Part shown: positions 1 to 64,000 of the stretch, one piece after another
How positions within the stretch are numbered: position 1 is the first letter of the stretch
Layout of the letters: every line of letters starts with the position of its first letter
From: Candidatus Hydrogenedens sp.
GTDB taxonomy: Bacteria; Hydrogenedentota; Hydrogenedentia; Hydrogenedentales; Hydrogenedentaceae
DNA length: 64,000 nt
Direction: 5' to 3'
Assembly: GCA_049968235.1 (NCBI GenBank)
Contig: JBMFRC010000001.1
Coordinates: 128,001-192,000 of the forward strand
Notes under the pieces: model-generated
What the model saw: only the letters and a program-made list of their open reading frames with translations
The model's database searches: none
What the model was told of the DNA's origin: nothing
Translations under genes and position numbers: made by a program

Positions 1-684
1 CGGTCCAAAAATATGGGCATACCATGAAAATTTAGCACCGGAGTTTAAATATGTTATAGGGGCTTGTGCCGTTTGTTCTAAGTCTAAAAATGGAACTTTC
101 ACTATGGATAATCCGAGCAAACTCATGGAATTTCCCTCGTCAATAGAACGCAAAATAGGAACTGTCACTGTAAGAGAATTGGGGACAATAACATTTTCTC
201 GAAACTCTACATTACAAAGAATTACACCCTCTTCAAATCGTTTATTCATACCGTATTCTGATTTAGCCTCAATAGGGACATAAATACTATCCCAATCACT
301 GGGAAATCCCAATCTATCACGAATATCATCAAAACCTTCATTATTCTTCTTACTAATTTCATACATTACCGCCGCAGAGACCAATGCATGTATATGTCTC
401 TCCCCTGGAATAACTCCTTGATTTGTTTCTACATTCGTTGTAGGAACGGGCACGAATACATCTCCATATACAACGGCGGTATTCACACGATAGGTCGTAG
501 CATAGATTTTTGCCACCTGCATAATTTGAGCCAGTTCTCTTGCTGTGCGTTTTACCGGGTCTGTTGCGTCTTTATAAAAGCGGAAAATAGAAGGAATGGA
601 AATGAGAGTTAACATTCCCACAATTCCCATTACAACCAGTAGTTCCGTTAATGTGTAACCTTGTTTTCTTTTTCTGGCAAACAT
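1..684 (-). CDS. prepilin-type N-terminal cleavage/methylation domain protein (pilin/pseudopilin-like); 3' end cut by window edge
   Basis: Manual minus-strand translation from ATG at 684-682 gives MFARKRKQGYTLTELLVVMGIVGMLTLISIP..., a class III signal with G|YTLTEL and Glu at +5. The frame stays open to position 1. It is absent from the ORF track because it has no in-window stop. Confidence 0.55.
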   Translation of the reverse strand, partial: MFARKRKQGYTLTELLVVMGIVGMLTLISIPSIFRFYKDATDPVKRTARELAQIMQVAKIYATTYRVNTAVVYGDVFVPVPTTNVETNQGVIPGERHIHALVSAAVMYEISKKNNEGFDDIRDRLGFPSDWDSIYVPIEAKSEYGMNKRFEEGVILCNVEFRENVIVPNSLTVTVPILRSIDEGNSMSLLGLSIVKVPFLDLEQTAQAPITYLNSGAKFSWYAHIFGP

Positions 685-766
685 TTTATAACAAGTCTTT
701 CATATTTAGAAGGGCAATGTATGTTCTACCTTCCCATACATTGCCCTTATATTAGTCAAATATTCA

Positions 767-1639
767 TTAACTATAGAAACGCATCCAACTCTGACCGGGG
801 TCCCAATTATTAATATCATCTCCACCCCCTTTATATTCTTCTTCTTGGTCTGCGTAGTTTGCAGAACCTTGATAATTTCCACCGGGGAGTGGATTTGCCA
901 AATTAGGATCGTAAACAGCCTGACCTGAAATCATATTAGCACCATTAGACCAGATAAAAGCCAATTTCCCTTTATCTGCGGGGAAACCTACTTCTATTGG
1001 TAAATTGGTTTCCGGGTCTGTTGTTGAAAATGTTAAAGTATCACTTCTTCTCCCACCTGACACACCTGGTAAAGTTTTTTCTTTTTCTCCTAACATATAA
1101 ATACGGAAGGGAATGGGTCCATTTCTTGGAGTCCAGGGACCCGGATAAATATTATACAAATTTCCCCATGGGTCAAAAGCAATATCTTCAAGATAACCAA
1201 CACCAAGTCTCATTACAACATCCTTATCTAAAATATCTGCATATATGATATTTAAATCATTGTCCGTTCTGCCATCCAGTACCCTACGACCTTCTCTTAA
1301 TAATGCGTACAGGGTATTTGTATATAATTTAATAACGGATTGAAATTGCTGGGAGGTCATAATATAAGGTGTATTATCTGCAAAATTAAAAATACTTCTG
1401 CGAATATAATCTGCATCAAACAGATAATTTAAGTTCTGCACATTGGCATCGGTAACCATTTTTGTTAGTGCAAGTTCAATACTTTTAATGTCCCCTAAAG
1501 CCCGTGTAGCTCTCCCTCGAGCAATATACCGGGCAACATTGGGAACTATGATAGCAGCAAGAATTGAGATAATTGCCATCACGACCAATAGTTCTACGAG
1601 TGTAAATCCTTTGTTTCTTTTCATACTGTCTTCCTCCAC
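767..1639 (-). CDS. type IV pilin-like / pseudopilin protein (prepilin-type N-terminal domain)
   Basis: N-terminus ...MKRNKGFTLVELLVVMAIISILAAIIVPNVA shows the prepilin motif G|FTLVEL with Glu+5 and a hydrophobic helix. The likely true start is the internal Met (MKRNKG, about 1624). Confidence 0.75.
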   Translation of the reverse strand: MEEDSMKRNKGFTLVELLVVMAIISILAAIIVPNVARYIARGRATRALGDIKSIELALTKMVTDANVQNLNYLFDADYIRRSIFNFADNTPYIMTSQQFQSVIKLYTNTLYALLREGRRVLDGRTDNDLNIIYADILDKDVVMRLGVGYLEDIAFDPWGNLYNIYPGPWTPRNGPIPFRIYMLGEKEKTLPGVSGGRRSDTLTFSTTDPETNLPIEVGFPADKGKLAFIWSNGANMISGQAVYDPNLANPLPGGNYQGSANYADQEEEYKGGGDDINNWDPGQSWMRFYS

Positions 1640-1763
1640 TCAGGTTTGTAGACGAACTTGTTTTTAATCTCGTCCTTTCTGTTATGAGTTCTTGTAAATA
1701 ATTTAACTGTTACTATATTTATACCACAAATACAGCTTTTGTTGCCGTATTTTTGTCTTATTT

Positions 1764-3005
1764 TTATTGTGTACCATTGATGGTATCTCCGAGTGTAAAT
1801 ATCGGTAAGTATAAGGATACTACAATAAAACCGATAATACCACCTAAAACGATAATAATTGCGGGTTCCATTAATGACAACATAGCCTCGACAGCCGCTT
1901 CTACCTCTGCATCGTAGATGTCTGCTACCTTATGGAGCATAGCATCAAGGCTACCCGTTTCTTCACCTACATCAATCATATTAACGACCATTGCTGGAAA
2001 TACTTTGGTCTGGTCCAGCGGTGCAGCAATTGTATCTCCTTCTTTTACACTATCATGGACTTTATCAACGGCGTCCTGAATAATTTCGTTTCCGATGGTT
2101 TCCTTTGTAATTTTTAATGCCTGTAAAATAGGTACACCGGAAGTAATTAGCGTTCCTAATGTTCGGGCAAATCGTGCCACAGCTACTTTAGTAACCAAAT
2201 CCCCAATTAAAGGCAATTTTAGAACAACCCGGTCCCGAAATCGTCGAACTGCATGAAATTTAAAAAGAATTTTTATAAAAATAATCGTCCACGATACAAT
2301 GGCAATAAGCATCCACCAGTTATATATCATAAAGTCCCCGGCTTTCATAAGAAATTGTGTTGGCCAGGGTAATTGTCCTCCGAATTCTTTGAAAATGTCT
2401 GCAAAAACAGGGACGACTTTTATTAACAGAAACATCACAATGGCCGAAGCGATAATAAGAACGGCAATAGGATAAATCATGGCGGATTTTACACGTCGTT
2501 TTAATGCTTCTCTTCGTTCCATAAATTGTGCTATTCGTTGAAGCACAATTTCTAACATACCACCAACTTCACCCGCTTTAACCATATTTACAAAAAGGCG
2601 GTCAAATTGCTTGGGATGTTTTGCCAATGCTTCGGAAAATGTGCTACCTGACTGAATATCCGTTGATATTTCTCGTAAAATATCCTTTAATTTACTGGGT
2701 TTCATTTGCGCAATCAGCACATTCAGGCTTCGTAGTAACGGCAAACCTGCATCAATCAGGGTAGATAATTGGCGTGTCATAACCACAAGTTGTTTGGTCT
2801 TTACGCCACCGAAATAGAGTTCGCTTAATCCTTTCTTCTCACCTCTTGCCCTTCGCTCATCACTCCGACGGGCTTCACGGACGTGTGTGGGAAACAGTCC
2901 TAAACTTCTTACATCATTAATCGCAAGGGCAACACTATCCGCTTGGATAATACCAAAGATTTCTTTTCCTTCACGATTAATTGCTCGATAAGCATATTTA
3001 GGCAT
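1764..3005 (-). CDS. GspF/PilC-family inner-membrane platform protein (second copy in window)
   Basis: 413 aa with a cytoplasmic helical domain plus three TM segments. Colinear similarity to the GspF copy at 14042..15280 (same length, conserved GVPLL..L and C-terminal TM). Sits downstream of PilB/PilT-type ATPases. Confidence 0.85.
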   Translation of the reverse strand: MPKYAYRAINREGKEIFGIIQADSVALAINDVRSLGLFPTHVREARRSDERRARGEKKGLSELYFGGVKTKQLVVMTRQLSTLIDAGLPLLRSLNVLIAQMKPSKLKDILREISTDIQSGSTFSEALAKHPKQFDRLFVNMVKAGEVGGMLEIVLQRIAQFMERREALKRRVKSAMIYPIAVLIIASAIVMFLLIKVVPVFADIFKEFGGQLPWPTQFLMKAGDFMIYNWWMLIAIVSWTIIFIKILFKFHAVRRFRDRVVLKLPLIGDLVTKVAVARFARTLGTLITSGVPILQALKITKETIGNEIIQDAVDKVHDSVKEGDTIAAPLDQTKVFPAMVVNMIDVGEETGSLDAMLHKVADIYDAEVEAAVEAMLSLMEPAIIIVLGGIIGFIVVSLYLPIFTLGDTINGTQ

Positions 3006-3022
3006 GGTTCCAATTCCTTTTT

Positions 3023-4801
3023 TTAATCTTCATAATAGTCTGTATGGGCTATCACTTCTTTTGCAGAAGTAACACCCTGAACACATTTTATTATACCTTC
3101 CTCGCGTAATGTTCGCATACCTAATTTCTTTCTCGCATATCTACGAATATCATACGCCATTGCACGGTCTAAAATCATTTCACAAACAGTTTCATCTACC
3201 TGTAAAATTTCAAATAAACCTGTTCTGCCCATATAACCAATATAATCACATGCGGGGCATCCTTTGGGTCGGAACAATTGAAGTTTCGGGTCATCCTGCC
3301 AATTTTTCGGTAAGCCTAATTCTTGCATCTCTTCTTTTGATGGACGATACCGTTCTCTGCAATGCCTGCAAAGACAACGCACCAACCGTTGTGCCAATAC
3401 CGCCTCTAAGGAAGCGGTTATCAGGTAGGGTTCAACATCCATATCCAGTAGACGGGTAATTGTTTCAGGAGCACTATTGGTATGCAAGGTACTTAACACA
3501 AGGTGCCCTGTTAATGATGCCTCTACTGCAATTTGTGCCGTTTCAAGGTCACGGATTTCACCGACCATTACAATATCCGGGTCCTGACGCAAGATAGAAC
3601 GCAAACCTGCTGCGAAGGTTAGTCCTACTTCTTCATTTACCTGACATTGCATTACCCTATCTATTTGCAATTCTACGGGGTCTTCCATCGTAATAATTTT
3701 TACTTCTTCGCTATTTAATTTTGCAATACACCCATATAAGGTAGTTGTCTTTCCTGAACCCGTAGGACCTGTAACTAACAAGATACCATTAGGACGGGCT
3801 AAAACATCATCCAACTTTGCTTTTACATTTTCACTTAACCCTAAACGGTCTAAATCGATACGGACCGCAGTTCGGTCCAAAATACGCATTACCACTCCTT
3901 CACCATACAATGTAGGAAGTGTCGCAACACGGATATCTATAATACTATCCCCAACTTTCAATTCAATACGCGAGTCTTGTGGTAATCGTCGTTCACCAAT
4001 ATCCATATTACACATAATTTTTACACGGGATACTAATGCAATTGCTAAAGTCTTGGGAGGATTGACAATTTCATGCAGAACGCCATCTACACGGATACGA
4101 ATACGAAAACGGTCTTCATATACTTCAAAATGAATGTCGGACGCCCTTTTCTTTACCGCTTCTAAAAATACCAGATTAACGATTTTAATAACTTCGGGCA
4201 ATTGTGCCAATTCCACCAAATTTTCAGTATCTTTGACAATTTCCTGTGTTCCCAATTCTTCAAGAGATAAATCTGAAGAACCTACTTTATCCTGCAATTC
4301 GGAAATCATCTCATGGATAGAATCGGTTTCGAAGGAATAATTATTTTTCCATGCGATGGCAATATCCTGCGGATTGCTAATAGCCCCCCGAACAGGCTGA
4401 CCGGTAATATGTCGTAAATCATCTAAAATTTGTAAATTTAAGGGGTCTGCCATTGCCACTACAAGGACACCATCTACCTCTTTGATAGGAATAACATTGT
4501 AAAAGCGAGCCACATCAGACGAAATTTTTCGTATAATATTTTCGGGGATTTTCAGTCGGGTAACATCAATCTTTTCCATCCCCAGTTGTGTTCCCAGCGC
4601 CTCGACAATTGCTTGCTCATCGCAATAGCCCATAGATACCAGCACACGACCTAAGAAATCGCCTGTTAATCGCTGTCGCTGGAGTGCTTCGTCCAATTGA
4701 AGTGGAATAATTATTCCCTGTTCTACCAGAATATCACCTAATCGACGCTGGTTAATTTGTGTGGTCTTTGTTTGACTGTGTTTCGCTAATGCACTTGACA
4801 T
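3023..4801 (-). CDS. GspE/PilB-family secretion/pilus-assembly ATPase with N-terminal MshEN (GSPII_E_N) domain
   Basis: Walker [15 protein letters not shown]; Asp box and His box (LSTLHTNSA); C-terminal tetracysteine CRHC...CPAC. N-terminus has tandem c-di-GMP-type motifs RRLGDILVEQGIIIPLQLDEALQRQ and DFLGRVLVSMGYCDEQAIVEALGTQ. Confidence 0.85.
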   Translation of the reverse strand: MSSALAKHSQTKTTQINQRRLGDILVEQGIIIPLQLDEALQRQRLTGDFLGRVLVSMGYCDEQAIVEALGTQLGMEKIDVTRLKIPENIIRKISSDVARFYNVIPIKEVDGVLVVAMADPLNLQILDDLRHITGQPVRGAISNPQDIAIAWKNNYSFETDSIHEMISELQDKVGSSDLSLEELGTQEIVKDTENLVELAQLPEVIKIVNLVFLEAVKKRASDIHFEVYEDRFRIRIRVDGVLHEIVNPPKTLAIALVSRVKIMCNMDIGERRLPQDSRIELKVGDSIIDIRVATLPTLYGEGVVMRILDRTAVRIDLDRLGLSENVKAKLDDVLARPNGILLVTGPTGSGKTTTLYGCIAKLNSEEVKIITMEDPVELQIDRVMQCQVNEEVGLTFAAGLRSILRQDPDIVMVGEIRDLETAQIAVEASLTGHLVLSTLHTNSAPETITRLLDMDVEPYLITASLEAVLAQRLVRCLCRHCRERYRPSKEEMQELGLPKNWQDDPKLQLFRPKGCPACDYIGYMGRTGLFEILQVDETVCEMILDRAMAYDIRRYARKKLGMRTLREEGIIKCVQGVTSAKEVIAHTDYYED

Positions 4802-4831
4802 ATTACAAACTTTCTTTTATGTCTTCTTAAA

Positions 4832-5941
4832 CTATGCAACTTCTCCTTCTTTCTTGGGAGCAGGTCCACCTTCAATACCCAAAGCACGCGCAGCCGCTTC
4901 AAATTCATCCGGCATCTGTGCTTTGGCAAGGCAGTCTTCATATTTGCAAATACCCTTACGATACAGGGCAAGTAGATGTTCATCCAGCAAATTCATACCA
5001 TACTTATGTCCCGTCTGAATAGCGGATGTAATACGATAGGTTTTATTTTCACGAATTAAGTTTTGAATAGCAGGGGTACAATACATAATTTCATACGCAG
5101 CCACACGACCAAAACCACTTTTCCGGGGGACAAGAGTCTGGGAAATCACTGCTTTTAAGTTACCTGCTAACTGGGTCCGAATTTGTTCCTGCTGGTTTGA
5201 TGGGAAAGCGTCCACGACACGGTCTACCGTTCTCACCGCACCTGTGGTGTGAAGGGTTGCGAATACAAGGTGCCCCGTTTCGGCTGCGGTAATTGCCGCT
5301 TCGATAGTTTCGAGGTCACGCATTTCCCCGACGAGAATTACATCCGGGTCCATACGCAATGCTCTTCTCAAAGCCTCTGCGAAAGTCGGTACATCTACAC
5401 CTACTTCACGCTGGGTAATAATTCCTTTTTTATGGGTGTGATAGTATTCTATTGGGTCTTCAATAGTAATAATATGAGAATCTAAATTAGTATTAATCCA
5501 ATCAAGCATGGTAGCCAATGTTGTTGTTTTTCCGGAACCCGTGGGTCCTGTAATCAGAACCAATCCACGCGGTTGTCGGAGTAAGTTTTCTATATGTCGG
5601 GGCAAACCTAATTCTTCAAAAGTTAGTATTTTGCGAGGGATTAGTCGCAATACGATACCTACATACCCCTTTTGTTTAAAAATAGCCACACGGAAACGTG
5701 CAATATCCTCAAATGCGAAACCGAAGTCAGAACCACCTACTTCTTGCAATTCTTGTTGATTATCTACAGAAGCAATACTTTTCATTAATCGTTCGGTATC
5801 TTCGGGCGTTAATGGGTCTTCACCAAAGAAAACCAATCGACCGTGAACTCTTCCCACAGGAGGATTATCCACCGCAAGATGTAAGTCAGAGCCTTCACGG
5901 TCTATCAACATCCGCAATAAACTTACCATTTCATAAGCCAT
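4832..5941 (-). CDS. pilT: PilT-type retraction (twitching motility) ATPase
   Basis: 369 aa. N-terminus [28 protein letters not shown]; Walker [17 protein letters not shown]; [19 protein letters not shown]. PilT length, no MshEN domain, no tetracysteine motif. Confidence 0.85.
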
Positions 5942-5963
5942 ATATGTATCTCCTTATATTCAA

Positions 5964-7805
5964 TTATACTGCAACAGCAGGTTTGCGAAGAGGTTCATCA
6001 ATTCGTGTCCGTTTATTAACTTCTTCGACTGTAGTAATACCCATAGTCGCTTTACGCCATGCATCTTCACGCATGGTGGACATTCCCGATAAGCGGGCTT
6101 CTCTTCGAATTGCCGTCGCGGACTCTCCTCGCATGACCATTTCACGAATACGGTCTGTCGTTTGTAACAATTCATAAACGCCCAATCGTCCTTGATAACC
6201 CGTCTGATTACAATTGTCACAGCCCGCACCATGATATAACTCAATTGTAGAGAGGTCTACAGGAAAACCCAATCGGCGAATTTCAAATTCCGGAGGAACG
6301 CAGGGTTCTTTACAAACAGTGCAAATTGTTCTCACCAATCGTTGAGCAAGTATTGCGCGAATACCGGATGCCACAAGGAACGGTTTCACGCCGATATCCA
6401 CCAATCGGGTAAATGCGGTAGCGGTATCATTGGTGTGTAATGTTGAGAAAACCAGATGCCCTGTTAATGCGGCTTTAATAGCAATTTCAGCAGTCTCTAA
6501 GTCACGGATTTCACCGACCATTACAATATCGGGGTCCTGGCGGAATATAGCACGCAAAGCCCGGGCAAAATCCCAGCCAATTTCATGGTTGATTTGCACC
6601 TGATTAATCCCTGTAATTTGATACTCCACAGGGTCTTCTAAAGTAATAATTTTTACATCGGGCTGATTTAGATTATGGAGAGAAGCATAAAGGGTGGTGG
6701 TCTTCCCTGAACCTGTAGGTCCCGTAACCAGAACAACACCTGTAGCATGCTGAATTATTCGCTCCCAATTGTTTTGGACCTCTGGACTAAAGCCTAACTG
6801 CCCCAAACCTAACATAAGCCCGCTTTTGTCAAGAATACGCATAACGACACTTTCACCGAACACAGCTGGCAGAGAACTCACACGAAGGTCTATCACTTTA
6901 TTCCCTAATGTCATTTTGATTCGTCCATCCTGTGGAACCCGCCTTTCGGAAATATCCATCCCTGCCATAATTTTAAGTCGGGATATAATAGCTGCCTGTG
7001 CCCGTTTGGGGGGTAACGGCATTAAATGCATTACACCGTCTATACGATACCTTACTTTTACATCGGTTTTTCCAGGTTCGATATGTATATCACTTGCTCG
7101 TAAACGAAATGCTTCTAATATCATCTGATGAACATACTTTACCACAGGATTATCTGCATCCCCTTCTTCCATACCTTCTGTTGTTATGGATGTAGAAGGA
7201 AGATTCGCATCATCCATACTAACACTGCTTAAAGAAATATCGCTGGCACTAAAACTTGATGAAGAAGCCAAGGAACTATCAAACGAACTTACATTGGACA
7301 TCGAAGATAAGGAACTTACACTGCTGGCACTACTCGCAGAACTTAACAAGCTCTCTACTGTGGCTTCATGAACTCCATAATATTTCCCTAAAGCCATCGT
7401 TATTTCCTCAGGAGAAGCAAGAACTGGCTCTATGGGACGGTCAAGAAGTCGGGAAATATTATCCAGATTATTGACATTGGTCGGGTCCGATGTCGCAATA
7501 ATAACTTTATCCCCTCGCACTTCCACAGGCACTACTTTATAAAGTGTCGCTATGCTTCCATCCATAATATTACGAACACGCTCCGGCACATCCCTCTCAC
7601 TTAATTTTATTATAGGAATACCTAATTGTTCCGATAATGTCTCGATAATATGACTTTTGCTGATATACCCTAAACGAACAAGGATTTCTCCTATTTTTCG
7701 ATGCGACATCGTTGTTTGCTGGCGATGTATTGCTTCTCGAAGTTGCTCTTCGGATATTATTTTCTTCTCAACAAGTATCTGACCGAATAACTTATAAGTA
7801 CTCAT
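5964..7805 (-). CDS. PilB/GspE-family extension ATPase with MshEN domain and Ser-rich low-complexity linker
   Basis: Walker [15 protein letters not shown]; tetracysteine CTVCKEPC...CDNC. N-terminal motifs KLFGQILVEKKIISEEQLREAIHRQ and RKIGEILVRLGYISKSHIIETLSEQ. A roughly 65-aa Ser-rich insert lies between the N1 and N2 domains. Confidence 0.85.
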   Translation of the reverse strand: MSTYKLFGQILVEKKIISEEQLREAIHRQQTTMSHRKIGEILVRLGYISKSHIIETLSEQLGIPIIKLSERDVPERVRNIMDGSIATLYKVVPVEVRGDKVIIATSDPTNVNNLDNISRLLDRPIEPVLASPEEITMALGKYYGVHEATVESLLSSASSASSVSSLSSMSNVSSFDSSLASSSSFSASDISLSSVSMDDANLPSTSITTEGMEEGDADNPVVKYVHQMILEAFRLRASDIHIEPGKTDVKVRYRIDGVMHLMPLPPKRAQAAIISRLKIMAGMDISERRVPQDGRIKMTLGNKVIDLRVSSLPAVFGESVVMRILDKSGLMLGLGQLGFSPEVQNNWERIIQHATGVVLVTGPTGSGKTTTLYASLHNLNQPDVKIITLEDPVEYQITGINQVQINHEIGWDFARALRAIFRQDPDIVMVGEIRDLETAEIAIKAALTGHLVFSTLHTNDTATAFTRLVDIGVKPFLVASGIRAILAQRLVRTICTVCKEPCVPPEFEIRRLGFPVDLSTIELYHGAGCDNCNQTGYQGRLGVYELLQTTDRIREMVMRGESATAIRREARLSGMSTMREDAWRKATMGITTVEEVNKRTRIDEPLRKPAVAV

Positions 7806-8018
7806 ATTCTATATCCATGTTTTCTCTATATACTTTAACATAATTTTAAACAAAAATCAATGTTAAAAATGCGGATTTAGTTATAATTACATAAAAAATA
7901 TATTTTGATGTCAATAATTTATTACAAATCTTTGTGACCCCTATTTATTTTTATATCTTCTATTATATATTATAAAAGTCAGGCGAACCTTTTTTACAAT
8001 ACGAAAATATGGTTTTTC
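7806..8018 (-). promoter_or_regulatory. AT-rich 213-bp intergenic spacer between gspM and the downstream pilB-like ATPase gene (possible internal promoter/attenuation region)
   Basis: The only gap longer than 130 bp inside the 35 kb co-directional array. Very AT-rich. No ORF. Confidence 0.25.
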
Positions 8019-8531
8019 TTATTTTAATGTTACAAGGGTTAATTCGCAATCAATGCCTTTCCCGCTTTGATTGGGTTTTAATTTATCCATTTTATACACA
8101 GCTAATAAATAGGAATCGTCATAAATACGCTTTAAGAATTCGGAAAACCGTTTTAAGGACACCCCTTCTAGTTTAATTTGCACCATCGGTTGGCGGGAAC
8201 TACTTGCTCGTGCACGATAATTATCAAGTTTGGCTCTATCGGTTAATTGAGTTTCTTTGAGTAATTGGTTCACATAGGAAAAGAAGTCAAAATTTGGAGG
8301 TCTCTTTTCTATTATACGAAGTAACATTTCCTGAGTTTTTAAACTTTCTTCTTGTTCTTTCTTTAGTTTCTCTACCATTTGCAATTGATTATATGATTGA
8401 GTTAGTTCATTTCTGGATTGCAAAAATTTTCGATAAGGTCCTCTATGGAGATATATTGCCATGCTTATAACAGCGATAAAACTCACAATCATTGTAATTA
8501 AATAAATTCGATCAAGAAGAGTTTGGTTCAT
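8019..8531 (-). CDS. GspM-like bitopic inner-membrane protein (assignment by position and topology)
   Basis: 170 aa with one N-terminal TM (IYLITMIVSFIAVISMAIYL) followed by a coiled-coil periplasmic region. It is the last gene of the gspC-M array. Confidence 0.45.
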   Translation of the reverse strand: MNQTLLDRIYLITMIVSFIAVISMAIYLHRGPYRKFLQSRNELTQSYNQLQMVEKLKKEQEESLKTQEMLLRIIEKRPPNFDFFSYVNQLLKETQLTDRAKLDNYRARASSSRQPMVQIKLEGVSLKRFSEFLKRIYDDSYLLAVYKMDKLKPNQSGKGIDCELTLVTLK

Positions 8532-8548
8532 TTTCTCTACCTCATTTG

Positions 8549-10108
8549 TTATTTTTTCTCTGCACTGGTTTGAGGTGAAGCATTATTTTTTTGTGGGAGC
8601 GAAGACTTTTGTACTTTTTGTATTCGTATTGCAAAACTGGTTTGATTTCCTTGAGCACTTAATTCTGGCTCATCCACAATATTAAAATAACTTACCTTCT
8701 TTAATTCAGAAATCGCCTGATTTATAAAAGCGGAATCGCCGGTTGTTCCCTGTATTCGAATCCACCAACTTTGCACATCAGGCGAACTTAATTTAATTTC
8801 TGTAATATTCACTTTATCCGAGGGCAGTTTTTCGGCAATGGTATTTAGTATATCCAGAAGAGGGGGGTCAAAGAAGGGAGATAAATCTATATTCTCATCC
8901 AGCCCTTTCTCCTGATTAACTCGATCTATTTCCTGGGTTAATTCATTTGCCTTTGCTTTATATAGATTACTATAAACAAGATTATTTAGTGTTAATTGTT
9001 GAAGGAAAAAGGCACCGCATACAAGCCCGGTCAGGATAAGACAATTGGTAAATATCAAATGACGGGATAAAGAGGATAAATAGGAATATAAGGATTGGTT
9101 TTCTTTTAGCAAATTAAATGAAAAGTAGGGGTCTAATGTTATTCCTGCTATACCCATGAGAGGATACCAGCGGGAAAGTGATTCCTCGGATTCTGCTTTC
9201 ATAGTATTTGGGAAAAGTAAAGATTGAGATAAAGAAACAGGCTCCACTTCCATCTTTACCAATCGTGAAAAAACACCTATCTCTTCATCGGATAAAGATA
9301 ATCCACTAATTTCTAATTTTTCTATTCCTTCTTTACTTTTCCATCGGGCAAGAAATGCTCTTAGGCTATTTTGTACTTCCCGGGCAAAAATTTCAGGATT
9401 CTCATAATAATTCTGAACACCTAATACCAGATGCCGTATAAAAACGAGTTTTCCTTCGTAAAGAACAGCAAGCGTAGAGAAATCTTTATGAACCACCAAA
9501 GCAGATTTTAATTTTTTTGTTTCTTTGCTTGCCTTTTCCCAGAGATATACTAAACCGAGTGAATTAATAACTGCAGTTTCGGGTTCTACAGAAAATTCCC
9601 GTAGGTATTGGATATAGTTTTGTATATGCTGTTTGCGGACACCCATCGTCAATACTTCTGTCTCTTTTTTTGTTTCATTCACCACAGTAAAATCAAGCAT
9701 TAACTCTTCAATGGGGAAAGGAATATGGGGTTCTAATTCAAAGCGAAGAGCAGACACTACTTTCTTCATTCCCCGAAATGGAACTGTTAATGACCGCACG
9801 ATACTTACAGAACACGGAACGGAAAGGGCAAAACATGTTGGTTTATGTTTTAATTGTTTAAAGGCTTCCTCTAATGCATTCAATACAGGTTCATCTTTAT
9901 TGGGCGTTTCTTCTGCTGAAATTACAGGCACTTCAATATCTTGAAGTAATTCAAGATTTTTACCTTTTTTTCGAACGGTTGCTAATCGAACCACATTTTC
10001 GCAAATCTCAATTGTTGTTACCAAATTTCCCATGTGTCTTTCTTTCGTTTTTATGGCTTTTATGGCTATATATTTTTTATTTTTCCCTATTATTTTATAA
10101 CTTTCCAA
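8549..10108 (-). CDS. GspL-like protein (cytoplasmic actin-like domain, single TM, periplasmic domain)
   Basis: The N-terminal roughly 330 aa resembles the PilM/GspL cytoplasmic domain, followed by a TM (FTNCLILTGLVCGAFFL) and a roughly 150-aa periplasmic domain. Probable start is the internal Met (MGNLV, about 10033), which gives a 57-nt spacer with a GAAAGAAAG ribosome-binding site. Confidence 0.55.
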   Translation of the reverse strand: MESYKIIGKNKKYIAIKAIKTKERHMGNLVTTIEICENVVRLATVRKKGKNLELLQDIEVPVISAEETPNKDEPVLNALEEAFKQLKHKPTCFALSVPCSVSIVRSLTVPFRGMKKVVSALRFELEPHIPFPIEELMLDFTVVNETKKETEVLTMGVRKQHIQNYIQYLREFSVEPETAVINSLGLVYLWEKASKETKKLKSALVVHKDFSTLAVLYEGKLVFIRHLVLGVQNYYENPEIFAREVQNSLRAFLARWKSKEGIEKLEISGLSLSDEEIGVFSRLVKMEVEPVSLSQSLLFPNTMKAESEESLSRWYPLMGIAGITLDPYFSFNLLKENQSLYSYLSSLSRHLIFTNCLILTGLVCGAFFLQQLTLNNLVYSNLYKAKANELTQEIDRVNQEKGLDENIDLSPFFDPPLLDILNTIAEKLPSDKVNITEIKLSSPDVQSWWIRIQGTTGDSAFINQAISELKKVSYFNIVDEPELSAQGNQTSFAIRIQKVQKSSLPQKNNASPQTSAEKK

Positions 10109-11364
10109 TCCAAAATACGGAATGGCTCTGGAGGTAGCCCTCCTTGATTTTGGACTGTTGTGGAATTATTGTTTGTTCGTTGCATATTTCGAGTTAAATT
10201 TTGTTGATTTGTTTTGTTGGTAGCAGGGTTTATGTTGGGGTTCAGTCCTGAGTTACTGACATCACCTAACTCCATAGGATTACGGAAGACATACGTTTCA
10301 ATTCGCACCATTCTTTTTTGATAAAGCCCATCACCATATATTCGAAAAGCATTGCTCTGGAGAGTAAAAATTTGTCCTGACATAACATAGCGTTGAGTGC
10401 GATTATCCGGTCTTTCGGCAGGTGTAATAACTGGTTTCCCTGCTTGTTGGGGAGTATTTCTTCTCTGTGTTGTCGGTGGTTTGGGTAAAATACCATAGGC
10501 ATCTAGTTGGCTTAAATCTGTAAACGGTTGTGTATGTGCATCATCAAAAATTCGCTGTCCTAAACCTAAATCTGCGGGATTTCCTGTATAACCACTGACA
10601 ATTGCTGCTATTACTTCAGGTTGGGCAGAATTAATGTTTACCCTACCCAGCCAATCTCCATGAACAGTAAAATATTCCGATAGAGGTAACTGATTCTTCT
10701 CCGGGTCACCAAAATATATTTCCGGTGTAATTCCTTTAATCAACAGCAATTCCTCGATTGAATCCATAGGACCATTCTTACATGAGTATGGATTTTCCAA
10801 TCCCATATAATAATCGTTCTCTGCTCCTTGAGGTCTTTCAGAATCGCCCTCATTGTAATCTAACCAGTCGAGAATAGAATCAACAATAATATCCGGACTG
10901 GCACCTTTTCCTGTATCACGTAAGGCAAAAAATTCTTTTAAAGCATTAACTAGAGGTGTCCGTTCTTGAGGTTCTCCTCCAGATTGTGGAACCAGTAAAG
11001 CATTCAAATTTATTTTCCCATATTCATCTGATATTGAAGCATGCATAAGAGCATTATTTAATGGCTCTGTTCCTGCACTCATATTAAAAGAAAGAAGGTC
11101 AAAATCGCTATCTATGGGTGGAGCACCACTCATCATGGTATTTAAATTATCCTCTGCAAGATATGCAATTGCTTTAGCCACTGCAGATTTCGCAGCCAGA
11201 TACGCTTCCAGGTCTCCCTGTTGACTATATGCTAAAGAAGCCTCAACTTCTGCCTCATATAAAAATTCAACTACAATAATGGACAGTAAAGCGATAAATA
11301 CTAATGCAAGAATAATGGCTACTCCTGTCCTTTTGCAAAGTTGAATTTTCGATTTTAATTTCAT
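10090..11364 (-). CDS. GspK-like minor pseudopilin
   Basis: 424 aa. N-terminus RTGVAIILALVFIALLSIIVVEF is a prepilin-like hydrophobic helix without Glu at +5, as in GspK. It is the largest pseudopilin and sits in the canonical position after GspJ. Confidence 0.6.
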   Translation of the reverse strand: MKLKSKIQLCKRTGVAIILALVFIALLSIIVVEFLYEAEVEASLAYSQQGDLEAYLAAKSAVAKAIAYLAEDNLNTMMSGAPPIDSDFDLLSFNMSAGTEPLNNALMHASISDEYGKINLNALLVPQSGGEPQERTPLVNALKEFFALRDTGKGASPDIIVDSILDWLDYNEGDSERPQGAENDYYMGLENPYSCKNGPMDSIEELLLIKGITPEIYFGDPEKNQLPLSEYFTVHGDWLGRVNINSAQPEVIAAIVSGYTGNPADLGLGQRIFDDAHTQPFTDLSQLDAYGILPKPPTTQRRNTPQQAGKPVITPAERPDNRTQRYVMSGQIFTLQSNAFRIYGDGLYQKRMVRIETYVFRNPMELGDVSNSGLNPNINPATNKTNQQNLTRNMQRTNNNSTTVQNQGGLPPEPFRILDWKVIK

Positions 11365-11372
11365 GGTAATTT

Positions 11373-12260
11373 TTACCTTCTATTTCTGAACTTATCGCGT
11401 GCAGTAGTATTCGGAGTTGCACCTTTGGTTTTATTGCTATCCATCTTAAACAGGGAACCGACATCCCGGAAATGATTGGGGTCATCCATAGGTTGGACTG
11501 TTCCTACTGTTGTAGGTAGAACAATCACAAGGTCTATATCTCCTTCCCCATTTGCAGAGGCGTTGTTGACATCTCCATATTCATCAAATAGGTTCGCAAT
11601 AATATGTACCGCCCATGGCATCTGTTGAACTGATAGCGAATCCCATTCTTCTACCCAATCCTGTTTAATGGGGTCATAATAATAGATGTCTAACGAAGCA
11701 AGCGGAACTTTTATTACATTTACAGGCAGAGAATTAATATCGCTCGAAAAGCCACCGGATTCTTCATCCAGAATAAGTGGTGATTCTGTAATAGTCAAAA
11801 ATTGGGGAGCGTTATTTGAAATACCATATATATCTGTGGCAAAGCCCGACAGACCTTCAGGTGGAGATGTATCCTCAAAAGAATAGGTAACTACCCTACG
11901 AATACCCGGTAAGGCAGTGGGTCCTGGCATCGGTAATGAAGTGCAAAAACGGATGGAATCCGCAGGTCCATACTGTCCTGATTCGTTTTTTCCTATAAAT
12001 TGATAACCCGAAGAGGAATAGGAAGAGTCGATATACAGGGCATTAAAAGAATTGAAAAAATGATTTACTAAGAATCGTTGTATCCTCATTTTTTCCGCCG
12101 ATAACCGTGCTAAATCAGTCCCTTTTGATATAGAATCCAACCCTAAATAAACAATGATTACGATAATAGACATTATGGTAAAAGCAATGAGCAACTCCAG
12201 AAGTGTGAAACCATTGGCTTTTTTAGGGTAAGGATATTTATTTTCTTTTTTAATCCACAT
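11373..12260 (-). CDS. GspJ-like minor pseudopilin
   Basis: N-terminus KANGFTLLELLIAFTIMSIIVIIV has the prepilin motif with Glu+5. Position between the GspI-like and GspK-like genes. Confidence 0.55.
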   Translation of the reverse strand: MWIKKENKYPYPKKANGFTLLELLIAFTIMSIIVIIVYLGLDSISKGTDLARLSAEKMRIQRFLVNHFFNSFNALYIDSSYSSSGYQFIGKNESGQYGPADSIRFCTSLPMPGPTALPGIRRVVTYSFEDTSPPEGLSGFATDIYGISNNAPQFLTITESPLILDEESGGFSSDINSLPVNVIKVPLASLDIYYYDPIKQDWVEEWDSLSVQQMPWAVHIIANLFDEYGDVNNASANGEGDIDLVIVLPTTVGTVQPMDDPNHFRDVGSLFKMDSNKTKGATPNTTARDKFRNRR

Positions 12261-12263
12261 AAA

Positions 12264-12827
12264 TTAATTTCCCAACAGGGAATTCCTTCTTGCAGAGAAG
12301 CCACTGGCAGGGGCTTTCATAGGGTTTGTAGTTCCTCCTCGATTGGTTTTATTGGTATCACCGGTTAAATCATTTGTTTGATTTTCCATAGTCAGGTCAT
12401 AACACAAAAAGGTCAAGTTTTTGCTTTCATTCTCCGGAGTGTATAAGGTTACATTTACAGAATATAAGAGAATAGATGGGTCAGAACCTATTGCAGTGGC
12501 AGAATAACTCCATGAGTAGCCTTCATAACTTGTTCCGAAATCGCCATTTCCTTCCAGTGTCCCCGTCAGCACTCCTATTTCTGCACGGGAGCAAGCCGCA
12601 TAAACCAATTGATTTTCATCTGTCTGATTTATAGTAATCTGGTGAAGTTTCATTGCATTAAAGTAGACATTAAACAGAATAAAAGCGGAACCTCCTAAGA
12701 TGGCTAATGCCGTCAAAATCTCCATCAGCGTGAAACCAACTTTTGTTTTTTTATCTTTTATAGCGAATAAAAATATTTTCATTGGGCTCCTTCCAGCACA
12801 TAAGCACCTGCGGAAACAGGGTCCCAT
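12264..12827 (-). CDS. GspI-like minor pseudopilin
   Basis: KTKVGFTLMEILTALAILGGSAFILF prepilin motif. The ORF-track start overlaps the upstream gene; the probable real start is the internal MKIFLF Met (about 12782). Confidence 0.5.
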   Translation of the reverse strand: MGPCFRRCLCAGRSPMKIFLFAIKDKKTKVGFTLMEILTALAILGGSAFILFNVYFNAMKLHQITINQTDENQLVYAACSRAEIGVLTGTLEGNGDFGTSYEGYSWSYSATAIGSDPSILLYSVNVTLYTPENESKNLTFLCYDLTMENQTNDLTGDTNKTNRGGTTNPMKAPASGFSARRNSLLGN

Positions 12828-13597
12828 ACAACGGTATAATAATCATTATTTGCGTTTCTTACATAAAAACCAATTGATTCTGTTAACCCGAGAGGTGTTA
12901 CAGGTATTTCTACAAGACCTCTGGAAAACTTATTTCCACCGATAAAAACGCTTTCAATCGTTATATTTTCGGACAAACGAACCGGAGATAGACCCGGTTC
13001 ATTGACTTCTTCTATTACTGGCTCTATATTAAATATATCCACATTATTCTTTTTATCAAAAAGAGGTCCTATCTCATCCATTAGGCTATCTTCATGTTTC
13101 ACATTTTTTGCTTGTTCTATTAATTTCCTTTTTGCCAATTTTTCAAATCGGTCATTAATCTGTCGGTTCATGGCTTCTGTATCAAAACCTCCTGGAGCAG
13201 GAGTGTTTCTCGTGTTTTTTGTAGTGCCTGTTCCCGTAGCAGAATTCATAAAAAGTTCTGCCATTTGTTCCGGGGACATGCCCTGCTCTTTCATACTTTC
13301 AAACAGCCCTAATTGGTCTTGTTCTCCCTCATTTGCCTCAGGATAAGTAACTTTTAAACAATAATATTTCTGTTGGTCTAAATCAATTTCTACATAGAAT
13401 TCATCTCCCAATAAAGCGGATGTTGACATTACTGCTCTACCGAAATATGCTAATCGCCTGGCTTCGCTTTCCAACTCCGAAGATAATGCAAGGGGAAGCA
13501 AATAAGGAACAGTAATAGTTGCCATTAAGGCAATAATAAAAATAACAATCCCCAATTCAAGCAATGTAAAGCCATCTTTTCCCCGTAAAGCAACCAT
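12779..13597 (-). CDS. GspH-like minor pseudopilin
   Basis: N-terminus MVALRGKDGFTLLELGIVIFIIALMATITVPYLL has the prepilin motif with Glu+5. It directly follows gspG. Confidence 0.5.
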   Translation of the reverse strand: MVALRGKDGFTLLELGIVIFIIALMATITVPYLLPLALSSELESEARRLAYFGRAVMSTSALLGDEFYVEIDLDQQKYYCLKVTYPEANEGEQDQLGLFESMKEQGMSPEQMAELFMNSATGTGTTKNTRNTPAPGGFDTEAMNRQINDRFEKLAKRKLIEQAKNVKHEDSLMDEIGPLFDKKNNVDIFNIEPVIEEVNEPGLSPVRLSENITIESVFIGGNKFSRGLVEIPVTPLGLTESIGFYVRNANNDYYTVVWDPVSAGAYVLEGAQ

Positions 13598-13642
13598 AAT
13601 TTTAATATTTATACCTCATGCAAAAAATAATATCCTGCGGAA

Positions 13643-14038
13643 TTAATCTTCGCTGGAAATGTCCGCATTGACTCCACTCCCCCCGGGACTTCCATCTCCA
13701 CCATAGGACATAATCTTATAAGAAGAGTTTCCTTCTTTTTGATAGACATATGCGTTACCCCACGGATCTAACGGAACTTTGGGTGGGTCAAGAAATGGAG
13801 CAATTTCTTCTAAAGTGTTCGGCAAACGTTTGTTTTTTATCCGATACATCTGGATGGCAGTCTTCATATTACTGATTTCTGCTTTTGCTTTTGCCTGGTC
13901 CGCATCATCCAACGCACCAAATACATAAATACCGACGGTCGTGGCAAGAATTGCAATAATGGCTATAACTACCATTAGTTCTACCAGTGTAAAGCCCAAT
14001 AAATTCTTTATTTTTTTCTTCGTTTTTTCTTGTGTCAT
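13643..14038 (-). CDS. gspG: type II secretion major pseudopilin GspG
   Basis: 131 aa. Prepilin motif LLGFTLVELMVVIAIIAILA with Glu+5. The GspG-signature C-terminal region includes DPWGNAYVY. Confidence 0.85.
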   Translation of the reverse strand: MTQEKTKKKIKNLLGFTLVELMVVIAIIAILATTVGIYVFGALDDADQAKAKAEISNMKTAIQMYRIKNKRLPNTLEEIAPFLDPPKVPLDPWGNAYVYQKEGNSSYKIMSYGGDGSPGGSGVNADISSED

Positions 14039-14041
14039 GTT

Positions 14042-15280
14042 TCATCCTCCAACATGTGTACTCATTTTTAGTATAGGCAATAAAATCGCCAGAACCAGAA
14101 ATCCGACGAAAATACCCATTACTACTATTATAACGGGTTCTATCAGTCCAACGATAGCATCAACGGTCAAACGAACATCTTCATCATAGGTATCTGCTAT
14201 CTGAATTAACATATTTTCCAGTTCACCACTTCGTTGCCCTAATTCAACCATATGAATCATCATAGATGGAAATATTCCGGAATCTTTCATAGGCTGAGCC
14301 AGGTCTCTACCTCTACGGACACCTGCTTTTATATCATCCAGATGCATTTGAATGAACCGATTATCCATAATACTATAAACAACATCCAGAGCAGGAAGCA
14401 TGGTTAAACCGCTTTGAAGCATTGTCCCCAATGTCCGTGAGAATCTTGCACAAAGTAATTTTTGAAGTAAAGTACCATAGAGCGGAATTTTAAATTTCCA
14501 TCGGTCCCATTTTTTTTTGCCTTCTTCGCGACTAACCCATATCCGCCATATTATTATCAGAAAAAATAAAAAGCCTATGAAGAATATGCCGTATTTCCCT
14601 AAAAAGGAGCTTACCCCTATAAGCACATCGGTAATGAAAGGTAGTTCTGATTGTTGTTTCTTAAAAATAGTCGTGATTCGAGGGACAATAACAGTCATCA
14701 TAAAAGTAATAACCGTAATAGCAAAAACGGTCATAAAAGCAGGGTAGGCAATGGATGATAGTATCTGTGCTTTTATCTTTGCCTGTCGGTCTAAAACATC
14801 TGCCAGACGATTTAATACCTGCTCTAATGTTCCACTGGCTTCTCCAGCACGAACCATATTTACATAAAGAGAACTAAAAATACGGGGATGCTCTGCCAGT
14901 GCGTCTGCGAGATTTTTCCCGGCATTTACTTTATCACGGACATCCAGTATTGCGGTTTTTAATCGTTGACGGGATGTTTGATTTATTAATGCATTCAGGG
15001 CTTCTACCAGAGGCATACCGGCACGGAGTAGCACTGCAAACTGTCGTGTCATTAAGGCTACGTCTCTTGTTGAAACACCGCCACCAAACAGGAAAAACTG
15101 CGATTTTCCTTTCCCTCCTTCTTTTAAACTAACACCATCTGTAACTTCTTTTAGTTCGGTGGGATAAAGGTCTAACTCCCGTAATTTCATTCGTGCTAAT
15201 GCAGGTGAATCCGCGTCAATTACGCCACGCGTTGTTTTTCCACTATCTTTTATTAGTGCTTTATATTGATAAACAGGCAT
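14042..15280 (-). CDS. gspF: type II secretion platform protein GspF
   Basis: 412 aa polytopic protein of the GspF/PilC family. Lies between gspE and gspG with a 4-nt spacing to gspG. Confidence 0.85.
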   Translation of the reverse strand: MPVYQYKALIKDSGKTTRGVIDADSPALARMKLRELDLYPTELKEVTDGVSLKEGGKGKSQFFLFGGGVSTRDVALMTRQFAVLLRAGMPLVEALNALINQTSRQRLKTAILDVRDKVNAGKNLADALAEHPRIFSSLYVNMVRAGEASGTLEQVLNRLADVLDRQAKIKAQILSSIAYPAFMTVFAITVITFMMTVIVPRITTIFKKQQSELPFITDVLIGVSSFLGKYGIFFIGFLFFLIIIWRIWVSREEGKKKWDRWKFKIPLYGTLLQKLLCARFSRTLGTMLQSGLTMLPALDVVYSIMDNRFIQMHLDDIKAGVRRGRDLAQPMKDSGIFPSMMIHMVELGQRSGELENMLIQIADTYDEDVRLTVDAIVGLIEPVIIVVMGIFVGFLVLAILLPILKMSTHVGG

Positions 15281-15327
15281 ATTTTCTCAAAATATTATAA
15301 AGGGGTGTTTTTTTTCTTGCTTTCTTT

Positions 15328-17067
15328 TTAATAGGTTTCTTCAAATACATCGTCTCTGGTTACCCGAAGGACTTCTTCCAATGTTGTTAATCCTTTCAAC
15401 ATTTTTTCTGCTCCGTCTTCACGGAGGGTACGCATTCCTTCTTTATGTGCTTCTCGTTTAATTACATTTGAGTCCGCTCCTTCAAGAACTAATTCTTGTA
15501 TCCTCGGACTCATCATTAATAGTTCAAATATTCCCGTTCTGCCATAATAACCCCGTTCCATACACTTTTGACATCCTTTACCTCGCCATAAAGTTTCTGC
15601 TCGTGGGTCGGGCTTTTTTATACCTAATTCTTCTAATGGATTTCGGTCAGGTTTATATGGTTCCTTACATTGGGTACAAATTTTACGCACCAATCGCTGG
15701 GCTTGAATTGCAATACAGGAAGAGGTAACAAGAAAAGGTTCAATTCCCATATTCGTAAGTCGGGTGATAGCACCTGCACTATCATTTGTATGTAATGTTG
15801 CAAAAACGAGATGTCCTGTTAAAGATGCTTGAACTGCCATTTCGGCTGTTTCTAAATCACGAATTTCACCTACAAGAATAATATCCGGGTCCTGTCTCAA
15901 AATACTTCTTAAACCTGCTGCAAAGGTCAATCCTATTTTGGGACGAACCTGTATCTGTCCAATCCCCGCAATTAAATATTCTATAGGGTCTTCTAAGGTA
16001 ATAATATTTTTGTCGGGAGAATTAACCCTCTGCAAGGAAGCATATAAAGTTGTAGATTTTCCAGAACCAGTAGGTCCTGTAACTAAAATAATTCCGTGGG
16101 AGACTGTAATAATGCGGTCAAACATCTTGTGGTCGCGTTCATCCATTCCCAAATCTTCCAGGCTGAACAGGAAATTCCCTTTTTCAAGGATACGTAAAAC
16201 CACGCGTTCACCAAAAGCGGTTGGGAGTATGGACACACGAATATCAATTTCTTTGCCACTTAACTTAATTTTTATACGTCCATCCTGTGGTAAACGATGC
16301 TCTGCAATATTGAGATTGGACATGATTTTAATACGCGAAATCACCGCTGCCTGCTGAGATTTGGGTATTGTAAATTTCTCATACAGAACGCCGTCAATAC
16401 GATAGCGGACACGGACTTCGCGTTCAAATGGCTCAATATGAATATCCGACGCCCTTTCTTTAACCGCTCCTGTAATAAGTAAGTTGATAAGTTTAATAAT
16501 CGGTGCTTCATTAGCAAGGTCCAGCAGGTCCTTTTCGGTCTCTGTTCCATCTAAGGTATGGATGGTTGTCGCACCGTCTTCTTCTGCCATTGCTATTGTA
16601 TCTATCATCTCAGCGGTATTTTGCGTTTGACTGTCAAAATAAGAATCTACAATTTTTTGTATATCTGATTTACGGCATAAAACGGGCTGAACTGAACCAC
16701 CGAGAAGTACCCGTAGGTCATCCAGAGGCAGGAGATTTATAGGGTCATTTAAGGCAACCAGATAACCGTTCCCGTTTTGTTTAAACGGAACCATAAAATA
16801 TTCGCGAATAAAATTTATTGGAACTTTCGTAATCAGGTTCATATCCACCTGTTGTGAAAGATTTAATTCCATTGGGATTCCAAACTGTTCGCTTAATGCT
16901 TCCAGAACATGTTCTTCTTCTACAAAACCGAGGTCCAGCAAAATCTCTCCTAACCGGCGCGGTTTAATCTTCTGGAGTTCTAAAGCCTCCGTTATTTGCT
17001 CCGGATGAACATATCCTTTTTGGAGTAAAATTTCTCCAAACTGCATTTCAGCGAGTAACTTATCCAT
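15328..17067 (-). CDS. gspE: type II secretion ATPase GspE with N-terminal MshEN domain
   Basis: Walker [15 protein letters not shown]; LHTNDSAGAITRL; tetracysteine CTQCKEPY...CQKC. N-terminal motifs MQFGEILLQKGYVHPEQITEALELQ and RRLGEILLDLGFVEEEHVLEALSEQ. The start codon overlaps the gspD stop (TAATG). Confidence 0.9.
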   Translation of the reverse strand: MDKLLAEMQFGEILLQKGYVHPEQITEALELQKIKPRRLGEILLDLGFVEEEHVLEALSEQFGIPMELNLSQQVDMNLITKVPINFIREYFMVPFKQNGNGYLVALNDPINLLPLDDLRVLLGGSVQPVLCRKSDIQKIVDSYFDSQTQNTAEMIDTIAMAEEDGATTIHTLDGTETEKDLLDLANEAPIIKLINLLITGAVKERASDIHIEPFEREVRVRYRIDGVLYEKFTIPKSQQAAVISRIKIMSNLNIAEHRLPQDGRIKIKLSGKEIDIRVSILPTAFGERVVLRILEKGNFLFSLEDLGMDERDHKMFDRIITVSHGIILVTGPTGSGKSTTLYASLQRVNSPDKNIITLEDPIEYLIAGIGQIQVRPKIGLTFAAGLRSILRQDPDIILVGEIRDLETAEMAVQASLTGHLVFATLHTNDSAGAITRLTNMGIEPFLVTSSCIAIQAQRLVRKICTQCKEPYKPDRNPLEELGIKKPDPRAETLWRGKGCQKCMERGYYGRTGIFELLMMSPRIQELVLEGADSNVIKREAHKEGMRTLREDGAEKMLKGLTTLEEVLRVTRDDVFEETY

Positions 17068-19724
17068 TATTTTCTATAAATTGTCCCACGGTTAAATTCT
17101 TCTTGTTCTACCTGTCCGGTTAACGCTTCTGTCCTATCTAAAGTAGGACGATAATTTTTTCGCATATCTGCCTTTGCCTTAACTTTTTTGAAAAACCCGC
17201 CCTTGAATAACTCTTGTATATTTACATCTTGATATTCTGTAACCTTATACTGTGTAACCCGCTCCATATCACTGGATTCTTTTACAATATGTGGTGTAAC
17301 CAGAACTACCATATTACGTTTTTCTCGCGATACGGATTTATTACGAAATAGGAAACCTAATAAAGGAATATCTCCCATAATTGGAACTTGTGTCCTATTC
17401 CGGTCTGCGGTATCTCTTATTAAACCGGCTAAAACTGCTGTTGAACCATCTTTTACAAGCACTTGATTTTTAAATAGAGATTTATTTGTTGTCGGACCTA
17501 AAATATTTACATCCCCTACAGATTGAGTACCTCCAGCCACTGCAGATACTTCTATCTCAATTTTCATCAAAACATTATCGCCCTCACTGATTTGAGGGGT
17601 TACCGTGAGTTTGATACCTACCTCATGTCGTTCTACACGAGTATAACCGCCCCATGTGCTTCCTATAACCTCTCCCGTCGTTGTGCGTTGAGGACTTGCT
17701 GTGCTTGTAATGAATGGGACTTCCTGACCTACGACTATGGATGCCTCTTCATTATCTACCGTAACCAAACTGGGTTGAGAAAGCACTTCTAAATCGGAAA
17801 CAGTCTCTATTGCTTGTAACAGGAGTGGGACAAAAGGAACCCGTAACCGCTGGGTCTTGCTGATTGGAATAACAATGTCGTCATATATCCCTGTTGTGAG
17901 ACCTCCTCCGGAACCTAAACTTAACGCTCCTAACATACGATTCAGTCGGCTCGGGCTGGTAATTTTATTCGCCGCATCTGCTGCAGGTTTTAAGGAATCT
18001 ACAATTTTTTGTATATTTTGTGTTCCTGTAACAGCAAATCCGGAATTTCCACTAATACTTGCGGAATCTACTTTGACCCCATAATCATTGTTCAATCGCA
18101 CGTCCATGACTACTGCATCAACAAGCACCTGTCTTTGGGGTACATCCAGACGGGCAATAAATGCTTCTAACACTTTATAATCCTGTGGGGAAGCAACAAC
18201 AAGCAGTGAATTGGTCTGGTCATATCTTGTAATTTGAACTCGCTGTTCAAACGGTTGCACATCTCCCGGAGCAGAAGACATGGTTGAAGGGGCTATTGTT
18301 CCACCAGCACCTGGCACCGCACCCCCTGGAGTTGTTCCGGCACCTGTAGGTCGTCTTGTTGAACCAGAACCACCAATGAGTGGTTGTAATGCCTGCTCTA
18401 CTTTCTCTGCATCGGCATTTAGTAGTTCATAAATATGCAAATTATTGGCTTCATAAGGAGTAGGACAGTCTAACCGTTTTATCAGGTCACGAACTTTTTC
18501 CATCATACCTTCAGTTGCAACAACGATTAACGCATTCAATCTCGTATCGGGAACCATACGAAGGACTTCCTGTCGCGAACCAATAATTTGCATGGACGGC
18601 GCACCTGGTACAGAACGTGTCGGAGGTCTTACCACAGGTTGTGGGGTCATAGGAGTTCCCGGAACTCTACCACCCGCAGTTGTGGTTTTCGTTTCGGATA
18701 AAACTTGTTCAATCTGTTGGGCTAAGGCTTCTGCACGGGTATATTCGAGCATAAATATTTCCATTTCCGTTTCATTTCCGGAAACATCTATTTCTTGTAG
18801 AAATGAAAATATGCGTTTTAGCCCATCTGCAGTGTCTGTAATAATCAATGTATTTGTAGGTGCGTAGGCAGAAATACGACATGATTTGGAACCCAATACC
18901 TGTAAAGCGGTAGATACTTCGGAGGCATCTGCATACTTTAAGGTAATAATATGAGTAGCAAATTTGTCATACCCTTCTGGAAGTTTTTCGGTTCCTCTGA
19001 TTAAGGGTGTTTTTTCAGAGGCAACAGCGTCGGGAGTTGCAATTATCTTGATTAATTTTCCATCTAGCGTCTCAACCATAGAGAAGCCTCGAGATGCCAG
19101 TATAGATTCAAGAACCTGATATGCCATTTCAGGGGGAATTTTATCATGAGTTATAACAGTAACAGTTGTCGCTCCAATGTTCGGGTCAACATCAAAGTTT
19201 CTGCCCGTTAAACGAGCAATTGCTGCTATAACATCATATAAAGGGGCATCGTGAAAATCGAAGGAAATCGGTTCGGAAGGAGTTTCACCTGTTTTGGGTC
19301 CTGTTTCTGCGGCAATACCGATAGGGGTCTTTCCCGATGTATCACCTCCCGGAGGAGTTTTCCTTGGTCCAGGAGGGAGGGGGGGGTGATTTCCTCTTCT
19401 CATTGTGGGGAAAGAAGGTATAGGTGGTCTTGAGGAACCTGGAGGGGAGACAGGTTCCGGCATTGTAATAGGAGGGCGAACTGCTTCTGGTGCGGTTTGA
19501 GGAGGCATTTCTGGAGGATTTTCTGGAACCGAAGGTGCATCCACAATCTGCGGTATTTCGATATTTGTCGGAGGAGCATCCTGCGGAACCTGCTCTACAT
19601 CCTGACCATAGCCAGAATATACAAACATATTAACAAACAGTAATAAAAAAATAATTATTCTTTTCCCAGAGAAAAAGAAACAGCGATTCTTATAGTTTGA
19701 TATAAACTCAATTGGATTTCGCAA
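17067..19724 (-). CDS. gspD: type II secretion outer-membrane secretin GspD with Pro-rich N-terminal extension
   Basis: Secretin C-domain motifs: VLVKDGSTAVLAGLIRDT, IPLLGFLFRNKS and VVLVTPHIV. Upstream N0 and N-domain repeats. Signal peptide followed by about 100 aa rich in Pro. Confidence 0.85.
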   Translation of the reverse strand: MRNPIEFISNYKNRCFFFSGKRIIIFLLLFVNMFVYSGYGQDVEQVPQDAPPTNIEIPQIVDAPSVPENPPEMPPQTAPEAVRPPITMPEPVSPPGSSRPPIPSFPTMRRGNHPPLPPGPRKTPPGGDTSGKTPIGIAAETGPKTGETPSEPISFDFHDAPLYDVIAAIARLTGRNFDVDPNIGATTVTVITHDKIPPEMAYQVLESILASRGFSMVETLDGKLIKIIATPDAVASEKTPLIRGTEKLPEGYDKFATHIITLKYADASEVSTALQVLGSKSCRISAYAPTNTLIITDTADGLKRIFSFLQEIDVSGNETEMEIFMLEYTRAEALAQQIEQVLSETKTTTAGGRVPGTPMTPQPVVRPPTRSVPGAPSMQIIGSRQEVLRMVPDTRLNALIVVATEGMMEKVRDLIKRLDCPTPYEANNLHIYELLNADAEKVEQALQPLIGGSGSTRRPTGAGTTPGGAVPGAGGTIAPSTMSSAPGDVQPFEQRVQITRYDQTNSLLVVASPQDYKVLEAFIARLDVPQRQVLVDAVVMDVRLNNDYGVKVDSASISGNSGFAVTGTQNIQKIVDSLKPAADAANKITSPSRLNRMLGALSLGSGGGLTTGIYDDIVIPISKTQRLRVPFVPLLLQAIETVSDLEVLSQPSLVTVDNEEASIVVGQEVPFITSTASPQRTTTGEVIGSTWGGYTRVERHEVGIKLTVTPQISEGDNVLMKIEIEVSAVAGGTQSVGDVNILGPTTNKSLFKNQVLVKDGSTAVLAGLIRDTADRNRTQVPIMGDIPLLGFLFRNKSVSREKRNMVVLVTPHIVKESSDMERVTQYKVTEYQDVNIQELFKGGFFKKVKAKADMRKNYRPTLDRTEALTGQVEQEEFNRGTIYRK

Positions 19725-19768
19725 GTTTCAACTCCTAATATATAAATATTTGTTGTTCATATCTATAA

Positions 19769-20731
19769 CTAATCTTGTATTCTATAGATTATTTCCATCG
19801 GGTTTCCATTTCTAAGGATGGATACTTTAACAGAGGGAAGTGTAACATCACTGTATTTTTTTATCAAGTCTATTACCTTTTCATCACTATCAATAATATC
19901 GTCGTTTACTGCGGTAAGGACATCTCCTTCCTTAAACCCTAATTTTACTGCAATCGGAATTTCACTAATATTTTTTGCAGTAATGCCGAGTACTTTGCCT
20001 TCCGCATCTTTATACAATTCCGGCTTAACACGCGTAACCAAATCTGCATAACTTGCAAAAAAGTCCTGTACGATTTCATCTCGATTTAAATCTACTTGCT
20101 TTTTCTCAGGCTCATTCGTTTTTGCAGGTTTCGAATCAGTTTTACTGGGTGGTTTTTCCTCTTTTGCTTTTAATAATTCTAAAGATTTATCTTCTAATTT
20201 CAATCGTTCTCTTTTAGGGGGATGGGTTTTTTTATTTAACAATATCACTTCTTTAGGATATACCTCTTCTAAAACTACCTGCTCAACGACTTCCTGTCCA
20301 ATAGCAAAAGCAGCGGTAATTCTTTTGTCGGAATTTTCAATGAAAGCGGATGCAAATCGGTCTTTAGGAGACAGGGCAATGGTCCCTATTAATTTTAAGT
20401 TTAATTGAGTATCTTCAAGAGTATCCTGAGGAGACAGTTGTTCTGTTTTTTCTTCTTTTTTAGGAACTGTATCCTCTGTCCATCTACCTGCATTTCCAAA
20501 TAAACCTGATTGTGTTATTTTGTTGAAAAGACTTTTAGCATCAATATTTATTAACTCATTCTGCACAGTTCCTTCTTCCTCACCGGCTATACCTGTTTTT
20601 TTGGCTATTTTCTGGGCAGGATTGTAGGTATAAATAATAAAAAAGAAAACTCCAAGTGCAATAAGTATTGAAAAAATCAGTATGATATGAATAAGAAAAA
20701 ATAGTCTTTTAATTTCTAACGAATGAACCAT
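19769..20731 (-). CDS. GspC-like protein (N-terminal TM, charged linker, C-terminal PDZ domain)
   Basis: TM helix LFFLIHIILIFSILIALGVFFFII. C-terminal PDZ-like segment GITAKNISEIPIAVKLGFKEGDVLTAVNDDII. It is the first gene of the gsp array. Confidence 0.5.
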   Translation of the reverse strand: MVHSLEIKRLFFLIHIILIFSILIALGVFFFIIYTYNPAQKIAKKTGIAGEEEGTVQNELINIDAKSLFNKITQSGLFGNAGRWTEDTVPKKEEKTEQLSPQDTLEDTQLNLKLIGTIALSPKDRFASAFIENSDKRITAAFAIGQEVVEQVVLEEVYPKEVILLNKKTHPPKRERLKLEDKSLELLKAKEEKPPSKTDSKPAKTNEPEKKQVDLNRDEIVQDFFASYADLVTRVKPELYKDAEGKVLGITAKNISEIPIAVKLGFKEGDVLTAVNDDIIDSDEKVIDLIKKYSDVTLPSVKVSILRNGNPMEIIYRIQD

Positions 20732-20914
20732 ACTGCCCTTTCATAGGAAAAATAACTCCTTGCAGTAAATCATGAATTGAACGGAATTTAGCCATTATTA
20801 GTTGACTAAATTCTCATGATAAGTTTAAACGAAATATCCTCCCTTTCGCAAAGTCTATTTACTATTGTAAGAAGTTTTTATAGTAATGGCTAACAGGTTA
20901 ATAAATTGAGAATC

Positions 20915-23332
20915 TTATTGTTTCTTTCTCACAAGGCTTTTGAGATATAACAAATAGTCTTCAAGCGATATATTCGTATTGGTTTCATCCATTTTCTGAA
21001 CAGAAGACATGGATTGAATTGCCTTTTTATCTGTATTATAGAAAATGCTGTCATACTCACTATAGGGTTTTACAAATTGTTTGCCCGTTTGAGGATTTTC
21101 TGTAACTACAGTTACACTTCTTGTTCCTGCATATAAAGTCCATTTACTGCTTTTAGGCAAATAACGCAAATAAATAATGGCTTTGTCTCCGACTTTAAAT
21201 TCGGGCATCTCCGAGCAAACCATAGCATAGCCATTCACTCTACCCCCGGGGATGGTAAAGATTACAGAACTATTCTCGTTAACAGGTCCTTTTATTGTTT
21301 CTATCACTTTAACTTCAACATCTGTGTATATTCTCATATTTTCTGTCATATAACTGTTTAGCGAAAGGACTTCTGCATTGACTACTGCATCGGATTGGTT
21401 CGTAAGTTCGTCTGTATTAAGAAAGGCGATTCTCGCAGAAGCATTAGAAAGAAATCCAAAAATAGACACTGCAATAATAATGAAAAGTATTGTGGTTTTT
21501 GCTTTTGTTTTAACAGATTGCATTTTCTTTATCTTCCTCCATATAACAAGCAGAATCATAATTGCTATGAGGGAACTCCAGATATTATTTTTAACTAACC
21601 ATGCAAGACTATATACGGTGCCGGCAAATATATATCGCATCATTTCTGATCTTAATATTACCTTAGAAATCATCGGAGCCATTGTATAATATATATCAAC
21701 AAAGGCAATTCCCATACCTGAATTCATCAAATAATTATCTCTAAAAATTCTCAAATCGTTAGACAAAGAAATCGAACCTAATGTGCCAGTAGTCGTTGTC
21801 GTTGTAGTAGTTCCTGTTGGGACTTCAATAATATTCATAGGACAGACATCATTGGGGTCTCCAAACATAGGTTTTCGATTTGTCCTCATTTGAGGGAGTG
21901 TTTTACCTGTAGTACTACTTACAACCACATTTTTTGTAAAACTCCATACCAATCCGGTACCTGCATCTTTACTGCTTACATCCAGTACATTTTCAACTTC
22001 GTGAAACACCTCTGACATAAAGTTCGTTTGATAATCTGTATCAGCACGAGTTGTTACAGAATAACTATTGGGTCCCTGAATACTATCTACATCAGAGGGG
22101 GGTATTCCTTCTGGAGCCTGACGGTCTAATCCCGTTCCGTTCAAAGCATTTAAGGTTAATGTGTAGGAAGGGGTAAACAATTCGCCATCTTTACCGGGAA
22201 CTTCCATGGTTTTCCATAAACCGATGAGATTAAATTTACCTTGAAGTTGCTTATTAATGAGTGGCTCGTATAAACCTACCATTGTACTGAATAAAGGCAC
22301 ACGCGAGGTATTGGGATTATTATCTACATCTGCCCAGGCGACAACATGTCCACCGGGGAGTGGAATAGAAGGAATTCCAGACCCTCTTCGTGTTCTGCTT
22401 CTTGCTTCATGTTTTATATCAAAGAAATTTTCCTGAGCACCCCTTGGATAAAGCCATGAAATACCTGAAATATCATCCGGAGCAAGGTCTTTCCCGCCAT
22501 CTTCTCGTTGACCATTCGGTAGTTCTACTTCAAAATAAATAGGGAACATAGTCGGTGTTGCTCCGATATACTGATGCAGACCATCGGGCATTGTCCTCCA
22601 CACGACAGGATTTTCTATAAGGTAAGAAGGTAATTCATCCCCTTCATTTAAATAAATAGCTCTTAAATTGTTCAAGGGGGTATGGTCTAATCCTAAAAAA
22701 TGCCCCAATTCATGAACAAGTGTTCCTTTTAAATCTGCTAATGGTTCATCACCGGATTCTGAATTATATCGGTGTGCCGTTGCAGATATAACAATATCAC
22801 GGTCAACAACTGTCCCCGCAGAAATAGGGTATATCTGCCCGTTATGTTCGTATACTGTATCGGTAACTGTAAAAAGTGTGAGTGTTACTCCCAATATTCC
22901 TCCACCCACATCCACTGTTTCCGGGTCCGGTTCAACATTCTCACCGGTATCATCTGCTTCGGTAACATACATGGATATCGTGGGCAGGGAATCGGGCACT
23001 GTCAGGGAAATAGGGTCTTCGTAATAACCTATAATCCGAAAGCAGGCGTAGGAAGTTGTAACTTCCTCCCAGACCTTTAATGCTTCTTTAACTTTTTCTA
23101 TTTCATCATCGGTAAAGCCTCTTTTCCCTCTTTCTATATAAATACCGATACCTTCTCCTGTGGTTATTTTACCATCGTTGTTCGTATCAAATTCGTAGAA
23201 GGGCCATCGTGCCAATCGTAATACATTAAATGCATCAAATCCACCGGAGGGGAAAAATGCATAACTATTCCATTGGCAAATAGAAATAATTAATAATGTT
23301 AATGAATATACAAATAATAGTTGTTTTTTCAC
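20915..23332 (-). CDS. membrane-anchored matrixin-like (M10-type metzincin) zinc metalloprotease
   Basis: Signal peptide. Zinc-binding HELGHFLGLDH (HExxHxxGxxH). Met-turn candidate TPTMFPIY. Matrixin-like PDDISGISWLYP. Ca-loop-like DTNNDGKITTGEG. Thr8 linker, two predicted TM helices (SSLIAIMILLVIW and TTILFIIIAVSIFGFL), then a roughly 190-aa C-terminal domain. Confidence 0.7.
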   Translation of the reverse strand: MKKQLLFVYSLTLLIISICQWNSYAFFPSGGFDAFNVLRLARWPFYEFDTNNDGKITTGEGIGIYIERGKRGFTDDEIEKVKEALKVWEEVTTSYACFRIIGYYEDPISLTVPDSLPTISMYVTEADDTGENVEPDPETVDVGGGILGVTLTLFTVTDTVYEHNGQIYPISAGTVVDRDIVISATAHRYNSESGDEPLADLKGTLVHELGHFLGLDHTPLNNLRAIYLNEGDELPSYLIENPVVWRTMPDGLHQYIGATPTMFPIYFEVELPNGQREDGGKDLAPDDISGISWLYPRGAQENFFDIKHEARSRTRRGSGIPSIPLPGGHVVAWADVDNNPNTSRVPLFSTMVGLYEPLINKQLQGKFNLIGLWKTMEVPGKDGELFTPSYTLTLNALNGTGLDRQAPEGIPPSDVDSIQGPNSYSVTTRADTDYQTNFMSEVFHEVENVLDVSSKDAGTGLVWSFTKNVVVSSTTGKTLPQMRTNRKPMFGDPNDVCPMNIIEVPTGTTTTTTTTGTLGSISLSNDLRIFRDNYLMNSGMGIAFVDIYYTMAPMISKVILRSEMMRYIFAGTVYSLAWLVKNNIWSSLIAIMILLVIWRKIKKMQSVKTKAKTTILFIIIAVSIFGFLSNASARIAFLNTDELTNQSDAVVNAEVLSLNSYMTENMRIYTDVEVKVIETIKGPVNENSSVIFTIPGGRVNGYAMVCSEMPEFKVGDKAIIYLRYLPKSSKWTLYAGTRSVTVVTENPQTGKQFVKPYSEYDSIFYNTDKKAIQSMSSVQKMDETNTNISLEDYLLYLKSLVRKKQ

Positions 23333-23398
23333 GGTCCGAACTCCTTTCTTTCGTCCGGAATTATCAATCTTTGTTTTTTCATTTATAATTTCATCTCC

Positions 23399-26300
23399 TT
23401 ATGTTGTCTGTTTTTTCTTTGCAGACAGGAGAAACAGCAAAACTGCAATTACCAGACCTATATCAAAGGCATAAGCACTGAAACTTGATTGTTGAGTATC
23501 TTGTCTTTCAGCACAACCAAACATATAAAAACGTTTTTTAGGTGTCTGGGCATCATTTGCATATTCGAAACCTCCTACGAGCGTTTTTTCTGTCCCCTGG
23601 TCTATATTTTTCACAGTAACATCCAGAGATCCTACTGTTGGAATACCGCCCAATGGGAAAGTTATCAGGATGGATGTCCCGTCTGCTGATACAGATTGGA
23701 CAGGCATTAATGTATTTCCGAAATATACCTGTATATTTTCAATCGTTGAGAAATTGGATCCTTGTATGGTTACCGGAAATTCTTTTGATGTACCTTTGTT
23801 CGGATTTATGGAATTGATAATAGGTATCCGTCCCACAGGCTTCGATGTAAGTGTAAATAAATCGGTCCGTGAGGCTTCATCTCCGTTAGAAGTGTTCCGT
23901 ACCAATAAAACTATAGGCTCCATAGGAACAACTCCGGGCATTGTACTAACGGCTATAGTTATGCTGGTATCCGTTGCCTGAATAACACGAACTTGATAAC
24001 CGGATAAACGCACTACAGGGTTGTTTCCAAAATTCCTTCCATATATAACCAATGTAATTTCCTGCCCTTCAAGGGTCTGTATGGGTAATTCAGAGATAGA
24101 TGTGGATTCTATTACCAGTGAAGATGGGGCTATGATTCTATTTATAGAATTAATTACACCGGTTCTCCGTTTCTTGGTGCAATGGGAACGAACCCAGTTT
24201 ACACCCGAATTATCGGCTTTTGCTCCTGCTTTTTTCCCATCCATATAATATCGAACAGGAGGCTCTTTGAAATAGGTAATGAATCCCAGTCCTCTAACGC
24301 CCCATGGAAATTCTCTAAATTTACGGAAATCATTTCTTTGCTCACCTGACAGACGAGCCCAGGTATCGGGGTCAGGTTCTGTTGGTGTATTAGGTCCCCA
24401 GTTAACCACTCCAATTCTGAAATTCACACCGGTTCTCATTTTATCTGAGGCACGTAATATAACAAAGAAATCGGGACCATAAAAAGGATTCTTGTTATTT
24501 GAACCAAACGATGTAGGTATCCATTGACGATTACGAGATTGTTGCACACGAGGAATAGGCACATCATCTGTACCCGGACTGGAAAACACAAATTTAACCT
24601 GGGTGGCTTCACCTGTTTGACCGATATAATAAGGTGTTGCATCTAAGGGTATTGGAATATCTATGTCTGCATCAAAGATGCCATTCCTGTTTCTTGGGTC
24701 AGCGTCATTATCTCGATATAAAGCAATACCACTAATCTGTGGGTCAATATGAAGAGGTAACAAATCATTCAATGGATTAAAGTTCGCATTTGTACCTTCA
24801 TCATAAAATTCCAATGTAACTTCTTCTAAGAAACTGGGATTGCGTTCAATCCGCCAGGAACCATTGCGTGGAGTCCCGCTCAGTAAATACACCTGATTCG
24901 TTGTATTCCCCACAATTTCATAAGATTCAAAAGCAGAATCTATCAAGAAATCTCCAATAAGTGAGTTCGGTTCAAAAGTCACACCGGATACTGTAAATGT
25001 TTTTTCAGAACCTACACCATTTGTTCCTTGATAAAGACTATCTTCGGGTCTGTTCGTTGAAATATCAAATCCCATTACACAAAAGGAGGGACCTCCGGGA
25101 ACAATTGCTTGTTGTTGACTTGTAAAGTCATATATTTGCACGGGTATATTTGTCTCAAGCATATCGTTCCCGTAGAAGTCCTGGACAGGGTCTTCTTCCG
25201 GACTTGATTTAATATATGCAGTGGAACTAGTATTAACCTGTGGGAAGAATTGAATACCTGCTTTTTTCTCCGAATCGCTTCTTCCGGGTAGTGTTGCTGG
25301 TATTACCGCTCTGAAGGATTGGAATCGTTTCCCTTTATCATTCAGTCGAACAGTAATGAAGAGGTCATCTCCGGGATTATTTCCGGTTTCATTCGTTATT
25401 TGTTTCTCTAAGGATTGATTTGTGGTATTTGTCTCTTCGCTCGATTTCTCTTTTATATTCTTTTCAAATATGACATCGCTGAAATCTATATTTCCACATT
25501 CTATTGGAACAGTACCAAAAAGGAAATTCATAAAATCATCCGTAGGTAATCGCCACTTTTCTTTTGGATACATGGTAAGAACCCATGCATAATCTCGCTG
25601 GTCGATTAGACCATTACCATCCATATCATCCGGAGAACCATCTCCATCAATATCAATAGGTTCAGGCCAAGAACTCCATTGTAAATTATTCAATGGGACA
25701 GGCTTATCTCCTATATTTGGCATTGGCAAATCCCAGTAGGTTGCCAATAGTTTGGGTTCAAAGAAAATTCCATTCTGGTCGGTATCTTCCCAAAGCAAGA
25801 CACCCGAGTCGTAACTCTTACCATCCGGGTCCAGTGGCATAAGTAAATCCGGAGAGAAATCAGGTCCCCAGAACGCAACAACAATTTTTGCTACAGATGG
25901 GGCTTCCTGCCCTTCATTGTTTACGACATAATCACCCGAACCTACCAAATTAATACCTAACATAGCGGTATGTTCCGAGTTAATATCTGTTTTTTGTGTA
26001 AGTAATCTTGCTCGATTAAACTCCGAAGCCCACTGACTTGCCCGCGGATATTCATTAGGACCTATATTGCGAGACCATGTAGTATAATCCGGTAAGGCAG
26101 GTTGGTCTAAGGGATTTACATACGCAGAGGAACGCGTGTCCGGACCCAAAATATTCACATGGTCAAACGGAACTGTCTCATAAGCATATTGCCCTCTACT
26201 ATGAGTATAGTCAAAACTAACGGTAAATGTGTTATTATCTGTAATAGAATAAGTAAATCCACCAAATTCACGCCATCTTGTTACACCTACCGAATGTAAA

Positions 26301-29300
26301 TTCAAGAATTGTGTCCTTATCTTTCCTTCGGGGTCCATCCACTTATCAAAATCTTTTGGATAATCGTATAATCCGACGGAATAGCCAAGACAATTTCCTA
26401 AATTAATAGAACCGGAACCATAGAATATATCTGATTCAAATTTATAAGGGGAATCGGATGTATAAGTTAACACTAAGTCATGGACATCCAACCCTACTTT
26501 CATAGGTTTTGTAGATTTTTCATTTACTGTTCGTTGATTCCACCACGGTTCTTGTTGTCCCCATCTCAAATCTGATTGCCAGGGAGGACCTCCCCCATCC
26601 AAAAGTCCGCCTAATGGAGGAATCTGGGAATCTACATAAATACCTCCTGTAGGTTTACCATTATTATCAACCCGTCTTGGCTCTATAAAGACGCGGAAAT
26701 CTGCACCCATCATAACACCATTACCATCAGGTACGGTCTGAGAAACATCCTTAAATCCACTGTCTGTTCTTATTACAACGAAGTAATCACTCGCATATTC
26801 ACTTCCTGTAGCCACACCAACATAATTATCCGGTATCGGCTCAACAAAACCGGAGACATCGTTATCACTGGGAGTAACATATCTCCTTCGTCCATAGAAG
26901 AAACGAAGATTTATCTTCCACCATGGGTCTCCTCCTCCCGGTGGGAATGGTATGTATTCCCAATTGAGTAGTTGACCTGTAGGCAAAATAAAACCTTCAG
27001 ACAGATTAATTCCGATTACCGTCTCGGGTAATAATGGATAGTCACCGTTTAACTGGACTCCTTGTCCATCAGGAAGTGGTGTCGGTGGGTCAAATTTACC
27101 GTTATTATTTGTATCATGCCACACCCAAACACCATTAAAAACAATATCCTGGAATAACACCTTGTCACTATTTATCAAAAGTCCATTTATTTGAGTAGAA
27201 ACTTTATCCAAAGATTCACGAGGGTCAAAACCTCCATTGCCGGGAGGACCGTATGGGTCTGCTCCAATATCTGTAAAAATAACATTTACCTCTCGAAGTT
27301 GTGACCATATCCTCTTCTCTGCGGTATAACGCGGTCCTACTAACGTGTCATATCCATCTGCATGCACAGATTTTGTAGAATGGACATTTATTCCTATCAC
27401 AGGTTTCCATGTATCCATAGCAACCAGGCGACGGAACGACAATAGTTCTCCGGCATACATATATAACAGTTGGTTAAACTTTGACCACTTGGGGCGTGTA
27501 TGTTCTGCAAGAGGTGTATATAACCGCGTCGGATAATTCCATGCATCAAAACCACTATACTCCCATTGCTCAGGATTGATAATACCGTTCAAATCCCAAA
27601 CAGTAAAACTGGCAGAATAGCCTGTGTCGGATATCATTTTTTCTGGTTTTTTCGCATCATAGAAGTTTGGGTCATACTCATCTATTGCATCTCCATCTGT
27701 ATTTCTTGGAAAGATACCATTAAGTTTTATCATCTCCGCACGAAGAACATCACAAGCCATAGTAATCTGGCTTCGCCATGTGGCAGATGTTCGAACGGCG
27801 ACAATATAGGAATTTCCATCAAATCCTTCATCTTGATTGGGAGCCGTTACAACAGGATAATCCGGTTTATCTGGTGTTCCACTCCCAATAAAGTTCAGCC
27901 TATAAGTAATACCCTCCGGAGAATATGGATTTTGCGTCAGAATTTGTGCTAATGGCGTTCCATCCGAATTCCACTTAAATAACAATTCATCATAATAGGG
28001 GTCTAATTGATTATTATATTCTTCTTTCTTTGAATAGTTTTCCCTGAATAAGGCAAATTCTAATAAATCAGAAATATTGGGACCTCCCTGATTCCCATAA
28101 TTTAACTCACCTTGACTTCTTTTATCCGCTCGAATTCGATATACTAACGATTTCAAAACTCGTGGAGCCGGATTTTCCGGGTCATAGCCCATTGTAAAAT
28201 TAAATAATGGAACCCAGTCTGTCAAGGGCAAAAGTGCTTCTTTATCTTTGATTATAGATTGGACAGAGAATTTGGCACTTGGCTCCTCTTGATTTTCACC
28301 TTCTGTTGTTCCTTCTGTTTGCCCTTCTCCTTCTGTCGTTGATGGACAACCAATACATGGACCTACAGTTATATAATTAGGTATCAGATAACATAGTTTC
28401 ATGGTCTCATTAGTATTTACATTTTTAAATGTTACTTCAAGAGTGACAGAATAGAATCCTTCTTTAGTGTATCTATGTATCGGGTTCTGTTGTGTGGATT
28501 CTATAGCAGGGACATTATCTCCAAAACTCCAGGACCATGCAGTAACTTTCCAGATATCTGTTCCGACGGACATATCCCTAAACTGCACATCCAGGCCCGG
28601 TTCTTTTTCACCCATAGCATCCGGCGTTATGTATCCTGAATTGGGTTGGGCAGTGAAGCTAACATAGGGAGCACTTAATATTTCTATATAATCTCTTTTA
28701 ATTTTAGATGCACTTAATCCATTCTTATCTTTTATAACGACGCTGACGGTATATGTTCCTGCCTGGGAATATGTATGTGTTGGATTTCTATCTGTGGATT
28801 GTGTACCATCTCCGAAATCCCACTGAACGGAAGCCAGCGTTATTCCACTACCCGGAACTAATGTAAATTTAATTTGTCCTCCGGGTATCTGTCTCTGTCT
28901 ATCCGCCGTAAAATCAACGGTTGGTACCTGCAAAGCCACTATTGTCTTGGTACGACCGGAAGCAACCGGATTTGTGCGAATCCAGTTTAATCCCAATCTG
29001 TCCGATTGAGCCTGGCTCATGTCCACTTCCGCTCGTGCTGTCCATTTGCGGAGTCTATCATTATATGCCCAATAACGATAAATAAGTGGGTCCTTAAAGA
29101 AACTAATAAACCCTAATGCACGATTTCCCCATGGGAATTCGGAATATAGGTAGAACAATCCATCGTTAATATCACCGGCACCCGGATATATACGAACAAA
29201 ATTATCCGGGTCGGGTTCCGTAGGGGTATCTCCACCAAACGAGACTATTGCTGCCTGGAATGCATCTCCTGCACTTATTGCAGATGATGTTCGGATTACC

Positions 29301-32300
29301 ACAAAGAAGTCGGGACCGTATCCATTTTCACTGGGACAATCTCCAAAGCATACCGGAATAGGTTGCCGGAGCCGAGGCTGAGAAATATACGGTGTTCCTC
29401 CTTGTGTTGGGTCTCGTCCAACACTATTATCGGTACCGGGTGAAGAGAACACAAAGCGAACCTGATAACGTGGGTCTCCCGGACGGGAATACCACACTGG
29501 TGAATTATCCAATCGTAATGGCAAATCAATATAATCAACAGTTCCATCATTATTAATAATCGGTGGGTCAAATACTCCATTTGTATTTCTCGGGTCCCAA
29601 TCATTGTCCCGCCAGATTGAAACACCACTTTCTTTCCCATTTGCAGGGTCTTCTTCATTTAACGGTAATAAATCGTTATATGGGTCAAATCCACGAACTG
29701 TTGTTTGCGTATTCGCATTATAAAATTCAACAATTACCTGCTCTAAGAAGGTAGGGTCTTTAACCACATACCAGGGACTACCATTCTTCGGAGTTCCTGC
29801 TCTTAGCCGTAAAGTCCTTCCCTGAGCACCTGTAATTTCAAAGGCTTCCACCCGTTTATTTACTTCCTGGTCCGCCTGACCATAAGCGATCAGCCACATA
29901 CCCACTATATTCTGTGTCCATGCACCATTAGAATAGAAATCTTTAAGGCTCGTTTCAGGAATAATAATATCTCGAGCATCAGGACTGAATGCCTTATCTC
30001 CAGCAGATGCACCGGTACCATTTCCGTAAGCAATTAAATTTTCAACACGGTTCATTGATGCGTCAATACCTAAAATAGCAATAGGCTGTCCACCGGGAAT
30101 TATAACCGGTGTTGTAATACCACTGGTTGAAGGAGGAAGTAATGCATCCGTCATATCTACAATTCGTGACGGTACACTCACCTGCAACATATCATGTCCA
30201 TAGAAATCCTGCAAACCACCTTCTTCCGGATTTGTCTTAACAACAGCTCCTCGCGATGTTAAACCACCCTGAGAAAACACAACCCCTGCGAATTGTGCTG
30301 TTGTAGGAGTTCTATCCGGTAACCGTGCAGGAACTAAACAACGAAACTCCTCAAAAGCACTTACTGTATCGGATGTTCGGATTACCACAAATAAATCATC
30401 TCCCCTATGTCCTCCTGCTGTAAGTGCCTTTGCATCCTTTTCCATCGGGACAACATTTGCAACACCTTCATCATCATATTCTGGAGATACTATATCCAAA
30501 AGCAAAGATTTCTTTGCCGAAGATGTTATCTTTTCTGTATCTTTAACATCTTTTATTATTTCCGGAGATAACGGAAGTGATAAATTGCTATTTGCTTCTA
30601 AACTCTTTGCAGTTATAGGTGGATTGGCTCCTCCGGAGCGTATATCGGATTGAGGCACTGTCCATGGCTGTGCAGGTGTTAATTTTAATACCCATGCAAG
30701 GTCTTTTAATCCATCCCATGCTTTCTTCTGGGCAGAAGTAAGTTGCGGTCTTTCCAGGTCAGATAAATCAACATTTCCATCTGTTACAATACCGTCACCA
30801 CTCAAATCATCTGGAATATTATCTCCATCTAAATCTACAGGTTCCGGTTTAATACCCCATTCTAAGGAGCCCGGAACCAGAGGGACGATTCTATCCGTAA
30901 AGACAGGAACAGATACAGTATCTAAAAACACAGGACCTGTAAACACCCCATCCGCATTTGTATCCTCATAAAGCAAGACACCTGAAGATGGGAGTGTTCC
31001 ACCTGTGCTATCCAATGGAGTTAAGTCAGATGGGTCAAATTCCGGTCCCCAGAACGCAACATATATGCTATTTAAAGCTACGGGACCTGAACGATTTACT
31101 ACGGGGTCATCTGCACCGGATAAGTTAAATCCTAACACTGCTACGGGTTGCGATTTATATTCTACCTTCTGTCTCAAAATTCGAGCGGAACGGGACTCAC
31201 CATTGGGTCCTGAACTTACTGTGTTATTGCCCCATCCTGCTGGCCAATCTGCCATTTGCGGATAACGATTGCGAACCATTGTGTTTTGTGTAACTAACCA
31301 GGGACCCCGTTCTACCGCATTGGCTCGTCCTCCTCTAACACCATAAGGATACTGAGAGACCGATAATTTGTTCCCATTCATCATATAAGGAGATATATAG
31401 GCTGAATGTCCATTCTCAAGTTCTAATATATTCCCACTGTTACTCTTTATATAGTATCTACCTCCATTATTATCTATAAACCACCAGCCCGATAAATCTA
31501 CTCCTGCGAAATTACCATCTAATAATTCTGCATAATAGACATCATCCTTGTATCCTGCCCAGACACCTTGCCATGTTTCTATAACATTAGGGTCTTCGCT
31601 TGGGTCGAAATGATAGTATTCAAGGTTATCCCCAAGTGTCCCTTCATCTGCATATACAATACAACGCGAACCAAAGTTTACAAGACCTAATCTCATGGGC
31701 CATGTATAATAATCCGGTAAAGTTGGTTGAATAAATGGTTTAGGATATGCTGTACTTCGTGGAGTTAAAGAACGAGGTAATAATGGGTCATCAAAGGTAG
31801 GTTCAAAAGGTACGGTTTCAAAAGCATACTGAAACGATGTTAACTCATCTAAATTAGGAACAGGCTGACCTGTCCAGAAAATCGCCTCTGAATAGTCCGG
31901 TAAGATACCCGGATTATATAAATATCCTAGCGCAGAACTGGAATTTAATAAAGGATTCGTATTGGGGTCAAGAATCAGGTCAGAAGGAGGTGCTAATCCC
32001 AATAAAAACCGTTGATTGAAGATACCGAAAACATCAAAACCTAAACCTAATTGTATTGGTGGGTCTGACCACAAACTTAAATTGGTTACTCCATTCAACC
32101 CTCTCCAATCATAAAAGGCAATATTAACAATATCAACCGCGTGATTCGATATATGGATAGGTTGTGTCGGATGAATATAAGTTTCCCTACCGAAGGTATT
32201 ATCAGTACTATATGTTAATACAAGGTCATGTACTTCAAAACCTACTCTTTGTGGCTTTACATTATCCTGAGTGTGAGAGCGTTCCGTCCACCAGGGACTA

Positions 32301-34876
32301 TTTATTCTACGACTTATCTCAGATGTAGAACCTGAAGGATATACTTCATCAATCCATTCCGTATCTTGAACATATTTTTTCTTCCAATCAAGATACATGT
32401 TAGAAAACCATATTCCTCCATCCCAGTGTCCACCATCCCTCGGATTCCACCGTCTCGGCTCTATAAATGCACGGAAATCACCACCAAATAGTCCTCCCGG
32501 GCCAGAGGTTCTTCCGGACAAATCTTTTCTCCCACTATTAGTTCTTAATACTATAAAATAATCCGGTTTCTCAATAGCAGTAGTAGAATAACCGAAATAA
32601 TCTATTTTAGATTCAAAATATCCTGTAGGTGTCTCATTGGGACGACATCTCCTCCTACCCCCTGCAAATCTCAATCGCACCTTCCACCATGGGTCTCCTC
32701 CTCCCGGTGGAAATGGTTCATACTCCCATGAAATTACTGTATCAACCATTCCTCCCTGGTCTTTAGAAGCAGGAATCATAGGATAATCAAGAAATGAAAT
32801 CCCATAACTATTTCCAGAACTATCTAAAGGAACTGGTGGGTTAAATATCCCATTTCCTTCTTCTGTATCATAAGTATCATGATACAACCATGCCCCATTA
32901 AAAGAATAATCATTTTGAACAGCAACAGAACAATCACCAGCATATGAAGTTGTTATGGGATCTAAGGCATAATTAGGATTAAACCCGCCATTACCCGGAG
33001 GTCCAAATGGGTCACCCCCAATATCTGTCAGGATAAGGTTTACTTCCCAAATCTGTGCATTTGGACTTCCATGAGCATTAATTCCTATTACAGGAATCCA
33101 TGAATCTACTGGCAAGACCTGTCGCAGGTCCATTATTTCTCCAGTAACTGCTTCAATAAAGGTATTAGAAATATCCCATCTCGGTCTTGTGTGCTCTGCT
33201 ACAGGGGTATACATAAAAAAGGGCCATCCCGAAAGATTGCAATTCTCTCCAGGACTATAATCCCCTGTTAAATCATATACATTAAAATGTGATTCATAGA
33301 ACTTTCCTTCATCCAAAAAATCTCCTTCATAAAAATTAGGACTATATGAATCTACAGGTTGCCCATTATTCTGCGTAAGGAAGGAACCAACTCCATAATT
33401 CCAGAATGGGAAAGGAACATTGCTTACTATTGATGAAAGAGTGGGACCTGTATAAGGTTGCATGCGGGCAGCGTTAACACGAACCCCGATTCTATTAAAA
33501 TTTTTCCATCTGTATGTCAAGCGAACCGCAACTATATAACCTGCCCCCGGGTCAGCACTTGCTGTTACCCATTGTTTTAAGATTCCCTCACTGGTATCTA
33601 CCCCATCATTGGTATTTGTAGCGACATCTAAATTTTTTACTTTTACAAACGGAAACAATTCTGTGGGAGGGGTATTTCTTGCTCTTACAGCGTTAAAAGG
33701 GTCCGTAGGGTCATAGTGTGGGCTTTGAGGATTCATTGTAAAATTAAGATTATAATTTAAATCCCTTGAGAAATTACCTTGAGCATTTGGCATTTCGTAA
33801 GGGAAACCATACCTATCCCATGTTAACATCGGTTTTCCAGGTTCGATACGGAAAGCATTGGGACTTCCTTGCAGATACACTAATCTACCATCATAATTGA
33901 AATCCAATACTTCATCTGGTTTGCCTTCAGGACCCGAGTCACAAAACAATCCGAATTCCAAAATATCCTCAGGCTCTATTGAAGGGGGCACTGTTTGAGG
34001 GTCATCATTCCTCAATGCTGCATACAAATGGTAACTCAATTGGACTAAAGTTCTTGGGGCAGGTTGGTCTGGGTTATATTTCATATTAAAATAAAAAAGA
34101 GGGACCCAATCGTTAAGAGGGACGAGACCCTGACCATCTTCTATTAAATCTTTTACTTCCATTGAAGCAGAATTGACTTGCGTGTCCTGGCGAACAATTA
34201 CATAGTCCTCTTTATAAGTAGGTTGTTCATTAAGAGGGGGGCAATATCTGTATTCCCCAGGATTATCCGGGTTTTCAAGTCGAATCCGCATCCCTATTGT
34301 ATATCTTCCTCCTGTCTGGAAATATTGGGAATTTTGTCCTCCAATGACAAAGACTTGTTGGTCGGGTGCAACACGAGGGTCATACTGCTGTTCTACCTGG
34401 AATTCCCATGCAAAGCCTGTAGTTCCAGGTATTCCACCTGTGTTACGACTGATATACCATGTGATATTTGTTATGTTTGGCATATCATTTGCATCAAATC
34501 CAGATAGTTCATATATCAGTCTAAATCCTACAGATAGAGGCGCTGCACCATCCGTCGGGTTTGCTATGAATCTTGCTGATAATTGGTCACATGTCGGATA
34601 AACAAGATTTGCAATTTGTCCTGGAACCAAAGAAGGTAGAATACCTAACAGAGCATCTGTCGGAGCAGAAGATGCAACTTGTATCCTCTTTTCCTGTTTC
34701 GGAATATCCGTATTCGTCATCTTATCATTAGAAGTATGTGGAAAAATAGATGGTTTTTCTGAATAAGTATTTTTACTCTCTTCCCCTGAAAAATAAAAAT
34801 TTACACCTAAAAGAAATGCACAACCTATTATCACGATAAATTGAAACGCCAAATAAAATTTATTCATTCGTTTCAC
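23399..34876 (-). CDS. giant (3825 aa) surface protein: N-terminal signal/anchor, two diverged super-repeats, two PKD domains, C-terminal IPT/TIG-like domains and C-terminal TM anchor
   Basis: Single uninterrupted ORF. Colinear internal homology between repeat 1 (about 34170-29000) and repeat 2 (about 28270-24400), for example PFPPGGGDPWWK, FRVFIEPRR, VAFWGP[DE]F, FVFSSPGTD, TPTEPDPD and FPWG.RGLGFI. PKD signatures WDFGDGTQ and WSWSFGDN. Terminal ...DIGLVIAVLLFLLSAKKKQTT. Confidence 0.8.
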   Translation of the reverse strand: MKRMNKFYLAFQFIVIIGCAFLLGVNFYFSGEESKNTYSEKPSIFPHTSNDKMTNTDIPKQEKRIQVASSAPTDALLGILPSLVPGQIANLVYPTCDQLSARFIANPTDGAAPLSVGFRLIYELSGFDANDMPNITNITWYISRNTGGIPGTTGFAWEFQVEQQYDPRVAPDQQVFVIGGQNSQYFQTGGRYTIGMRIRLENPDNPGEYRYCPPLNEQPTYKEDYVIVRQDTQVNSASMEVKDLIEDGQGLVPLNDWVPLFYFNMKYNPDQPAPRTLVQLSYHLYAALRNDDPQTVPPSIEPEDILEFGLFCDSGPEGKPDEVLDFNYDGRLVYLQGSPNAFRIEPGKPMLTWDRYGFPYEMPNAQGNFSRDLNYNLNFTMNPQSPHYDPTDPFNAVRARNTPPTELFPFVKVKNLDVATNTNDGVDTSEGILKQWVTASADPGAGYIVAVRLTYRWKNFNRIGVRVNAARMQPYTGPTLSSIVSNVPFPFWNYGVGSFLTQNNGQPVDSYSPNFYEGDFLDEGKFYESHFNVYDLTGDYSPGENCNLSGWPFFMYTPVAEHTRPRWDISNTFIEAVTGEIMDLRQVLPVDSWIPVIGINAHGSPNAQIWEVNLILTDIGGDPFGPPGNGGFNPNYALDPITTSYAGDCSVAVQNDYSFNGAWLYHDTYDTEEGNGIFNPPVPLDSSGNSYGISFLDYPMIPASKDQGGMVDTVISWEYEPFPPGGGDPWWKVRLRFAGGRRRCRPNETPTGYFESKIDYFGYSTTAIEKPDYFIVLRTNSGRKDLSGRTSGPGGLFGGDFRAFIEPRRWNPRDGGHWDGGIWFSNMYLDWKKKYVQDTEWIDEVYPSGSTSEISRRINSPWWTERSHTQDNVKPQRVGFEVHDLVLTYSTDNTFGRETYIHPTQPIHISNHAVDIVNIAFYDWRGLNGVTNLSLWSDPPIQLGLGFDVFGIFNQRFLLGLAPPSDLILDPNTNPLLNSSSALGYLYNPGILPDYSEAIFWTGQPVPNLDELTSFQYAFETVPFEPTFDDPLLPRSLTPRSTAYPKPFIQPTLPDYYTWPMRLGLVNFGSRCIVYADEGTLGDNLEYYHFDPSEDPNVIETWQGVWAGYKDDVYYAELLDGNFAGVDLSGWWFIDNNGGRYYIKSNSGNILELENGHSAYISPYMMNGNKLSVSQYPYGVRGGRANAVERGPWLVTQNTMVRNRYPQMADWPAGWGNNTVSSGPNGESRSARILRQKVEYKSQPVAVLGFNLSGADDPVVNRSGPVALNSIYVAFWGPEFDPSDLTPLDSTGGTLPSSGVLLYEDTNADGVFTGPVFLDTVSVPVFTDRIVPLVPGSLEWGIKPEPVDLDGDNIPDDLSGDGIVTDGNVDLSDLERPQLTSAQKKAWDGLKDLAWVLKLTPAQPWTVPQSDIRSGGANPPITAKSLEANSNLSLPLSPEIIKDVKDTEKITSSAKKSLLLDIVSPEYDDEGVANVVPMEKDAKALTAGGHRGDDLFVVIRTSDTVSAFEEFRCLVPARLPDRTPTTAQFAGVVFSQGGLTSRGAVVKTNPEEGGLQDFYGHDMLQVSVPSRIVDMTDALLPPSTSGITTPVIIPGGQPIAILGIDASMNRVENLIAYGNGTGASAGDKAFSPDARDIIIPETSLKDFYSNGAWTQNIVGMWLIAYGQADQEVNKRVEAFEITGAQGRTLRLRAGTPKNGSPWYVVKDPTFLEQVIVEFYNANTQTTVRGFDPYNDLLPLNEEDPANGKESGVSIWRDNDWDPRNTNGVFDPPIINNDGTVDYIDLPLRLDNSPVWYSRPGDPRYQVRFVFSSPGTDNSVGRDPTQGGTPYISQPRLRQPIPVCFGDCPSENGYGPDFFVVIRTSSAISAGDAFQAAIVSFGGDTPTEPDPDNFVRIYPGAGDINDGLFYLYSEFPWGNRALGFISFFKDPLIYRYWAYNDRLRKWTARAEVDMSQAQSDRLGLNWIRTNPVASGRTKTIVALQVPTVDFTADRQRQIPGGQIKFTLVPGSGITLASVQWDFGDGTQSTDRNPTHTYSQAGTYTVSVVIKDKNGLSASKIKRDYIEILSAPYVSFTAQPNSGYITPDAMGEKEPGLDVQFRDMSVGTDIWKVTAWSWSFGDNVPAIESTQQNPIHRYTKEGFYSVTLEVTFKNVNTNETMKLCYLIPNYITVGPCIGCPSTTEGEGQTEGTTEGENQEEPSAKFSVQSIIKDKEALLPLTDWVPLFNFTMGYDPENPAPRVLKSLVYRIRADKRSQGELNYGNQGGPNISDLLEFALFRENYSKKEEYNNQLDPYYDELLFKWNSDGTPLAQILTQNPYSPEGITYRLNFIGSGTPDKPDYPVVTAPNQDEGFDGNSYIVAVRTSATWRSQITMACDVLRAEMIKLNGIFPRNTDGDAIDEYDPNFYDAKKPEKMISDTGYSASFTVWDLNGIINPEQWEYSGFDAWNYPTRLYTPLAEHTRPKWSKFNQLLYMYAGELLSFRRLVAMDTWKPVIGINVHSTKSVHADGYDTLVGPRYTAEKRIWSQLREVNVIFTDIGADPYGPPGNGGFDPRESLDKVSTQINGLLINSDKVLFQDIVFNGVWVWHDTNNNGKFDPPTPLPDGQGVQLNGDYPLLPETVIGINLSEGFILPTGQLLNWEYIPFPPGGGDPWWKINLRFFYGRRRYVTPSDNDVSGFVEPIPDNYVGVATGSEYASDYFVVIRTDSGFKDVSQTVPDGNGVMMGADFRVFIEPRRVDNNGKPTGGIYVDSQIPPLGGLLDGGGPPWQSDLRWGQQEPWWNQRTVNEKSTKPMKVGLDVHDLVLTYTSDSPYKFESDIFYGSGSINLGNCLGYSVGLYDYPKDFDKWMDPEGKIRTQFLNLHSVGVTRWREFGGFTYSITDNNTFTVSFDYTHSRGQYAYETVPFDHVNILGPDTRSSAYVNPLDQPALPDYTTWSRNIGPNEYPRASQWASEFNRARLLTQKTDINSEHTAMLGINLVGSGDYVVNNEGQEAPSVAKIVVAFWGPDFSPDLLMPLDPDGKSYDSGVLLWEDTDQNGIFFEPKLLATYWDLPMPNIGDKPVPLNNLQWSSWPEPIDIDGDGSPDDMDGNGLIDQRDYAWVLTMYPKEKWRLPTDDFMNFLFGTVPIECGNIDFSDVIFEKNIKEKSSEETNTTNQSLEKQITNETGNNPGDDLFITVRLNDKGKRFQSFRAVIPATLPGRSDSEKKAGIQFFPQVNTSSTAYIKSSPEEDPVQDFYGNDMLETNIPVQIYDFTSQQQAIVPGGPSFCVMGFDISTNRPEDSLYQGTNGVGSEKTFTVSGVTFEPNSLIGDFLIDSAFESYEIVGNTTNQVYLLSGTPRNGSWRIERNPSFLEEVTLEFYDEGTNANFNPLNDLLPLHIDPQISGIALYRDNDADPRNRNGIFDADIDIPIPLDATPYYIGQTGEATQVKFVFSSPGTDDVPIPRVQQSRNRQWIPTSFGSNNKNPFYGPDFFVILRASDKMRTGVNFRIGVVNWGPNTPTEPDPDTWARLSGEQRNDFRKFREFPWGVRGLGFITYFKEPPVRYYMDGKKAGAKADNSGVNWVRSHCTKKRRTGVINSINRIIAPSSLVIESTSISELPIQTLEGQEITLVIYGRNFGNNPVVRLSGYQVRVIQATDTSITIAVSTMPGVVPMEPIVLLVRNTSNGDEASRTDLFTLTSKPVGRIPIINSINPNKGTSKEFPVTIQGSNFSTIENIQVYFGNTLMPVQSVSADGTSILITFPLGGIPTVGSLDVTVKNIDQGTEKTLVGGFEYANDAQTPKKRFYMFGCAERQDTQQSSFSAYAFDIGLVIAVLLFLLSAKKKQTT
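26915..26944 (-). repeat. exact 30-nt direct repeat copy B (encodes the PFPPGGGDPWWK motif of super-repeat 2)
   Basis: Identical 30-mer to 32681-32710. The 1922-aa offset matches the super-repeat period. Confidence 0.8.
32681..32710 (-). repeat. exact 30-nt direct repeat copy A (encodes the PFPPGGGDPWWK motif of super-repeat 1)
   Basis: cttccaccatgggtctcctcctcccggtgg is identical to 26915-26944, 5766 nt away. Confidence 0.8.
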
Positions 34877-35298
34877 GGCAACTTGCTCCTTATATTTTAT
34901 TCATATCCTTTTGCAATTCTTTAAATTTTATATGTATATCTTTAACTCTTTGCAGATGGAATATCTATCCTCCTACAAATATGTTGTATTAAAAGTATTT
35001 TACTACATACATAATATATATCTGAAACTTTTATCCTTTCTTAAAACCATTTTTTCGATAATAGTTTAACATTTATTAATAACCAATATACAATTTTTTA
35101 TTACATAAATTATAATATAATCTTATAATTATGTCAACAATTTATTTCATTTTCAAATTATTTTTGTCTTTTTATTCTACTTTTTTTAATAAATTAATTT
35201 TACAGCATATTTAACACACATTTGTCAAGAGAAATCTTTACTGAAAACTTTAATAAAAGGAACAAAATCGGATGTCAGATAAGAAAATCCTTTTAATT
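34877..35298 (-). promoter_or_regulatory. AT-rich 420-bp region upstream of the giant gene (probable promoter region)
   Basis: Long noncoding, extremely AT-rich tract immediately 5' of the giant ORF start codon. Confidence 0.3.
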
Positions 35299-37197
35299 TT
35301 ATCGGGAATTATCCACATCACTCACAGACTTTAACATATCACGAACAAGGTCTACCAATTCTTGCCTCACCTGATAAACACCCTGTTTTCCCTCTTTCTT
35401 TGCCCAGCGATAACGCGAGTCCATATCGTTTATTGCACCTATATTTAATGTACCTGCCAGGATACTGGGAGTTTGTTTTTTCTCTGCAAGTTTAATAGAA
35501 ATGGTAAGTGTAATCTCTCCTATTTTTGTTTCATCCTCTTTTTGATTGCTCACATAACCTGCTGTTAAAGTTGACATATAACGAAGTAACCGAAGTAAAT
35601 CGCCCTGATTTGTTAATACTTTATTTTCAGGTTTTTTTATGGTCCATTGCCCATCAATCTGTGAAAACATAAATGATTGAGAATCTATGATAATTCCAAT
35701 TTCTTGAACTTCTGCCGGAGAAAATCGATATAAAAGTAAGCTGCGGAAACTCTCCGGGCGAACCCAGATTTGAGAAATAATTTCTTTTGAAATAATTCCA
35801 ACTTCTCCGGTGTCGTTATTAATGTAAGAGTGCAATTCATCATCAGGAACAGGGACATATCGGATTTCAAAGGTTTTTCCATCTTCCATAGTAAACCGTA
35901 ATATATCTTTTGATTTATTTAATCCTCGTTCTTCCCATGTTCCTCCGGGAAAACTTTGCACCTCTATGTTCTTTAATTTACCCAGATAATCATTTATAGT
36001 TAATACATCAATATCTTCTAACGGGGGGTCAGACATCACCCATCCTTTTTCTTTTGTTTTTTCAAGTATAAATACAGTTTGTTCACCTTCCATTCTTTCT
36101 ATTTTATTTACATTTGTTAGTTCATTTGTAAAAATTTTACGATTTCTAAAACTTTCGGGAGAACGAGGTAATAATTGCAAGAATTGAGGGTCTAATAAAA
36201 AGACAGAGTTCTGTCCTGATAATTTTGCGAAGACACCCGTACATTCCGATAATTTCAATCGTTTTCGTTTTTCTTTATCTTTCTCCTGAGTACTTTGTCC
36301 TGCGGTTTGCACTCCTCCTAAAAATAATGTTTGAGGTTTTTTGTATTTTGCATCCAGATAGGTTAATCGGCATCGAGGAGGGTCTAACCCATAATCAGAC
36401 AAACTTTCAGGATTATCTATAAAGTCTCTTGCAACACCGTATTGTATCTCTGATGCAAGAGCATTTACGGCTTCCTGGTCTGCAAGTCCTTGACTCGGTG
36501 CTATAATTTTCCATGGAGATTTTTCATTTTCCCGTTCCATTATAACCGCAGTGGATTCTTCACCAATTTTGGGCGTGTAATTTGCGTCCTGGATGTTATC
36601 ATCTTCGGTCCATATCCGCGTATATTCGATACGAATCAAAGGAGTTTCTCGCTCTGTAACTAAAAATCGGAATCGCAAATCTTCTAATGAACGATTTAAT
36701 TCAAAAAATTGTTTGTCATCCACTAAAAATACCGACTGTCCATCCATTGTTGTATAACGGTAAGTACTGGTAGGGTCAAGAAGTCCAAAATTTAGTTCTA
36801 TCGGTTCTTTCATTCCATCAATTACCGCTTTAACAGTCAAACTCGGTTTGTCCAGACCGTATGCAGTTTTATCATCCATTTTTGCAACCAGTGTTCTCTG
36901 ATTTTTTAGTTCGGCAAGATTTTTTGCAACCCGTTCCCACATCAATTGAAATGCTGGAATATCCGTAGAGGGTTTTATAAAACACCATTTCCCCTCCGTA
37001 TTTTTTTTAGCGATACATGCGAATTTTCCTGCCTGCTGTATATAAAGTTCGCGGACTGTCTGTGGCTCAAATGAAAAAACCTTCTTTACCTCTTCCCGAA
37101 TCGTTTGTTGCTCTTCCTTTTGCCAATCTAAGAACCAATAGAAAGAAAGGAGACATACCAGAATTATTATCAGAACTATGGTATTACGCCATTTCAC
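35299..37197 (-). CDS. DUF4340-like membrane-anchored protein (fourth gene of the ABC/GldG module)
   Basis: N-terminal TM IVLIIILVCLLSFYWFL followed by a large extracytoplasmic domain. The ORF-track ATG (37284) overlaps the upstream gene by 90 nt. A GTG at 37197 preceded by AAGGAGG, overlapping the upstream TGA (GTGA), is the more likely start. Confidence 0.5.
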   Translation of the reverse strand: MKWRNTIVLIIILVCLLSFYWFLDWQKEEQQTIREEVKKVFSFEPQTVRELYIQQAGKFACIAKKNTEGKWCFIKPSTDIPAFQLMWERVAKNLAELKNQRTLVAKMDDKTAYGLDKPSLTVKAVIDGMKEPIELNFGLLDPTSTYRYTTMDGQSVFLVDDKQFFELNRSLEDLRFRFLVTERETPLIRIEYTRIWTEDDNIQDANYTPKIGEESTAVIMERENEKSPWKIIAPSQGLADQEAVNALASEIQYGVARDFIDNPESLSDYGLDPPRCRLTYLDAKYKKPQTLFLGGVQTAGQSTQEKDKEKRKRLKLSECTGVFAKLSGQNSVFLLDPQFLQLLPRSPESFRNRKIFTNELTNVNKIERMEGEQTVFILEKTKEKGWVMSDPPLEDIDVLTINDYLGKLKNIEVQSFPGGTWEERGLNKSKDILRFTMEDGKTFEIRYVPVPDDELHSYINNDTGEVGIISKEIISQIWVRPESFRSLLLYRFSPAEVQEIGIIIDSQSFMFSQIDGQWTIKKPENKVLTNQGDLLRLLRYMSTLTAGYVSNQKEDETKIGEITLTISIKLAEKKQTPSILAGTLNIGAINDMDSRYRWAKKEGKQGVYQVRQELVDLVRDMLKSVSDVDNSR

Positions 37198-38858
37198 TTT
37201 AATTTCCTCCTTACAAAATAGACAAAAATTCCTGCGAACAAAACAATTTGAGGTGTCATCATCACAGCACACCAGAGCAACCATTGTTTTTGAGTGTTTG
37301 TAAGGACTATCGGTTTGTCTTCCTTTGTTGTCGGACGGATAGCAATAAGTTCATCGTGTTCCGTAAGCCATGCTAAACTATTTAATAGAAAATTAATATG
37401 TCCTCCGATACTAATCCGCTCATTGGTAATAAAATCTGCATCTCCCACGACAACAAAACGGCTTCGTTTTTTCGTTCCATCTGCCTGGTCTTTCGTTCGT
37501 ACTCCTGCTACCGCCACATAAAGTGGTCCTTCTTTCTCACCGGCCTCATACTTCACAGTTCCACCTTCTGCTAACCGAGAGAGGTCTGTTTCTGCCCAAT
37601 AATCGGGTGGTGTCCTGAGTAAAGGGAAAACCTGCAAATTCTCCGGCATTTTTTCAATAGGGTTAACAGTTCGCACTGCTCGCCATAGTAAAGGCTGGTC
37701 CATTCGTTGTGTAATGGGATGGTCAATACGCATGGAACCCCGAAAATCCATAAAGTCTTTTTCTACATTTTCAAAAGGCTGTGGGTCCGAACGGAATTCT
37801 ATTTCCCATGGATTTTTTCGCTGAATTGTAAAAGCAATATCCGAGCCGACATTGATACCCAATTGTTCCTTCAACCATGGACGCAAATTTTCTGCCCCAC
37901 TTTTGCCCAAACGAACACTTATCCATGGTTCAAATAAGATAAAAAGACGGCCCCCTGCATTTAGGAAATTTAAAATGGCATTCAATTCTTCACGGTTCAA
38001 ATCTCCTTTGGGATTATGAATAATAACTGCTTCATAACTTTTGGGAACTTCGGGCAATTCAATACTTATCTGGAAAGGCTCAATTTTATATGTCTCGCCT
38101 TCTATAATCTTTTTCGCTGTAGAAAGCCCGCCCGGACTGGTATCATCAATCGGTGTCTCATCATGTCCTGTTAAATATCCAATTTTTGTTTCGGTCTCTT
38201 TTAATACATTAATTAAAGATTGAGTGAAATCTCGTTCCTCCATGCGCGGATTAGCACCACTCAACATAATAACCCTCTGGCGAGTGCCACATTTTAATAC
38301 AATAGTTCCCTGAGTTGATGCGTGGGTTATTTCCAGTGCTTCCAGACGGGCACGGTCTATTTGCGGGTCCAAAATTTCTATATTTAAAAAGGGTGTATGT
38401 TTTTTACACTGCTCTAAAAAACGAAGGGTTTTATCTCGGGCAATTACCACAGATTCTTCGTCAATATTGATAAAGAAACACAATACTTTTACTTCTTTGT
38501 TGATTGACTGCAAAACTTTAATGGTTTGTGGGGATAATGTTCGACGACCTTCTTCTGTCAGGTCAACGGAAATATCCCATCGCAAGACGAAAGCATATAG
38601 AACTATGCAAATCCCTAAAAAAGTAAGTGTCGAAAGGACTGCATTTAAACCCGAAACAGCACGACCTGACCAACCTGATTCCATCACAATATTCCAGAAA
38701 ACTGTCCCTAACCAGATAATACCTGAAACAACAAAAACTCCTCCCAATAATAAAACCCACAGATTAAAAGCATCCTGCTTCCAAACAACATAATTTAAAA
38801 CAATCAGTAAACTGATGGCAGAAATAATACCGCTATAAGTCTTTAAATACCTTTTCAT
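37194..38858 (-). CDS. GldG-like ABC-transporter auxiliary component
   Basis: 554 aa with an N-terminal TM, a large periplasmic domain and a C-terminal TM (PQIVLFAGIFVYFVRRKLK). Gene order ATPase, ABC-2 permease, GldG-like, DUF4340 is the conserved four-gene module. Confidence 0.6.
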   Translation of the reverse strand: MKRYLKTYSGIISAISLLIVLNYVVWKQDAFNLWVLLLGGVFVVSGIIWLGTVFWNIVMESGWSGRAVSGLNAVLSTLTFLGICIVLYAFVLRWDISVDLTEEGRRTLSPQTIKVLQSINKEVKVLCFFINIDEESVVIARDKTLRFLEQCKKHTPFLNIEILDPQIDRARLEALEITHASTQGTIVLKCGTRQRVIMLSGANPRMEERDFTQSLINVLKETETKIGYLTGHDETPIDDTSPGGLSTAKKIIEGETYKIEPFQISIELPEVPKSYEAVIIHNPKGDLNREELNAILNFLNAGGRLFILFEPWISVRLGKSGAENLRPWLKEQLGINVGSDIAFTIQRKNPWEIEFRSDPQPFENVEKDFMDFRGSMRIDHPITQRMDQPLLWRAVRTVNPIEKMPENLQVFPLLRTPPDYWAETDLSRLAEGGTVKYEAGEKEGPLYVAVAGVRTKDQADGTKKRSRFVVVGDADFITNERISIGGHINFLLNSLAWLTEHDELIAIRPTTKEDKPIVLTNTQKQWLLWCAVMMTPQIVLFAGIFVYFVRRKLK

Positions 38859-38873
38859 CGGCTAATAATACTC

Positions 38874-39704
38874 CTACTTTCGCCAGTTTCTCGACTCTAA
38901 GGAACGGAATGTCAAAAATATAAAGAAGGCTGTGCAAAGAAAGTAATAGGCTATGTCCTTCGGTTCGACTATTCCCAATGCCATATTCTTCGCATGATTA
39001 TCTAATGGTAGTTCTAATAATAAAGAACGAAATAGAACATATAACTTTTCAACAATATTTTTTAACATTAACGGGAAAGAATTGGGCAATGGGGCAGATG
39101 CAGGTAATTTCTCTGCAACATTTCCAATAATAAACATCATTAAATAAATTCCAAAACTTACTAAACCTGCCGTTATTGGATAGGTTATCAAGGAGGAAAT
39201 AAATAAGCCGACACTTAAGACAGCCATTCCCATTAAAAAGACAGAACATAGTCCAAATAATAAAACACTCCATTCAACATCAGTAAACGGGAGCAGTAAA
39301 CAAACATTTAAGCTAATAAGAACTGTTGCCAGTAATAACACCGCTAATGCGGAGCTGAATTTCCCAAAAATAATGTCCCTATCTCGTAACGGATAAGTCA
39401 ACATTAGTTCCATTGTTCCTCGATGATATTCCTCAGAAAGTAACCGCATGGTAATTATCGGCGATAAAAACATAATCATAATTCCACAAAATACAAAATA
39501 CGGACTTAAAAAAGTCTCCTCAAAATCAGGCACAGAGGAATAGCCAAACTGAAACGGTGACTGAGAAATTTGCACATATGTCAAAAATGACATCACGAAG
39601 GCTGTACCTGTCAATAACGCAATTAAACCTAAAATCACATACCCCGAAGGTGTTACAAAAAAACTCATGAATTCTCTTTTCCCGATGTTCCACACAGATT
39701 TCAT
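38874..39704 (-). CDS. ABC-2 type transporter permease
   Basis: 276 aa with six predicted TM helices, immediately downstream of the ABC ATPase with a 4-nt gap. Confidence 0.7.
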   Translation of the reverse strand: MKSVWNIGKREFMSFFVTPSGYVILGLIALLTGTAFVMSFLTYVQISQSPFQFGYSSVPDFEETFLSPYFVFCGIMIMFLSPIITMRLLSEEYHRGTMELMLTYPLRDRDIIFGKFSSALAVLLLATVLISLNVCLLLPFTDVEWSVLLFGLCSVFLMGMAVLSVGLFISSLITYPITAGLVSFGIYLMMFIIGNVAEKLPASAPLPNSFPLMLKNIVEKLYVLFRSLLLELPLDNHAKNMALGIVEPKDIAYYFLCTAFFIFLTFRSLESRNWRK

Positions 39705-39708
39705 CGTT

Positions 39709-40425
39709 CTATCCTATCTCTTCTTTTGATATAGCCTTCAAAAATGCTTGTTCAATTTCTGCGGATGGCTGAAGAGGGTCAATTGGAATTCCTGCCACAA
39801 TCTCGCCTCTATTTAAAATTAAAGCACGGGAACACAACAATGATACTTCAGAAAGAATATGCGTACTTAATAGAACCGTATGTTTCTCACCTAAATTTTT
39901 TATCAACTCTCGAATCTCAACTACCTGTTGTGGGTCTAAACCAACCGTTGGCTCATCTAAAATAATTACAGGCGGAGAACCCAGTAATGCCTGTGCCAAA
40001 CCTAATCGTTGCCGATACCCTTTTGATAGAACACCCACCACACGGTTAAAAACCTGTTCTAAACCACAAGTGTGAACTACTTCATCCACCGCTGACCTCC
40101 ACTCTCCCCCTGAAATTCCTTTTACCTTTGCTACAAATTTCAGAAAAGATTTAACCGTCATTTCATCATACAAGGGGACTCGTTCCGGCAAATAACCAAT
40201 TAACCGCTTTGCCTCCAGAGGATATTCATGAATTTCATACTGTCCAATTTTCGCTATTCCATAACTTGCAGGCATAAAACCTGTAAGAATACGCATCATC
40301 GTGCTTTTCCCTGCACCATTCGGTCCTAACAATCCCACACGCTCCCCTTCTTGAATGGAAAAAGAGACATCCTTCAACGCACAAAATAAACCATAATATT
40401 TCGTTAACTTCTGCACATCAATCAT
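39709..40425 (-). CDS. ABC transporter ATP-binding protein
   Basis: Walker A GLLGPNGAGKST; ABC signature LSKGYRQRLGLAQAL; Walker B IILDEPTVGLD; H-loop LLSTH. Confidence 0.9.
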   Translation of the reverse strand: MIDVQKLTKYYGLFCALKDVSFSIQEGERVGLLGPNGAGKSTMMRILTGFMPASYGIAKIGQYEIHEYPLEAKRLIGYLPERVPLYDEMTVKSFLKFVAKVKGISGGEWRSAVDEVVHTCGLEQVFNRVVGVLSKGYRQRLGLAQALLGSPPVIILDEPTVGLDPQQVVEIRELIKNLGEKHTVLLSTHILSEVSLLCSRALILNRGEIVAGIPIDPLQPSAEIEQAFLKAISKEEIG

Positions 40426-40562
40426 AATTAAAATCTCTGATTAATTTTATTTTATCTCTCATTTTTACTTACCTGTTTTACATCTGTTCTTTCATAAATT
40501 TCTTTAACAATATAATAATAGAGTATCGATTTGACAAAAACATATCTCAAACTGGTAATTTG

Positions 40563-40591
40563 TTGACATTATTATATAGATTTTCATATAT
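40563..40591 (+). promoter_or_regulatory. sigma70-like promoter candidate (TTGACA-N17-ATATAT) upstream of small ORF 40768..40968
   Basis: TTGACA at 40563-40568, then a 17-nt spacer, then ATATAT at 40586-40591. A second TTGACA-N17-GGTAAT lies 32 bp upstream (40531-40559). Sequence pattern only. Confidence 0.25.
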
Positions 40592-40767
40592 CAATCGGCA
40601 TTTTTTTCTTACAGACAGGAACAGTTTTCCGATAAAAACGCCTCGCTTTTCAAATTATATGACCATACTCTATTGATTTTCAGTGTCTTAAATCAAATTT
40701 TTAGCTCAAAAAAAATATGGCACAAAATATGCTAACAATTGTATAGTAAATAAAGAAAGGATGTAGT

Positions 40768-40968
40768 ATGATAGTTCAATGTTGCGTATGCAGAAAAATC
40801 AGACACGATGCAGAATGGATAATACCTACCCGGTATCAACTAATGAATCAACAAATCAGCCATACTTATTGCCCTGCCTGTGCTCATAAAACTATTACCG
40901 AATACCGCAAAACCCATGCAACCCTTCTCCCCAACCTCACTCCTAAAACAACTCACCAATCCGCATAA
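40768..40968 (+). CDS. small Cys-rich hypothetical protein (possible zinc-ribbon, CCVC...CPAC)
   Basis: 66-aa ORF preceded by AAAGGA 7 nt upstream. Two Cys pairs spaced about 27 residues apart. Isolated in an 890-bp divergent intergenic region. Confidence 0.25.
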   Translation: MIVQCCVCRKIRHDAEWIIPTRYQLMNQQISHTYCPACAHKTITEYRKTHATLLPNLTPKTTHQSA

Positions 40969-41312
40969 AATCCCTCAAACCAGCACAAGTAGTTTGAAAG
41001 CAAAAGTATAGATAAGTTGCTTATTTGAAATAAATTCCTTAATTTTCTGATTATCCCGTTCCGATAAGATATACTCTGATAAACTGCAAAAGTGCTTAAA
41101 AAAGATTTTATCCTTTTAATACAAGTTCACAATTACCAGAATAAAACTTTTTTCCTTTGCCCTTCCTGTAAATAATCTTTCATATACTATTTATTGTATT
41201 TGTTACATTCAGAGGACTCAAACATTTTGCCAGTTATTTTAATAATTAGGGTTTCTGTATAATTATCATAAATAATTTAAACAAATTAATTTTTCTTTAC
41301 AAGGAAACAGAT

Positions 41313-44279
41313 ATGGAACAACGGATTGGTTTTTGTTTTTTTGTATTTTTTATTTTTTTTGTTGGTTTGTTTGTATGGAGTAGTGCAGAGGTATCGGAAC
41401 TGGATTATGCAACTTCGCTGATTCGGTTTCCCGGACCGTGGCAATTTCAATTGCCTAAGGCAGGCATTATATTAGTGCGGGATGACGAACTGGATGCGTT
41501 ATGCAATCCTGACGCTGAGATTAATATAAGCGTTACTCGTGAGCCAAACATTACTACATTGCGAAAAATTTGTGAGAATGCTCAGGCAAGAGGTGTACGC
41601 ACTTTAACCATTGCATTTGACCATTTTTTTGCTCAGTACCGTCCCGGACAAAACAAACCCCGTGAATGGACACCGGATAAATCGGAGTATATTGAACGAA
41701 TAGCGAAGATAAGCCAATTCGCTCAGTCGTATGGGTTAGGTCTGGATTTAAGTTTTCTCACGCCTCTGGAATTAGGCACTGAATATCGTAAAGAAACGGG
41801 GGAATGTGGGGTATGGATGCATTTTGGGAAAGGGTTGCGGGACCCTGAAACGGGGAAATACAGTGTAGAATTGTGGAGACAGGAACGGTGGGCAAATAAT
41901 AAAGGTCCTATTGATGTTGAGTTTGCCGGAGTTCGAGTATTTGCGTTCAATGAAAATTCTTATGGGAGGCAATATAAGGTTGTTGCTCCCAACCAAATGG
42001 TAGAAATCAGCGAAACTGCACAAATTGAGGAATATCCATCGTTAAAGACAAACCATGGTGATTTCACTGCTACACGAATTCGAATTTATGGTAGTGGTGC
42101 AGTGGACAAGACGAAAGGGAACCGAATACTGGTCGTTGTTCATTATAAAACACCGGAAATGGATTATTTTAGCGACCATGCCTTAACCTACTTACAATCT
42201 TTGTGTGATAAATATATTAGTGCTGGTGTCAAAATTAATGCTCTCTATTCCGATGAGATGCATATACAGCAGGATTGGGCTTATTTTAATCATCATGATT
42301 TAGGTTCTTTTGCATTGCGTTATGTTAGTCCGGGGTTTCAAAAAGCCTTTGCTCAAAAATATGGTGAACAATATGCTGACCTTGCCCCTTATATGATTTA
42401 TTTTGTGCAGGGACAGGATGTATTTTCCAATGACCTTTTCGCTCATGAACCTATACAGCATATAATGTTACCGGGGACTGAGGGTATAATGAAAACGGTT
42501 TTGTTCCGGGCTCAATACTATCACTTCTTACAGAATGGTGTCGTTGACCTGTTTACTCAAGCCAAAAAATATCTTGAACAAAAAGTAGGATACAAGTTAG
42601 AAGCACGGGCTCATGCAACATGGGCAGAAAGTCCCACCTGTGATTTATGGCGGACAGAACGATGTCTGTATCGATTAAATTATGTTTATGAATATACATC
42701 TAATTTTATGTGGTCTAACACGGTTCATCAAGCGAGTTCCGCCTGTTATGATTATTTCAAGTGGGGTGATTTTTTAACAGGCAATGGGAATGATACCGCA
42801 GAAGGAGGTTTTCTCGACCGTAATTATTATGGTCTAGCTTTAGGGGCTTCTACCGGTGTAATTAATGATGTCCCGAACTCTTACTCTGCTCATTGGGGTA
42901 TGCCTCATGAAATTGCAGACCGACGGCAGGCAGTTTGCGATGTATATGGGAATGCCCCCTGGTTACCTTTTGCACTGGTAGAAGATTATGAACATCGCGA
43001 TACCGATGTTTTATTCTTATATCCCATTGACCTTGTCGCTTTTGATGAACGCTTCGGTAGTTTAACCATTCAATACGGCTATGGGAATTATATCACTGCG
43101 GAAAAACTTCTCGAATTAGGCTCTTTTGATAATGGTATTTGTCGTATTAAAAACCGTTCTTATAAAACATTAGTAGCATTATTTGAACCTACTCCGCCAG
43201 AAGGGCTTGTAGAAAAATTATCCTCTTTTGTAGAACATGGTGGGAACTTAATCTGGATAGGACCACCTCCTTACTTTGACTTTGCTGGAAATCCCATCCT
43301 TGATAAGTGGCAAAACTTGATGGGACTTAACTATCATCCTTCGCGGTTTTGCGGTTATTCTGCGGTTGGAATGGATATAGAATTTACAGGACCTCTTGCC
43401 CAATTATCACCTATGACTATATTAACCGATTTTCCCATAGATTCTATCTATCCTGTACAACCTCTTGAAAATACAACAACAATTGCAACATGCAAAGGAA
43501 ATATTGTTGGAACATATAAAGAGATACAAAAAGGCAAAGCAGTATTTTTAGGCTTCCGTCCACGGGACAATCAAAGTGCCAGTCTGGGAAAAGAAACTCG
43601 CTGGTTATTTGATATTTTATCTGCAATGAACGCATATCCACCTTCCGGTGTTTTTAACGGATATAATGATAATCCAGACTATTTATCGCGAAATAATCCT
43701 TATATGTTTTCCCGTTTCCCCAATGGAACTATCGCCGTGGCACCTCATTATAAGGATATTGAAGAGGGATGGGAAGGAGGTTTTGCTCGAAATCGTGGAA
43801 AAGATGAACAAATAGTCAAGGAACTAAACTTAAAACCTAATGTGATAGAATTGCAAGACTTTAAAGTTTGGGGGCATACCGTTACCTATCAAGGGAATAG
43901 AGCCATGGCATTCCGAATTGTGGATGGAAATCTACTTGCTTTTACAGGAGCCGGCTCAAAAGAGATATATATTGATGGACAAACTTTTACTTTTGCGGAC
44001 AATCCTGTGCACCACATTGCATGGGCTCCCGTTCCTCAAAACCGTTATGTTGAAAACGGAGCCGTTGCTATAGTTTTCGCAAATGGGAACGGTAATATTT
44101 ATATTCCATTCAAAGCACCTCAAAGTAAACCTTTTGAGATTATCGCAGAAGGGGCAACACCGGGAAGTACCGGTGAGAAAATACCTTTTGAATATTTAGA
44201 AACAGAAGGAATACTTACAATAGCCCTAACTCCTAATTCGCTCAACAGACTTCTGTATATAGTTCCATTGTCCCAATAA
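41313..44279 (+). CDS. large exported/anchored hypothetical protein (988 aa), function not recognised
   Basis: N-terminal hydrophobic signal or anchor FCFFVFFIFFVGLFVWSSAEV. Long uninterrupted ORF, good ribosome-binding-site spacing, no motif I recognise. Confidence 0.55.
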   Translation: MEQRIGFCFFVFFIFFVGLFVWSSAEVSELDYATSLIRFPGPWQFQLPKAGIILVRDDELDALCNPDAEINISVTREPNITTLRKICENAQARGVRTLTIAFDHFFAQYRPGQNKPREWTPDKSEYIERIAKISQFAQSYGLGLDLSFLTPLELGTEYRKETGECGVWMHFGKGLRDPETGKYSVELWRQERWANNKGPIDVEFAGVRVFAFNENSYGRQYKVVAPNQMVEISETAQIEEYPSLKTNHGDFTATRIRIYGSGAVDKTKGNRILVVVHYKTPEMDYFSDHALTYLQSLCDKYISAGVKINALYSDEMHIQQDWAYFNHHDLGSFALRYVSPGFQKAFAQKYGEQYADLAPYMIYFVQGQDVFSNDLFAHEPIQHIMLPGTEGIMKTVLFRAQYYHFLQNGVVDLFTQAKKYLEQKVGYKLEARAHATWAESPTCDLWRTERCLYRLNYVYEYTSNFMWSNTVHQASSACYDYFKWGDFLTGNGNDTAEGGFLDRNYYGLALGASTGVINDVPNSYSAHWGMPHEIADRRQAVCDVYGNAPWLPFALVEDYEHRDTDVLFLYPIDLVAFDERFGSLTIQYGYGNYITAEKLLELGSFDNGICRIKNRSYKTLVALFEPTPPEGLVEKLSSFVEHGGNLIWIGPPPYFDFAGNPILDKWQNLMGLNYHPSRFCGYSAVGMDIEFTGPLAQLSPMTILTDFPIDSIYPVQPLENTTTIATCKGNIVGTYKEIQKGKAVFLGFRPRDNQSASLGKETRWLFDILSAMNAYPPSGVFNGYNDNPDYLSRNNPYMFSRFPNGTIAVAPHYKDIEEGWEGGFARNRGKDEQIVKELNLKPNVIELQDFKVWGHTVTYQGNRAMAFRIVDGNLLAFTGAGSKEIYIDGQTFTFADNPVHHIAWAPVPQNRYVENGAVAIVFANGNGNIYIPFKAPQSKPFEIIAEGATPGSTGEKIPFEYLETEGILTIALTPNSLNRLLYIVPLSQ

Positions 44280-44280
44280 T

Positions 44281-45102
44281 ATGCTTATACAAAAGTTAAA
44301 AGATTCTATTCCTAAAATATTTTTAGACCCCGACTGGCTCCTTGCATGGAAAAATATACTGCTACCTACCTATTGTATTCATTGCGATAGTCGTTTAATA
44401 ACAGAAGAAAATCCTTTTTATTGTCCAACATGCTGGGCAAGTCTGCCCCGTATTGAAAGACCCTTCTGTTCTATTTGTGGAATTCCCCATCCCATTGCAA
44501 TAGGTTTCGGAACACGCTCCAATTTTCCTTGCGAAAGTTGTAGATTTCATCCGAATCCCTATATAGACAGGATACAAAGCCCTCTCCAGTATAAAGGGAT
44601 TGCCCGTGATGCATTAATCACATTTAAGTTCAAAAAAGAACAACTTATGGCAGACCCGCTGGGAGCATTGCTTCGCGAATGGGTCGAAACAGAAATGGCA
44701 GAGGAACATTTTGATTTAATCATTCCCGTACCTTTACACCCATTTCGGCTCCATCGTAGAGGCTTTAACCAATCGCTCCTGCTTGCAGAACAAATTGTTA
44801 ACTTATTCGATGGTGCTATTTTATCCGAAGCACTCATCCGTGTTCGTCCTACATTAACTCAGACCTTACTTACCGTTGAGGAACGGAAGAAAAATATTCG
44901 TAATGCTTTTCAGGTGCGTAACCCTAATGAGGTAAAAGGGAAAAAGATATTGCTTGTTGACGATATTGTAACAACATCTGCTACAGTTACGGAATGTGCT
45001 CGTGTGTTAAAAAAGAACGGTGCCGTATCTATTTATGTTTTATCTGTGGCAAGGGCTTCACATTTACCTGATATAGATGATGTACTGGAACCTGTAATGT
45101 AA
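44281..45102 (+). CDS. ComF-family protein (N-terminal zinc-finger, C-terminal phosphoribosyltransferase domain)
   Basis: CIHCDSRL...CPTCW...CSICG...CESCR Cys clusters. PRTase motif KKILLVDDIVTTSATVTECARVL. Confidence 0.75.
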   Translation: MLIQKLKDSIPKIFLDPDWLLAWKNILLPTYCIHCDSRLITEENPFYCPTCWASLPRIERPFCSICGIPHPIAIGFGTRSNFPCESCRFHPNPYIDRIQSPLQYKGIARDALITFKFKKEQLMADPLGALLREWVETEMAEEHFDLIIPVPLHPFRLHRRGFNQSLLLAEQIVNLFDGAILSEALIRVRPTLTQTLLTVEERKKNIRNAFQVRNPNEVKGKKILLVDDIVTTSATVTECARVLKKNGAVSIYVLSVARASHLPDIDDVLEPVM

Positions 45103-45181
45103 ATCTATTCCCTGCGAACCTATAATGCACTACTACTATCCAATCCATTAAAATTAAATAAAATATAATTTAGATACTAAA

Positions 45182-46222
45182 ATGGAAATACATCAAAAGG
45201 ACATATCAAAAATTCTTATTATTCGTTTAAGTGCCATCGGAGATGTAATTCGAGTTATCCCTGTAATGGAAGCCATTCGAATTGCCTATCCCGATGCACA
45301 AATCGATTGGGTTGTTGAAAAAAAAGCCAGTGATGTAATTAACGGGCATCCTGCTTTAAATAACTGTATCGTTTTTGAACGCAGTGATAATATCTTCTCG
45401 TCATTAAAAAAATTTTTAACATTATGCAAAGAAATAAAAGAGAACCATTATGACCTCACTATTGATTTTCATGGTATCCTGAAGAGTGGAATTATTTCTT
45501 TTTTTTCCAGGGCGCCCTATCGGTTCTCTTTTGCACCTCCTCGGGCTCAGGAATTCAGTCATTTATTTGCCAACTATCAGGTAGCATTGCCTCCGGATAA
45601 AATCCTAACACGGGTAGAAGAAAATTTTATGCTTGCGCATGTTGTAGGAGTTGAAAAAATAGACGATTGGATAGGTATGTTTATTCCAATTGAAATTGAG
45701 GAAGAAATTCAGAACCTCATGCAGAAGATTTGTGAAACAAACAAAAAACTAATTGTAATTCATCCCCCTGTGGAACGACCTGAAAAGCAGTGGCCCCTTG
45801 GACATTTTGCACGACTTGCAGACCTGCTTATTGCAGACGGTAGGTTTGAAGTCTTATTTACATGGGGTCCCGGGCAACTTAATACCATCAAACAAATAAC
45901 AAAACAGATGCAATACCCCGTTCTTGTATCCCCGCAATTACCCACATTAAAACATTTAGCAAGTATAATTAATTATTCATCTGTTTTTATCTCCGGAGAC
46001 ACGGGACCCATGCATTTAGCGTGGTTATTACAACAGCCTGCAATTTGCCTTTTTGGAGGAACAAATCCTCAACAACACGCACCTCAGGGTCCACACTTTC
46101 GCGTACTTTATAAAGGACCGATCCCATTCCCACCCAAAATGTCAATATCTCAGGCACAGGAATACTTAAAAGAAATCACACCCGACGAAGTCTTTAAAAG
46201 TGTATTAGAATTAATAAGATAA
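45182..46222 (+). CDS. glycosyltransferase family 9 (LPS heptosyltransferase-like)
   Basis: N-terminal KILIIRLSAIGDVIRVIPVMEAIRIAYPDAQIDWVVEKK is typical of the heptosyltransferase N-domain. C-terminal GDTGPMHLA. Confidence 0.75.
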   Translation: MEIHQKDISKILIIRLSAIGDVIRVIPVMEAIRIAYPDAQIDWVVEKKASDVINGHPALNNCIVFERSDNIFSSLKKFLTLCKEIKENHYDLTIDFHGILKSGIISFFSRAPYRFSFAPPRAQEFSHLFANYQVALPPDKILTRVEENFMLAHVVGVEKIDDWIGMFIPIEIEEEIQNLMQKICETNKKLIVIHPPVERPEKQWPLGHFARLADLLIADGRFEVLFTWGPGQLNTIKQITKQMQYPVLVSPQLPTLKHLASIINYSSVFISGDTGPMHLAWLLQQPAICLFGGTNPQQHAPQGPHFRVLYKGPIPFPPKMSISQAQEYLKEITPDEVFKSVLELIR

Positions 46223-46324
46223 AGTGTCTTTTTACTCTAAGAAAAAAATGTTTTAACATAATTTATATTTAGAATTACTGTTTGTTATTTAAAAAATAAC
46301 GAGAAAAACAAAAAGGAGCCTCCT

Positions 46325-47545
46325 ATGAAAATCGCTATTACTTCAGATATTCATTTGGGAGATAATAATTCGAAACTCAACATGAATTCATCGGGGAATG
46401 ACATATTTTACAAATTCATGGAATTACTTTATGAGCACCCTCACCGGGGTCCAATTGATTATTTAATACTCAATGGAGATATTTTGGATTTTTCTATAAA
46501 TTCTTTTGAGAACTCATGCAACACTGCCAAAAAATTCTTCCGGGAAATTAAAAATACCCAAAAAGAAGGGCGAGATATTGTAAAGGAAATTATATACATT
46601 CCCGGTAATCATGATAAACATATATGGGATGCCGTTGAATGGGAAGTAAGTGTCATCAGGAGATTAAAAAAACATAAAGATGTCAAACCATTTAAAAGGA
46701 CACAACCGGGTATTATAGATTTATCAACAAATTCAGGGGACAAAAGATTAATATTACCCGGAGTAAGATACGTTGAAAGAAAAAGTAGATACGGAGACCT
46801 TTTTTTAGAAGGACTTTTCCAAGATGTAAATAACAAATTGCCCATAAATATAGTATATCCAAATCTCTATATCAAGGTAAATAACAGCATATATATAGTT
46901 ACTCATGGTCATATGTTTGACACGCCCTGGGTTTTATTATCTGAACTTTTAGAGGGTTGGGAAAATATTAAATGCACTGAGATTCAACATTTTGAGGAGT
47001 ACAATTATCCTCTTACATCTATGATTTGCACAGGTGTTGGGCAAGGAGGAGATGTTTTTGAATTACTTTACAGAATACTAATTGATATAAGAGAAAATAA
47101 AAAAACAACAAGGCTTGAACATACACTTGCTTATATGTTATCCCGATTATCAAAAAATTTAGGGGAAAATAAGTTCTTAGCCTTACTTAAATCCCAAAAA
47201 GTAGATACTTTTATCACTAAGATAATAATTGGATATTTTCTTAGAGGAAAGGGTATAGAAAATCCAAGAAACAATAAACAATATTTTGATATACAAAAGA
47301 ATTCAAATAAGAAAGAACGGTTGAAAAAATTTTACGAGGCAAGTTTTAATCAATTAAAACATATATCCGAGAATAATGAACAAGATAATTTTAAAAAAAT
47401 CAGTATTATCTTCGGACATACGCATATTGCTAATAAAGCTATTAAAAAAGATACCCTTTCATTGGATGGCATTAATTTAGATATATACAACACAGGGGGG
47501 GTGGTTAAAAGATACGGAAACAGGTGCAGAGATTTTCTTTTTTAA
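46325..47545 (+). CDS. calcineurin-like metallophosphoesterase
   Basis: Motifs SDIHLGD, LNGDILD, PGNHD, VTHGHMFD and GHTHI (D-X-H / GDXXD / GNH[DE] / GH.H series). Confidence 0.6.
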   Translation: MKIAITSDIHLGDNNSKLNMNSSGNDIFYKFMELLYEHPHRGPIDYLILNGDILDFSINSFENSCNTAKKFFREIKNTQKEGRDIVKEIIYIPGNHDKHIWDAVEWEVSVIRRLKKHKDVKPFKRTQPGIIDLSTNSGDKRLILPGVRYVERKSRYGDLFLEGLFQDVNNKLPINIVYPNLYIKVNNSIYIVTHGHMFDTPWVLLSELLEGWENIKCTEIQHFEEYNYPLTSMICTGVGQGGDVFELLYRILIDIRENKKTTRLEHTLAYMLSRLSKNLGENKFLALLKSQKVDTFITKIIIGYFLRGKGIENPRNNKQYFDIQKNSNKKERLKKFYEASFNQLKHISENNEQDNFKKISIIFGHTHIANKAIKKDTLSLDGINLDIYNTGGVVKRYGNRCRDFLF

Positions 47546-47589
47546 TGACAACGGCGAATTAACAAGTGAAAATATTAATGAGTATATGA

Positions 47590-48573
47590 TTAAATAAAAT
47601 GTTCATAACCTTTAATGGTAGGTTCAGCCCCATCGATACGGACACCTTTCCATTCATCCGTTACATAACCAATTGCAGTTAGCGAACATAAAAATTTTCG
47701 ATTAAATTTAGAACATGTTTGTTCCCAACTTTCCTTCGGAATAGTAACAAGTAATTGATATTCCTCTCCCCCACCAAGAGTAAAATTATCCATTTCAAGA
47801 TTGTATGTTCTGCAAAATTCCGTCAGTTCTTTTGAAACAGGTATATCCGATTTGCAGATATTTATTCCTACATGTGACATTTCTGCAATATGTTCTGCAT
47901 CTGAAATCAATCCGTCACTTATATCAATCATAGCGTTTACTTTGCCCTTTGCACACAACCATTTTCCTTCCTGCACACGCGGTATGGGGTACCAATGGGA
48001 ACGCCACAAAGCAGGAACGGGTAATTTTCGTAACAACGCTAATAATCCCGCCGACGAATTGCCCAATGTACCTGTAACAGCAAGAATATCTCCCGGTTTA
48101 GCACCGGAACGGGTAACAAATTTTTTTCGTTCAACCTCACCCACAACAGTTACATCAATAACAATACTATTGTTAGAGGAAGTAGTCGTATCTCCGCCAA
48201 TAATTGCACCATTTACAAATTTCGTTGCTTCTAACATCCCTCTATATATACTTTCTACCCTTTGCACAGAAATACTTTCTGGAAGAGCCAGAGAAACCAC
48301 TGCCCATCGAGGTTGTCCTCCCATTCCAGCAATATCGCTCCATGCAGATGCCATCGCTTTCCAGCCTATTGCAAATGGAGGAAAACCTTCTGTTAAAAAA
48401 TGTATATTTTCCACAGACATATCGGATGAAATTAGAAGGGAAGAAGAACCTATTTTCACCACAGCACAATCATCACCAATTGCTACCACAACATTTTTTC
48501 CGCCCGTTCTGGGAATGAGAGATTCTACTCTCTTTATGAATGATAATTCGCCTATATCTTTTAATCTAATCAT
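47590..48573 (-). CDS. thiL: thiamine-monophosphate kinase ThiL
   Basis: AIR-synthase-related fold; motifs AIGDDCAVVK and SSDMSVENIHF. The ORF-track start (48618) overlaps the upstream gene. The internal Met (MIRLKD) at about 48573 gives a short overlap typical of coupled genes. Confidence 0.7.
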   Translation of the reverse strand: MIRLKDIGELSFIKRVESLIPRTGGKNVVVAIGDDCAVVKIGSSSLLISSDMSVENIHFLTEGFPPFAIGWKAMASAWSDIAGMGGQPRWAVVSLALPESISVQRVESIYRGMLEATKFVNGAIIGGDTTTSSNNSIVIDVTVVGEVERKKFVTRSGAKPGDILAVTGTLGNSSAGLLALLRKLPVPALWRSHWYPIPRVQEGKWLCAKGKVNAMIDISDGLISDAEHIAEMSHVGINICKSDIPVSKELTEFCRTYNLEMDNFTLGGGEEYQLLVTIPKESWEQTCSKFNRKFLCSLTAIGYVTDEWKGVRIDGAEPTIKGYEHFI

Positions 48574-49480
48574 AAGGTTGTGGATCCAACTCCCTCCACA
48601 CCTGATGTAAAAAATCAAACAAATCGCCTGCTGTCATGCTCCGTGGATGTAATGCCTGTTCAGCAAGGTCTCCTGCTCTTCCGTGGAGCCACACACCTAA
48701 TTGGCTGGCATGATACGGAGACATACCCTGGGCTACAAGTCCCGCAATAAGCCCTGCAAGAACATCGCCTGTGCCACCTTTGGATAAACCATGCCCTCCC
48801 GTCGTATTTATAGCATACGCTCCATCAGGATTTGCAATCACCGTATGGTATCCTTTCAAAACAACAACCACACCCATTTGCCTTGCAAAATCAATAGCAC
48901 ATTGTTCCCTATCCTGCTGTATTTCCTTTATGGATTTTTTAATCAATCGCGACATCTCCCCGGGGTGTGGAGTAAGAACAGGTGTTCCTTCACACATCCG
49001 CAAAATACCGGGATTATCACTTATGGCATTCAATCCGTCTGCATCAATTATAAGAGGGGCTTTTATTTGGGGTAATACCTTTTTAACAAAATTTATAGTA
49101 GATGGATGCTGACTTAATCCGGGTCCTAATAATACAGCATTTTTATCTTTTGAAAATTCAATTATTCTATCTGCTCCCTCTTCGGCAAATGTTCCTTCCT
49201 TCGTTGATGGTAATGGGTAAAAAATAATTTCCATTAAACTACTTGCGATAACATCTATAACAGTAGCGGGAACAGCCAATGTAACTAATCCTACCCCGGA
49301 ATGCATTCCCGCATAGGCAGAAAGTTTCCCTGCACCGGTATAATACCGTGAACCTGCAATAACAAGAAGATGCCCAAACCTGCCCTTATGGTCATGATTT
49401 GACCGTACTGGCAAAATCTTCTTTAAATCATCTATATTTATTAAATTATTCATAACTATATTTCCTGTCTTTATACCCAA
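48566..49480 (-). CDS. ADP-dependent NAD(P)H-hydrate dehydratase (YjeF C-terminal domain family)
   Basis: HKGRFGHLLVIAGSRYYTGAGKLSAYAG, VLLGPGL, IIDADGL and GGTGDVLAG motifs. Confidence 0.8.
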   Translation of the reverse strand: MGIKTGNIVMNNLINIDDLKKILPVRSNHDHKGRFGHLLVIAGSRYYTGAGKLSAYAGMHSGVGLVTLAVPATVIDVIASSLMEIIFYPLPSTKEGTFAEEGADRIIEFSKDKNAVLLGPGLSQHPSTINFVKKVLPQIKAPLIIDADGLNAISDNPGILRMCEGTPVLTPHPGEMSRLIKKSIKEIQQDREQCAIDFARQMGVVVVLKGYHTVIANPDGAYAINTTGGHGLSKGGTGDVLAGLIAGLVAQGMSPYHASQLGVWLHGRAGDLAEQALHPRSMTAGDLFDFLHQVWRELDPQPYD

Positions 49481-49685
49481 TTATAAAACATATATTATTA
49501 CCCAGATAAACTCCAACAATAATCGTTATACTATTACAAATATTTTTTTATCCTGCTCAATTTTATGATTATTCCTTATTCATTGTCCATTATTTTCCTA
49601 TGCGAATTTTTTGAGGTTATCTGCTTCCCTTGCCGTTAATAAATTGTACTTTTATTTATGAGAATAATCGAAGGGGAAATGAGTT

Positions 49686-52600
49686 TTACTGCATGTATCC
49701 GGTGGCTTTTAACTGTTCAATTAGTTCCTGAGGTAAGGTTGTCTGTTCAGGTACTTTTTTATCAGTCTGTTCTTCTTTGTTTCTTTTCACCATATCCATT
49801 AACTGCAATAAATCCTGTTTTATAATTAAATAATCATTATTGGTGGACAGGTTATTTTTTTCTTTGGGGTCTTTTGATAAAACATACAGTTCTTCGGGTT
49901 TTAAGCCACGAGGATTGTCCGGATTGGCAAGGATAAGTTTTTGGTCTTTTCTTCGTATTGATTGCATAATTTGCCCTTCAGTCTCATTTTCCGCCCATGA
50001 AATAACTTCTTCGTGCTTTATGATTTTCCCATCCTTTGATAGTAAAGGTTTACCTGTAAATGTTTTGGGTTGCGTTATCCCGGCTATTTCTGTCAAAGTT
50101 GCGGATAAATCAATATGACGCACCAATCCCTCTACTTTTTGATTGGTATTAATCTCTTCAGCATAGACATCCGGAACTTTTATTATTAATGGGACATGTA
50201 GCATTTCTTGATATAGGGTAAAACCGTGCCACCAACCTTGATGGTCTTCAAATTCTTCTCCATGGTCAGCGGTAAAAATGACATAAGAATTACTTAAAAG
50301 ACCACGCTTCTCAAGTTCATTTAAAAACTTCCCAAAATATTTATCGAGATATTCAATTTCTGCAATATAGGCATCTCGCATAAGGGGAGTTAAATGACTT
50401 TTAGGAGTATTTCCTAATAAAGCACGAGGATAAAAAGTTTTTTTCTCCGGATGAAAATATGGGTCATGGGTATCCATATAATGAAGAACTAAATAGAAAG
50501 GATGCTCTTTAAACGAACGATTATCTATCCATTGCAAGGCTTCCGATGTTACAATCTCTGCGGGTTGATAATACTCTCGCACATCTGGTGGTTTGTTTAA
50601 TATTTTTAAAATAATTGATGAAATTTTTCCATAAACACGTCGCAGTATTTCGTAAATTGTTAACCTGGCACTGGAATCCCCGGCAAAAAATACCCGCTTC
50701 GGTTGTAATTCTGTATATTCAATAAAACCTTTATTAAAACCAAACAAGGAATGCACATTGGGATTATTTGCAAACCCTTTGGTAAGGTAACCATTTTGGG
50801 ACAGGACATCTGCCACAGTAGGCAAATTTGAATTAATAATGGCATTTTTGGTCGTTGCATAATGTTGTGATGGGATGACACCTGTATAAATCGAAGCAAA
50901 GGCTGGTTTTGTCCATGAAGAGTGAGAATTGCAATCTTTAAATAAAATAGATTTTTCTATAAATTTATCTAATTCAGGGGTCTTTGTCTCTATATCCGGG
51001 TTATATGCGGGTAAATAATCAGCCCGGAGTGCATCCGCAATAATGAGGATTATATTGGGTGAATTGGGATGAGCATCTGCAAGTGAAACCCGATTTTCTT
51101 TTTTCCCTCCTGATGGAACAATAGATATATAGCATGCACCCAGAAAAAAAGGTAAGAAAAGACATAGAATAATTACGACATAAAAAAACTTTTTTGACCT
51201 GCGAGATAGGTAAAATAAAACGATATAAAATACTGCTGAAAAAATAAGCATAATCCCTAAGTAATAACAACTTAATGGTAGGAATACCTGATATGAAACA
51301 GGTTTCTGGAGTAAAATATCCCGCCAATATCGCCATAGAACCAGAACAAATCCGGTGGATAACAATGTTGCAGATACAGAAACTACATAGATAAAAAGTG
51401 AAGAGGGAAATTTTTTTATCAAGAGAGGGAACCATCCTCCTATAAAAATCCCTATACCTAACCCGATACCTGCGCAGGTTATACCATACATTAAAGGTCC
51501 CCACCACAGCATTTGATATTCATGAAGGTTTGTAAATTTGTATATTATCCATAAAGATTCTACAAACCCACAGAACGCTCCTGCAGAAAAACCACCGATT
51601 ATCCCATATAAAAGATTCCTAAAAATCTGATTCCGCATTGCAAGTAATTCCTGAGGGTTGAATTGTTGTGGCAAGCCCGTTGTAAAAGTAGCCTGCGATT
51701 GGATATTAGACATCTGTTTCTGTATTTCTTCTTTTTGGGGTCGCTTCCGCAAGACAAGGAAAGGAAGACCTATCAGAAAAGGAATCACATCTCCAATCCA
51801 CCAGCCTAAATGAGCAAAAGCAACTACCTTCAATGTGTTTTCTTTTCCCCCTAATAATGTGGCAAATACAATTTCACGAATCCCTTCTCCACCGACCGAA
51901 GGTCCCAAAACAGTTCCATAAATCATCAACGGACTTGCAAATAACACATCCCACAAACTTGTATTTTCAGAACGCAATGCCATCATTGTCCCGAAATACA
52001 TAAGACAAGCACTTAGATGAACAAATAAACCACATAATATCGCCAGTAATAAATATTTGCGGTGTCCAGCATAAGCAGTAGCGGAACTCCCTAATCGATT
52101 TAAGATATTCTTAATTTTTTTAGGTATTGGAACCGCATATAAAATAATCTGAATAATATAAGGCTGGAGTAACAGAGATAAGAAAAAAAGCACAGCAAAC
52201 CCCAAAATCATCAGAATAATTATAAGAAATAGCGTGTTAAACCGCAGTAAACGAAATCCGAGTGGAAAGGTCAAAAACACAAGTGTTGTCAGTGATATAA
52301 ATCCAATAATTTTTTCAATAAATATAACCGTAGCACAACGGATAACATCGCCTGTATATCTTACAGAATCATACAAGCGATAACCATCTAGACCAATTGT
52401 ACTGGGAAGGAAAATGCCAATGGTTCTGCCAATAAACCAACTTTGAGTCATATAAGTGAACGGCATGTATAAATTCTGACCGTTTAACAGGATTTTCCAT
52501 CGGACAACTCCACTCATAATCCCAGCCAGGCGTATAAGTAATGCAAATAAAACCCATGGAAGAGCATGGGATAAATTTAATGAACGGATTTCATTGATTA

Positions 52601-52748
52601 GGGCACCAGGTTTTACCCCTCCGAATGTATCCTCAGATAAGCCAAAAGTTTCTGGCCAGAAAAGTAACACAAAAAGACCTATCGTAACACTTGCCTTTAA
52701 GAGGATAGATATCATTCGCTTCATGAAGCATGAATTTCCTTGTATCAA
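49686..52748 (-). CDS. polytopic membrane protein fused to a C-terminal sulfatase-like (alkaline-phosphatase superfamily) domain
   Basis: The N-terminal roughly 550 aa has many TM helices (flippase / LPG-synthase-TM-like). The C-terminal domain has NIILIIADALRADYL, SHSSWTKPAFASIYTG and TADHGEEFEDHQGWWHG, which are sulfatase / LtaS-like metal-binding motifs. Confidence 0.6.
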   Translation of the reverse strand: MIQGNSCFMKRMISILLKASVTIGLFVLLFWPETFGLSEDTFGGVKPGALINEIRSLNLSHALPWVLFALLIRLAGIMSGVVRWKILLNGQNLYMPFTYMTQSWFIGRTIGIFLPSTIGLDGYRLYDSVRYTGDVIRCATVIFIEKIIGFISLTTLVFLTFPLGFRLLRFNTLFLIIILMILGFAVLFFLSLLLQPYIIQIILYAVPIPKKIKNILNRLGSSATAYAGHRKYLLLAILCGLFVHLSACLMYFGTMMALRSENTSLWDVLFASPLMIYGTVLGPSVGGEGIREIVFATLLGGKENTLKVVAFAHLGWWIGDVIPFLIGLPFLVLRKRPQKEEIQKQMSNIQSQATFTTGLPQQFNPQELLAMRNQIFRNLLYGIIGGFSAGAFCGFVESLWIIYKFTNLHEYQMLWWGPLMYGITCAGIGLGIGIFIGGWFPLLIKKFPSSLFIYVVSVSATLLSTGFVLVLWRYWRDILLQKPVSYQVFLPLSCYYLGIMLIFSAVFYIVLFYLSRRSKKFFYVVIILCLFLPFFLGACYISIVPSGGKKENRVSLADAHPNSPNIILIIADALRADYLPAYNPDIETKTPELDKFIEKSILFKDCNSHSSWTKPAFASIYTGVIPSQHYATTKNAIINSNLPTVADVLSQNGYLTKGFANNPNVHSLFGFNKGFIEYTELQPKRVFFAGDSSARLTIYEILRRVYGKISSIILKILNKPPDVREYYQPAEIVTSEALQWIDNRSFKEHPFYLVLHYMDTHDPYFHPEKKTFYPRALLGNTPKSHLTPLMRDAYIAEIEYLDKYFGKFLNELEKRGLLSNSYVIFTADHGEEFEDHQGWWHGFTLYQEMLHVPLIIKVPDVYAEEINTNQKVEGLVRHIDLSATLTEIAGITQPKTFTGKPLLSKDGKIIKHEEVISWAENETEGQIMQSIRRKDQKLILANPDNPRGLKPEELYVLSKDPKEKNNLSTNNDYLIIKQDLLQLMDMVKRNKEEQTDKKVPEQTTLPQELIEQLKATGYMQ

Positions 52749-52947
52749 TATTAAACAAAATATAAATAATATGTTAAAGGATACTAAATCATAAACATTT
52801 TACTCAATTTTATGAAATTTACAATTACTTTATAATAACGACTGAAATTCGGATAGGTTGCGAAGTTTCAATATCTTTGAATACAATCTAACATACTTTT
52901 CCTTAAACTATATTGAACAAATTCAAACAAAAATTTAAGAGTTTTCA

Positions 52948-54387
52948 GTGTCTTCTCATTTACAAACATCTCAAATAAAGTGGAAAATATCTTGCTCCCT
53001 TCTGAAAAAGGTTCTGGAAACAATTCGTTCTCGTCGCATTCCGGAAGGGAAAATTGGATATGTTTATGTTCCTGTTGATACTCCTTATAATCTTCTGGAA
53101 GAATTGTCCTCAATTCAAGGGGTGGGTAGATATTATTGGGCATCAAAAGATGAACCTTGGGAAATGGCTGGCTGGGGTGAAGCAGATGTCATCGTTGCGG
53201 ATGAAGAAATCTACGATTTTTCATACACTTCAGTTATTCAGAAAATTGCAAATCGTTTATCATACAACTATCCGACAGTCCGATATTATGGAGGATTTAA
53301 GTTTCTACCTTTAGATAATCGTGGAAACCGTTGGAAATCATTTCGTGCATATCGTTTTGTGGTCCCACGAATTGAGTTATTGCGAACAAACACAGAAATG
53401 TATCTCATAATCAATATTATGGGAGGAGATATTGAGTATGAGTTAGAACAAATCAACTCTATTCTGGGTGCTCTCGATTTATGGATTCGGGGAGATACTC
53501 CTGAACAAACTGAACAGGAACCTATTTCTTTTCATCACCGCTTGGATTGCCCCTCAAAAACAGAATGGATAGAACTTATACGACGCACACTATCCCAAAT
53601 TGAGGCAGGTGTGTTTGATAAAGTAGTTTTAGCAAGAGAAACCACATTTGAAGCCAATCGTAGAATTGACCCTGTTCTTCTCTTAAAAGCAATGGTTGAA
53701 AATTACAGCCAGTGCTATCGTTTTTGTTTTAATCCTATACCGGAAAGAGGTTTTATTGGACTATCCCCTGAACGACTCTATAAAAGATTAAGCACTTATA
53801 TTGAAACAGAAGCATTAGCAGGAACTATTGCACGTGGTAAGGAAATAAATGAAGACGAATATCTAAAATCTTTGTTAATGAATAGCCTCAAGGAACGCAA
53901 AGAACATGAGATTGTCGTGAATATGCTGAGGACAAATATGGAGCGATTGTGTTCCACTTATGAATATGATGAGCATCCTAAAATAGTCTCTTTGCCCATA
54001 GTGCATCATCTCTATACCCATTTTAAGGGGATATTGCAACCTTTAGTAGGAGATGAAGAAATTTTAGAACAACTACATCCAACACCGGCTATAGGTGGTT
54101 ACCCACGAGGTTCGGCATTAGAGTGGATTAAGCAGGAAGAGCCTTTAGACCGTGGCATTTATTCCGGACCGGTCGGTTGGATTTCATATAGTTCTGCAGA
54201 ATTTTGTGTGGGAATTCGTTCTGCACTATTGCAAGGAGATAAAATATCTTTATATTCCGGAGCAGGAATTGTTAAGGGTTCTCAACCTGAAGCGGAATGG
54301 AATGAATTGGAATATAAAATTATGGGTTATCTAAATGTACTAACAAAAAGGAATCCTTACGAGAAGTGTATTGGAGAAAAACAATGA
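52948..54387 (+). CDS. menF: isochorismate synthase (menaquinone pathway)
   Basis: Chorismate-binding C-terminal domain with PTPAIGGYPRGSALEWI, GIYSGPVGWIS and SGAGIV motifs. Its TGA overlaps the menD ATG (ATGA). Confidence 0.8.
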   Translation: MSSHLQTSQIKWKISCSLLKKVLETIRSRRIPEGKIGYVYVPVDTPYNLLEELSSIQGVGRYYWASKDEPWEMAGWGEADVIVADEEIYDFSYTSVIQKIANRLSYNYPTVRYYGGFKFLPLDNRGNRWKSFRAYRFVVPRIELLRTNTEMYLIINIMGGDIEYELEQINSILGALDLWIRGDTPEQTEQEPISFHHRLDCPSKTEWIELIRRTLSQIEAGVFDKVVLARETTFEANRRIDPVLLLKAMVENYSQCYRFCFNPIPERGFIGLSPERLYKRLSTYIETEALAGTIARGKEINEDEYLKSLLMNSLKERKEHEIVVNMLRTNMERLCSTYEYDEHPKIVSLPIVHHLYTHFKGILQPLVGDEEILEQLHPTPAIGGYPRGSALEWIKQEEPLDRGIYSGPVGWISYSSAEFCVGIRSALLQGDKISLYSGAGIVKGSQPEAEWNELEYKIMGYLNVLTKRNPYEKCIGEKQ

Positions 54388-56168
54388 CTTCTATCATCCC
54401 ATCACCCAATATGAATCATCTATGGGCAAGATTATTAGTTGAGGAACTTTATCGAAATGGAGTAAATGGTTTTTGCATTTCCCCCGGGTCTCGTTCTACC
54501 CCTCTGGCTCTGGCGGTATCACGACAAAAAGAGACTGTTCATCACATTCATGTGGACGAGCGTGGTATGGGCTTTTATGCATTAAACTGGGCAAAAACAC
54601 TGGGGAAACCTATTGCTTTAATCTGCACTTCCGGTACCGCTGTTGCAAATTATTTTCCATCTGTAGTTGAGGCATCTCTATCACGGGTACCCCTGATTAT
54701 TCTTACCGCAGACCGTCCACCGGAACTTTTACAATGTGGAGCCAATCAGGCTATTGAACAGTCCGATATTTTTGGGAATTATGTCCGCTGGTCATTCACT
54801 CTGCCCTGTCCGGATTCCGCCATTACTCCTACCGTTGTATTAACTACCGCAGGACATGCAGTATATCAATCCTGTCGACCTCCTGCGGGACCTGTTCATA
54901 TCAATTGTATGTTTCGCGAACCCTTAGAACCTATCGAAATAGATGGGGATATTCCTGAAAATTACACACAACCTTTTGATAACTGGTTAGCGAATAAAAA
55001 ACCTTTTACTCGCTGGAATTTGCCCGAACCCAGACTTACAACAGAACAGGAAATCTTTGTTCTGGACAAAATAGAAACTGTTCGGGAAGGGCTTCTTATA
55101 ATAGGAGAATTACGCAAAGAACAGGAAATCAAGTCCGCCTATAATCTGGCTCAATCACTGCACTGGCCTGTATTCCCGGATGTTACTTCGGGTTTGCGGT
55201 TGGGCAACAAAACAAATTTTTCTGTCCCTTATTATGACCAGATGCTCCTTCTTCCCGAATTTTCAGAAAAATTCAATCCTAAATTCATATTACATATAGG
55301 TGGAACTATTACTTCAAAACGGCTCCTTGAATTTTTAGAAAAGAAACGACCTGAATATATGCTTGTAACTGACCACCCATTACGCACAGACCCTATCCAT
55401 CGTGTTACCTATCGCTTTGAAACGGATTTGAGTTCTTTCTGCTCATGGTTAGCACCTGCTATGCGACGACGAGATGTTTATCCATGGGGGTCGGAAATTG
55501 TTGAATGGTCTCAAAGGATAGAACAGGTTATAGACACATGGACAGAGAAACAGGGGAACCTGAATGAAATTACTGTTGCTCGATACATATCTCAATGGAA
55601 ACCTGTCGAATCAGATTTATTTTTGGGTAATAGTATGCCTATTCGTGATGCGGATATGTACGGTTCTATCAACGGGACAGGAGGATTGGTTTTTGCAAAT
55701 CGTGGAGCCAGTGGAATTGATGGTACCATTGCAAGTTCTGCAGGCTTTTCTTTTGCCCGCAAACGAATTGTTACTGCCGTTATTGGAGACCTGTCTGCTC
55801 TTCATGACCTTAATTCCATACCTTTGTTATCCTGCGACGGCGTAAAAGTAATACTAATTATCATTAACAATGATGGAGGTGGAATATTTTCGTTCCTTCC
55901 TATTTCTGCATATCCCGAAACATTCGAAAGATACTTTGGTGTTCCTCACGGTTACCATTTCGGGAATGTTGCCAAGATGTTTGGGATTGACTATTCCATC
56001 GTTCAAACACTTAATGAATTGAAAAAAACCTATCAAAACGCCCTAAAAAAAGATGTATCAAAAATTATTGAAGTTTCGACTAATCGTCCTGAGAATCTAA
56101 AACTTCACAAAGAATTACAATATCAAATAAAAAAAGAACTCATAAAACTCATTCAAAAAAATAACTAA
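54384..56168 (+). CDS. menD: 2-succinyl-5-enolpyruvyl-6-hydroxy-3-cyclohexene-1-carboxylate synthase (ThDP-dependent)
   Basis: N-terminus NHLWARLLVEELYRNGVNGFCISPGSRSTPLA. The ThDP-binding GDLSALHDLNS...NNDGGGIF region is present. Start taken at the Met overlapping the menF stop; the ORF track gives 54366. Confidence 0.85.
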   Translation: MTSIIPSPNMNHLWARLLVEELYRNGVNGFCISPGSRSTPLALAVSRQKETVHHIHVDERGMGFYALNWAKTLGKPIALICTSGTAVANYFPSVVEASLSRVPLIILTADRPPELLQCGANQAIEQSDIFGNYVRWSFTLPCPDSAITPTVVLTTAGHAVYQSCRPPAGPVHINCMFREPLEPIEIDGDIPENYTQPFDNWLANKKPFTRWNLPEPRLTTEQEIFVLDKIETVREGLLIIGELRKEQEIKSAYNLAQSLHWPVFPDVTSGLRLGNKTNFSVPYYDQMLLLPEFSEKFNPKFILHIGGTITSKRLLEFLEKKRPEYMLVTDHPLRTDPIHRVTYRFETDLSSFCSWLAPAMRRRDVYPWGSEIVEWSQRIEQVIDTWTEKQGNLNEITVARYISQWKPVESDLFLGNSMPIRDADMYGSINGTGGLVFANRGASGIDGTIASSAGFSFARKRIVTAVIGDLSALHDLNSIPLLSCDGVKVILIIINNDGGGIFSFLPISAYPETFERYFGVPHGYHFGNVAKMFGIDYSIVQTLNELKKTYQNALKKDVSKIIEVSTNRPENLKLHKELQYQIKKELIKLIQKNN

Positions 56169-56375
56169 ATATATAAACAATACTATTTCCCTTTGTAGAC
56201 ATACTGAATAATAGATGCTATCTTCATATTTATTTGTCCCGTCCATTCCATCTGCATCATCTATTATATTTACCTTATTATTTAGCCTTATCTACACCAT
56301 TTTACCTATATTCATTTTGTAACTTTAAAACAAATCATTTAAAATCTATAAAACTACAATCAATCAAATACAAAC

Positions 56376-57302
56376 TTGCGAAAGGAAACTAAAATGATAA
56401 CAAGCGACGATTTATCTCGTAGACGATTCTTATATGCCAGTGGTTCTTTTGTTTTAGGTTCAACCTTACTCCAAAAAAACCTTCTAGCACAATCGGGAAA
56501 CAACACTTATCCCCGCCTAAAAAAAGCCGTTCAGTGGAATAATCTTCCCAAAAATTTATCCGAATCTGACCGTTGTAAATTAGCTAAAGATTGTGGCTTT
56601 GATGGTATCGAGATACCTCCCTTTACTGACAATAATGAAGCAAACAAAGTTCTAGAATCTGCACAAAAAAATCAATTAGAAATTCATTCCATTATTTACG
56701 GTGGCTGGGATAAGCCTTTATCACACCCCAATCCTTCCGTAGTAGAGGAAGGAAAACAACGCATTAGCAACGCATTGGAATTGGCGAAACATGTTAGTGC
56801 CAGCACCGTGCTATTAGTCCCTGCGGTTGTTAATGAACAGGTTCGCTACCAGGAGGCGTGGGAACGTTCCCAACAGCATATTCGCGAATTGATTCCTGTA
56901 GCAGAAAAAAATCAAGTTATTATCGCGGTGGAAAATGTTTGGAACAAATTCCTTTTAAGTCCTTTAGAATTCCGTCAATATATTGATGAAATAAACAGTC
57001 CTTTTGTTCGTGCTTACTTCGACATGGCAAATGTAGTGATATTCGGCTACCCCCAGGATTGGATACGAACCTTAGGCAATCGCATTGTAAAACTACACAT
57101 AAAAGACTTTAAACGCAATGGTTATCAATGGTGTAATTTGCCTTACGAAGGGGATATAGATTTTGCAGAGGTTCGATTAGCCTTGAATGAAGTAGGTTAT
57201 ACCGGTTGGGTTACAGAAGAATTTCCTGCTGGAGATGAGAATTACTTAAAAGAACTTTCTCGACGGATAGATTTGTTCATCCAGGGAGCGAAAAAACCGT
57301 AA
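56376..57302 (+). CDS. Tat-exported sugar-phosphate isomerase/epimerase (xylose-isomerase-like TIM barrel)
   Basis: Twin-arginine signal SRRRFLYASGSFVLG. TIM-barrel (AP endonuclease 2 / xylose isomerase-like) motifs, including VENVWNKF and HIKDF. Confidence 0.6.
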   Translation: MRKETKMITSDDLSRRRFLYASGSFVLGSTLLQKNLLAQSGNNTYPRLKKAVQWNNLPKNLSESDRCKLAKDCGFDGIEIPPFTDNNEANKVLESAQKNQLEIHSIIYGGWDKPLSHPNPSVVEEGKQRISNALELAKHVSASTVLLVPAVVNEQVRYQEAWERSQQHIRELIPVAEKNQVIIAVENVWNKFLLSPLEFRQYIDEINSPFVRAYFDMANVVIFGYPQDWIRTLGNRIVKLHIKDFKRNGYQWCNLPYEGDIDFAEVRLALNEVGYTGWVTEEFPAGDENYLKELSRRIDLFIQGAKKP

Positions 57303-57778
57303 CTTACTATCAGTTTTTATGTGTAAATTATAGAAACATCCACCTATATTATTTCCATACCAGAAATTACCCTGGCTAGTAACAATTTTTTTGAGATAAA
57401 TCTTTTTTAACCTCTTAACGCTCCCGTTACAGAAAACTTTTTTCTGCAAAAACAGAGACACTCTCATCACTTGTTGCATTACAGAAATGGGCATTTTATC
57501 CTCGATTATTTTTAGTCATTCACAGGAATAATTTATAGAAACAACAACTCACTCCTAAGACTGGAATGAAGCCCCTCCGGTTTTAATGACAAACAACTTA
57601 AAGGCTAAATATGCAGACTTGCTATTCCGTCAGTATGGTTATATATATAATTTGGATAATATTGGGAAGGAATTTTAATATTCTGTATTCTTAAATGATT
57701 TTAATATTCTTTTTACTGTAAAATAATACCCTTGTAGTTCCATTAAAAAAAAACAAAAAACAGAGAAGGATATGTTTT

Positions 57779-58645
57779 ATGCAAACTGCAATGGTTTTTG
57801 CTCCACATGCGGATGATGCGTCTGCATTTTGTGGAGGAACACTGGCAAAATGGAGTGCAAATGGCTGGAATATTATATTAATACGGGTAACAGATGATGC
57901 GCGGGACTCTGTAGGATTAACGATGGAGGAAACGAAACGATGTAATCGGGCTGAATTGGAAAAGTCATGTAGCATTTTAGGAATTAAGGAGATTGTAGAT
58001 CTGGATTTTCCAACTGATACTCTGGCTGATATACCTTTGACAAAGTTACGTGAACGATTTGTATATTTAATTCGTAAGTATAAACCGTATGCCATTTTCT
58101 CATTTGACCCCTATGCTCATTTTGAACCAAATATGGACCATGTTCGTGTAGCAAGGGCTGTGGAAGAAGCCCTCTGGGTATCCTGTTTCGAGCTTCATCA
58201 TCCGGAACATTTTCAGGAAGGGCTGGAACCTTTTTCGGTGTGTGAACGGTGGTATTTTGCTCGATATTTAGAAAAGATTACCTGTGCAGAAGACATAACA
58301 GAATTTTTCCCTCAAAGGGTTCAGGCTCTTTCTGCACATAAAACAATGTTGCGGAATATATTAAATCAGTTTCGTCTTCAATTGAAGACATGGGGGTATC
58401 GTGTACCTATCATTGAAGAGGCTTATACAGGTGATTATAGTGCTCTTCTGGAACAGGTGGTTTATATGCAATGTTCACAAATTGCAGAAGAATGTGGTAT
58501 GCCGGAAGGGACATTGGCGGAAGGTTTTCGTGTAGACCGTTTTGGCGATATGGAAGCATTTTTTCAGCAGTTTGCAGAACCCCTCAAAGATATTCCTCAG
58601 GGACCCAAAAGGGCTTTTTTAGATAAATATTGGCCTGATAATTAA
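57779..58645 (+). CDS. PIG-L/LmbE-family N-acetylglucosaminyl deacetylase
   Basis: N-terminal MVFAPHADDASAFCGGTLAKW (AHPDDE-type motif) and downstream HxDH region (HFEPNMDHV). Confidence 0.75.
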   Translation: MQTAMVFAPHADDASAFCGGTLAKWSANGWNIILIRVTDDARDSVGLTMEETKRCNRAELEKSCSILGIKEIVDLDFPTDTLADIPLTKLRERFVYLIRKYKPYAIFSFDPYAHFEPNMDHVRVARAVEEALWVSCFELHHPEHFQEGLEPFSVCERWYFARYLEKITCAEDITEFFPQRVQALSAHKTMLRNILNQFRLQLKTWGYRVPIIEEAYTGDYSALLEQVVYMQCSQIAEECGMPEGTLAEGFRVDRFGDMEAFFQQFAEPLKDIPQGPKRAFLDKYWPDN

Positions 58646-58791
58646 TTCTCAATACATTCTGGGAAATAAAACGAAAATATTTTATAAGGGCTTCGTCGTC
58701 AGAAAATTGATTCTAATCGTTTTGATAGTGGCTTTTGTTTGTATTTTTTAGTATGTATAACGGTGTTTGATAGAATGTATAACAACAAGAA

Positions 58792-60417
58792 ATGTTCGGC
58801 AAAGGTTTATTGCAAATGTCAAAACTACATATAATAAATTTGTTATTCCTCTTGGGTATATTGTTTCCTTCTTTTGTTCTTAATTCCCAGCAAACATCAC
58901 CCGTTGTTCATGATGCTAATTCCAATCCTTTAGGAATACATTTATCCCGTAAGGTACCAAGGGAATATAATCCGGGAAATCCATTAGAAATTGTTGTTAA
59001 CATATATTGTGATGCTCCAGACCCAAATTATCCTGTTACTGCAATAGGTTTATATGAAATGTTACCTGCGGACTGGACTTTTATAGGTATGCGTGGGATA
59101 ACAACAGAACCCCCTCCAATAGCACCCGCACAAGGCACAGCAGGCACTTTACAATTTGCATGGATTACACCTCCAGCATTTCCCTGCACTTTCGCTTACA
59201 CGGTTCAGGTCCCGGAAGGGGCTGTTGGTGTTAAAACATTCTCCGGACAGGTTGAATATCGAACGAATGGACCCCGGCTGGTATCACCACCGGAAATAAC
59301 TGAAATTAATGGAATAGACCGTGTTCCACCTGAAATCTCGCTTCTGGGTGATAATCCATATACAGTATACCAGGGTACCGAATATCGTGAACCCGGTTAC
59401 AAAGCCACGGACAATGCAGATGGAGACATCACTTCCCGTGTTCAGGTAAGCGGAAATGTGGATACAACTCAACCCGGAGAATATACCCTCACATATACTG
59501 TGCGGGACAATGCGGGCAATAATTCATCAGCGAATAGAATTGTTCGTGTATTAGAACGGGAAACACAAACACCGACTTCCGGGGGAACTGTAACAACACC
59601 TGTCAGCGGAGGCTCTGTTATCGCACCTACACCGGTCCCAACAACACGCATCAATCGACCTACTCAGACAACGACAAATCAACAACAGGCTCCACCTACA
59701 GCAACCGTTCCCACATCAACAAGTAAAACACAAACACAAAAACCCGAAGAGGTTACTTTCCCAAGACCTGATTTACTGGCAGGTAACTTTGTAAAACCCA
59801 ATTATCAGGGAAGTAATACATCAAAAACGACCCTGCCTGGGGGAAATCTCACAAAACCAAACCTCCCCAAAGAACTCCGTAAGCCTCAAGGAATAGCCAG
59901 TGGACAACCACTAAAACCGTTTGAAATACCTAAAGAAATTAGAGGGGGGGCCAGACCTCCTTCAACTTTTGAAAAAAATAAAATCCCTACAACTGTTGGA
60001 GCAAAAACAGCGGAGAAAAAGCCATCGGAAATTACAGGGAATACGATTCCTATTGCGACAAAACCTCCTACAGACCATATCGAGCAAACACCGAAACAAG
60101 ATTTTGTAATAACTACCGGAACTGAAACATCTGCATCATTAGCAAGTAAAGAAAATACAAGCCCTCTCGAAATGGCACCAATAAAAATGAATAGTGGTGG
60201 CACAGGAAGTTTACCATCATTTTTAGGTGGATTTACAGATTGGTGGACAAACAAAACACAAACAGAACGACGGAATTTGATTGGAATGTTGGTTTTGCTG
60301 GGACTGTTAACTTTGCTCTGCTTTATAACGGGGAGAACTGCTTATCAGGGAATAACTCCGCAACCTCGTAAAAAGAAGGAAGAAATAGTAAAAACAGAAA
60401 CCGGTGTGGAAAATTAG
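58792..60417 (+). CDS. cell-surface protein with Ig-like (DUF5011-like) domain, Pro/Thr-rich stalk and C-terminal TM anchor
   Basis: Signal peptide. Ig-like segment PPEISLLGDNPYTVYQGTEYREPGYKATDNADGDITSRVQVSGNVDTTQPGEYTLTYTVRDNAGN. Long PT-rich low-complexity region. C-terminal TM LIGMLVLLGLLTLLCFITG. Confidence 0.5.
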   Translation: MFGKGLLQMSKLHIINLLFLLGILFPSFVLNSQQTSPVVHDANSNPLGIHLSRKVPREYNPGNPLEIVVNIYCDAPDPNYPVTAIGLYEMLPADWTFIGMRGITTEPPPIAPAQGTAGTLQFAWITPPAFPCTFAYTVQVPEGAVGVKTFSGQVEYRTNGPRLVSPPEITEINGIDRVPPEISLLGDNPYTVYQGTEYREPGYKATDNADGDITSRVQVSGNVDTTQPGEYTLTYTVRDNAGNNSSANRIVRVLERETQTPTSGGTVTTPVSGGSVIAPTPVPTTRINRPTQTTTNQQQAPPTATVPTSTSKTQTQKPEEVTFPRPDLLAGNFVKPNYQGSNTSKTTLPGGNLTKPNLPKELRKPQGIASGQPLKPFEIPKEIRGGARPPSTFEKNKIPTTVGAKTAEKKPSEITGNTIPIATKPPTDHIEQTPKQDFVITTGTETSASLASKENTSPLEMAPIKMNSGGTGSLPSFLGGFTDWWTNKTQTERRNLIGMLVLLGLLTLLCFITGRTAYQGITPQPRKKKEEIVKTETGVEN

Positions 60418-60431
60418 TAGATACGAAAGCA

Positions 60432-61667
60432 ATGACTAAAAACGTTGGAATTTTTCATCCAAGAAAGAAAACATATTCGGTCCGTGTTCGGAATTGTTTT
60501 ATAGGTGGGGAAGCACCCATTGTTGTTCAAGCAATGACAAATACAAACACGGAAGATGCAGAGGCAACAGCCAGACAGGTAGCAGACTTATTCCAGGCAG
60601 GTGCAGAAATTGTTCGAATTACTGTTAACACACCCTTGTCGGCAAAGAGTGTTCCGGAGATAAGAAAACGACTGGAAGATATGGGGTTAGATGTTCCGTT
60701 AGTAGGAGATTTTCATTATAACGGACATACTTTATTATCTAAATATCCCGAATGTGCTCAGGTTCTCGATAAGTTTCGTATCAATCCGGGAAATGTAGGT
60801 CTCAAAGAAAAAAAAACAACTCATTTCCTTCAAATATGCAAAATTGCAAGGGACTTAAATAAACCCATTCGGATAGGGGTTAACATTGGTTCTCTCGATG
60901 CTGACCTTGTTATCAAGCAAATGGAAATCAATGCAAAATCTACTCATCCTAAAACCAGCAGTGAGATATATGATGAATGTATGGTCCTATCTGCCCTGCA
61001 ATCTGTGGATATGGCACAAAAAGCAGGTTTGAAACCTGAACAAATTGTAATATCCTGCAAAAGTAGTTCACCGATACAATTAATCCGTGTATATCGAAAA
61101 TTATCTGAACGGACACAACAACCACTTCATTTAGGACTAACAGAAGCAGGTTCAGGTATGCGTGGAATTGTCTGGTCATCAACCGCAATGGGAATACTTT
61201 TATCGGAAGGGATAGGTGATACAATTCGTGTGAGTTTAACACCTTCATCAGTAAATGACCGTAGAGAAGAGGTTTATTCCGCACAGGAAATTTTGCAATC
61301 GTTAGGTATTCGTCAATTTGCACCTCAGGTTATATCCTGTCCCGGATGTGGTCGTACTTCCAATCATACCTTTCAGAAAATAGCGGAACAGGTTCAAAAA
61401 TATATACGGGAACATTTACACTACTGGCGTAAAAAGTATAATGGGGTTGAACAAATGAATATTGCTGTTATGGGATGCATCGTCAACGGACCCGGTGAAT
61501 CGCGTTTCGCCAATATAGGGATTAGTTTGCCAGGGAACGGTGAACATCCCCAATGCCCTGTTTACATTGATGGTGAAAAAAGAACTATATTGAGTGGGGA
61601 TGCAGATGAATTAGCAAGCCAATTCATCAAGTTAATCGAAGAATACATTCATACACATTACTTATAG
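60432..61667 (+). CDS. ispG: 4-hydroxy-3-methylbut-2-en-1-yl diphosphate synthase (MEP pathway)
   Basis: VQAMTNTNTEDAEATARQ...AGAEIVRITVNT; C-terminal CPGCGRT [4Fe-4S] cysteine motif; typical 411-aa length. Confidence 0.9.
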   Translation: MTKNVGIFHPRKKTYSVRVRNCFIGGEAPIVVQAMTNTNTEDAEATARQVADLFQAGAEIVRITVNTPLSAKSVPEIRKRLEDMGLDVPLVGDFHYNGHTLLSKYPECAQVLDKFRINPGNVGLKEKKTTHFLQICKIARDLNKPIRIGVNIGSLDADLVIKQMEINAKSTHPKTSSEIYDECMVLSALQSVDMAQKAGLKPEQIVISCKSSSPIQLIRVYRKLSERTQQPLHLGLTEAGSGMRGIVWSSTAMGILLSEGIGDTIRVSLTPSSVNDRREEVYSAQEILQSLGIRQFAPQVISCPGCGRTSNHTFQKIAEQVQKYIREHLHYWRKKYNGVEQMNIAVMGCIVNGPGESRFANIGISLPGNGEHPQCPVYIDGEKRTILSGDADELASQFIKLIEEYIHTHYL

Positions 61668-62151
61668 GATTCTGTAACCATTAGGAAATAAGAGTATTTC
61701 TTAGGCACAAATTTGTTCCTTCATCTTTATAAATTTATCTTTATATAAATAATCAAAAGAAATATCTACATCTACCAGTCCATTTTTGATAAGGTGAGCA
61801 TTTAAAATGTTTTTTTTAGATACAAACACACAAGAAGAATCCCTTCAAAATTATATTTTCTCGTATCATATTTCAGAAATACTTTTTGATTTTTGAGTTT
61901 TTGAGTTAAGAACTTTATTGCATCTTGTTCCTTTTCCCTGTTTGTTTTAACTCCTAATAATCTCACTTTTAAGCCATTATTTAGAATTAATTCTTCCGGA
62001 CTGATAACCTCTTTAACGCTGATGTACTCTTCTCTTGTATATTCATTGTCTATGTCAATTTTAGAGCTGAATTTAAGTAATTTAGGATTGATTTTTTTTC
62101 AAAATGAACAGGGTCTTTAAATATATATGGTAATTTTTCAATTTCATTATC

Positions 62152-62927
62152 CTAATTTCCATCTAATACATTTCGATAAAAGATTTCAAAATCGGCTTCT
62201 GAAAATAACAAGTTTTTCTCAATGCCGAGTTTGTCTTTGATAATAGGGAAAATTTCCTTATTTATTTCATATCTAACTGAATTGCAGAATAAGTGTTTTG
62301 CAGATAAAATAGTTGTTCCACTCCCTAAAAAAGGGTCTAATACAGTGTCCCCGATAAAACTGAACATTTTTATTAATCGTTTTGGTAATTCTTCGGGAAA
62401 CATTGCCAAATGTTCCGTCTGTTTTTCCCCGTTAAAATTCCAGTGTCCAGAAAAGTATTTGTTCCATTCTTCTTTACTTAATTTTATTTCTTTAGGCACA
62501 GACGGAGGATTGCCCGGTTTTTTGAACACCAGTATAAATTCATAGTCTATTTTGATAATCCCATTCCTTGGATAGGGATAACTTCCCATCACAGAAGTAC
62601 TGCCAGTAGTATTCATCGTTGTGGGTTTCTGCCATATAATTGCCCCCATATAATCAAAACCAATAGTTTCGCAAAATTTTATAATTTCAGTTCGTATTGG
62701 GATAATCTTATACCTGCCATAATATATTGGTCATCCACATTTATACACAATCGACAGCCATCTTGTAATACTCTATAACATTCATTCCATACCAGATTAA
62801 GATAATTGATGTATTTTTCGTAAGAGTCATTAAAACCAATCTGTTGTTCTACTCCATAATCTTTCAATTGCCAATAGGGAGGAGAAGTTATGATAAGATG
62901 AATGCTTTTATCCTGGATTTCATTCAT
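62152..62927 (-). pseudogene. frameshifted beta-class N4/N6 DNA methyltransferase (SPPY ... FxGxG)
   Basis: Upstream fragment has motif IV IITSPPYW. Downstream fragment, in the -1 frame, has IIWQKP and motif I DPFLGSGTT. The two frames overlap as open reading frames between about 62680 and 62740, so a single-base indel splits one gene. Confidence 0.6.
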
Positions 62928-63038
62928 CTTCGTAAATCACCGATAATGATTTTTGAAATGTTTTCATAGGAATTATTTTTTGTTCAACGGAATTGTTGTA
63001 TCAGATATATTATAAGACACCTGTAAAACAAATGACAT

Positions 63039-64000
63039 TTATCTTGTTGGACTATTAACAATCTCTTTCCATGCGGAGGTTGGTTGTTCTTTGAATTGAG
63101 TTTCGTTTATAGGGTAGATAAAAAGGGCAGGGATGTGTTTTTCTTCGGCGAAGCGAAATGCTTTTTCTTTTCCCATGACCATGAAAGCAGTGGCGTAGGC
63201 ATCTGCATAGGCACAAGTGGGATGAATAACACTAACAGAAGCGATAGTATTCGGTACAGGATAACCTGTATGCGGGTCTATTTCATGGGAATATTTCTTC
63301 CCTTCCCAGAAGTAAAAATTTCGATAGTTTCCGGAGGTTGCCATTGCCAGGTCTTTGAGTTTTATTGCAAGAAAGGTAGAATGCTCCATAGAAACCGGCC
63401 TCTCAATTCCGATGTTCCACAAATTCCCGGGGATTTTCTCTCCTTTCACACGCACTTCCCCACCAACTTCTATCATATAACTATTGAAAGAGTTTTGGTC
63501 TAATAGTTCTGCTACCTTATCGACTGCATATCCTTTGGCAACTGCAGAAAAATCACACTGTATTTCGGGGTTATGTTTTTTTATTCCTTCGGGGAGAATT
63601 TCTATTTTTTGATAATCTACTTTCATTTTAGCATCTTCAATCTGTTCTCTTGTTGGGGGTTGGTCAACAAGTTTCGGTCCAAATCCCCAAATTTGAACAA
63701 GAGGAAAAACGGTAATGTCAAGTGCTCCACCTGTCTGCCGGGCTATTTCAAGAGAAATTTCAAACACCTCTCGTGTCTCTGGAGAAACAGGGAAAGGTAG
63801 ATCGTCTTTATACTGATTAAAACGACTTAACTCCGAATCGGAGTTATAGGTGGACATTAAATTATCTATTTTTGAGAGGCAGTTATGGATTTTTTCACCA
63901 ATACCTTCCGGGAGAATTTCCCCCCGGGGTAAAACAATTTTAACCTGATAAGTTGTCCCCATAGTATTGCCTGAAAAAGAAAAAATACTATACGGAGGGA
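63039..64000 (-). CDS. apbE: FAD:protein FMN transferase ApbE; 5' end beyond window
   Basis: MGTTYQVKI ... SGNYRNFYFWEGKKYSHEIDPHTGYP are ApbE signatures. The frame remains open upstream of the ORF-track Met to position 64000 (..SLRIVFFLFQAIMGTT, signal-peptide-like), so the true start lies outside the window. Confidence 0.75.
   Translation of the reverse strand, partial: PPYSIFSFSGNTMGTTYQVKIVLPRGEILPEGIGEKIHNCLSKIDNLMSTYNSDSELSRFNQYKDDLPFPVSPETREVFEISLEIARQTGGALDITVFPLVQIWGFGPKLVDQPPTREQIEDAKMKVDYQKIEILPEGIKKHNPEIQCDFSAVAKGYAVDKVAELLDQNSFNSYMIEVGGEVRVKGEKIPGNLWNIGIERPVSMEHSTFLAIKLKDLAMATSGNYRNFYFWEGKKYSHEIDPHTGYPVPNTIASVSVIHPTCAYADAYATAFMVMGKEKAFRFAEEKHIPALFIYPINETQFKEQPTSAWKEIVNSPTR

Follow-up and report, generated by a model that had tools for sequence, protein, structure and literature searches.

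A giant exported protein and its matrixin-like membrane partner beside a type II secretion operon in a four-module gene chain of Candidatus Hydrogenedens

Does a 40-kb run of co-directional envelope genes encode one machine, or a row of neighbours of which only some belong together? The question is raised by positions 1 to 40425 of a 64,000-nt stretch of DNA (the window) from Candidatus Hydrogenedens, an uncultured member of the Hydrogenedentota. A preliminary description had taken this region for a single co-functional supercluster. We find instead that the 40 kb are a chain of four neighbouring modules, with linkage that varies between genomes, and not one machine.

Four modules on one strand

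All 23 genes from 40425 down to 1 lie on the minus strand (Table 1), an arrangement borne out by every family-supported ORF, and the plus-strand ORFs of this interval are short and nested within long minus-strand genes. ORF and family calls give the order ABC ATPase, ABC-2 permease, GldG-like, DUF4340, giant, matrixin-like, gspC to gspM, PilB-like, PilT, PilB-like, PilC/GspF-like, pilin and pilin-like ORF. When genes are taken from their longest-ORF starts, just three gaps are wider than 130 bp, namely 422 bp between the DUF4340 and giant genes, 183 bp between the matrixin-like gene and gspC, and 213 bp between gspM and the first pilB-like gene; they fall exactly on the module borders, where the gaps are AT-rich and promoter-like. 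The remaining intergenic distances lie between −91 and +124 bp; where genes overlap more widely, ORF starts were called too long: DUF4340, GspL, GspI and GspD homologues start further inside their ORFs than the longest-ORF calls. The DUF4340 homologues (603-632 aa) span 95% of the ORF, and the true start probably lies ~30 codons inside it. Strand, gaps and gene order were thus as described earlier, and most of the family calls proved correct in Pfam/NCBIfam HMM searches. The predicted promoter 5' of the giant gene, a consensus match alone, was the only 12/12 match found on scanning 7600-23600 and 34700-41400.

Table 1. Predicted features of the 40-kb region, from upstream to downstream (window positions; scores as bits vs cut-off where given)
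Feature	Position	Strand	Evidence
ABC transporter ATPase, 238 aa, first ABC-module gene	39709..40425	-	Pfam ABC_tran 99.9 bits
ABC-2 type permease, 276 aa	38874..39704	-	Pfam ABC2_membrane_2, ABC2_membrane
GldG-like auxiliary protein, 554 aa	37194..38858	-	Pfam ABC_transp_aux 82.2 vs 34.7 bits
DUF4340 protein	35299..37284	-	Pfam DUF4340 150.8 bits
Predicted sigma-70-type promoter consensus, TTGACA-17-TATAAT	35109..35137	-	12/12 match in 422-bp AT-rich gap
Giant exported protein, 3825 aa	23399..34876	-	N-terminal Sec-type signal/anchor, 2 PKD, 1 TIG, C-terminal tag
Giant protein, two PKD domains	28367-28924	-	~aa 1985-2170
Giant protein, single TIG domain	23585-23824	-	aa 3685-3761
Giant protein, C-terminal tripartite tag	23402-23539	-	'FGC', spacer, membrane helix, 'KKK'
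Matrixin-like membrane protein, 805 aa	20915..23332	-	Pfam/NCBIfam hits, AlphaFold, Foldseek, orthologue conservation
GspC, C-terminal PDZ, 320 aa	19769..20731	-	Pfam T2SSC 44.7 vs 27 bits, PDZ_2
Secretin GspD (N0, three Secretin_N, secretin domain)	17067..19724	-	type_II_gspD 451.2 vs 351.35 bits
GspE ATPase, N-terminal MshEN-type c-di-GMP-binding motif	15328..17067	-	type_II_gspE 691.8 vs 630.25 bits
GspF platform protein	14042..15280	-	NCBIfam GspF 435.7 vs 424 bits
Major pseudopilin GspG	13643..14038	-	typeII_sec_gspG 92.0 vs 88.85 bits
GspH-, GspI-, GspJ-like minor pseudopilins, 272/187/295 aa	11373..13597	-	N_methyl; gene order
Minor pseudopilin GspK	10090..11364	-	Pfam T2SSK_1st 59.2 vs 26.2 bits
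GspL-like (PilM-type cytoplasmic part, membrane helix, PilN-like periplasmic part)	8549..10108	-	Pfam PilM_2, PilN, T2SSL
GspM-like small bitopic protein, 170 aa	8019..8531	-	Position only; kept after gspL in related loci
PilB-like ATPase, 613 aa, MshEN c-di-GMP motif, first pilus-module gene	5964..7805	-	type_IV_pilB 635, below 675.65
PilT-family retraction ATPase, 369 aa	4832..5941	-	NCBIfam pilT_fam 461.1 vs 319.1 bits
Second PilB/GspE-like ATPase, 592 aa, MshEN c-di-GMP motif	3023..4801	-	NF053729 63.5 vs 38
PilC/GspF-family platform, 413 aa	1764..3005	-	NCBIfam GspF 428.4 vs 424; PilC models sub-cut-off
Pilin-like protein, 290 aa, probable start Met6	767..1639	-	N_methyl 40.9 bits; IV_pilin_GFxxxE domain
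Second pilin-like ORF, 'GYTLTELLVV...'	1..684	-	Starts at 684, runs off left window edge

The four-gene ABC module recurs in three other loci (L006, L007 and L008), standing alone in L007. Where the flank of the giant gene is visible, the ABC/GldG-like/DUF4340 module adjoins it in 3/11 loci and is absent from 8/11, and an occasional neighbour is the best explanation. GldG equivalog identity was rejected for the 554-aa protein, which scored only 45 vs 389.85 with the NCBIfam GldG model.

The T2SS had been called complete, a fair description where GspC to GspG and GspK are concerned. Scores above the NCBIfam equivalog cut-offs were reached by GspD, E, F and G, whereas GspC and GspK, assigned with Pfam, fall below those of NCBIfam GspC_delta and T2SS_GspK (113.5, under 130). 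The label is weaker for the other components: H, I and J are generic pseudopilins with weak, all sub-cut-off matches to the GspH, GspI and GspJ models, L is a PilM/PilN-type fusion whose family profile matches solved PilM structures (E 2.6e-15), and M, placed by position, has no family match in Pfam/NCBIfam. The c-di-GMP motif of GspE scored 64.1 with NF053729 (cut-off 38), and no prepilin peptidase was found within the window.

The PilB-PilT-PilB-PilC-pilin module follows gspM in 21/33 loci and is absent from 12/33, the distance between gspM and the PilT-containing module always being 200-800 bp or more. The T2SS of L010 occurs without it, and in L009 it is shifted 3.8 kb from gspM, with one extra gene between. 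NF053729 scored 60.9 vs 38 in the 613-aa PilB-like protein, and type_IV_pilB (601.6) and gspE (594.1) both remained sub-cut-off for the 592-aa ATPase. In the relative L011 the module is continued by genes for proteins of 284, 295, 141 and ≥596 aa, the first and last of them with N_methyl matches. A separate type IV pilus-like system that is a frequent neighbour best explains these data, and the idea that extension and retraction ATPases serve one machine with the Gsp proteins gained no support from any analysis made.

A giant protein and its membrane partner

The giant product had been labelled a PKD/TIG repeat protein, a name that we dropped: only two PKD domains and one TIG domain are detectable, self-BLAST found no internal repeats, and >90% of the protein is without Pfam match. 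Its tail is kept as [F/L/P]GC, spacer, helix and basic tail in many lineages, and in other Hydrogenedentota lineages the orthologues carry a canonical CFI-box-CTERM at this end (88-92 bits, cut-off 40). The tail in the window matched no curated sorting-signal model, MYXO-CTERM included, which counts against T2SS-dependent display. Pfam/NCBIfam and sequence checks of the giant protein found no T1SS, T5SS or T9SS signatures, which speaks for such display.

The partner opens with a signal peptide, an MMP-fold domain bearing H207ExxHxxGxxH217, and beta domains; next come the motif of the invariant Cys497 ('PMFGDPNDVCPMNII'), a linker of poly-Thr, the core of a CFI-box at aa 526-572 (40.4-43.8 bits, NF041770 cut-off 40), and a membrane helix with a basic cluster. 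The chain closes with a signal-like helix that ends in AxA and, at aa ~640-775, an NTR/TIMP-like module, which would lie on the far side of a helical hairpin. For the matrixin call the Pfam score is sub-threshold (23.0 bits vs 24) and its match spans the zinc-motif region only; HExxHxxGxxH, a Met-turn and a predicted MMP-like fold are the grounds for it. AlphaFold pLDDT was 74.5 for the whole protein and 93 for the C-terminal domain, and Foldseek matched the models to MMPs and TIMPs. The partner shares 100% identity with a protein from a Candidatus Hydrogenedens MAG, and its 157 named homologues are all from Hydrogenedentes. Both the window protein and 38/65 orthologues have an intact zinc motif; HExxH is degenerate in 27/65, so that the role conserved in the partner cannot be proteolysis.

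The adjacency of these two genes in the window was recovered by synteny search in relatives: the giant gene (orthologues of ~1,850-4,120 aa) lies upstream of a matrixin-like gene in 54/54 species loci, at 28-83% partner identity. Four loci (L038, L040, L042 and L074) even carry an in-frame fusion, with no stop from the giant tag (membrane helix plus RRR) into the partner signal peptide, and the topology that results is consistent. The Cys/CFI-box motifs are confined to giant and partner in all loci retrieved. The giant and protease-like genes form a genuine, phylum-wide functional pair.

The gspC/D genes lie directly downstream of the pair in 35/54 species loci, among them loci at 28-33% identity, and in three more (L032, L086 and L087) the T2SS operon is convergent and still abuts the pair. 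Counting against a tie to secretion, the T2SS does not adjoin the pair in 19/54 loci, where housekeeping genes follow instead. T2SS adjacency was lost together with protease-motif decay (16/18 loci vs 9/34, Fisher p = 2e-5, phylogeny uncorrected), which suggests that the arrangement is linked to function; conserved adjacency inside one phylum can also partly mirror shared ancestry.

Surface display and competing accounts

Arrival at the surface depends on a T2SS both for MYXO-CTERM proteins, with their invariant Cys, and for GlyGly-CTERM proteins (PMC11980579; 10.1101/2023.06.07.544157). By analogy with such Cys-tagged proteins, the best reading would be that the giant protein and its partner are displayed on the surface by way of the T2SS, within a four-module chain, a reading to which we assign a probability of about 0.5. 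The functional core would be a two-gene cassette of giant and membrane partner, kept across Hydrogenedentota. Both proteins would enter the inner membrane through Sec and be held there by the tags, with tag processing at or near Cys; the adjacent T2SS (GspC-M) would then move the giant, probably together with the protease domain, over the outer membrane, and the giant would stay attached outside, serving as an adhesin or a matrix-like protein of the surface. Gene content, tags, conservation, fusions and predicted folds are what the sequences show, from which we infer that the giant protein depends on the T2SS, is cleaved at its tag and is anchored at the surface. The export, processing and display apparatus proposed earlier is accordingly a hypothesis that can reasonably be entertained for the middle of the locus, which has the universal pair, the fusions, the frequent T2SS neighbour, and Sec signals plus Cys tags, but not for the rest of the 40 kb. 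Against T2SS display also count the lack of CPBP, rhombosortase and exosortase sorting-enzyme candidates within the window and the size of the folded cargo, ~400 kDa, to our knowledge far above any T2SS substrate.

It is possible, if doubtful, that the neighbours are independent and that giant and partner are an envelope pair not using the T2SS. The giant might, for example, keep its C-terminal helix as an anchor in the inner membrane and span the periplasm from there, or take another exit route, and general-purpose T2SS, pilus and ABC systems would be neighbours owing to common ancestry or to joint regulation of envelope genes. The modules do occur apart (ABC alone in L007, T2SS without pilus in L010, pair without T2SS in 19/54 loci), and the larger gaps at module borders, the perfect promoter consensus before the giant gene and the unassigned tail in the window fit this account, which has more difficulty with a pair-T2SS adjacency kept at 28-33% identity, surviving inversion in the three convergent loci and lost in step with protease-motif decay in the phylogeny-uncorrected comparison above. 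A tag architecture that is T2SS-dependent elsewhere (PMC11980579) likewise argues for surface display. One integrated organelle, in which ABC system, T2SS and retractable pilus jointly export, process and display the giant or mediate contact-dependent interactions, is unlikely. Co-directional genes, short gaps and the c-di-GMP motif common to all three large ATPases are in line with it, as are a pilus module without its own secretin or PilMNOP (window and L011), its position after gspM in 21/33 loci, including 13/25 with <50% GspL identity, and an ABC module before the giant gene in the divergent lineages L006, L008, L046 and L056. These features are outweighed by the loose linkage of the modules, the ABC genes being absent upstream in 8/11 visible loci and solitary in L007, the pilus missing in 12/33 and displaced with an extra gene in L009, and the T2SS apart in 19/54, and by the promoter-like AT-rich borders, with a promoter consensus before the giant gene; the claim of one 40-kb supercluster fails on the same observations.

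The partner might alternatively be a self-inhibited surface protease, whose TIMP/NTR-like module holds the MMP-like domain of the same chain latent until export, the giant serving as a substrate or scaffold that is trimmed or released, as in the protease-controlled release of giant adhesins. The two folds predicted in one polypeptide, the zinc motif intact in the window and 38/65 orthologues, and a partner that is always paired, and in four loci fused, with the giant would all suit such a protease. We nonetheless hold it improbable: the pair persists where the catalytic motif has decayed (27/65), the NTR-like module has neither the N-terminal Cys nor the disulfides by which inhibitory TIMPs are defined, and a predicted fold match is by itself no proof of inhibition.

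Comparison with known systems

The closest parallel to T2SS-dependent display is the MYXO-CTERM/myxosortase/T2SS pathway of Myxococcus xanthus, which shares the Sec signal and the C-terminal tag with Cys, membrane helix and basic tail, has adhesin and hydrolase cargo with a metalloprotease family in the tagged set, and requires the T2SS in that organism. A weak match to such a family, NF041905, was returned here. Unlike in MYXO-CTERM systems, the tail in the window matches no model, no CPBP-type enzyme is found in the window, and the putative cargo, of ~400 kDa, is encoded right beside the T2SS. GlyGly-CTERM/rhombosortase (Vibrio cholerae VesB) and Synerg-CTERM also tie a C-terminal sorting tag to T2SS-dependent surface retention, but have a different signature motif, and neither a rhombosortase nor an MrtS homologue turned up in the present analysis. 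The Cys-containing Synerg-CTERM co-occurs with a divergent T2SS operon (10.1101/2023.06.07.544157); its T2SS link was found via such genomic co-occurrence, whereas for the window giant gene adjacency points to it. The literature yielded no published description of a CFI-box-CTERM (NF041770) domain or pathway. Giant orthologues of other Hydrogenedentota end in the full domain and the partner holds its core; in the partner, however, the domain is internal, its 'CFIATAAYG' start is replaced by 'CPMNII' plus the poly-Thr insert, and another helix and a folded domain follow, while the window giant retains only Cys, helix and basic tail.

By predicted fold, the partner recalls Listeria Mtz-Tim (PMC8235301), in which there is genetic coupling between a bacterial metzincin and a protein of TIMP fold; the Listeria proteins have a gene each, both phage-derived and in a Gram-positive host, whereas here one diderm membrane protein, with helices between the folds, is paired with a giant. 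The secretion operon follows the classical Gsp T2SS in the canonical order of GspC (PDZ), D, E, F, G and K, and departs from it in its PilM/PilN-type GspL, a GspM without family match, the lack of GspO and GspN in the cluster, and the second ATPase, PilT and platform set directly following. The MshEN c-di-GMP motif of its GspE is known from some T2SS ATPases (PMC5013675), and because all three large ATPases carry such motifs, the pilus module may be co-regulated.

Gene layout and linkage of the modules

Pfam and NCBIfam profile searches bore out the gene order of the preliminary description, in which an ABC/GldG-like/DUF4340 module precedes the giant gene and its matrixin-like partner, a type II secretion system (T2SS; gspC-M) and a pilB-pilT-pilB-pilC-pilin pilus module. 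The same holds for its claims that the stretch from 40425 to 1 is co-directional, all supported genes there lying on the minus strand, and that only three gaps exceed 130 bp, the others measuring at most 124 bp or being small overlaps when longest-ORF starts are taken. All three large gaps fall at module borders, and the longest harbors a perfect (12/12) match to the sigma-70 consensus TTGACA-17-TATAAT ~230 bp before the giant start. A terminator scan uncovered no convincing minus-strand terminators at the module borders. Window G+C is ~39%, and an Rfam scan of the whole window yielded zero matches; the gaps therefore contain neither a c-di-GMP riboswitch nor any further known RNA.

For the locus survey, one genome per species was scanned, which rendered 66 loci; the window proteins were compared with all fetched loci by tblastn, and the denominators below count the loci in which the adjacency could be judged. 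The giant gene is followed by the matrixin-like gene in 54/54 loci, with partner identity down to 28%. This pair is in turn followed by the T2SS in 35 of 54 loci (in L032, L086, and L087 the T2SS abuts in convergent orientation), while unrelated housekeeping genes come after it in the other 19; no alternative secretion system was found beside the pair in loci without an adjoining T2SS, where the neighbors are housekeeping genes. Across species, the pair lies away from the T2SS in about a third. The pilus module follows the T2SS in 21/33 loci (13/25 at GspL identity below 50%), always across 200-800 bp except in L009, where 3.8 kb and an extra gene intervene; in L010, a TolC-like gene takes its place. 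The ABC/GldG-like/DUF4340 module precedes the giant gene in 3 of 11 loci, an arrangement that L008 and the window lineage show as well, and it stands alone in L007. Variable adjacency, gaps at module borders, and the promoter match therefore depict the 40 kb as modules strung together with graded linkage, among which the giant-partner pair alone is invariant; synteny across the fetched loci does not support the single 40-kb supercluster (1-40425) proposed earlier.

Nearly all 66 loci derive from MAGs named Hydrogenedentota or equivalent. Among 157 homologues of the matrixin-like protein, all named ones belong to Hydrogenedentes, and one from a Candidatus Hydrogenedens MAG is identical to the window protein. 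Exceptions (L015, L017, L018, L021, L033, L035, L042, L056, L058, L072, L074, L076, and others) are MAGs titled 'uncultured Nitrospirales' or 'uncultured Nitrospiraceae', and L049 (DATKVG010000084.1) is a Hydrogenedentota-type locus in a MAG labeled Bathyarchaeia; these labels probably reflect mis-binning, labeling errors, or placeholder taxonomy. Where the giant has a CFI-box tail, a co-directional gene for a TPR + SLT lytic transglycosylase (~680-720 aa) directly upstream replaces the ABC module. Divergent from the ABC module in the window are the genes of a 988-aa protein without family match and of a ComF-like protein; the same two flank the cluster in L008.

Positions of features in the window and in related loci (L handles) fetched from other genomes
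Feature	Locus	Position	Strand	Remark
Gap, 422 bp	window			DUF4340 to giant; very AT-rich
Gap, 183 bp	window			matrixin-like to gspC
Gap, 213 bp	window			gspM to first pilB-like gene
Sigma-70 consensus match	window	35109-35137	minus	in 422-bp gap
Giant gene	window	23399-34876	minus	3825 aa
Giant C-terminus, type A	window	23402-23539	minus
Partner gene	window	20915-23332	minus	805 aa; probable GTG start
HExxHxxGxxH motif	window	22682-22714	minus	in partner
GspE gene	window	15328-17067	minus	MshEN-type motif
PilB-like gene	window	5964-7805	minus	MshEN-type motif
PilB-like gene	window	3023-4801	minus	MshEN-type motif
Pilin-like ORF	window	begins at 684	minus	runs off left window edge
988-aa protein	window	41313-44279	plus	no family match
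ComF-like protein	window	44281-45102	plus	double zinc ribbon + phosphoribosyltransferase
1020-aa fusion	window	49686-52748	minus	LPG-synthase-type membrane domain + sulfatase or phosphodiesterase domain
541-aa protein	window	58792-60417	plus	bacterial surface Ig-like domain
165-aa ORF	window	62152-62649	minus	C-terminal part of DNA methylase domain only
TPR-SLT gene	L057	2461-4482
TPR-SLT gene	L058	1790-3829
TPR-SLT gene	L068	1036-3198
TPR-SLT gene	L070	1692-3845
TPR-SLT gene	L076	905-3001
Fusion junction	L038	~9560-10200
Fusion junction	L040	~9700-10270
Fusion junction	L042	~9500-10180
Fusion junction	L074	~9640-10520

The giant protein and its partner

The giant had been described as a PKD/TIG repeat protein. 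In Pfam searches of five fragments, with E values up to 1 admitted, only a TIG domain and two PKD domains emerged; more than 90% of the protein has no match to any family, and we rejected the repeat label because self-BLAST showed no internal repeats. Pfam and NCBIfam searches of the same fragments at this threshold revealed no RTX/T1SS C-terminal signal, autotransporter barrel, or T9SS C-terminal domain; membership in a T1SS or T5SS substrate family, which the preliminary description had held against its own proposal, thus left no signature. By size, the giant orthologues form two classes, of ~1,900-2,300 aa and ~3,300-4,100 aa, and all carry an N-terminal Sec-type signal. The Cys of the lipoprotein-like 'IIGC' site at the window giant N-terminus is conserved only within the close lineage, and other orthologues have ordinary signal-peptidase I sites.

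At the same position, giant C-termini are of two kinds, as listed for the window and L047, L049, L052, L057-L059, L061, L068, L070, L074, L076, and L077. In type A, to which the window belongs, the final TIG domain is followed by '...GFEY.N......[F/L/P]GC', a Gly-rich spacer of 10-15 residues, a hydrophobic helix, and a K/R cluster; the window and many loci conserve this three-part layout, whose Cys is invariant. Type B, found in more distant lineages, reads 'PCFIATAAYG...FRD..LL....G.AFVD.YY..SP' followed by a helix and RRRR, and corresponds to the full 69-residue CFI-box-CTERM domain (NF041770; 87.9-91.7 bits over the full length, cut-off 40). The window giant tail gave no match to NF041770, and an NCBIfam search with six type A tails (E up to 1) matched none of the MYXO-, JDVT-, Synerg-, CGP-, or GlyGly-CTERM families. 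From these sequences, it looks as if a sorting-type domain had been replaced or truncated in evolution.

For the partner, the earlier matrixin assignment stood in part: the Pfam Peptidase_M10 match fell short (23.0 bits against 24) and covered aa 188-219 only, whereas metzincin motifs, namely zinc motif H207ELGHFLGLDH217 and Met-turn 'ATPTMFP', and an MMP-type predicted fold spoke in its favor. The family profile reached MMPs in the PDB at E ~0.5. An AlphaFold model built from 41 sequences (pLDDT 74.5) retrieved with Foldseek the catalytic domains of MMP-11, -8, and -13 at probability 0.98-1.0 with weak E-values (2.6e-3 to 9.2e-3), and also TIMP/NTR modules. The predicted elements are, in order, a signal peptide, the MMP-like domain, and beta domains, then the Cys motif together with the CFI-box core; a membrane helix with a basic cluster comes next, and a signal-like helix that terminates in 'SNASA' leads to the NTR-like module and two final helices. 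As modeled, this module shows the NTR fold (OB barrel with flanking helices); it has no Cys at the predicted N-terminus after 'SNASA' and a single Cys overall, the inhibitory TIMP disulfides being absent, so that an inhibitor role would be only a possibility. A bacterial pair of a metzincin and a TIMP-like protein is known from Listeria (PMC8235301). The invariant partner motif 'PMFGDPNDVCP(L/M)N(V/I)I' (Cys497) is followed by a poly-Thr or Gly linker and the CFI-box core, whose match to NF041770 is internal and partial (40.4-43.8 bits against a cut-off of 40; positions 18-65 of 69). In all fetched loci, tag motifs are confined to the giant and the partner.

The window protein and 38/65 orthologues retain an intact HExxHxxGxxH motif, which is degenerate in 27/65 (listed as L025-L041, L045, L047, L051, L055, L056, L064, L067, L073, and L075-L077). 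It has decayed in 16 of 18 loci without T2SS adjacency versus 9 of 34 with it (Fisher p = 2e-5, uncorrected for phylogeny). Catalysis is thus not what the family has conserved as its role, although it appears linked to having the T2SS alongside.

Gene fusions are classical evidence of two proteins working together, and in L038, L040, L042, and L074 the giant and partner ORFs are in frame with no stop codon between them. The four fusions come from at least three separate lineages and include both tail types. At the junction, the tag helix of the giant and its basic (RRR) cluster run directly into the partner signal peptide, a consistent topology, since the helix runs from the outside in and the signal peptide from the inside out. 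The partner itself resembles a tagged protease to which a signal peptide with an NTR-like domain has been joined, through a junction of the same kind.

Secretion, pilus, and ABC modules

The claim of a complete T2SS was sustained for six components. NCBIfam models recognized GspD (451.2 bits against 351.35, with Pfam type_II_gspD_N0, three Secretin_N, and Secretin domains), GspE (691.8 against 630.25), GspF (435.7 against 424), and GspG (92.0 against 88.85), and GspC and GspK exceeded the Pfam cut-offs (T2SSC, T2SSK_1st). The H, I, J, L, and M calls are less certain: H-, I-, and J-like genes have a prepilin motif and sub-threshold matches, recognizable just as pseudopilins, 'GspL' combines PilM-type and PilN-like domains, and 'GspM', without family match, was called by position alone. 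No prepilin peptidase gene (GspO/PilD) lies in the 64-kb window; it may be encoded elsewhere in the genome. Compared with the Gsp family, the window T2SS is a regular member with some divergent parts.

PilB, PilT, PilC, and pilins were all found in the module earlier described as a PilT-containing pilus module. PilT scored 461.1 bits against 319.1, the two PilB-like ATPases 635 and 602, just under 675.65 (NCBIfam), the platform protein surpassed the GspF model cut-off, and a pilin carries the GFxxxE motif. A further pilin-like ORF reaches the window edge, and in a close relative the module extends with additional pilin-like genes. The PilM/N/O/P alignment complex and PilQ secretin were found neither in the window module nor, in L011, within the 10 kb that follow gspL, and their genes could lie elsewhere; the T4aP gene set of the module is partial. 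GspE and both PilB-like ATPases bear N-terminal MshEN-type c-di-GMP motifs (NF053729, 60-64 bits, cut-off 38; 'RRLGEILLDLGFVEEEHVLEALSEQ' in GspE), known in some T2SS ATPases (PMC5013675). Judged by sequence, these shared motifs would allow common c-di-GMP control of secretion and piliation. In the ABC module, the GldG equivalog model was matched at 45 bits against 389.85 over a short N-terminal stretch only, and the broad Pfam ABC_transp_aux model was satisfied; by these profiles, the module is of the broad ABC_transp_aux/DUF4340 family, not GldG proper.

Candidate surface display of the giant protein

In the likeliest reading, drawn by analogy with known tag systems, the adjacent T2SS would display the giant in three steps. 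Sec would export the giant and the partner, both held by their tags; the tags would be processed near the Cys; and the T2SS would then move the giant to the cell surface, where it would stay attached. Closest in working are T2SS-dependent C-terminal-tag systems, but the window tail fails every curated tag family. MYXO-CTERM proteins combine a signal peptide with a three-part tag in which the Cys is invariant, are cleaved by a CPBP-family myxosortase, and depend on the T2SS for surface localization (PMC11980579); GlyGly-CTERM requires rhombosortase and the T2SS (PMC11980579; 10.1101/2023.06.07.544157), and Synerg-CTERM is tied by co-occurrence to a divergent T2SS operon (10.1101/2023.06.07.544157). 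No CPBP, rhombosortase, or exosortase sorting protease was found in the window, and none among upstream neighbors in lineages without the ABC module, which are a TPR-SLT lytic transglycosylase or a glycoside hydrolase. We consider it possible, at odds of roughly one in five, that CFI-box-type Cys tags are the sorting signal of an undescribed T2SS-coupled display with a ~400 kDa cargo and the partner as processing, latency, or anchoring factor; included in that same estimate, the partner would replace or work alongside known intramembrane sortases.

To our knowledge, such a cargo would be the largest T2SS substrate known, and Hydrogenedentota have no cultured, genetically tractable member. Literature searches retrieved no publications on Hydrogenedentota envelope or secretion systems and none on CFI-box-CTERM, a domain curated in NCBIfam. 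The giant-partner pair and the genomic link of a T2SS with an orphan sorting domain thus appear new and testable; the functional steps we infer throughout from MAGs. If the display reading is true, orphan CFI-box-CTERM gains a concrete genomic partner, a T2SS, and an emerging rule seen with GlyGly-, MYXO-, and Synerg-CTERM, by which C-terminal membrane tags mark T2SS cargo for surface retention, would be widened. The locus would also raise the questions of the upper size of T2SS substrates and of the role of a bacterial protein with both MMP-like and TIMP-like folds, and the 69-residue CFI-box versus the short Cys-helix-basic tail in orthologues offers a natural experiment on which tag parts are needed.

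The rest of the window holds housekeeping genes (menaquinone and isoprenoid synthesis, ApbE, a sulfatase/LPG-synthase-like protein, and others). Among these neighbors, the 1020-aa LPG-synthase/sulfatase fusion is a possible lipid- or envelope-modifying enzyme, a 541-aa protein has a surface Ig-like domain, and the 165-aa ORF matching N6_N4_Mtase positions 78-220 may be a truncated gene.

What the first reader, a model, noticed from the sequence alone, without database searches (positions are those of the whole stretch)
16850..17067. All three extension ATPases carry tandem MshEN-type c-di-GMP-binding motifs
The MshEN consensus is RLGxx(L/V/I)(L/V/I)xxG(I/F)(L/V/I)xxxxLxxxLxxQ in two tandem copies. 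It matches the N-termini of all three ATPases:
- GspE: QFGEILLQKGYVHPEQITEALELQ and RLGEILLDLGFVEEEHVLEALSEQ;
- the 592-aa ATPase (about 4570-4750): RLGDILVEQGIIIPLQLDEALQRQ and FLGRVLVSMGYCDEQAIVEALGTQ;
- the 613-aa PilB-like ATPase (about 7625-7805): LFGQILVEKKIISEEQLREAIHRQ and KIGEILVRLGYISKSHIIETLSEQ.

This predicts that one second messenger jointly gates secretion and pilus extension, while PilT lacks the domain.
Basis: partly seen in the sequence, partly recalled or inferred. Interest (0 to 1): 0.5.

Follow-up and report, generated by a model that had tools for sequence, protein, structure and literature searches.

The report
c-di-GMP-sensor N-domains on three secretion/pilus ATPases
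Three motor ATPases in one secretion-and-pilus gene cluster of an uncultured bacterium each start with a well-known cyclic-di-GMP-binding (MshEN) domain, a real but ordinary feature already described for this protein family.

Summary
All six quoted peptides are at the stated places on the minus strand: GspE aa 9-61, the 592-aa ATPase aa 20-72, the 613-aa ATPase aa 6-60. NCBI's curated 'c-di-GMP_motif, MshE-related' model (cutoff 38 bits) scores them 64.1, 63.5 and 60.9 bits; PilT has no hit. An HMM built only from characterised proteins hits just these three of 611 six-frame segments. AlphaFold models of the GspE and 613-aa N-domains have c-di-GMP-bound V. cholerae MshE (5HTL) as top structural match. 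All six motif copies keep the residues that matter most: Gly3, hydrophobic 2/17/21 and Gln24. Position 1 is non-canonical in GspE motif I (Gln) and 592 motif II (Phe). The 613-aa protein has a 7-residue spacer and Lys at the helix turn. Binding is therefore likely but unproven, because a perfect motif is not sufficient (Thermus PilF GSPII-A). In close GspE relatives, motif I Gly is often Cys. 'Joint gating' is inference: no GGDEF, EAL, HD-GYP or PilZ gene and no riboswitch lies in the 64 kb, and c-di-GMP barely changes ATPase activity in studied homologues. MshEN domains on both T2SS and T4P ATPases were published in 2015-2016. Verdict: new members of a known kind, low interest.

The parts
16885..17043 (-). 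GspE tandem MshEN_N motif (aa 9-61): QFGEILLQKGYVHPEQITEALELQ - KIKPR - RLGEILLDLGFVEEEHVLEALSEQ
   Evidence: Translation. NF053729 64.1 bits at aa 10-61. Gapless alignment to VcMshE 8-66. Independent HMM 52.4 bits.
16621..16884 (-). GspE MshEN_C / N1E alpha-beta subdomain (aa 62-149)
   Evidence: Pfam PF05157 MshEN 60.6 bits at aa 62-149. AF2 model pLDDT 91.2. Top Foldseek match 5HTL_B, TM 0.77/0.83.
15328..17067 (-). gspE, type II secretion ATPase (579 aa)
   Evidence: TIGR02533 GspE 691.8 bits, above cutoff 630.25. Flanked by gspD and gspF. TAATG overlap with the gspD stop.
7626..7790 (-). 613-aa ATPase tandem motif (aa 6-60): LFGQILVEKKIISEEQLREAIHRQ - QTTMSHR - KIGEILVRLGYISKSHIIETLSEQ. 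It has a 7-residue spacer and Lys at the alpha1-alpha2 turn.
   Evidence: Translation. NF053729 60.9 bits. Aligns to VcMshE with a 2-residue insertion in the spacer, gaplessly to Geobacter PilB. AF2 pLDDT 93.8 with top hit 5HTL_A, TM 0.86/0.89, rmsd 1.7.
5964..7805 (-). PilB-like extension ATPase (613 aa) with a Ser-rich linker between the N-domain and the ATPase core
   Evidence: Pfam T2SSE and MshEN. TIGR02538 PilB is the best hit at 635.1 bits, below its cutoff of 675.65. A syntenic orthologue is in L002.
4586..4744 (-). 592-aa ATPase tandem motif (aa 20-72): RLGDILVEQGIIIPLQLDEALQRQ - RLTGD - FLGRVLVSMGYCDEQAIVEALGTQ
   Evidence: Translation. NF053729 63.5 bits. Gapless alignment to VcMshE 7-64 and to PilF GSPII-B. 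Independent HMM 46.1 bits.
3023..4801 (-). Second GspE/PilB-family ATPase (592 aa), family assignment ambiguous
   Evidence: TIGR02538 601.6 and TIGR02533 594.1 bits, both below their cutoffs. 40-44% identical to the other two.
4832..5941 (-). pilT retraction ATPase (369 aa), without an N-terminal MshEN domain
   Evidence: TIGR01420 461.1 bits, above cutoff 319.1. No MshEN or NF053729 hit.
17067..20731 (-). gspD secretin (17067-19724) and gspC (19769-20731)
   Evidence: Pfam Secretin, Secretin_N, GspD_N0; T2SSC and PDZ.
8019..15280 (-). The rest of the gsp operon: gspF 14042-15280, gspG 13643-14038, three pseudopilin-like ORFs 11373-13597, gspK 10090-11364, a GspL/PilM-PilN-like gene 8549-10108, and a 170-aa ORF 8019-8531
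   Evidence: Pfam and NCBIfam hits. The 170-aa ORF and the 187-aa ORF have no hit, so their roles are inferred from position only.
767..3005 (-). Platform protein (GspF/PilC family, 1764-3005) and a prepilin-type protein (767-1639) downstream of the 592-aa ATPase
   Evidence: T2SSF 223 bits. GspF 428.4 versus PilC 427.1 bits, so the type is ambiguous. N_methyl motif in the prepilin-type protein.

Best explanation
The window carries a gspC-D-E-F-G-(pseudopilins)-K-L operon. On the same strand it is followed directly by a PilB-like ATPase, PilT, a second GspE/PilB-family ATPase, a platform protein and a prepilin. Each of the three long (assembly-type) ATPases begins with a genuine MshEN (GSPII) domain. 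This domain is a four-helix bundle made of two tandem 24-residue motifs, followed by an alpha/beta subdomain. Shown here: domain identity, in-register conservation of the ligand-contacting residues, and predicted fold. Inferred: each N-domain binds one monomeric c-di-GMP across the two motifs. In that mode each guanine is sandwiched by the position-1 side chain and the Leu2/Leu17/Leu21 cluster, hydrogen-bonded to the backbone NH of Gly3 and the next residue, with Gln24 contacting ribose and phosphate, as in VcMshE and Thermus PilF GSPII-B. By analogy with MshE, MxPilB and PilF, the bound state would favour productive engagement or stability of the assembly motor rather than change its ATPase rate. 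High c-di-GMP would then promote fibre assembly while PilT stays messenger-blind. The 592-aa protein (RLG / FLG) is the most confident binder, and the hydrophobic Phe at position 1 of motif II may even raise affinity, as Leu196 does in PilF. The 613-aa protein (LFG / KIG, 7-residue spacer) is probable. GspE (QFG / RLG) is probable but the least certain.
For: NF053729 'c-di-GMP_motif, MshE-related' scores 64.1, 63.5 and 60.9 bits against a cutoff of 38, and Pfam MshEN covers the C-subdomain in all three. phmmer against the PDB hits 5HTL MshE, the c-di-GMP-bound PilF GSPII-B entries and Geobacter/Myxococcus PilB. The alignments are in register with VcMshE 8-66. All six copies keep Gly3, a hydrophobic residue at positions 2, 17 and 21, and Gln24. 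Position-1 residues R, R, L and K fall within the extended consensus (R/K/L) of PMC11731258. The independent HMM hits only these three ORFs. AF2 gives pLDDT 91.2 and 93.8, and the top Foldseek hit is 5HTL (MshE with c-di-GMP), TM up to 0.86/0.89 and rmsd 1.7-2.3 A. None of the three has the Thermus GSPII-A-type N-cap hexapeptide in the equivalent register (sequence inspection against PMC12002112). The MshE residues R88 and D108 correspond to R88 and D108 in GspE, on the basis of the equal-length 8-116 alignment (PMC4624772). Intact tandem motifs also occur in GspEs with secretin, GspF and GspG neighbours in other lineages. The three are old paralogues (N-domains 31-33% identical), so the motif has been maintained independently in each.
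Against: No binding data exist for these proteins. A perfect consensus is not sufficient for binding (GSPII-A, PMC12002112). R9A cut MshE binding by 83% (PMC4624772), and GspE has Gln and the 613-aa protein Leu at that position; neither residue was seen at motif I position 1 in 37 intact relatives. Close GspE relatives often carry Cys at the essential Gly3 of motif I, which suggests relaxed constraint on binding in this clade. Non-binding homologues (XpsE 2D28, GSPII-A 9G1W, XcPilB-N 7LKO) are also strong fold matches, so the fold is not diagnostic. No c-di-GMP turnover gene, PilZ gene or riboswitch lies in the window. The 592-aa N-domain was not modelled. Assigning the 592- and 613-aa proteins to 'pilus extension' rests on gene context, because both score below the PilB and GspE equivalog cutoffs.
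Confidence: 0.75

Rival explanations
1. One or more of the N-domains, most plausibly that of GspE, is an MshEN-fold domain that has lost nucleotide binding. It would serve only as a docking module for machine partners (GspL or PilM-type cytoplasmic domains, or a PilZ/FimX-type adaptor), as in Xanthomonas XpsE, X. citri PilB and Thermus PilF GSPII-A.
For: Non-binders are strong structural matches. GspE motif I starts with Gln. In close relatives the Gly3 of motif I is Cys in L002 and in P0005, P0008, P0010, P0012 and P0013, scattered across the tree. In other pilB-pilT-pilB loci one paralogue is routinely degenerate. PMC12002112 shows that a consensus motif can still be silent.
Against: The window copies themselves keep Gly3 and Gln24 in all six motif copies and score 61-64 bits on the curated binding-motif model. 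Documented non-binders have multiple substitutions at key positions: XpsE has G11V, L29R, R38G, G40L and Q61V, and GSPII-A has H33, S39, A41 and R62 (PMC5013675, PMC12002112). No comparable substitutions occur here. No N-cap lock motif is visible.
Confidence: 0.2
2. The domains bind a different cyclic dinucleotide, for example 3'3'-cGAMP, as their physiological ligand.
For: VcMshEN binds cGAMP weakly (PMC5013675). The position-1 residues here are unusual (Gln, Phe, Leu). No c-di-GMP enzymes are seen in the window.
Against: The guanine-specific contacts (backbone NH of Gly3 and the next residue, and Gln24) are conserved in both half-sites of all three proteins. No CD-NTase or Hypr-GGDEF gene is in the window. 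No MshEN domain is known to prefer another ligand.
Confidence: 0.04
3. The resemblance is chance or compositional, from Leu/Glu-rich helices, with no common origin with MshEN.
For: None beyond the helical, low-complexity look of the peptides.
Against: E-values of 1e-17 on a curated model. Only 3 of 611 segments hit the independent HMM, and shuffles reach at most 8.1 bits. PDB homology has E down to 5e-10 over 58 residues. The predicted fold matches 5HTL.
Confidence: 0.01

Closest known systems
Vibrio cholerae MshE N-terminal domain (MshEN, PDB 5HTL; Roelofs 2015 PMC4624772; Wang 2016 PMC5013675)
   Same: Two tandem 24-residue motifs at the extreme N-terminus of a GspE/PilB-family assembly ATPase. 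GspE and the 592-aa protein align without gaps in the motif region, with a 5-residue spacer. Gly3, Leu-type 2/17/21 and Gln24 are kept. It is the best structural match for both predicted models (TM 0.77-0.89).
   Different: N-domain identity is only about 28-30%. Position 1 is Gln (GspE motif I), Phe (592 motif II), and Leu and Lys (613) instead of Arg. The 613-aa protein has a 7-residue spacer and no turn Gly in motif I. No binding data exist here.
Pseudomonas aeruginosa PA14_29490 (HxrA), a T2SS-operon ATPase that binds c-di-GMP (Kd 480 nM; PMC4624772)
   Same: A GspE-branch ATPase encoded in a T2SS operon with an MshEN-type N-domain. It is the precedent for a c-di-GMP-sensing T2SS motor.
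   Different: I made no sequence comparison with PA14_29490. According to the papers read, only binding, not control of secretion, has been shown for it. The window GspE passes the canonical GspE equivalog model and sits in a full gspCDEFG..KL operon.
Thermus thermophilus PilF GSPII-B and GSPII-C domains (PDB 8PDK and others; PMC11731258)
   Same: Non-Arg residues at position 1 (Lys167, Leu196) with very tight binding (6 nM). This is the precedent for Leu/Lys (613) and, by hydrophobic analogy, Phe (592 motif II). In GSPII-C motifs I and II are separated by 7 residues, as in the 613-aa protein.
   Different: PilF has three GSPII domains in one polypeptide, whereas here there is one domain on each of three proteins. 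Which motif pair of GSPII-C binds the ligand was not established from what I read.
Myxococcus xanthus / Chloracidobacterium thermophilum / Geobacter PilB ('MshEN+ type' PilB; PMC6957770, PMC11656802; PDB 3JC8, 5TSG, 5ZFR)
   Same: A T4aP assembly ATPase with an N-terminal MshEN domain. Geobacter PilB shares with the 613-aa protein the 7-residue spacer and a non-Gly turn residue (Asn) in motif I, and aligns without gaps. c-di-GMP does not change ATPase activity in vitro.
   Different: The 613-aa protein scores below the PilB equivalog cutoff, carries a roughly 50-residue Ser-rich linker, and no pilMNOPQ genes are adjacent.
Non-binding MshEN-fold domains: Xanthomonas XpsE N-domain (2D27/2D28), Thermus PilF GSPII-A (9G1W), X. 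citri PilB N-domain-PilZ complex (7LKO)
   Same: Same fold, and strong Foldseek hits. They show that the domain can act as a pure protein-interaction module.
   Different: Those proteins carry several substitutions at Gly3, Leu and Gln24 positions or an N-cap lock. The three window proteins do not.
Acinetobacter baylyi PilB + TfpB (two extension ATPases on one pilus; reviewed in PMC11656802)
   Same: More than one assembly ATPase is encoded for what may be one machine, and the two PilB-type genes flank pilT.
   Different: Both window proteins score far below the TfpB model cutoff (453-488 against 850 bits). No evidence here shows that the two act on the same fibre.

Membership tests
MshEN / GSPII c-di-GMP-binding domain | Curated sequence model of the tandem binding motif (NCBIfam NF053729, cutoff 38 bits) | tested here: met
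   64.1 (GspE), 63.5 (592 aa) and 60.9 (613 aa) bits. No hit for PilT.
MshEN / GSPII c-di-GMP-binding domain | Two 24-residue motifs in tandem, joined by a 5-residue spacer | tested here: met
   The spacer is 5 residues in GspE (KIKPR) and the 592-aa protein (RLTGD). It is 7 in the 613-aa protein (QTTMSHR), as in Geobacter PilB and between motifs I and II of PilF GSPII-C. So this is met for two proteins and a known variant in the third.
MshEN / GSPII c-di-GMP-binding domain | Gly at position 3 of both motifs (its backbone NH binds guanine; G11L, G40I and Ala41 abolish or obstruct binding) | tested here: met
   Gly is present in all six copies. It is Cys in motif I of several close GspE relatives, but not in the window.
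MshEN / GSPII c-di-GMP-binding domain | Hydrophobic residues at positions 2, 17 and 21 (the Leu triangle) and Gln at position 24 | tested here: met
   Positions 2, 17 and 21 are F/I/L, L/V/L, L/L/L, L/I/L, F/L/I and I/I/L. Gln24 is present in all six. The substitutions are conservative (Phe, Ile, Val for Leu).
MshEN / GSPII c-di-GMP-binding domain | Position 1 is Arg (original consensus) or R/K/L (extended consensus, PMC11731258) | tested here: inconclusive
   R (GspE motif II, 592 motif I), L and K (613) conform. Gln (GspE motif I) and Phe (592 motif II) lie outside the published set, and Gln or Leu at motif I position 1 was not seen in 37 intact relatives.
MshEN / GSPII c-di-GMP-binding domain | Four-helix-bundle N-subdomain plus alpha/beta C-subdomain that superposes on 5HTL | tested here: met
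   AF2 pLDDT 91.2 (GspE) and 93.8 (613 aa). Foldseek top hit is 5HTL, TM 0.77-0.89, rmsd 1.7-2.3 A. The 592-aa protein was not modelled, and non-binders also match.
MshEN / GSPII c-di-GMP-binding domain | No structural lock on the binding site (a stable N-cap extension of helix 1 or inter-subdomain clamp, as in PilF GSPII-A) | tested here: inconclusive
   No T/S/D...E/Q/D N-cap hexapeptide lies in the register equivalent to L4-K9 of GSPII-A (inspection against PMC12002112). The AF2 model of GspE does extend helix 1 to residue 3, as in apo GSPII-B. Helix stability cannot be judged from sequence.
MshEN / GSPII c-di-GMP-binding domain | Specific sub-micromolar binding of c-di-GMP in vitro | not testable with these tools
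   This needs ITC, DRaCALA or DSF on purified N-domains.
T2SS ATPase GspE (TIGR02533) | Equivalog model above cutoff, plus a gsp operon context | tested here: met
   691.8 bits against a cutoff of 630.25 for the 579-aa protein. gspC, gspD, gspF, gspG, gspK and a GspL-like gene are adjacent.
T4aP assembly ATPase PilB (TIGR02538) | Equivalog model above cutoff (675.65 bits) | tested here: not met
   635.1 bits for the 613-aa protein and 601.6 for the 592-aa protein, both below cutoff. The 592-aa protein scores almost equally on GspE (594.1). They are GspE/PilB-family assembly-type ATPases, and 'pilus extension' is inferred from the adjacent pilT, platform and prepilin genes.
PilT/PilU retraction ATPase (TIGR01420) | Subfamily model above cutoff, and no N-terminal MshEN domain | tested here: met
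   461.1 bits against a cutoff of 319.1. 369 aa, with no MshEN or NF053729 hit.

The most novel reading that the evidence does not exclude
The three motors form a threshold-ordered c-di-GMP switch in one composite T2SS/T4P locus that has a single secretin and a single PilT. In this reading, lineage-specific changes at the guanine-stacking position 1 (Gln/Arg in GspE, Arg/Phe in the 592-aa protein, Leu/Lys in the 613-aa protein) give each motor a different affinity. Secretion and two modes of fibre extension would then switch on at different messenger levels. The repeated Gly<->Cys toggling in motif I of the GspE clade would be evolutionary tuning, or uncoupling, of the secretion arm.
Probability: 0.08. 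Interest if true: 0.5.

Novelty: new member of a known kind. Interest (0 to 1): 0.2.

Why it matters
If binding is confirmed, this would be an example from an uncultured lineage whose nearest relatives are labelled Nitrospirales or Hydrogenedentes. In it, a canonical T2SS motor and two pilus-type motors in one gene cluster all read the same second messenger while the retraction motor does not. That would support the general view that c-di-GMP biases fibre machines towards assembly. It adds natural position-1 variants (Gln, Phe) that could refine the rules for predicting MshEN affinity. It does not open a new question, because the domain, its motif, its structure and its presence on both T2SS and T4P ATPases have been published since 2015-2016.

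Tried and rejected
1. I looked for c-di-GMP enzymes or receptors near the locus. Pfam scans of 37 window ORFs (all non-nested ORFs of at least 120 aa), inspection of the 50-125-aa ORFs in the gaps, and an Rfam scan of both strands found no GGDEF, EAL, HD-GYP or PilZ gene and no GEMM riboswitch. This is uninformative about the rest of the genome.

2. I tried to extend the context with exact-protein look-ups. GspE and the 592-aa protein occur only on two short contigs (4.9 and 5.7 kb) of MAG GCA_049969095.1, so nothing was gained beyond the window.

3. A strict regex for the tandem motif passed only 25 of 91 relatives. I replaced it with hmmalign.

4. The promoter and terminator scan of 1500-21200 gave fewer promoter-like sites than shuffles and nothing decisive in the 213-bp gap before the 613-aa gene. 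Operon structure remains open.

5. The fold comparison cannot separate binders from non-binders, because both kinds are strong hits.

6. Dye et al. 2023 on MxPilB (PMC10521364) is not held in the library, so I relied on the review PMC11656802.

7. TfpB-type identity for the second PilB-like gene is rejected, with scores far below cutoff.

Full report
**What is in the sequence**

Genes in 767-34876 all lie on the minus strand. From upstream to downstream the order is:
- a 3825-aa PKD/TIG protein (23399-34876) and an 805-aa protein with a weak metalloprotease hit (20915-23332);
- gspC (19769-20731) and the gspD secretin (17067-19724);
- gspE (15328-17067, 579 aa), gspF (14042-15280) and gspG (13643-14038);
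- three pseudopilin-like ORFs, gspK (10090-11364), a GspL/PilM-PilN-like gene (8549-10108) and a 170-aa ORF;
- after a 213-bp gap, a 613-aa PilB-like ATPase (5964-7805), pilT (4832-5941, 369 aa) and a 592-aa GspE/PilB-family ATPase (3023-4801);
- a GspF/PilC-family platform gene (1764-3005) and a prepilin-type gene (767-1639).

Most intergenic gaps are 3-47 bp or overlaps.

The exact GspE and 592-aa proteins are otherwise found only on two short contigs of MAG GCA_049969095.1. The nearest species representatives are MAGs labelled uncultured Nitrospirales, at 76% and 68% identity. Close N-domain fragments are labelled Hydrogenedentes.

**Check of the observation**

Translation reproduces all six quoted peptides. 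The tandem motifs lie at 16885-17043 (GspE aa 9-61), 4586-4744 (592-aa protein, aa 20-72) and 7626-7790 (613-aa protein, aa 6-60). The gspE start is supported by a TAATG stop/start overlap with gspD.

NCBIfam's curated domain model NF053729 ('cyclic di-GMP-binding domain-containing protein, MshE-related', cutoff 38 bits) scores the three at 64.1, 63.5 and 60.9 bits and does not hit PilT. Pfam MshEN (PF05157) covers the following alpha/beta subdomain in all three.

As a control independent of the window, I built an HMM from VcMshE, Thermus PilF GSPII-B and -C and two Geobacter PilB sequences. It hits exactly these three of 611 six-frame segments, at 52.4, 48.4 and 46.1 bits. The next real segment scores 5.8 bits and the best of 20 shuffled sets 8.1 bits.

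**Residue-level comparison**

GspE and the 592-aa protein show no gap against VcMshE in the motif region (GspE over 8-66, 592 over 7-64). The 613-aa protein aligns with a two-residue insertion in the spacer, and without gaps to Geobacter PilB, which shares the 7-residue spacer and a non-Gly turn residue.

According to the defining structure paper (PMC5013675):
- each guanine is bound by the backbone NH of Gly3 and the next residue;
- it is also held by a Leu2/Leu17/Leu21 hydrophobic cluster shared between the motifs, and by Gln24;
- G11L and G40I abolish binding, and changing any conserved hydrophobic residue costs more than 10-fold in affinity.

All six copies here keep Gly3, a hydrophobic residue at positions 2, 17 and 21 (with Phe, Ile and Val substitutions) and Gln24.

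Position 1 is R in GspE motif II and 592 motif I, and L and K in the 613-aa protein. These fit the extended (R/K/L) consensus derived from Thermus PilF GSPII-B, which binds at 6 nM without any Arg (PMC11731258). Gln (GspE motif I) and Phe (592 motif II) fall outside the published set. R9A reduced MshE binding by 83% (PMC4624772), so Gln at that position is a real uncertainty. Phe is a hydrophobic residue like Leu196 of PilF.

Among 37 relatives intact in both motifs, motif I position 1 is R or K wherever it aligns, never Q or L. The turn position is Gly in only 17 of 37, so Lys there in the 613-aa protein is not unusual.

**Predicted structure**

The AlphaFold2 model of GspE 1-150 (27-sequence alignment) has pLDDT 91.2 and pTM 0.82. 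The model of 613-aa 1-147 has pLDDT 93.8 and pTM 0.81. In both cases the best PDB match is 5HTL, 'MshE with cdg': TM 0.77/0.83 with rmsd 2.3 A, and TM 0.86/0.89 with rmsd 1.7 A. The c-di-GMP-bound PilF GSPII-B entries rank close behind, directly after 5HTL for the 613-aa model.

However, known non-binders also match strongly (XpsE 2D28, PilF GSPII-A 9G1W, and the PilZ-binding N-domain of X. citri PilB, 7LKO). The fold shows homology, not binding competence.

**Limits on the inference of binding**

[quoted passage not shown] A stable N-cap extension of helix 1 and inter-subdomain contacts block the site (PMC12002112). I see no N-cap hexapeptide in the equivalent register of any of the three N-termini; the 613-aa protein has only five residues before motif I. 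This inspection is weak evidence.

More telling is the GspE clade itself. In the closest orthologue (L002, 76% identity), motif I reads QFC. Gly3 of motif I is also Cys in 5 of the 13 close relatives that cover this position (P0005, P0008, P0010, P0012, P0013). Motif II and both Gln24 residues stay conserved. In a low-resolution NJ tree the Cys variants are interleaved with the Gly variants.

So constraint on the first half-site of this GspE lineage looks relaxed, although the window copy keeps Gly. My ranking of binding likelihood is 592-aa, then 613-aa, then GspE.

**How common this is**

Of 91 long GspE/PilB-type ATPases in the fetched loci, 69 hit the tandem-motif HMM; 40 of the 68 non-redundant hits keep all the key residues in both motifs. 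None of 12 PilT-like proteins has the motif.

Intact motifs occur in GspEs with secretin, GspF and GspG neighbours in Nitrospirales, Nitrosovibrio, Myxococcales and Oligoflexia MAGs. The gspE-to-pilB spacing is conserved in L002.

In four other pilB-pilT-pilB loci (L016, L023, L062, L080) only one of the two PilB-type paralogues is intact. Having every long ATPase intact is therefore mildly uncommon in this small sample. The three window proteins are 40-44% identical overall and 31-33% in the N-domain, so they are old paralogues that each retained the motif.

**Mechanism**

Domain identity and conservation of the contact residues are shown. It is inferred that each N-domain binds one monomeric c-di-GMP across the two motifs.

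The consequence is inferred by analogy:
- MshE needs binding for MSHA pilus production, and high c-di-GMP favours extension (PMC4624772, PMC7096442 as summarised in PMC11656802).
- MxPilB motif mutants lose piliation and stability (PMC11656802).
- PilF GSPII-B binding mutants lose twitching and adhesion (PMC11731258).
- c-di-GMP changes ATPase activity by about 10% in MshE and not at all in CtPilB or GsPilB (PMC4624772, PMC6957770).

The likely effect is therefore on domain orientation, stability or engagement with the platform, not on catalysis.

For T2SS ATPases only binding is documented (PA14_29490, Kd 480 nM), while the canonical GspE, XcpR and PilB of V. cholerae and P. aeruginosa do not bind (PMC4624772). 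'Joint gating of secretion and pilus extension' therefore remains a hypothesis. The window contains no GGDEF, EAL, HD-GYP or PilZ gene and no Rfam hit of any kind, which says nothing about the rest of the genome.

**Comparison with what is known, and verdict**

The domain, its 53-residue binding module, its crystal structure, its occurrence in more than 10,000 proteins including gsp and pil operon ATPases, and counts of 1-22 copies per genome were all published in 2016 (PMC5013675). The conclusion that T2S and T4P are both c-di-GMP targets dates from 2015 (PMC4624772).

The three proteins here are new members of that known family in an uncultured lineage. The 579-aa protein is a member of GspE by the curated cutoff. 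The 613- and 592-aa proteins fall below the PilB and GspE equivalog cutoffs and are best called GspE/PilB-family assembly-type ATPases in a pilT/platform/prepilin context.

Interest is low. The only mildly unusual points are the non-canonical position-1 residues, the fact that all three paralogues are intact, and the Gly/Cys polymorphism in the GspE clade.

Noticed in passing
L002:9953-11719 (closest GspE orthologue); proteins P0005, P0008, P0010, P0012, P0013 (alignment A1): In the GspE clade, the Gly at position 3 of motif I is Cys in many close relatives (QFC, SLC, QLC, RLC, ELC). In VcMshE the backbone NH of this Gly contacts guanine, and G11L abolishes binding. In an NJ tree the Cys variants are interleaved with the Gly variants, suggesting repeated toggling. 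Motif II and both Gln24 residues stay conserved.
   Followed up: partly
L016:1336-6039, L023:7134-11773, L062:9989-14680, L080:9974-14683: The gene order pilB-type / pilT / pilB-type recurs in other phyla, including Planctomycetes MAGs. In these loci only one of the two long ATPases keeps an intact tandem motif. The other has lost Gly3 and/or Gln24, or has no hit at all.
   Followed up: partly
window 7200-7350 (minus strand; about aa 153-200 of the 613-aa ATPase): A roughly 50-residue, very Ser-rich low-complexity linker (…SLLSSASSASSVSSLSSMSNVSSFDSSLASSSSFSASDISLSSVS…) separates the MshEN domain from the ATPase core. The other two ATPases have no such linker.
   Followed up: no
window 20915-34876 (minus strand): A 3825-aa protein with PKD and IPT/TIG domains and an 805-aa protein with a weak matrixin-type metalloprotease hit lie directly upstream of gspC on the same strand. 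They are possible cargo of the T2SS.
   Followed up: no
window 767-3005 and 8549-10108: The platform protein next to the 592-aa ATPase scores the same on GspF (428.4 bits) and PilC (427.1 bits). No pilM/N/O/P/Q genes or second secretin lie in the window next to the pilB/pilT genes. The only PilM/PilN-like gene is the GspL-like 519-aa fusion inside the gsp operon. Whether the pilB-pilT-pilB part is a separate machine or shares components with the T2SS is open.
   Followed up: partly
window 62152-62927 (minus strand): A DNA methyltransferase (N6_N4_Mtase) appears split. A 165-aa ORF matches only profile positions 78-220, and an adjacent 82-aa ORF carries the N-terminal SPPY motif region (IHLIITSPPYW). 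This could be a frameshift or a pseudogene.
   Followed up: no
window 41313-44279 (plus strand): A 988-aa ORF has no Pfam hit at E <= 0.001.
   Followed up: no
window 1-64000: No Rfam family reaches its gathering score on either strand in 64 kb (no tRNA, riboswitch or other known RNA).
   Followed up: yes

What the first reader, a model, noticed from the sequence alone, without database searches (positions are those of the whole stretch)
20915..23332. Membrane-anchored matrixin-like metzincin placed between the giant gene and gspC
HELGHFLGLDH matches the metzincin HExxHxxGxxH zinc site. It is followed by a Met-turn candidate (TPTMFPIY) and a matrixin-like DDISGISWLYP string. The protein also has a signal peptide, a Ca-loop-like DTNNDGKITTGEG, a Thr8 linker, two TM helices and a roughly 190-aa C-terminal domain.

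Matrixins are uncommon in bacteria. One located 66 bp downstream of the giant adhesin-like gene and 183 bp upstream of the T2SS operon is a plausible maturation or release protease for the giant protein, or itself a T2SS cargo.
Basis: partly seen in the sequence, partly recalled or inferred. Interest (0 to 1): 0.55.

Follow-up and report, generated by a model that had tools for sequence, protein, structure and literature searches.

The report
MMP-like protease fused to TIMP-fold domain
This gene from an uncultured Hydrogenedentota bacterium encodes a membrane-tethered, collagenase-like zinc protease joined in one chain to a domain with the fold of animal protease inhibitors (TIMPs); it always sits beside a giant surface-protein gene, which suggests that protease and TIMP-fold partnerships are widespread in bacteria.

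Summary
An 805-aa ORF (20915-23332, minus strand) carries every quoted motif, 66 bp after a 3825-aa gene and 183 bp before gspC.

The N-terminal half is matrixin-like but atypical. Pfam M10 scores 23 bits against a cutoff of 24, and about 44 residues separate the third His from the Met-turn.

New findings:
2. This domain has no Pfam or NCBIfam model, yet it is tied to M10 proteases across phyla. It is fused to M10 in 14 of 15 multi-domain proteins and encoded directly upstream of an M10 gene in 5 of 6 stand-alone cases.
3. The second "TM helix" is a conserved internal signal peptide (AxA rule obeyed in 117 of 117 homologues).
4. The giant gene is the invariable upstream partner (59 of 59 loci; four in-frame fusions). 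T2SS adjacency is not universal.
5. The zinc site was lost at least six times (about 40% of representatives) without relaxed constraint elsewhere in the protein.

Most likely this is a surface-sorted protease made together with its cognate NTR-fold regulator and dedicated to the giant protein. Inhibition and substrate are inferred, not shown. I class it as a new variant of a known kind.

The parts
20915..23332 (-). Whole ORF, 805 aa: metzincin-like protein fused to an NTR-fold domain
23258..23332 (-). N-terminal signal peptide (res 1-25, ...NSYA|FFPSGG)
   Evidence: Sequence reading. The -3/-1 positions are small residues and the mature FFPxGG N-terminus is near-invariant in 117 homologues
22433..23257 (-). 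MMP-like catalytic domain (res 26-300)
   Evidence: PF00413 at 23 bits for residues 188-219; 20 of 30 relatives hit PF00413; Foldseek matches to MMP-13, MMP-7, MMP-8, MMP-12 and karilysin at probability 0.9-0.99
23150..23188 (-). EF-hand-like Ca-loop DTNNDGKITTGEG (res 49-61)
   Evidence: D49, G54, E60 and G61 are invariant; Pfam EF-hand_7 E=0.0018, below threshold
22682..22714 (-). Zinc site HELGHFLGLDH (res 207-217), intact in this organism
   Evidence: intact in 67 and degenerate in 50 of 117 homologues
22565..22681 (-). Family-specific insert of about 40 aa between the third His and the Met-turn (res 218-256)
   Evidence: Alignment A1; modelled with low confidence. The canonical spacing is seen in P0239
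22535..22558 (-). Met-turn TPTMFPIY (res 259-266)
   Evidence: M262 is invariant in 117 of 117 homologues
22442..22489 (-). MMP helix-C-like DLAPDDISGISWLYPR (res 282-297)
   Evidence: D286, D287 and Y295 are invariant; aligns to MMP-11 LSPDDRRGIQHLYGR
21845..22432 (-). Conserved middle domain of unknown fold (res 301-496), with an acidic cluster (D335, D337, N338, T342, E356, D456, D495) that is conserved only when the zinc site is intact
21758..21844 (-). Invariant Cys497 (PMFGDPNDVC) plus a Thr/Gly-rich linker (res 497-525)
   Evidence: C497 in 117 of 117 homologues; the linker varies in length and composition
21530..21757 (-). CFI-box-CTERM-like helical anchor, LRxFRD...YY..AP, ending in TM1 (res 526-601)
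   Evidence: NF041770 at 40.4 bits against a cutoff of 40, model positions 18-64; hydropathy
21434..21529 (-). Basic cytoplasmic loop plus internal signal peptide ending ...SNASA|R (res 602-633)
   Evidence: Loop net charge +3 to +7. Position -3 is A105/S7/V4/G1 and position -1 is A109/S4/G4 of 117. The same junction grammar occurs in the giant-to-metzincin fusions
21008..21433 (-). Domain X: NTR/TIMP-fold module (res 634-775)
20918..21007 (-). C-terminal tail with a terminal amphipathic helix (res 776-805)
23399..34876 (-). Giant partner gene, 3825 aa (PKD x2, TIG). Its C-terminal tag is Cys + TM + basic tail (...MFGCAERQ...LVIAVLLFLLSAKKKQTT)
   Evidence: a homologue lies upstream in 59 of 59 loci
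8019..20731 (-). T2SS operon downstream: gspC, gspD, gspE, gspF, pseudopilins, gspK, an L/M-like gene

Best explanation
The gene encodes a composite envelope protein that serves as the dedicated partner of the giant surface protein encoded immediately upstream.

Shown or directly read from sequence. The layout is: (1) a Sec signal peptide; (2) an MMP-like zinc-metalloprotease ectodomain with an intact HExxHxxGxxH, a Met-turn and an MMP-type helix C; (3) a conserved middle domain; (4) an invariant Cys, a flexible linker and a CFI-box-CTERM-like membrane anchor (TM1); (5) a short basic cytoplasmic loop; (6) a second hydrophobic segment with all the features of a cleavable signal peptide; (7) an NTR/TIMP-fold domain. 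Both large domains therefore face the periplasm or exterior. In other bacteria the NTR-fold domain is almost always fused to, or encoded directly next to, an M10 protease.

Inferred mechanism. The protein is an evolutionary fusion of a C-terminally anchored secreted protease with its secreted NTR-fold partner. Signal peptidase cuts after Ala633 and releases the NTR-fold module with a free N-terminus, in 1:1 stoichiometry with the protease. That module binds the protease domain as a latency, inhibitor or folding partner while both are in the periplasm. The giant protein carries its own Cys-led tag. [quoted passage not shown] There it trims, matures or sheds the giant protein. In lineages that have lost the zinc ligands, the same scaffold presumably persists as a non-catalytic binding partner of the giant protein.
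For: Architecture and topology.

MMP-likeness: PF00413 hits, three collinear MMP patches, and Foldseek matches to MMP catalytic domains.

Coupling of the domain to M10 proteases: 14 of 15 multi-domain proteins carrying it have a significant PF00413 domain. These come from Chloroflexota, Planctomycetota, Oscillospiraceae and others. Five of six stand-alone genes sit directly upstream of an M10 gene. P0239 and P0251 are canonical matrixins with the same protease, TM hairpin and domain X layout.

Internal signal peptide: the (-3,-1) rule holds in 117 of 117 homologues and the preceding loop is always positively charged. An identical junction is used where the giant protein is fused in frame to this protein (L031, L033, L035, L067).

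Partnership with the giant protein: 59 of 59 loci; fused ORFs and fused called proteins; and a shared anchor class, since the giant ends in a Cys-tag or, in other lineages, in a canonical CFI-box-CTERM at 92.5 bits.

T2SS: directly downstream in 32 of 33 intact-site loci.

Literature: Cys-containing tripartite tags are lipidated, cut and carried to the surface by the T2SS (PMC11980579; bioRxiv 10.1101/2023.06.07.544157). A bacterial metzincin and TIMP-like gene pair that interacts functionally is documented in Listeria (PMC8235301).
Against: No experiment exists on this family. Inhibition, cleavage sites, lipidation, localisation and substrate are all inferred.

The NTR fold does not imply inhibition. 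PCPE-1 NTR does not inhibit MMPs, and no inhibitory activity has been reported for agrin NtA (PMC2871463). Domain X also lacks TIMP's Cys1 and its disulfides, and it has no sequence similarity to any solved NTR protein.

About 40% of representatives lack the zinc ligands, yet domain X is conserved equally well in them. That is hard to reconcile with a pure inhibitor role.

No CPBP-type or other sorting enzyme is found in the window. The giant protein's tag hits no CTERM HMM.

The catalytic-domain model is of low confidence around the active-site insert.

T2SS adjacency is absent in 19 of 55 assessable loci.
Confidence: 0.5

Rival explanations
1. Non-catalytic adaptor. The conserved job of the family is to bind, chaperone or anchor the giant protein, with the metzincin-like and NTR-fold domains acting as binding scaffolds. 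Proteolysis is an ancestral or accessory activity that this organism happens to retain.
For: The zinc ligands were lost at least six times independently, in 50 of 117 representatives. The Met-turn, helix C, Cys497, the EF-like loop and overall per-domain identity stay equally conserved, and the giant gene stays adjacent. NCBIfam already recognises a family of 'MYXO-CTERM-anchored inactivated metalloprotease'.
Against: The inferred root state is an intact site. In intact-site members all four catalytic residues are 100% conserved (67 of 67), together with an extra acidic cluster. This shows purifying selection for catalysis in this organism's lineage.
Confidence: 0.25
2. Plain secreted T2SS cargo. 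The protein is a nutritional or extracellular-matrix-degrading protease exported by the neighbouring T2SS. Its adjacency to the giant gene reflects shared secretion, not a substrate relationship, and the C-terminal domain is only an anchor or spacer.
For: T2SS operon directly downstream in 36 of 55 assessable loci. There is no minus-strand terminator-like site between the genes. Many T2SS substrates are proteases (general knowledge; VesB in PMC12889589).
Against: The giant gene, not the T2SS, is the invariant neighbour (59 of 59 against 36 of 55). In-frame giant-protease fusions occur. Dead-site members are retained. The C-terminal domain is specifically tied to M10 proteases across phyla.
Confidence: 0.1
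3. Domain X is a generic OB-fold with a ligand unrelated to the protease (glycan, peptidoglycan or nucleic acid; compare the ComEC N-terminal TM + OB region, Pfam DUF4131). Its resemblance to TIMP is convergent.
Confidence: 0.1
4. Dedicated sorting protease. The membrane-proximal metzincin cleaves the C-terminal Cys-tag or CFI-box-CTERM of the giant protein. No sorting enzyme is known for this tag, and here the metzincin would be the missing 'sortase'.
For: Strict pairing with a protein that always ends in such a tag. No CPBP enzyme is present in the window. No published description of CFI-box-CTERM was found in the searchable library.
Against: Dead-site lineages keep tagged giant proteins. 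The protease carries the same kind of tag itself. Known Cys-tag processing enzymes are intramembrane CPBP proteases (PMC11980579), and one may lie elsewhere in the genome.
Confidence: 0.05

Closest known systems
Matrix metalloproteinases / bacterial matrixins (MEROPS M10A, Pfam PF00413; e.g. karilysin)
   Same: HExxHxxGxxH zinc site, an M-[F/Y]-P Met-turn, the helix-C motif L-x-P-D-D-I-x-G-I-x-x-L-Y, secreted, and a fold match by Foldseek.
   Different: Scores just below Pfam's threshold. About 44 residues, not about 7, separate the third His from the Met. Thr, not Ser, follows the third His. There is no PRCGxPD cysteine-switch prodomain; the mature N-terminus FFPxGG starts the catalytic domain directly. 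There is an extra EF-hand-like loop. The zinc site has been lost in many family members.
TIMPs and other NTR modules (MEROPS I35; agrin NtA, PCOLCE NTR, complement C345C)
   Different: No detectable sequence similarity, no N-terminal Cys1, and no conserved disulfides. It is bacterial. Here it lies C-terminal to the protease, behind a membrane hairpin. Inhibitory activity is untested, and several NTR modules are not inhibitors (PMC2871463).
Listeria monocytogenes Mtz-Tim pair (Boichis et al. 2021, PMC8235301)
   Same: A bacterial metzincin gene next to a gene for a membrane-tethered TIMP-fold protein. The two proteins interact functionally (Mtz cleaves Tim).
   Different: Gram-positive and phage-derived. 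Two separate genes in the order protease then Tim. Tim is a lipoprotein. No sequence relationship was detected: tblastn of a domain X sequence against phage genomes found nothing. There is no giant-protein or T2SS context.
Myxosortase-dependent metalloproteases (NCBIfam NF041905, MXAN_2677/2678 family; NF041938, inactivated form) and MYXO-CTERM/T2SS sorting (PMC11980579)
   Same: A metzincin-type protease carrying a Cys-led membrane tag. Active and inactivated forms both exist. Cys-tag cargo is delivered to the surface by the T2SS. P0239 and P0251, which have the same layout including domain X, score 94 bits on NF041905.
   Different: The window's protein scores only 21.9 bits against a cutoff of 250. 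Its anchor is CFI-box-CTERM-like, not MYXO-CTERM. No myxosortase was found nearby. The phylum is different.
Serralysin and its periplasmic inhibitor (AprA/AprI, PrtA/Inh)
   Same: A secreted metzincin with a co-encoded periplasmic protein inhibitor whose N-terminus reaches the active site. This is an analogy from general knowledge, and PMC8235301 also raises it.
   Different: A different inhibitor fold (beta-barrel of family I38), a T1SS instead of a T2SS, and separate genes.

Membership tests
Metzincin clan | Extended zinc motif HExxHxxGxxH/D | tested here: met
   HELGHFLGLDH at residues 207-217
Metzincin clan | Conserved Met-turn downstream of the zinc site | tested here: met
   TPTMFP; M262 is invariant in 117 of 117 homologues, but it lies 44 residues after His217
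Metzincin clan | Metzincin catalytic fold | tested here: inconclusive
   Foldseek matches MMP-13, MMP-7, MMP-8, MMP-12 and karilysin at probability 0.9-0.99 and TM 0.4-0.57. However, E is about 1e-2 and the model has pLDDT below 50 for residues 218-291
Matrixin, Pfam PF00413 / MEROPS M10A | Score at or above Pfam's gathering threshold (24 bits) | tested here: not met
   23.0 bits, E 7.8e-5, residues 188-219 only. 20 of 30 relatives hit at E<=0.01, best 3.9e-7
Matrixin, Pfam PF00413 / MEROPS M10A | MMP spacing and signature: H-S-x(5-6)-A-L-M-Y-P, with Ser after the third His (from established knowledge of MMP sequences) | tested here: not met
   Thr follows His217 and there is an insert of about 40 aa before TPTMFP. 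The canonical spacing is present in P0239
Matrixin, Pfam PF00413 / MEROPS M10A | Helix-C motif DDxxGIxxLY | tested here: met
   LAPDDISGISWLYP aligns with MMP-11 LSPDDRRGIQHLYG; invariant in the family
Matrixin, Pfam PF00413 / MEROPS M10A | Cysteine-switch prodomain (PRCGxPD) | tested here: not met
   No such motif. The catalytic domain starts at the signal-peptide cleavage site, FFPSGG
TIMP (MEROPS I35) | NTR / OB-type fold of the N-TIMP domain | tested here: met
TIMP (MEROPS I35) | Free N-terminal Cys1 that displaces the zinc-bound water, with Ser/Thr at position 2 (PMC2871463) | tested here: not met
   The predicted mature N-terminus is RIAFLNT, and there is no Cys in the family at this position. 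A free N-terminus is predicted but not shown
TIMP (MEROPS I35) | Sequence homology to TIMP/NTR families | tested here: not met
   No TIMP or NTR Pfam hit. The profile search against PDB sequences finds none
TIMP (MEROPS I35) | Tight 1:1 inhibition of a metzincin | not testable with these tools
   Needs biochemistry or a complex model. Only genomic coupling to M10 proteases is shown
CFI-box-CTERM (NCBIfam NF041770) | HMM score at or above the cutoff (40 bits) | tested here: met
   40.4 bits, residues 526-572, model positions 18-64
CFI-box-CTERM (NCBIfam NF041770) | CFI(ATAAYG) box at the start of the domain, and location at the C-terminus | tested here: not met
   Model positions 1-17 are unmatched. 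Invariant Cys497 is followed by PMNII and a T-rich linker instead. The domain is internal, with about 230 residues after it. The canonical form is present on giant proteins of other lineages, at 92.5 bits
MYXO-CTERM-type Cys sorting tag (on the giant partner) | Tripartite tag: signature with an invariant Cys, a TM helix and a basic cluster at the extreme C-terminus | tested here: met
   ...MFGCAERQ...GLVIAVLLFLLSAKKKQTT. A Cys is present in every type-1 tail listed
MYXO-CTERM-type Cys sorting tag (on the giant partner) | Hit to a curated CTERM HMM, and a cognate CPBP sorting enzyme | tested here: not met
   No CTERM model hit. No CPBP family protein among the window's ORFs that were scanned. 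The rest of the genome was not available
Type II secretion system (neighbouring operon) | GspC, GspD secretin, GspE ATPase, GspF platform, pseudopilins, GspK | tested here: met
   PF11356, TIGR02517 (451 bits), PF00437, PF00482, PF07963 and PF21687
EF-hand calcium loop | 12-residue loop with D/N/D/G/I/E at positions 1, 3, 5, 6, 8 and 12, and a Pfam threshold score | tested here: inconclusive
   D49-x-N-x-D-G-x-I-x-x-x-E60 fits, and D49, G54 and E60 are invariant. Pfam EF-hand models score below threshold (19 against 30 bits)

The most novel reading that the evidence does not exclude
The NTR/TIMP-fold 'domain X' is the cognate protein inhibitor or latency module of bacterial matrixins. This would mean the protease-inhibitor partnership known from animal MMPs and TIMPs is ancient and widespread in bacteria, either as the evolutionary source or as a striking convergence. 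In Hydrogenedentota the system would be produced as a polyprotein (giant adhesin, protease, inhibitor, in two ORFs or one). Signal peptidase and tag processing would dismantle it at 'anchor + internal signal peptide' joints before T2SS-dependent surface display.
Probability: 0.25. Interest if true: 0.85.

Novelty: new variant of a known kind. Interest (0 to 1): 0.68.

Why it matters
TIMPs and other NTR modules are treated as animal inventions. The only bacterial precedent found is one Listeria study that relied on a Phyre2 prediction, and its authors reported finding no other bacterial TIMP-like record (PMC8235301).

Here, a sequence family with no Pfam or NCBIfam model adopts the NTR/TIMP fold with high confidence. 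It is coupled to matrixin-type proteases in at least four phyla and in three different gene or domain arrangements.

If it regulates these proteases, several things follow:
- It would give a general answer to how the many prodomain-less bacterial matrixins are kept latent.
- It would make the origin of the MMP-TIMP pair experimentally testable.
- It would supply a new class of protein protease inhibitors.

For Hydrogenedentota, an uncultured phylum, it defines a conserved signature module of giant surface protein, (pseudo)protease and T2SS that probably shapes the cell surface. It also gives a natural series of active and dead protease variants. The 'anchor + internal signal peptide' joints show how secreted partners can be fused into one ORF.

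Tried and rejected
- **Sequence searches against the PDB:** single protein, full-length profile and domain-X profile. Nothing was significant (best E about 0.1-0.3), so both fold assignments rest on Pfam, motifs and structure prediction.
- **Literature:** searches for 'CFI-box-CTERM' and for MXAN_2677/2678 found nothing. Hydrogenedentes plus T2SS gave one incidental paper. Brew & Nagase 2010 is not held.
- **tblastn of a domain X sequence against 50,697 phage genomes**, to test kinship with Listeria phage Tim: no match.
- **afdb50 fold library:** unavailable.
- **Promoter and terminator scan:** promoter-like sites at chance level and no minus-strand terminator. Uninformative beyond compatibility with co-transcription.
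- **My first synteny tally** had a 5-residue column offset caused by hmmalign --trim. It was redone correctly.
- **Lipoprotein signal at the N-terminus (…LIISIC):** rejected. The Cys is not conserved, and the conserved cleavage context is A-x-A|FFP.
- **C-terminal domain as a separate gene starting at Met604:** rejected. There is no stop codon, the Met is not conserved outside close relatives, and all 117 homologues are full length.
- **Correlation between a dead site and absence of an adjacent T2SS as functional evidence:** rejected. It is mostly one clade of 39 representatives, and smaller dead-site clades keep the T2SS.
- **Test for relaxed constraint on the N-terminal segment of domain X in dead-site members:** only a weak signal dominated by a single clade. 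Not used as evidence.
Full report
**1.
The minus strand carries an 805-aa ORF at 20915-23332, with a GTG start preceded by an AAAGGAG string.

| Residue | String |
|---|---|
| 49 | DTNNDGKITTGEG |
| 207 | HELGHFLGLDH |
| 259 | TPTMFPIY |
| 286 | DDISGISWLYP |
| 508 | T8 run |

There are also two hydrophobic segments, at 583-601 and 615-633. The ORF lies 66 bp after a 3825-aa gene with PKD and TIG domains and 183 bp before gspC. The genes that follow are gspD, gspE, gspF, pseudopilins, gspK and an L/M-like gene. An identical protein is deposited from a Candidatus Hydrogenedens MAG. More than 120 full-length homologues at 36-88% identity exist, essentially all from Hydrogenedentota.

**2. The N-terminal half is matrixin-like but atypical.**
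- Pfam Peptidase_M10 scores 23.0 bits for the window's protein against a cutoff of 24, covering only residues 188-219.
- 20 of 30 aligned relatives hit PF00413 at E<=0.01.
- A family profile aligns to MMP-11 in three collinear patches: the ...VW..V helix, the zinc site, and LAPDDISGISWLYPR against LSPDDRRGIQHLYGR. This is not statistically significant.
- The full-length AlphaFold model has mean pLDDT 63.7 and is poor for residues 218-291. It nevertheless matches the catalytic domains of MMP-13, MMP-7, MMP-8 and MMP-12 and karilysin at Foldseek probability 0.9-0.99.

From established knowledge of MMP sequences, the M-[F/Y]-P Met-turn and the DDxxGIxxLY helix are matrixin-specific among metzincins.

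The protein differs from matrixins in several ways:
- About 44 residues, not about 7, lie between the third His and the Met.
- Thr, not Ser, follows that His.
- There is no cysteine-switch prodomain. The near-invariant mature N-terminus FFPxGG starts the domain directly.
- An invariant EF-hand-like loop is present.

The domain is extracytoplasmic. It follows an N-terminal signal peptide, and the only strongly basic stretch is the loop between the two hydrophobic segments.

**3. The zinc site is not a conserved feature of the family.**
- In 117 full-length homologues the HExxHxxGxxH ligands are intact in 67 and degenerate in 50 (for example QSVGS..Y and HHVGQ..Y).
- On a neighbour-joining tree built without the motif columns, the root is intact and at least six losses are needed: one clade of 39 representatives and several small ones.
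- Everything else stays conserved in both classes. G214, M262, D286, D287, Y295, C497, P28, D49, G54 and E60 are essentially invariant.
- Mean per-domain identities are the same in both classes:

| Domain | Intact-site class | Dead-site class |
|---|---|---|
| Catalytic domain | 0.48 | 0.50 |
| Middle domain | 0.54 | 0.55 |
| Domain X | 0.35 | 0.35 |

- An acidic cluster in the middle domain (D335, D337, N338, T342, E356, D456, D495) is near-invariant only when the zinc site is intact. This suggests a second site linked to catalysis.

The window's organism belongs to the intact class.

**4. The C-terminal domain has an NTR/TIMP fold.**
- In the full-length model this region was the most confident part (pLDDT 80-94). 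It gave Foldseek hits to agrin NtA, TIMP-1, TIMP-2, the PCOLCE NTR domain and complement C345C.
- A dedicated model of residues 634-805, built on 29 stand-alone homologues, reached pLDDT 85.2 and pTM 0.80.
- Ranks 2-12 are agrin NtA, PCOLCE NTR, meteorin NTR, complement C3/C4/C5 C345C and TIMP-1. Generic OB-folds appear only from rank 13, with 70-90 aligned residues.
- Foldseek on this second model agrees.
- There is no sequence-level similarity to any solved protein, and no Pfam or NCBIfam model covers the domain.

**5. This domain is wedded to M10 proteases across bacteria.**
- A profile search of 1.84 billion representatives showed that, outside the Hydrogenedentota family, the best-matching piece is this module.
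- Of 15 multi-domain proteins carrying it, 14 have a significant PF00413 domain. In 12 of these the module sits directly after the signal peptide, in the position of a prodomain.
- The organisms include Chloroflexota, Planctomycetota and Oscillospiraceae.
- Stand-alone versions of 150-280 aa, each with its own signal peptide, are encoded immediately upstream of an M10 gene in 5 of 6 cases examined. In two of these the stop and start codons overlap.
- P0239 and P0251 are near-complete canonical matrixins (50-58 bits). They carry a Cys-containing tag, a TM helix and an Arg cluster, followed by the module. This is the same layout as here, and they resemble NCBIfam's myxosortase-dependent metalloproteases.

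**6. The second 'TM helix' is an internal signal peptide at a fusion joint.**
- After TM1 comes a loop of net charge +3 to +7, then a hydrophobic core, then a site obeying the (-3,-1) rule in 117 of 117 homologues. Position -3 is A105/S7/V4/G1 and position -1 is A109/S4/G4. This is at least as strict as at the true N-terminal signal peptide.
- The same grammar (tag, TM, Arg cluster, signal peptide, A-x-A|FFPxGG) joins the giant protein to this protein in four genomes where the two are one ORF: L031, L033, L035 and L067, with no Ns in the region. It also appears in three fused called proteins.

**7. Genomic partnership.**
- Across 68 loci, a homologue of the giant gene lies directly upstream on the same strand in all 59 loci with usable upstream DNA.
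- gspC-D-E-F follows directly in 32 of 33 intact-site loci but in only 4 of 22 dead-site loci. This difference is largely a single-clade effect.
- The giant proteins end either in a tag led by a Cys (FGC[GAS], a Gly-rich stretch, a TM helix and a basic tail), as in the window, or, in the more divergent lineages, in a canonical CFI-box-CTERM at 92.5 bits.
- The metzincin-like protein carries an invariant Cys497, a linker and the distal two-thirds of that same domain (NF041770 at 40.4 bits against 40).
- Published work shows that Cys-containing tripartite tags are processed by CPBP myxosortases and that their cargo reaches the surface through the T2SS (PMC11980579; bioRxiv 10.1101/2023.06.07.544157).
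- No CPBP gene lies in the window.

**8. Interpretation.**

Shown:
- the domain architecture and topology logic;
- an intact metzincin site in this organism;
- the NTR fold of the C-terminal module;
- the coupling of that module to M10 proteases;
- the obligate pairing with the giant gene.

Inferred:
- Signal peptidase releases the NTR-fold module.
- The module binds or regulates the protease. The analogies are TIMPs, the periplasmic serralysin inhibitors, and the Listeria Mtz-Tim pair (PMC8235301).
- The protease is surface-sorted through the T2SS.
- The protease acts on the giant protein.

Cautions:
- NTR modules such as PCPE-1 NTR do not inhibit MMPs, and TIMP action needs a free Cys1, which is absent here (PMC2871463).
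- Dead-site lineages keep the module under the same constraint. A binding or chaperone role independent of catalysis is therefore a serious rival.

**9. Verdict.**
The interesting content lies elsewhere: a bacterial protease of MMP type fused to a TIMP-fold module, an uncatalogued NTR-fold family tied to matrixins across phyla, recurrent pseudo-protease evolution, and polyprotein-like fusion joints. I rate it a new variant of a known kind, with interest about 0.68.

Noticed in passing
window 23399-34876 (-): The giant protein looks internally duplicated. Its two halves of about 1,900 aa each share long similar stretches (for example KDLIEDGQGLVPLNDWVPLFYFNMKYNPDQPAPR against KDKEALLPLTDWVPLFNFTMGYDPENPAPR), separated by two PKD domains. 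In tblastn, the N-half and the C-half hit the same regions of homologues. Some lineages have a version of about 2,400 aa (L003).
   Followed up: partly
L040, L043, L044, L047, L049-L053, L061, L063, L064, L067 (giant-gene 3' ends): The C-terminal anchor of the giant protein switches between a Cys + Gly-rich + TM + basic tag and a canonical CFI-box-CTERM (CFIATAAYGS...FRxFRD...) in different lineages. This implies the two anchors are functionally interchangeable. No paper in the searchable library mentions CFI-box-CTERM.
   Followed up: partly
window 21845-22432 (-), residues D335, D337, N338, T342, E356, D456, D495: An acidic cluster in the middle domain is near-invariant in homologues with an intact zinc site and variable in dead-site homologues. 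It may be a second metal site or a substrate site coupled to catalysis.
   Followed up: no
window 767-7805 (-): Downstream of the T2SS operon lies a second set of secretion or pilus genes: three T2SSE-type ATPases (one of them short), a T2SSF platform protein and an N_methyl pilin-like protein. This probably represents a type IV pilus-like system.
   Followed up: no
window 35299-40425 (-): Upstream of the giant gene is a GldG-like ABC module: an ABC ATPase, an ABC-2 permease, an ABC_transp_aux/GldG-like protein and a DUF4340 protein. This resembles gliding-motility-associated transporters. It was not examined in other loci because the 10-kb flanks ended inside the giant gene.
   Followed up: no
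window 41313-44279 (+): A 988-aa ORF with no Pfam hit at E<=0.001.
   Followed up: no
window 49686-52748 (-): A 1020-aa fusion of an LPG_synthase_TM domain with a sulfatase/phosphodiesterase domain.
   Followed up: no
window 21300-21580 (-) and relatives (P0048, P0058, P0065, P0068, P0251): Weak, sub-threshold Pfam DUF4131 hits (the ComEC N-terminal TM + OB region) span the TM hairpin and the start of domain X, in 11 of 30 relatives. This may be only a shared 'TM-TM-OB' layout.
   Followed up: partly
L008, L010, L011, L014 and others; L040: Several genome records carrying this Hydrogenedentota-specific gene pair are labelled 'uncultured Nitrospirales/Nitrospiraceae', and one is labelled 'Candidatus Bathyarchaeia archaeon'. 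These are probably taxonomic mislabels or mis-binned contigs.
   Followed up: no
P0232, P0250 (not in the window): Domain X can occur in tandem. P0232 has two copies before its M10 domain. P0250 (396 aa) has two copies and no recognisable protease domain.
   Followed up: no
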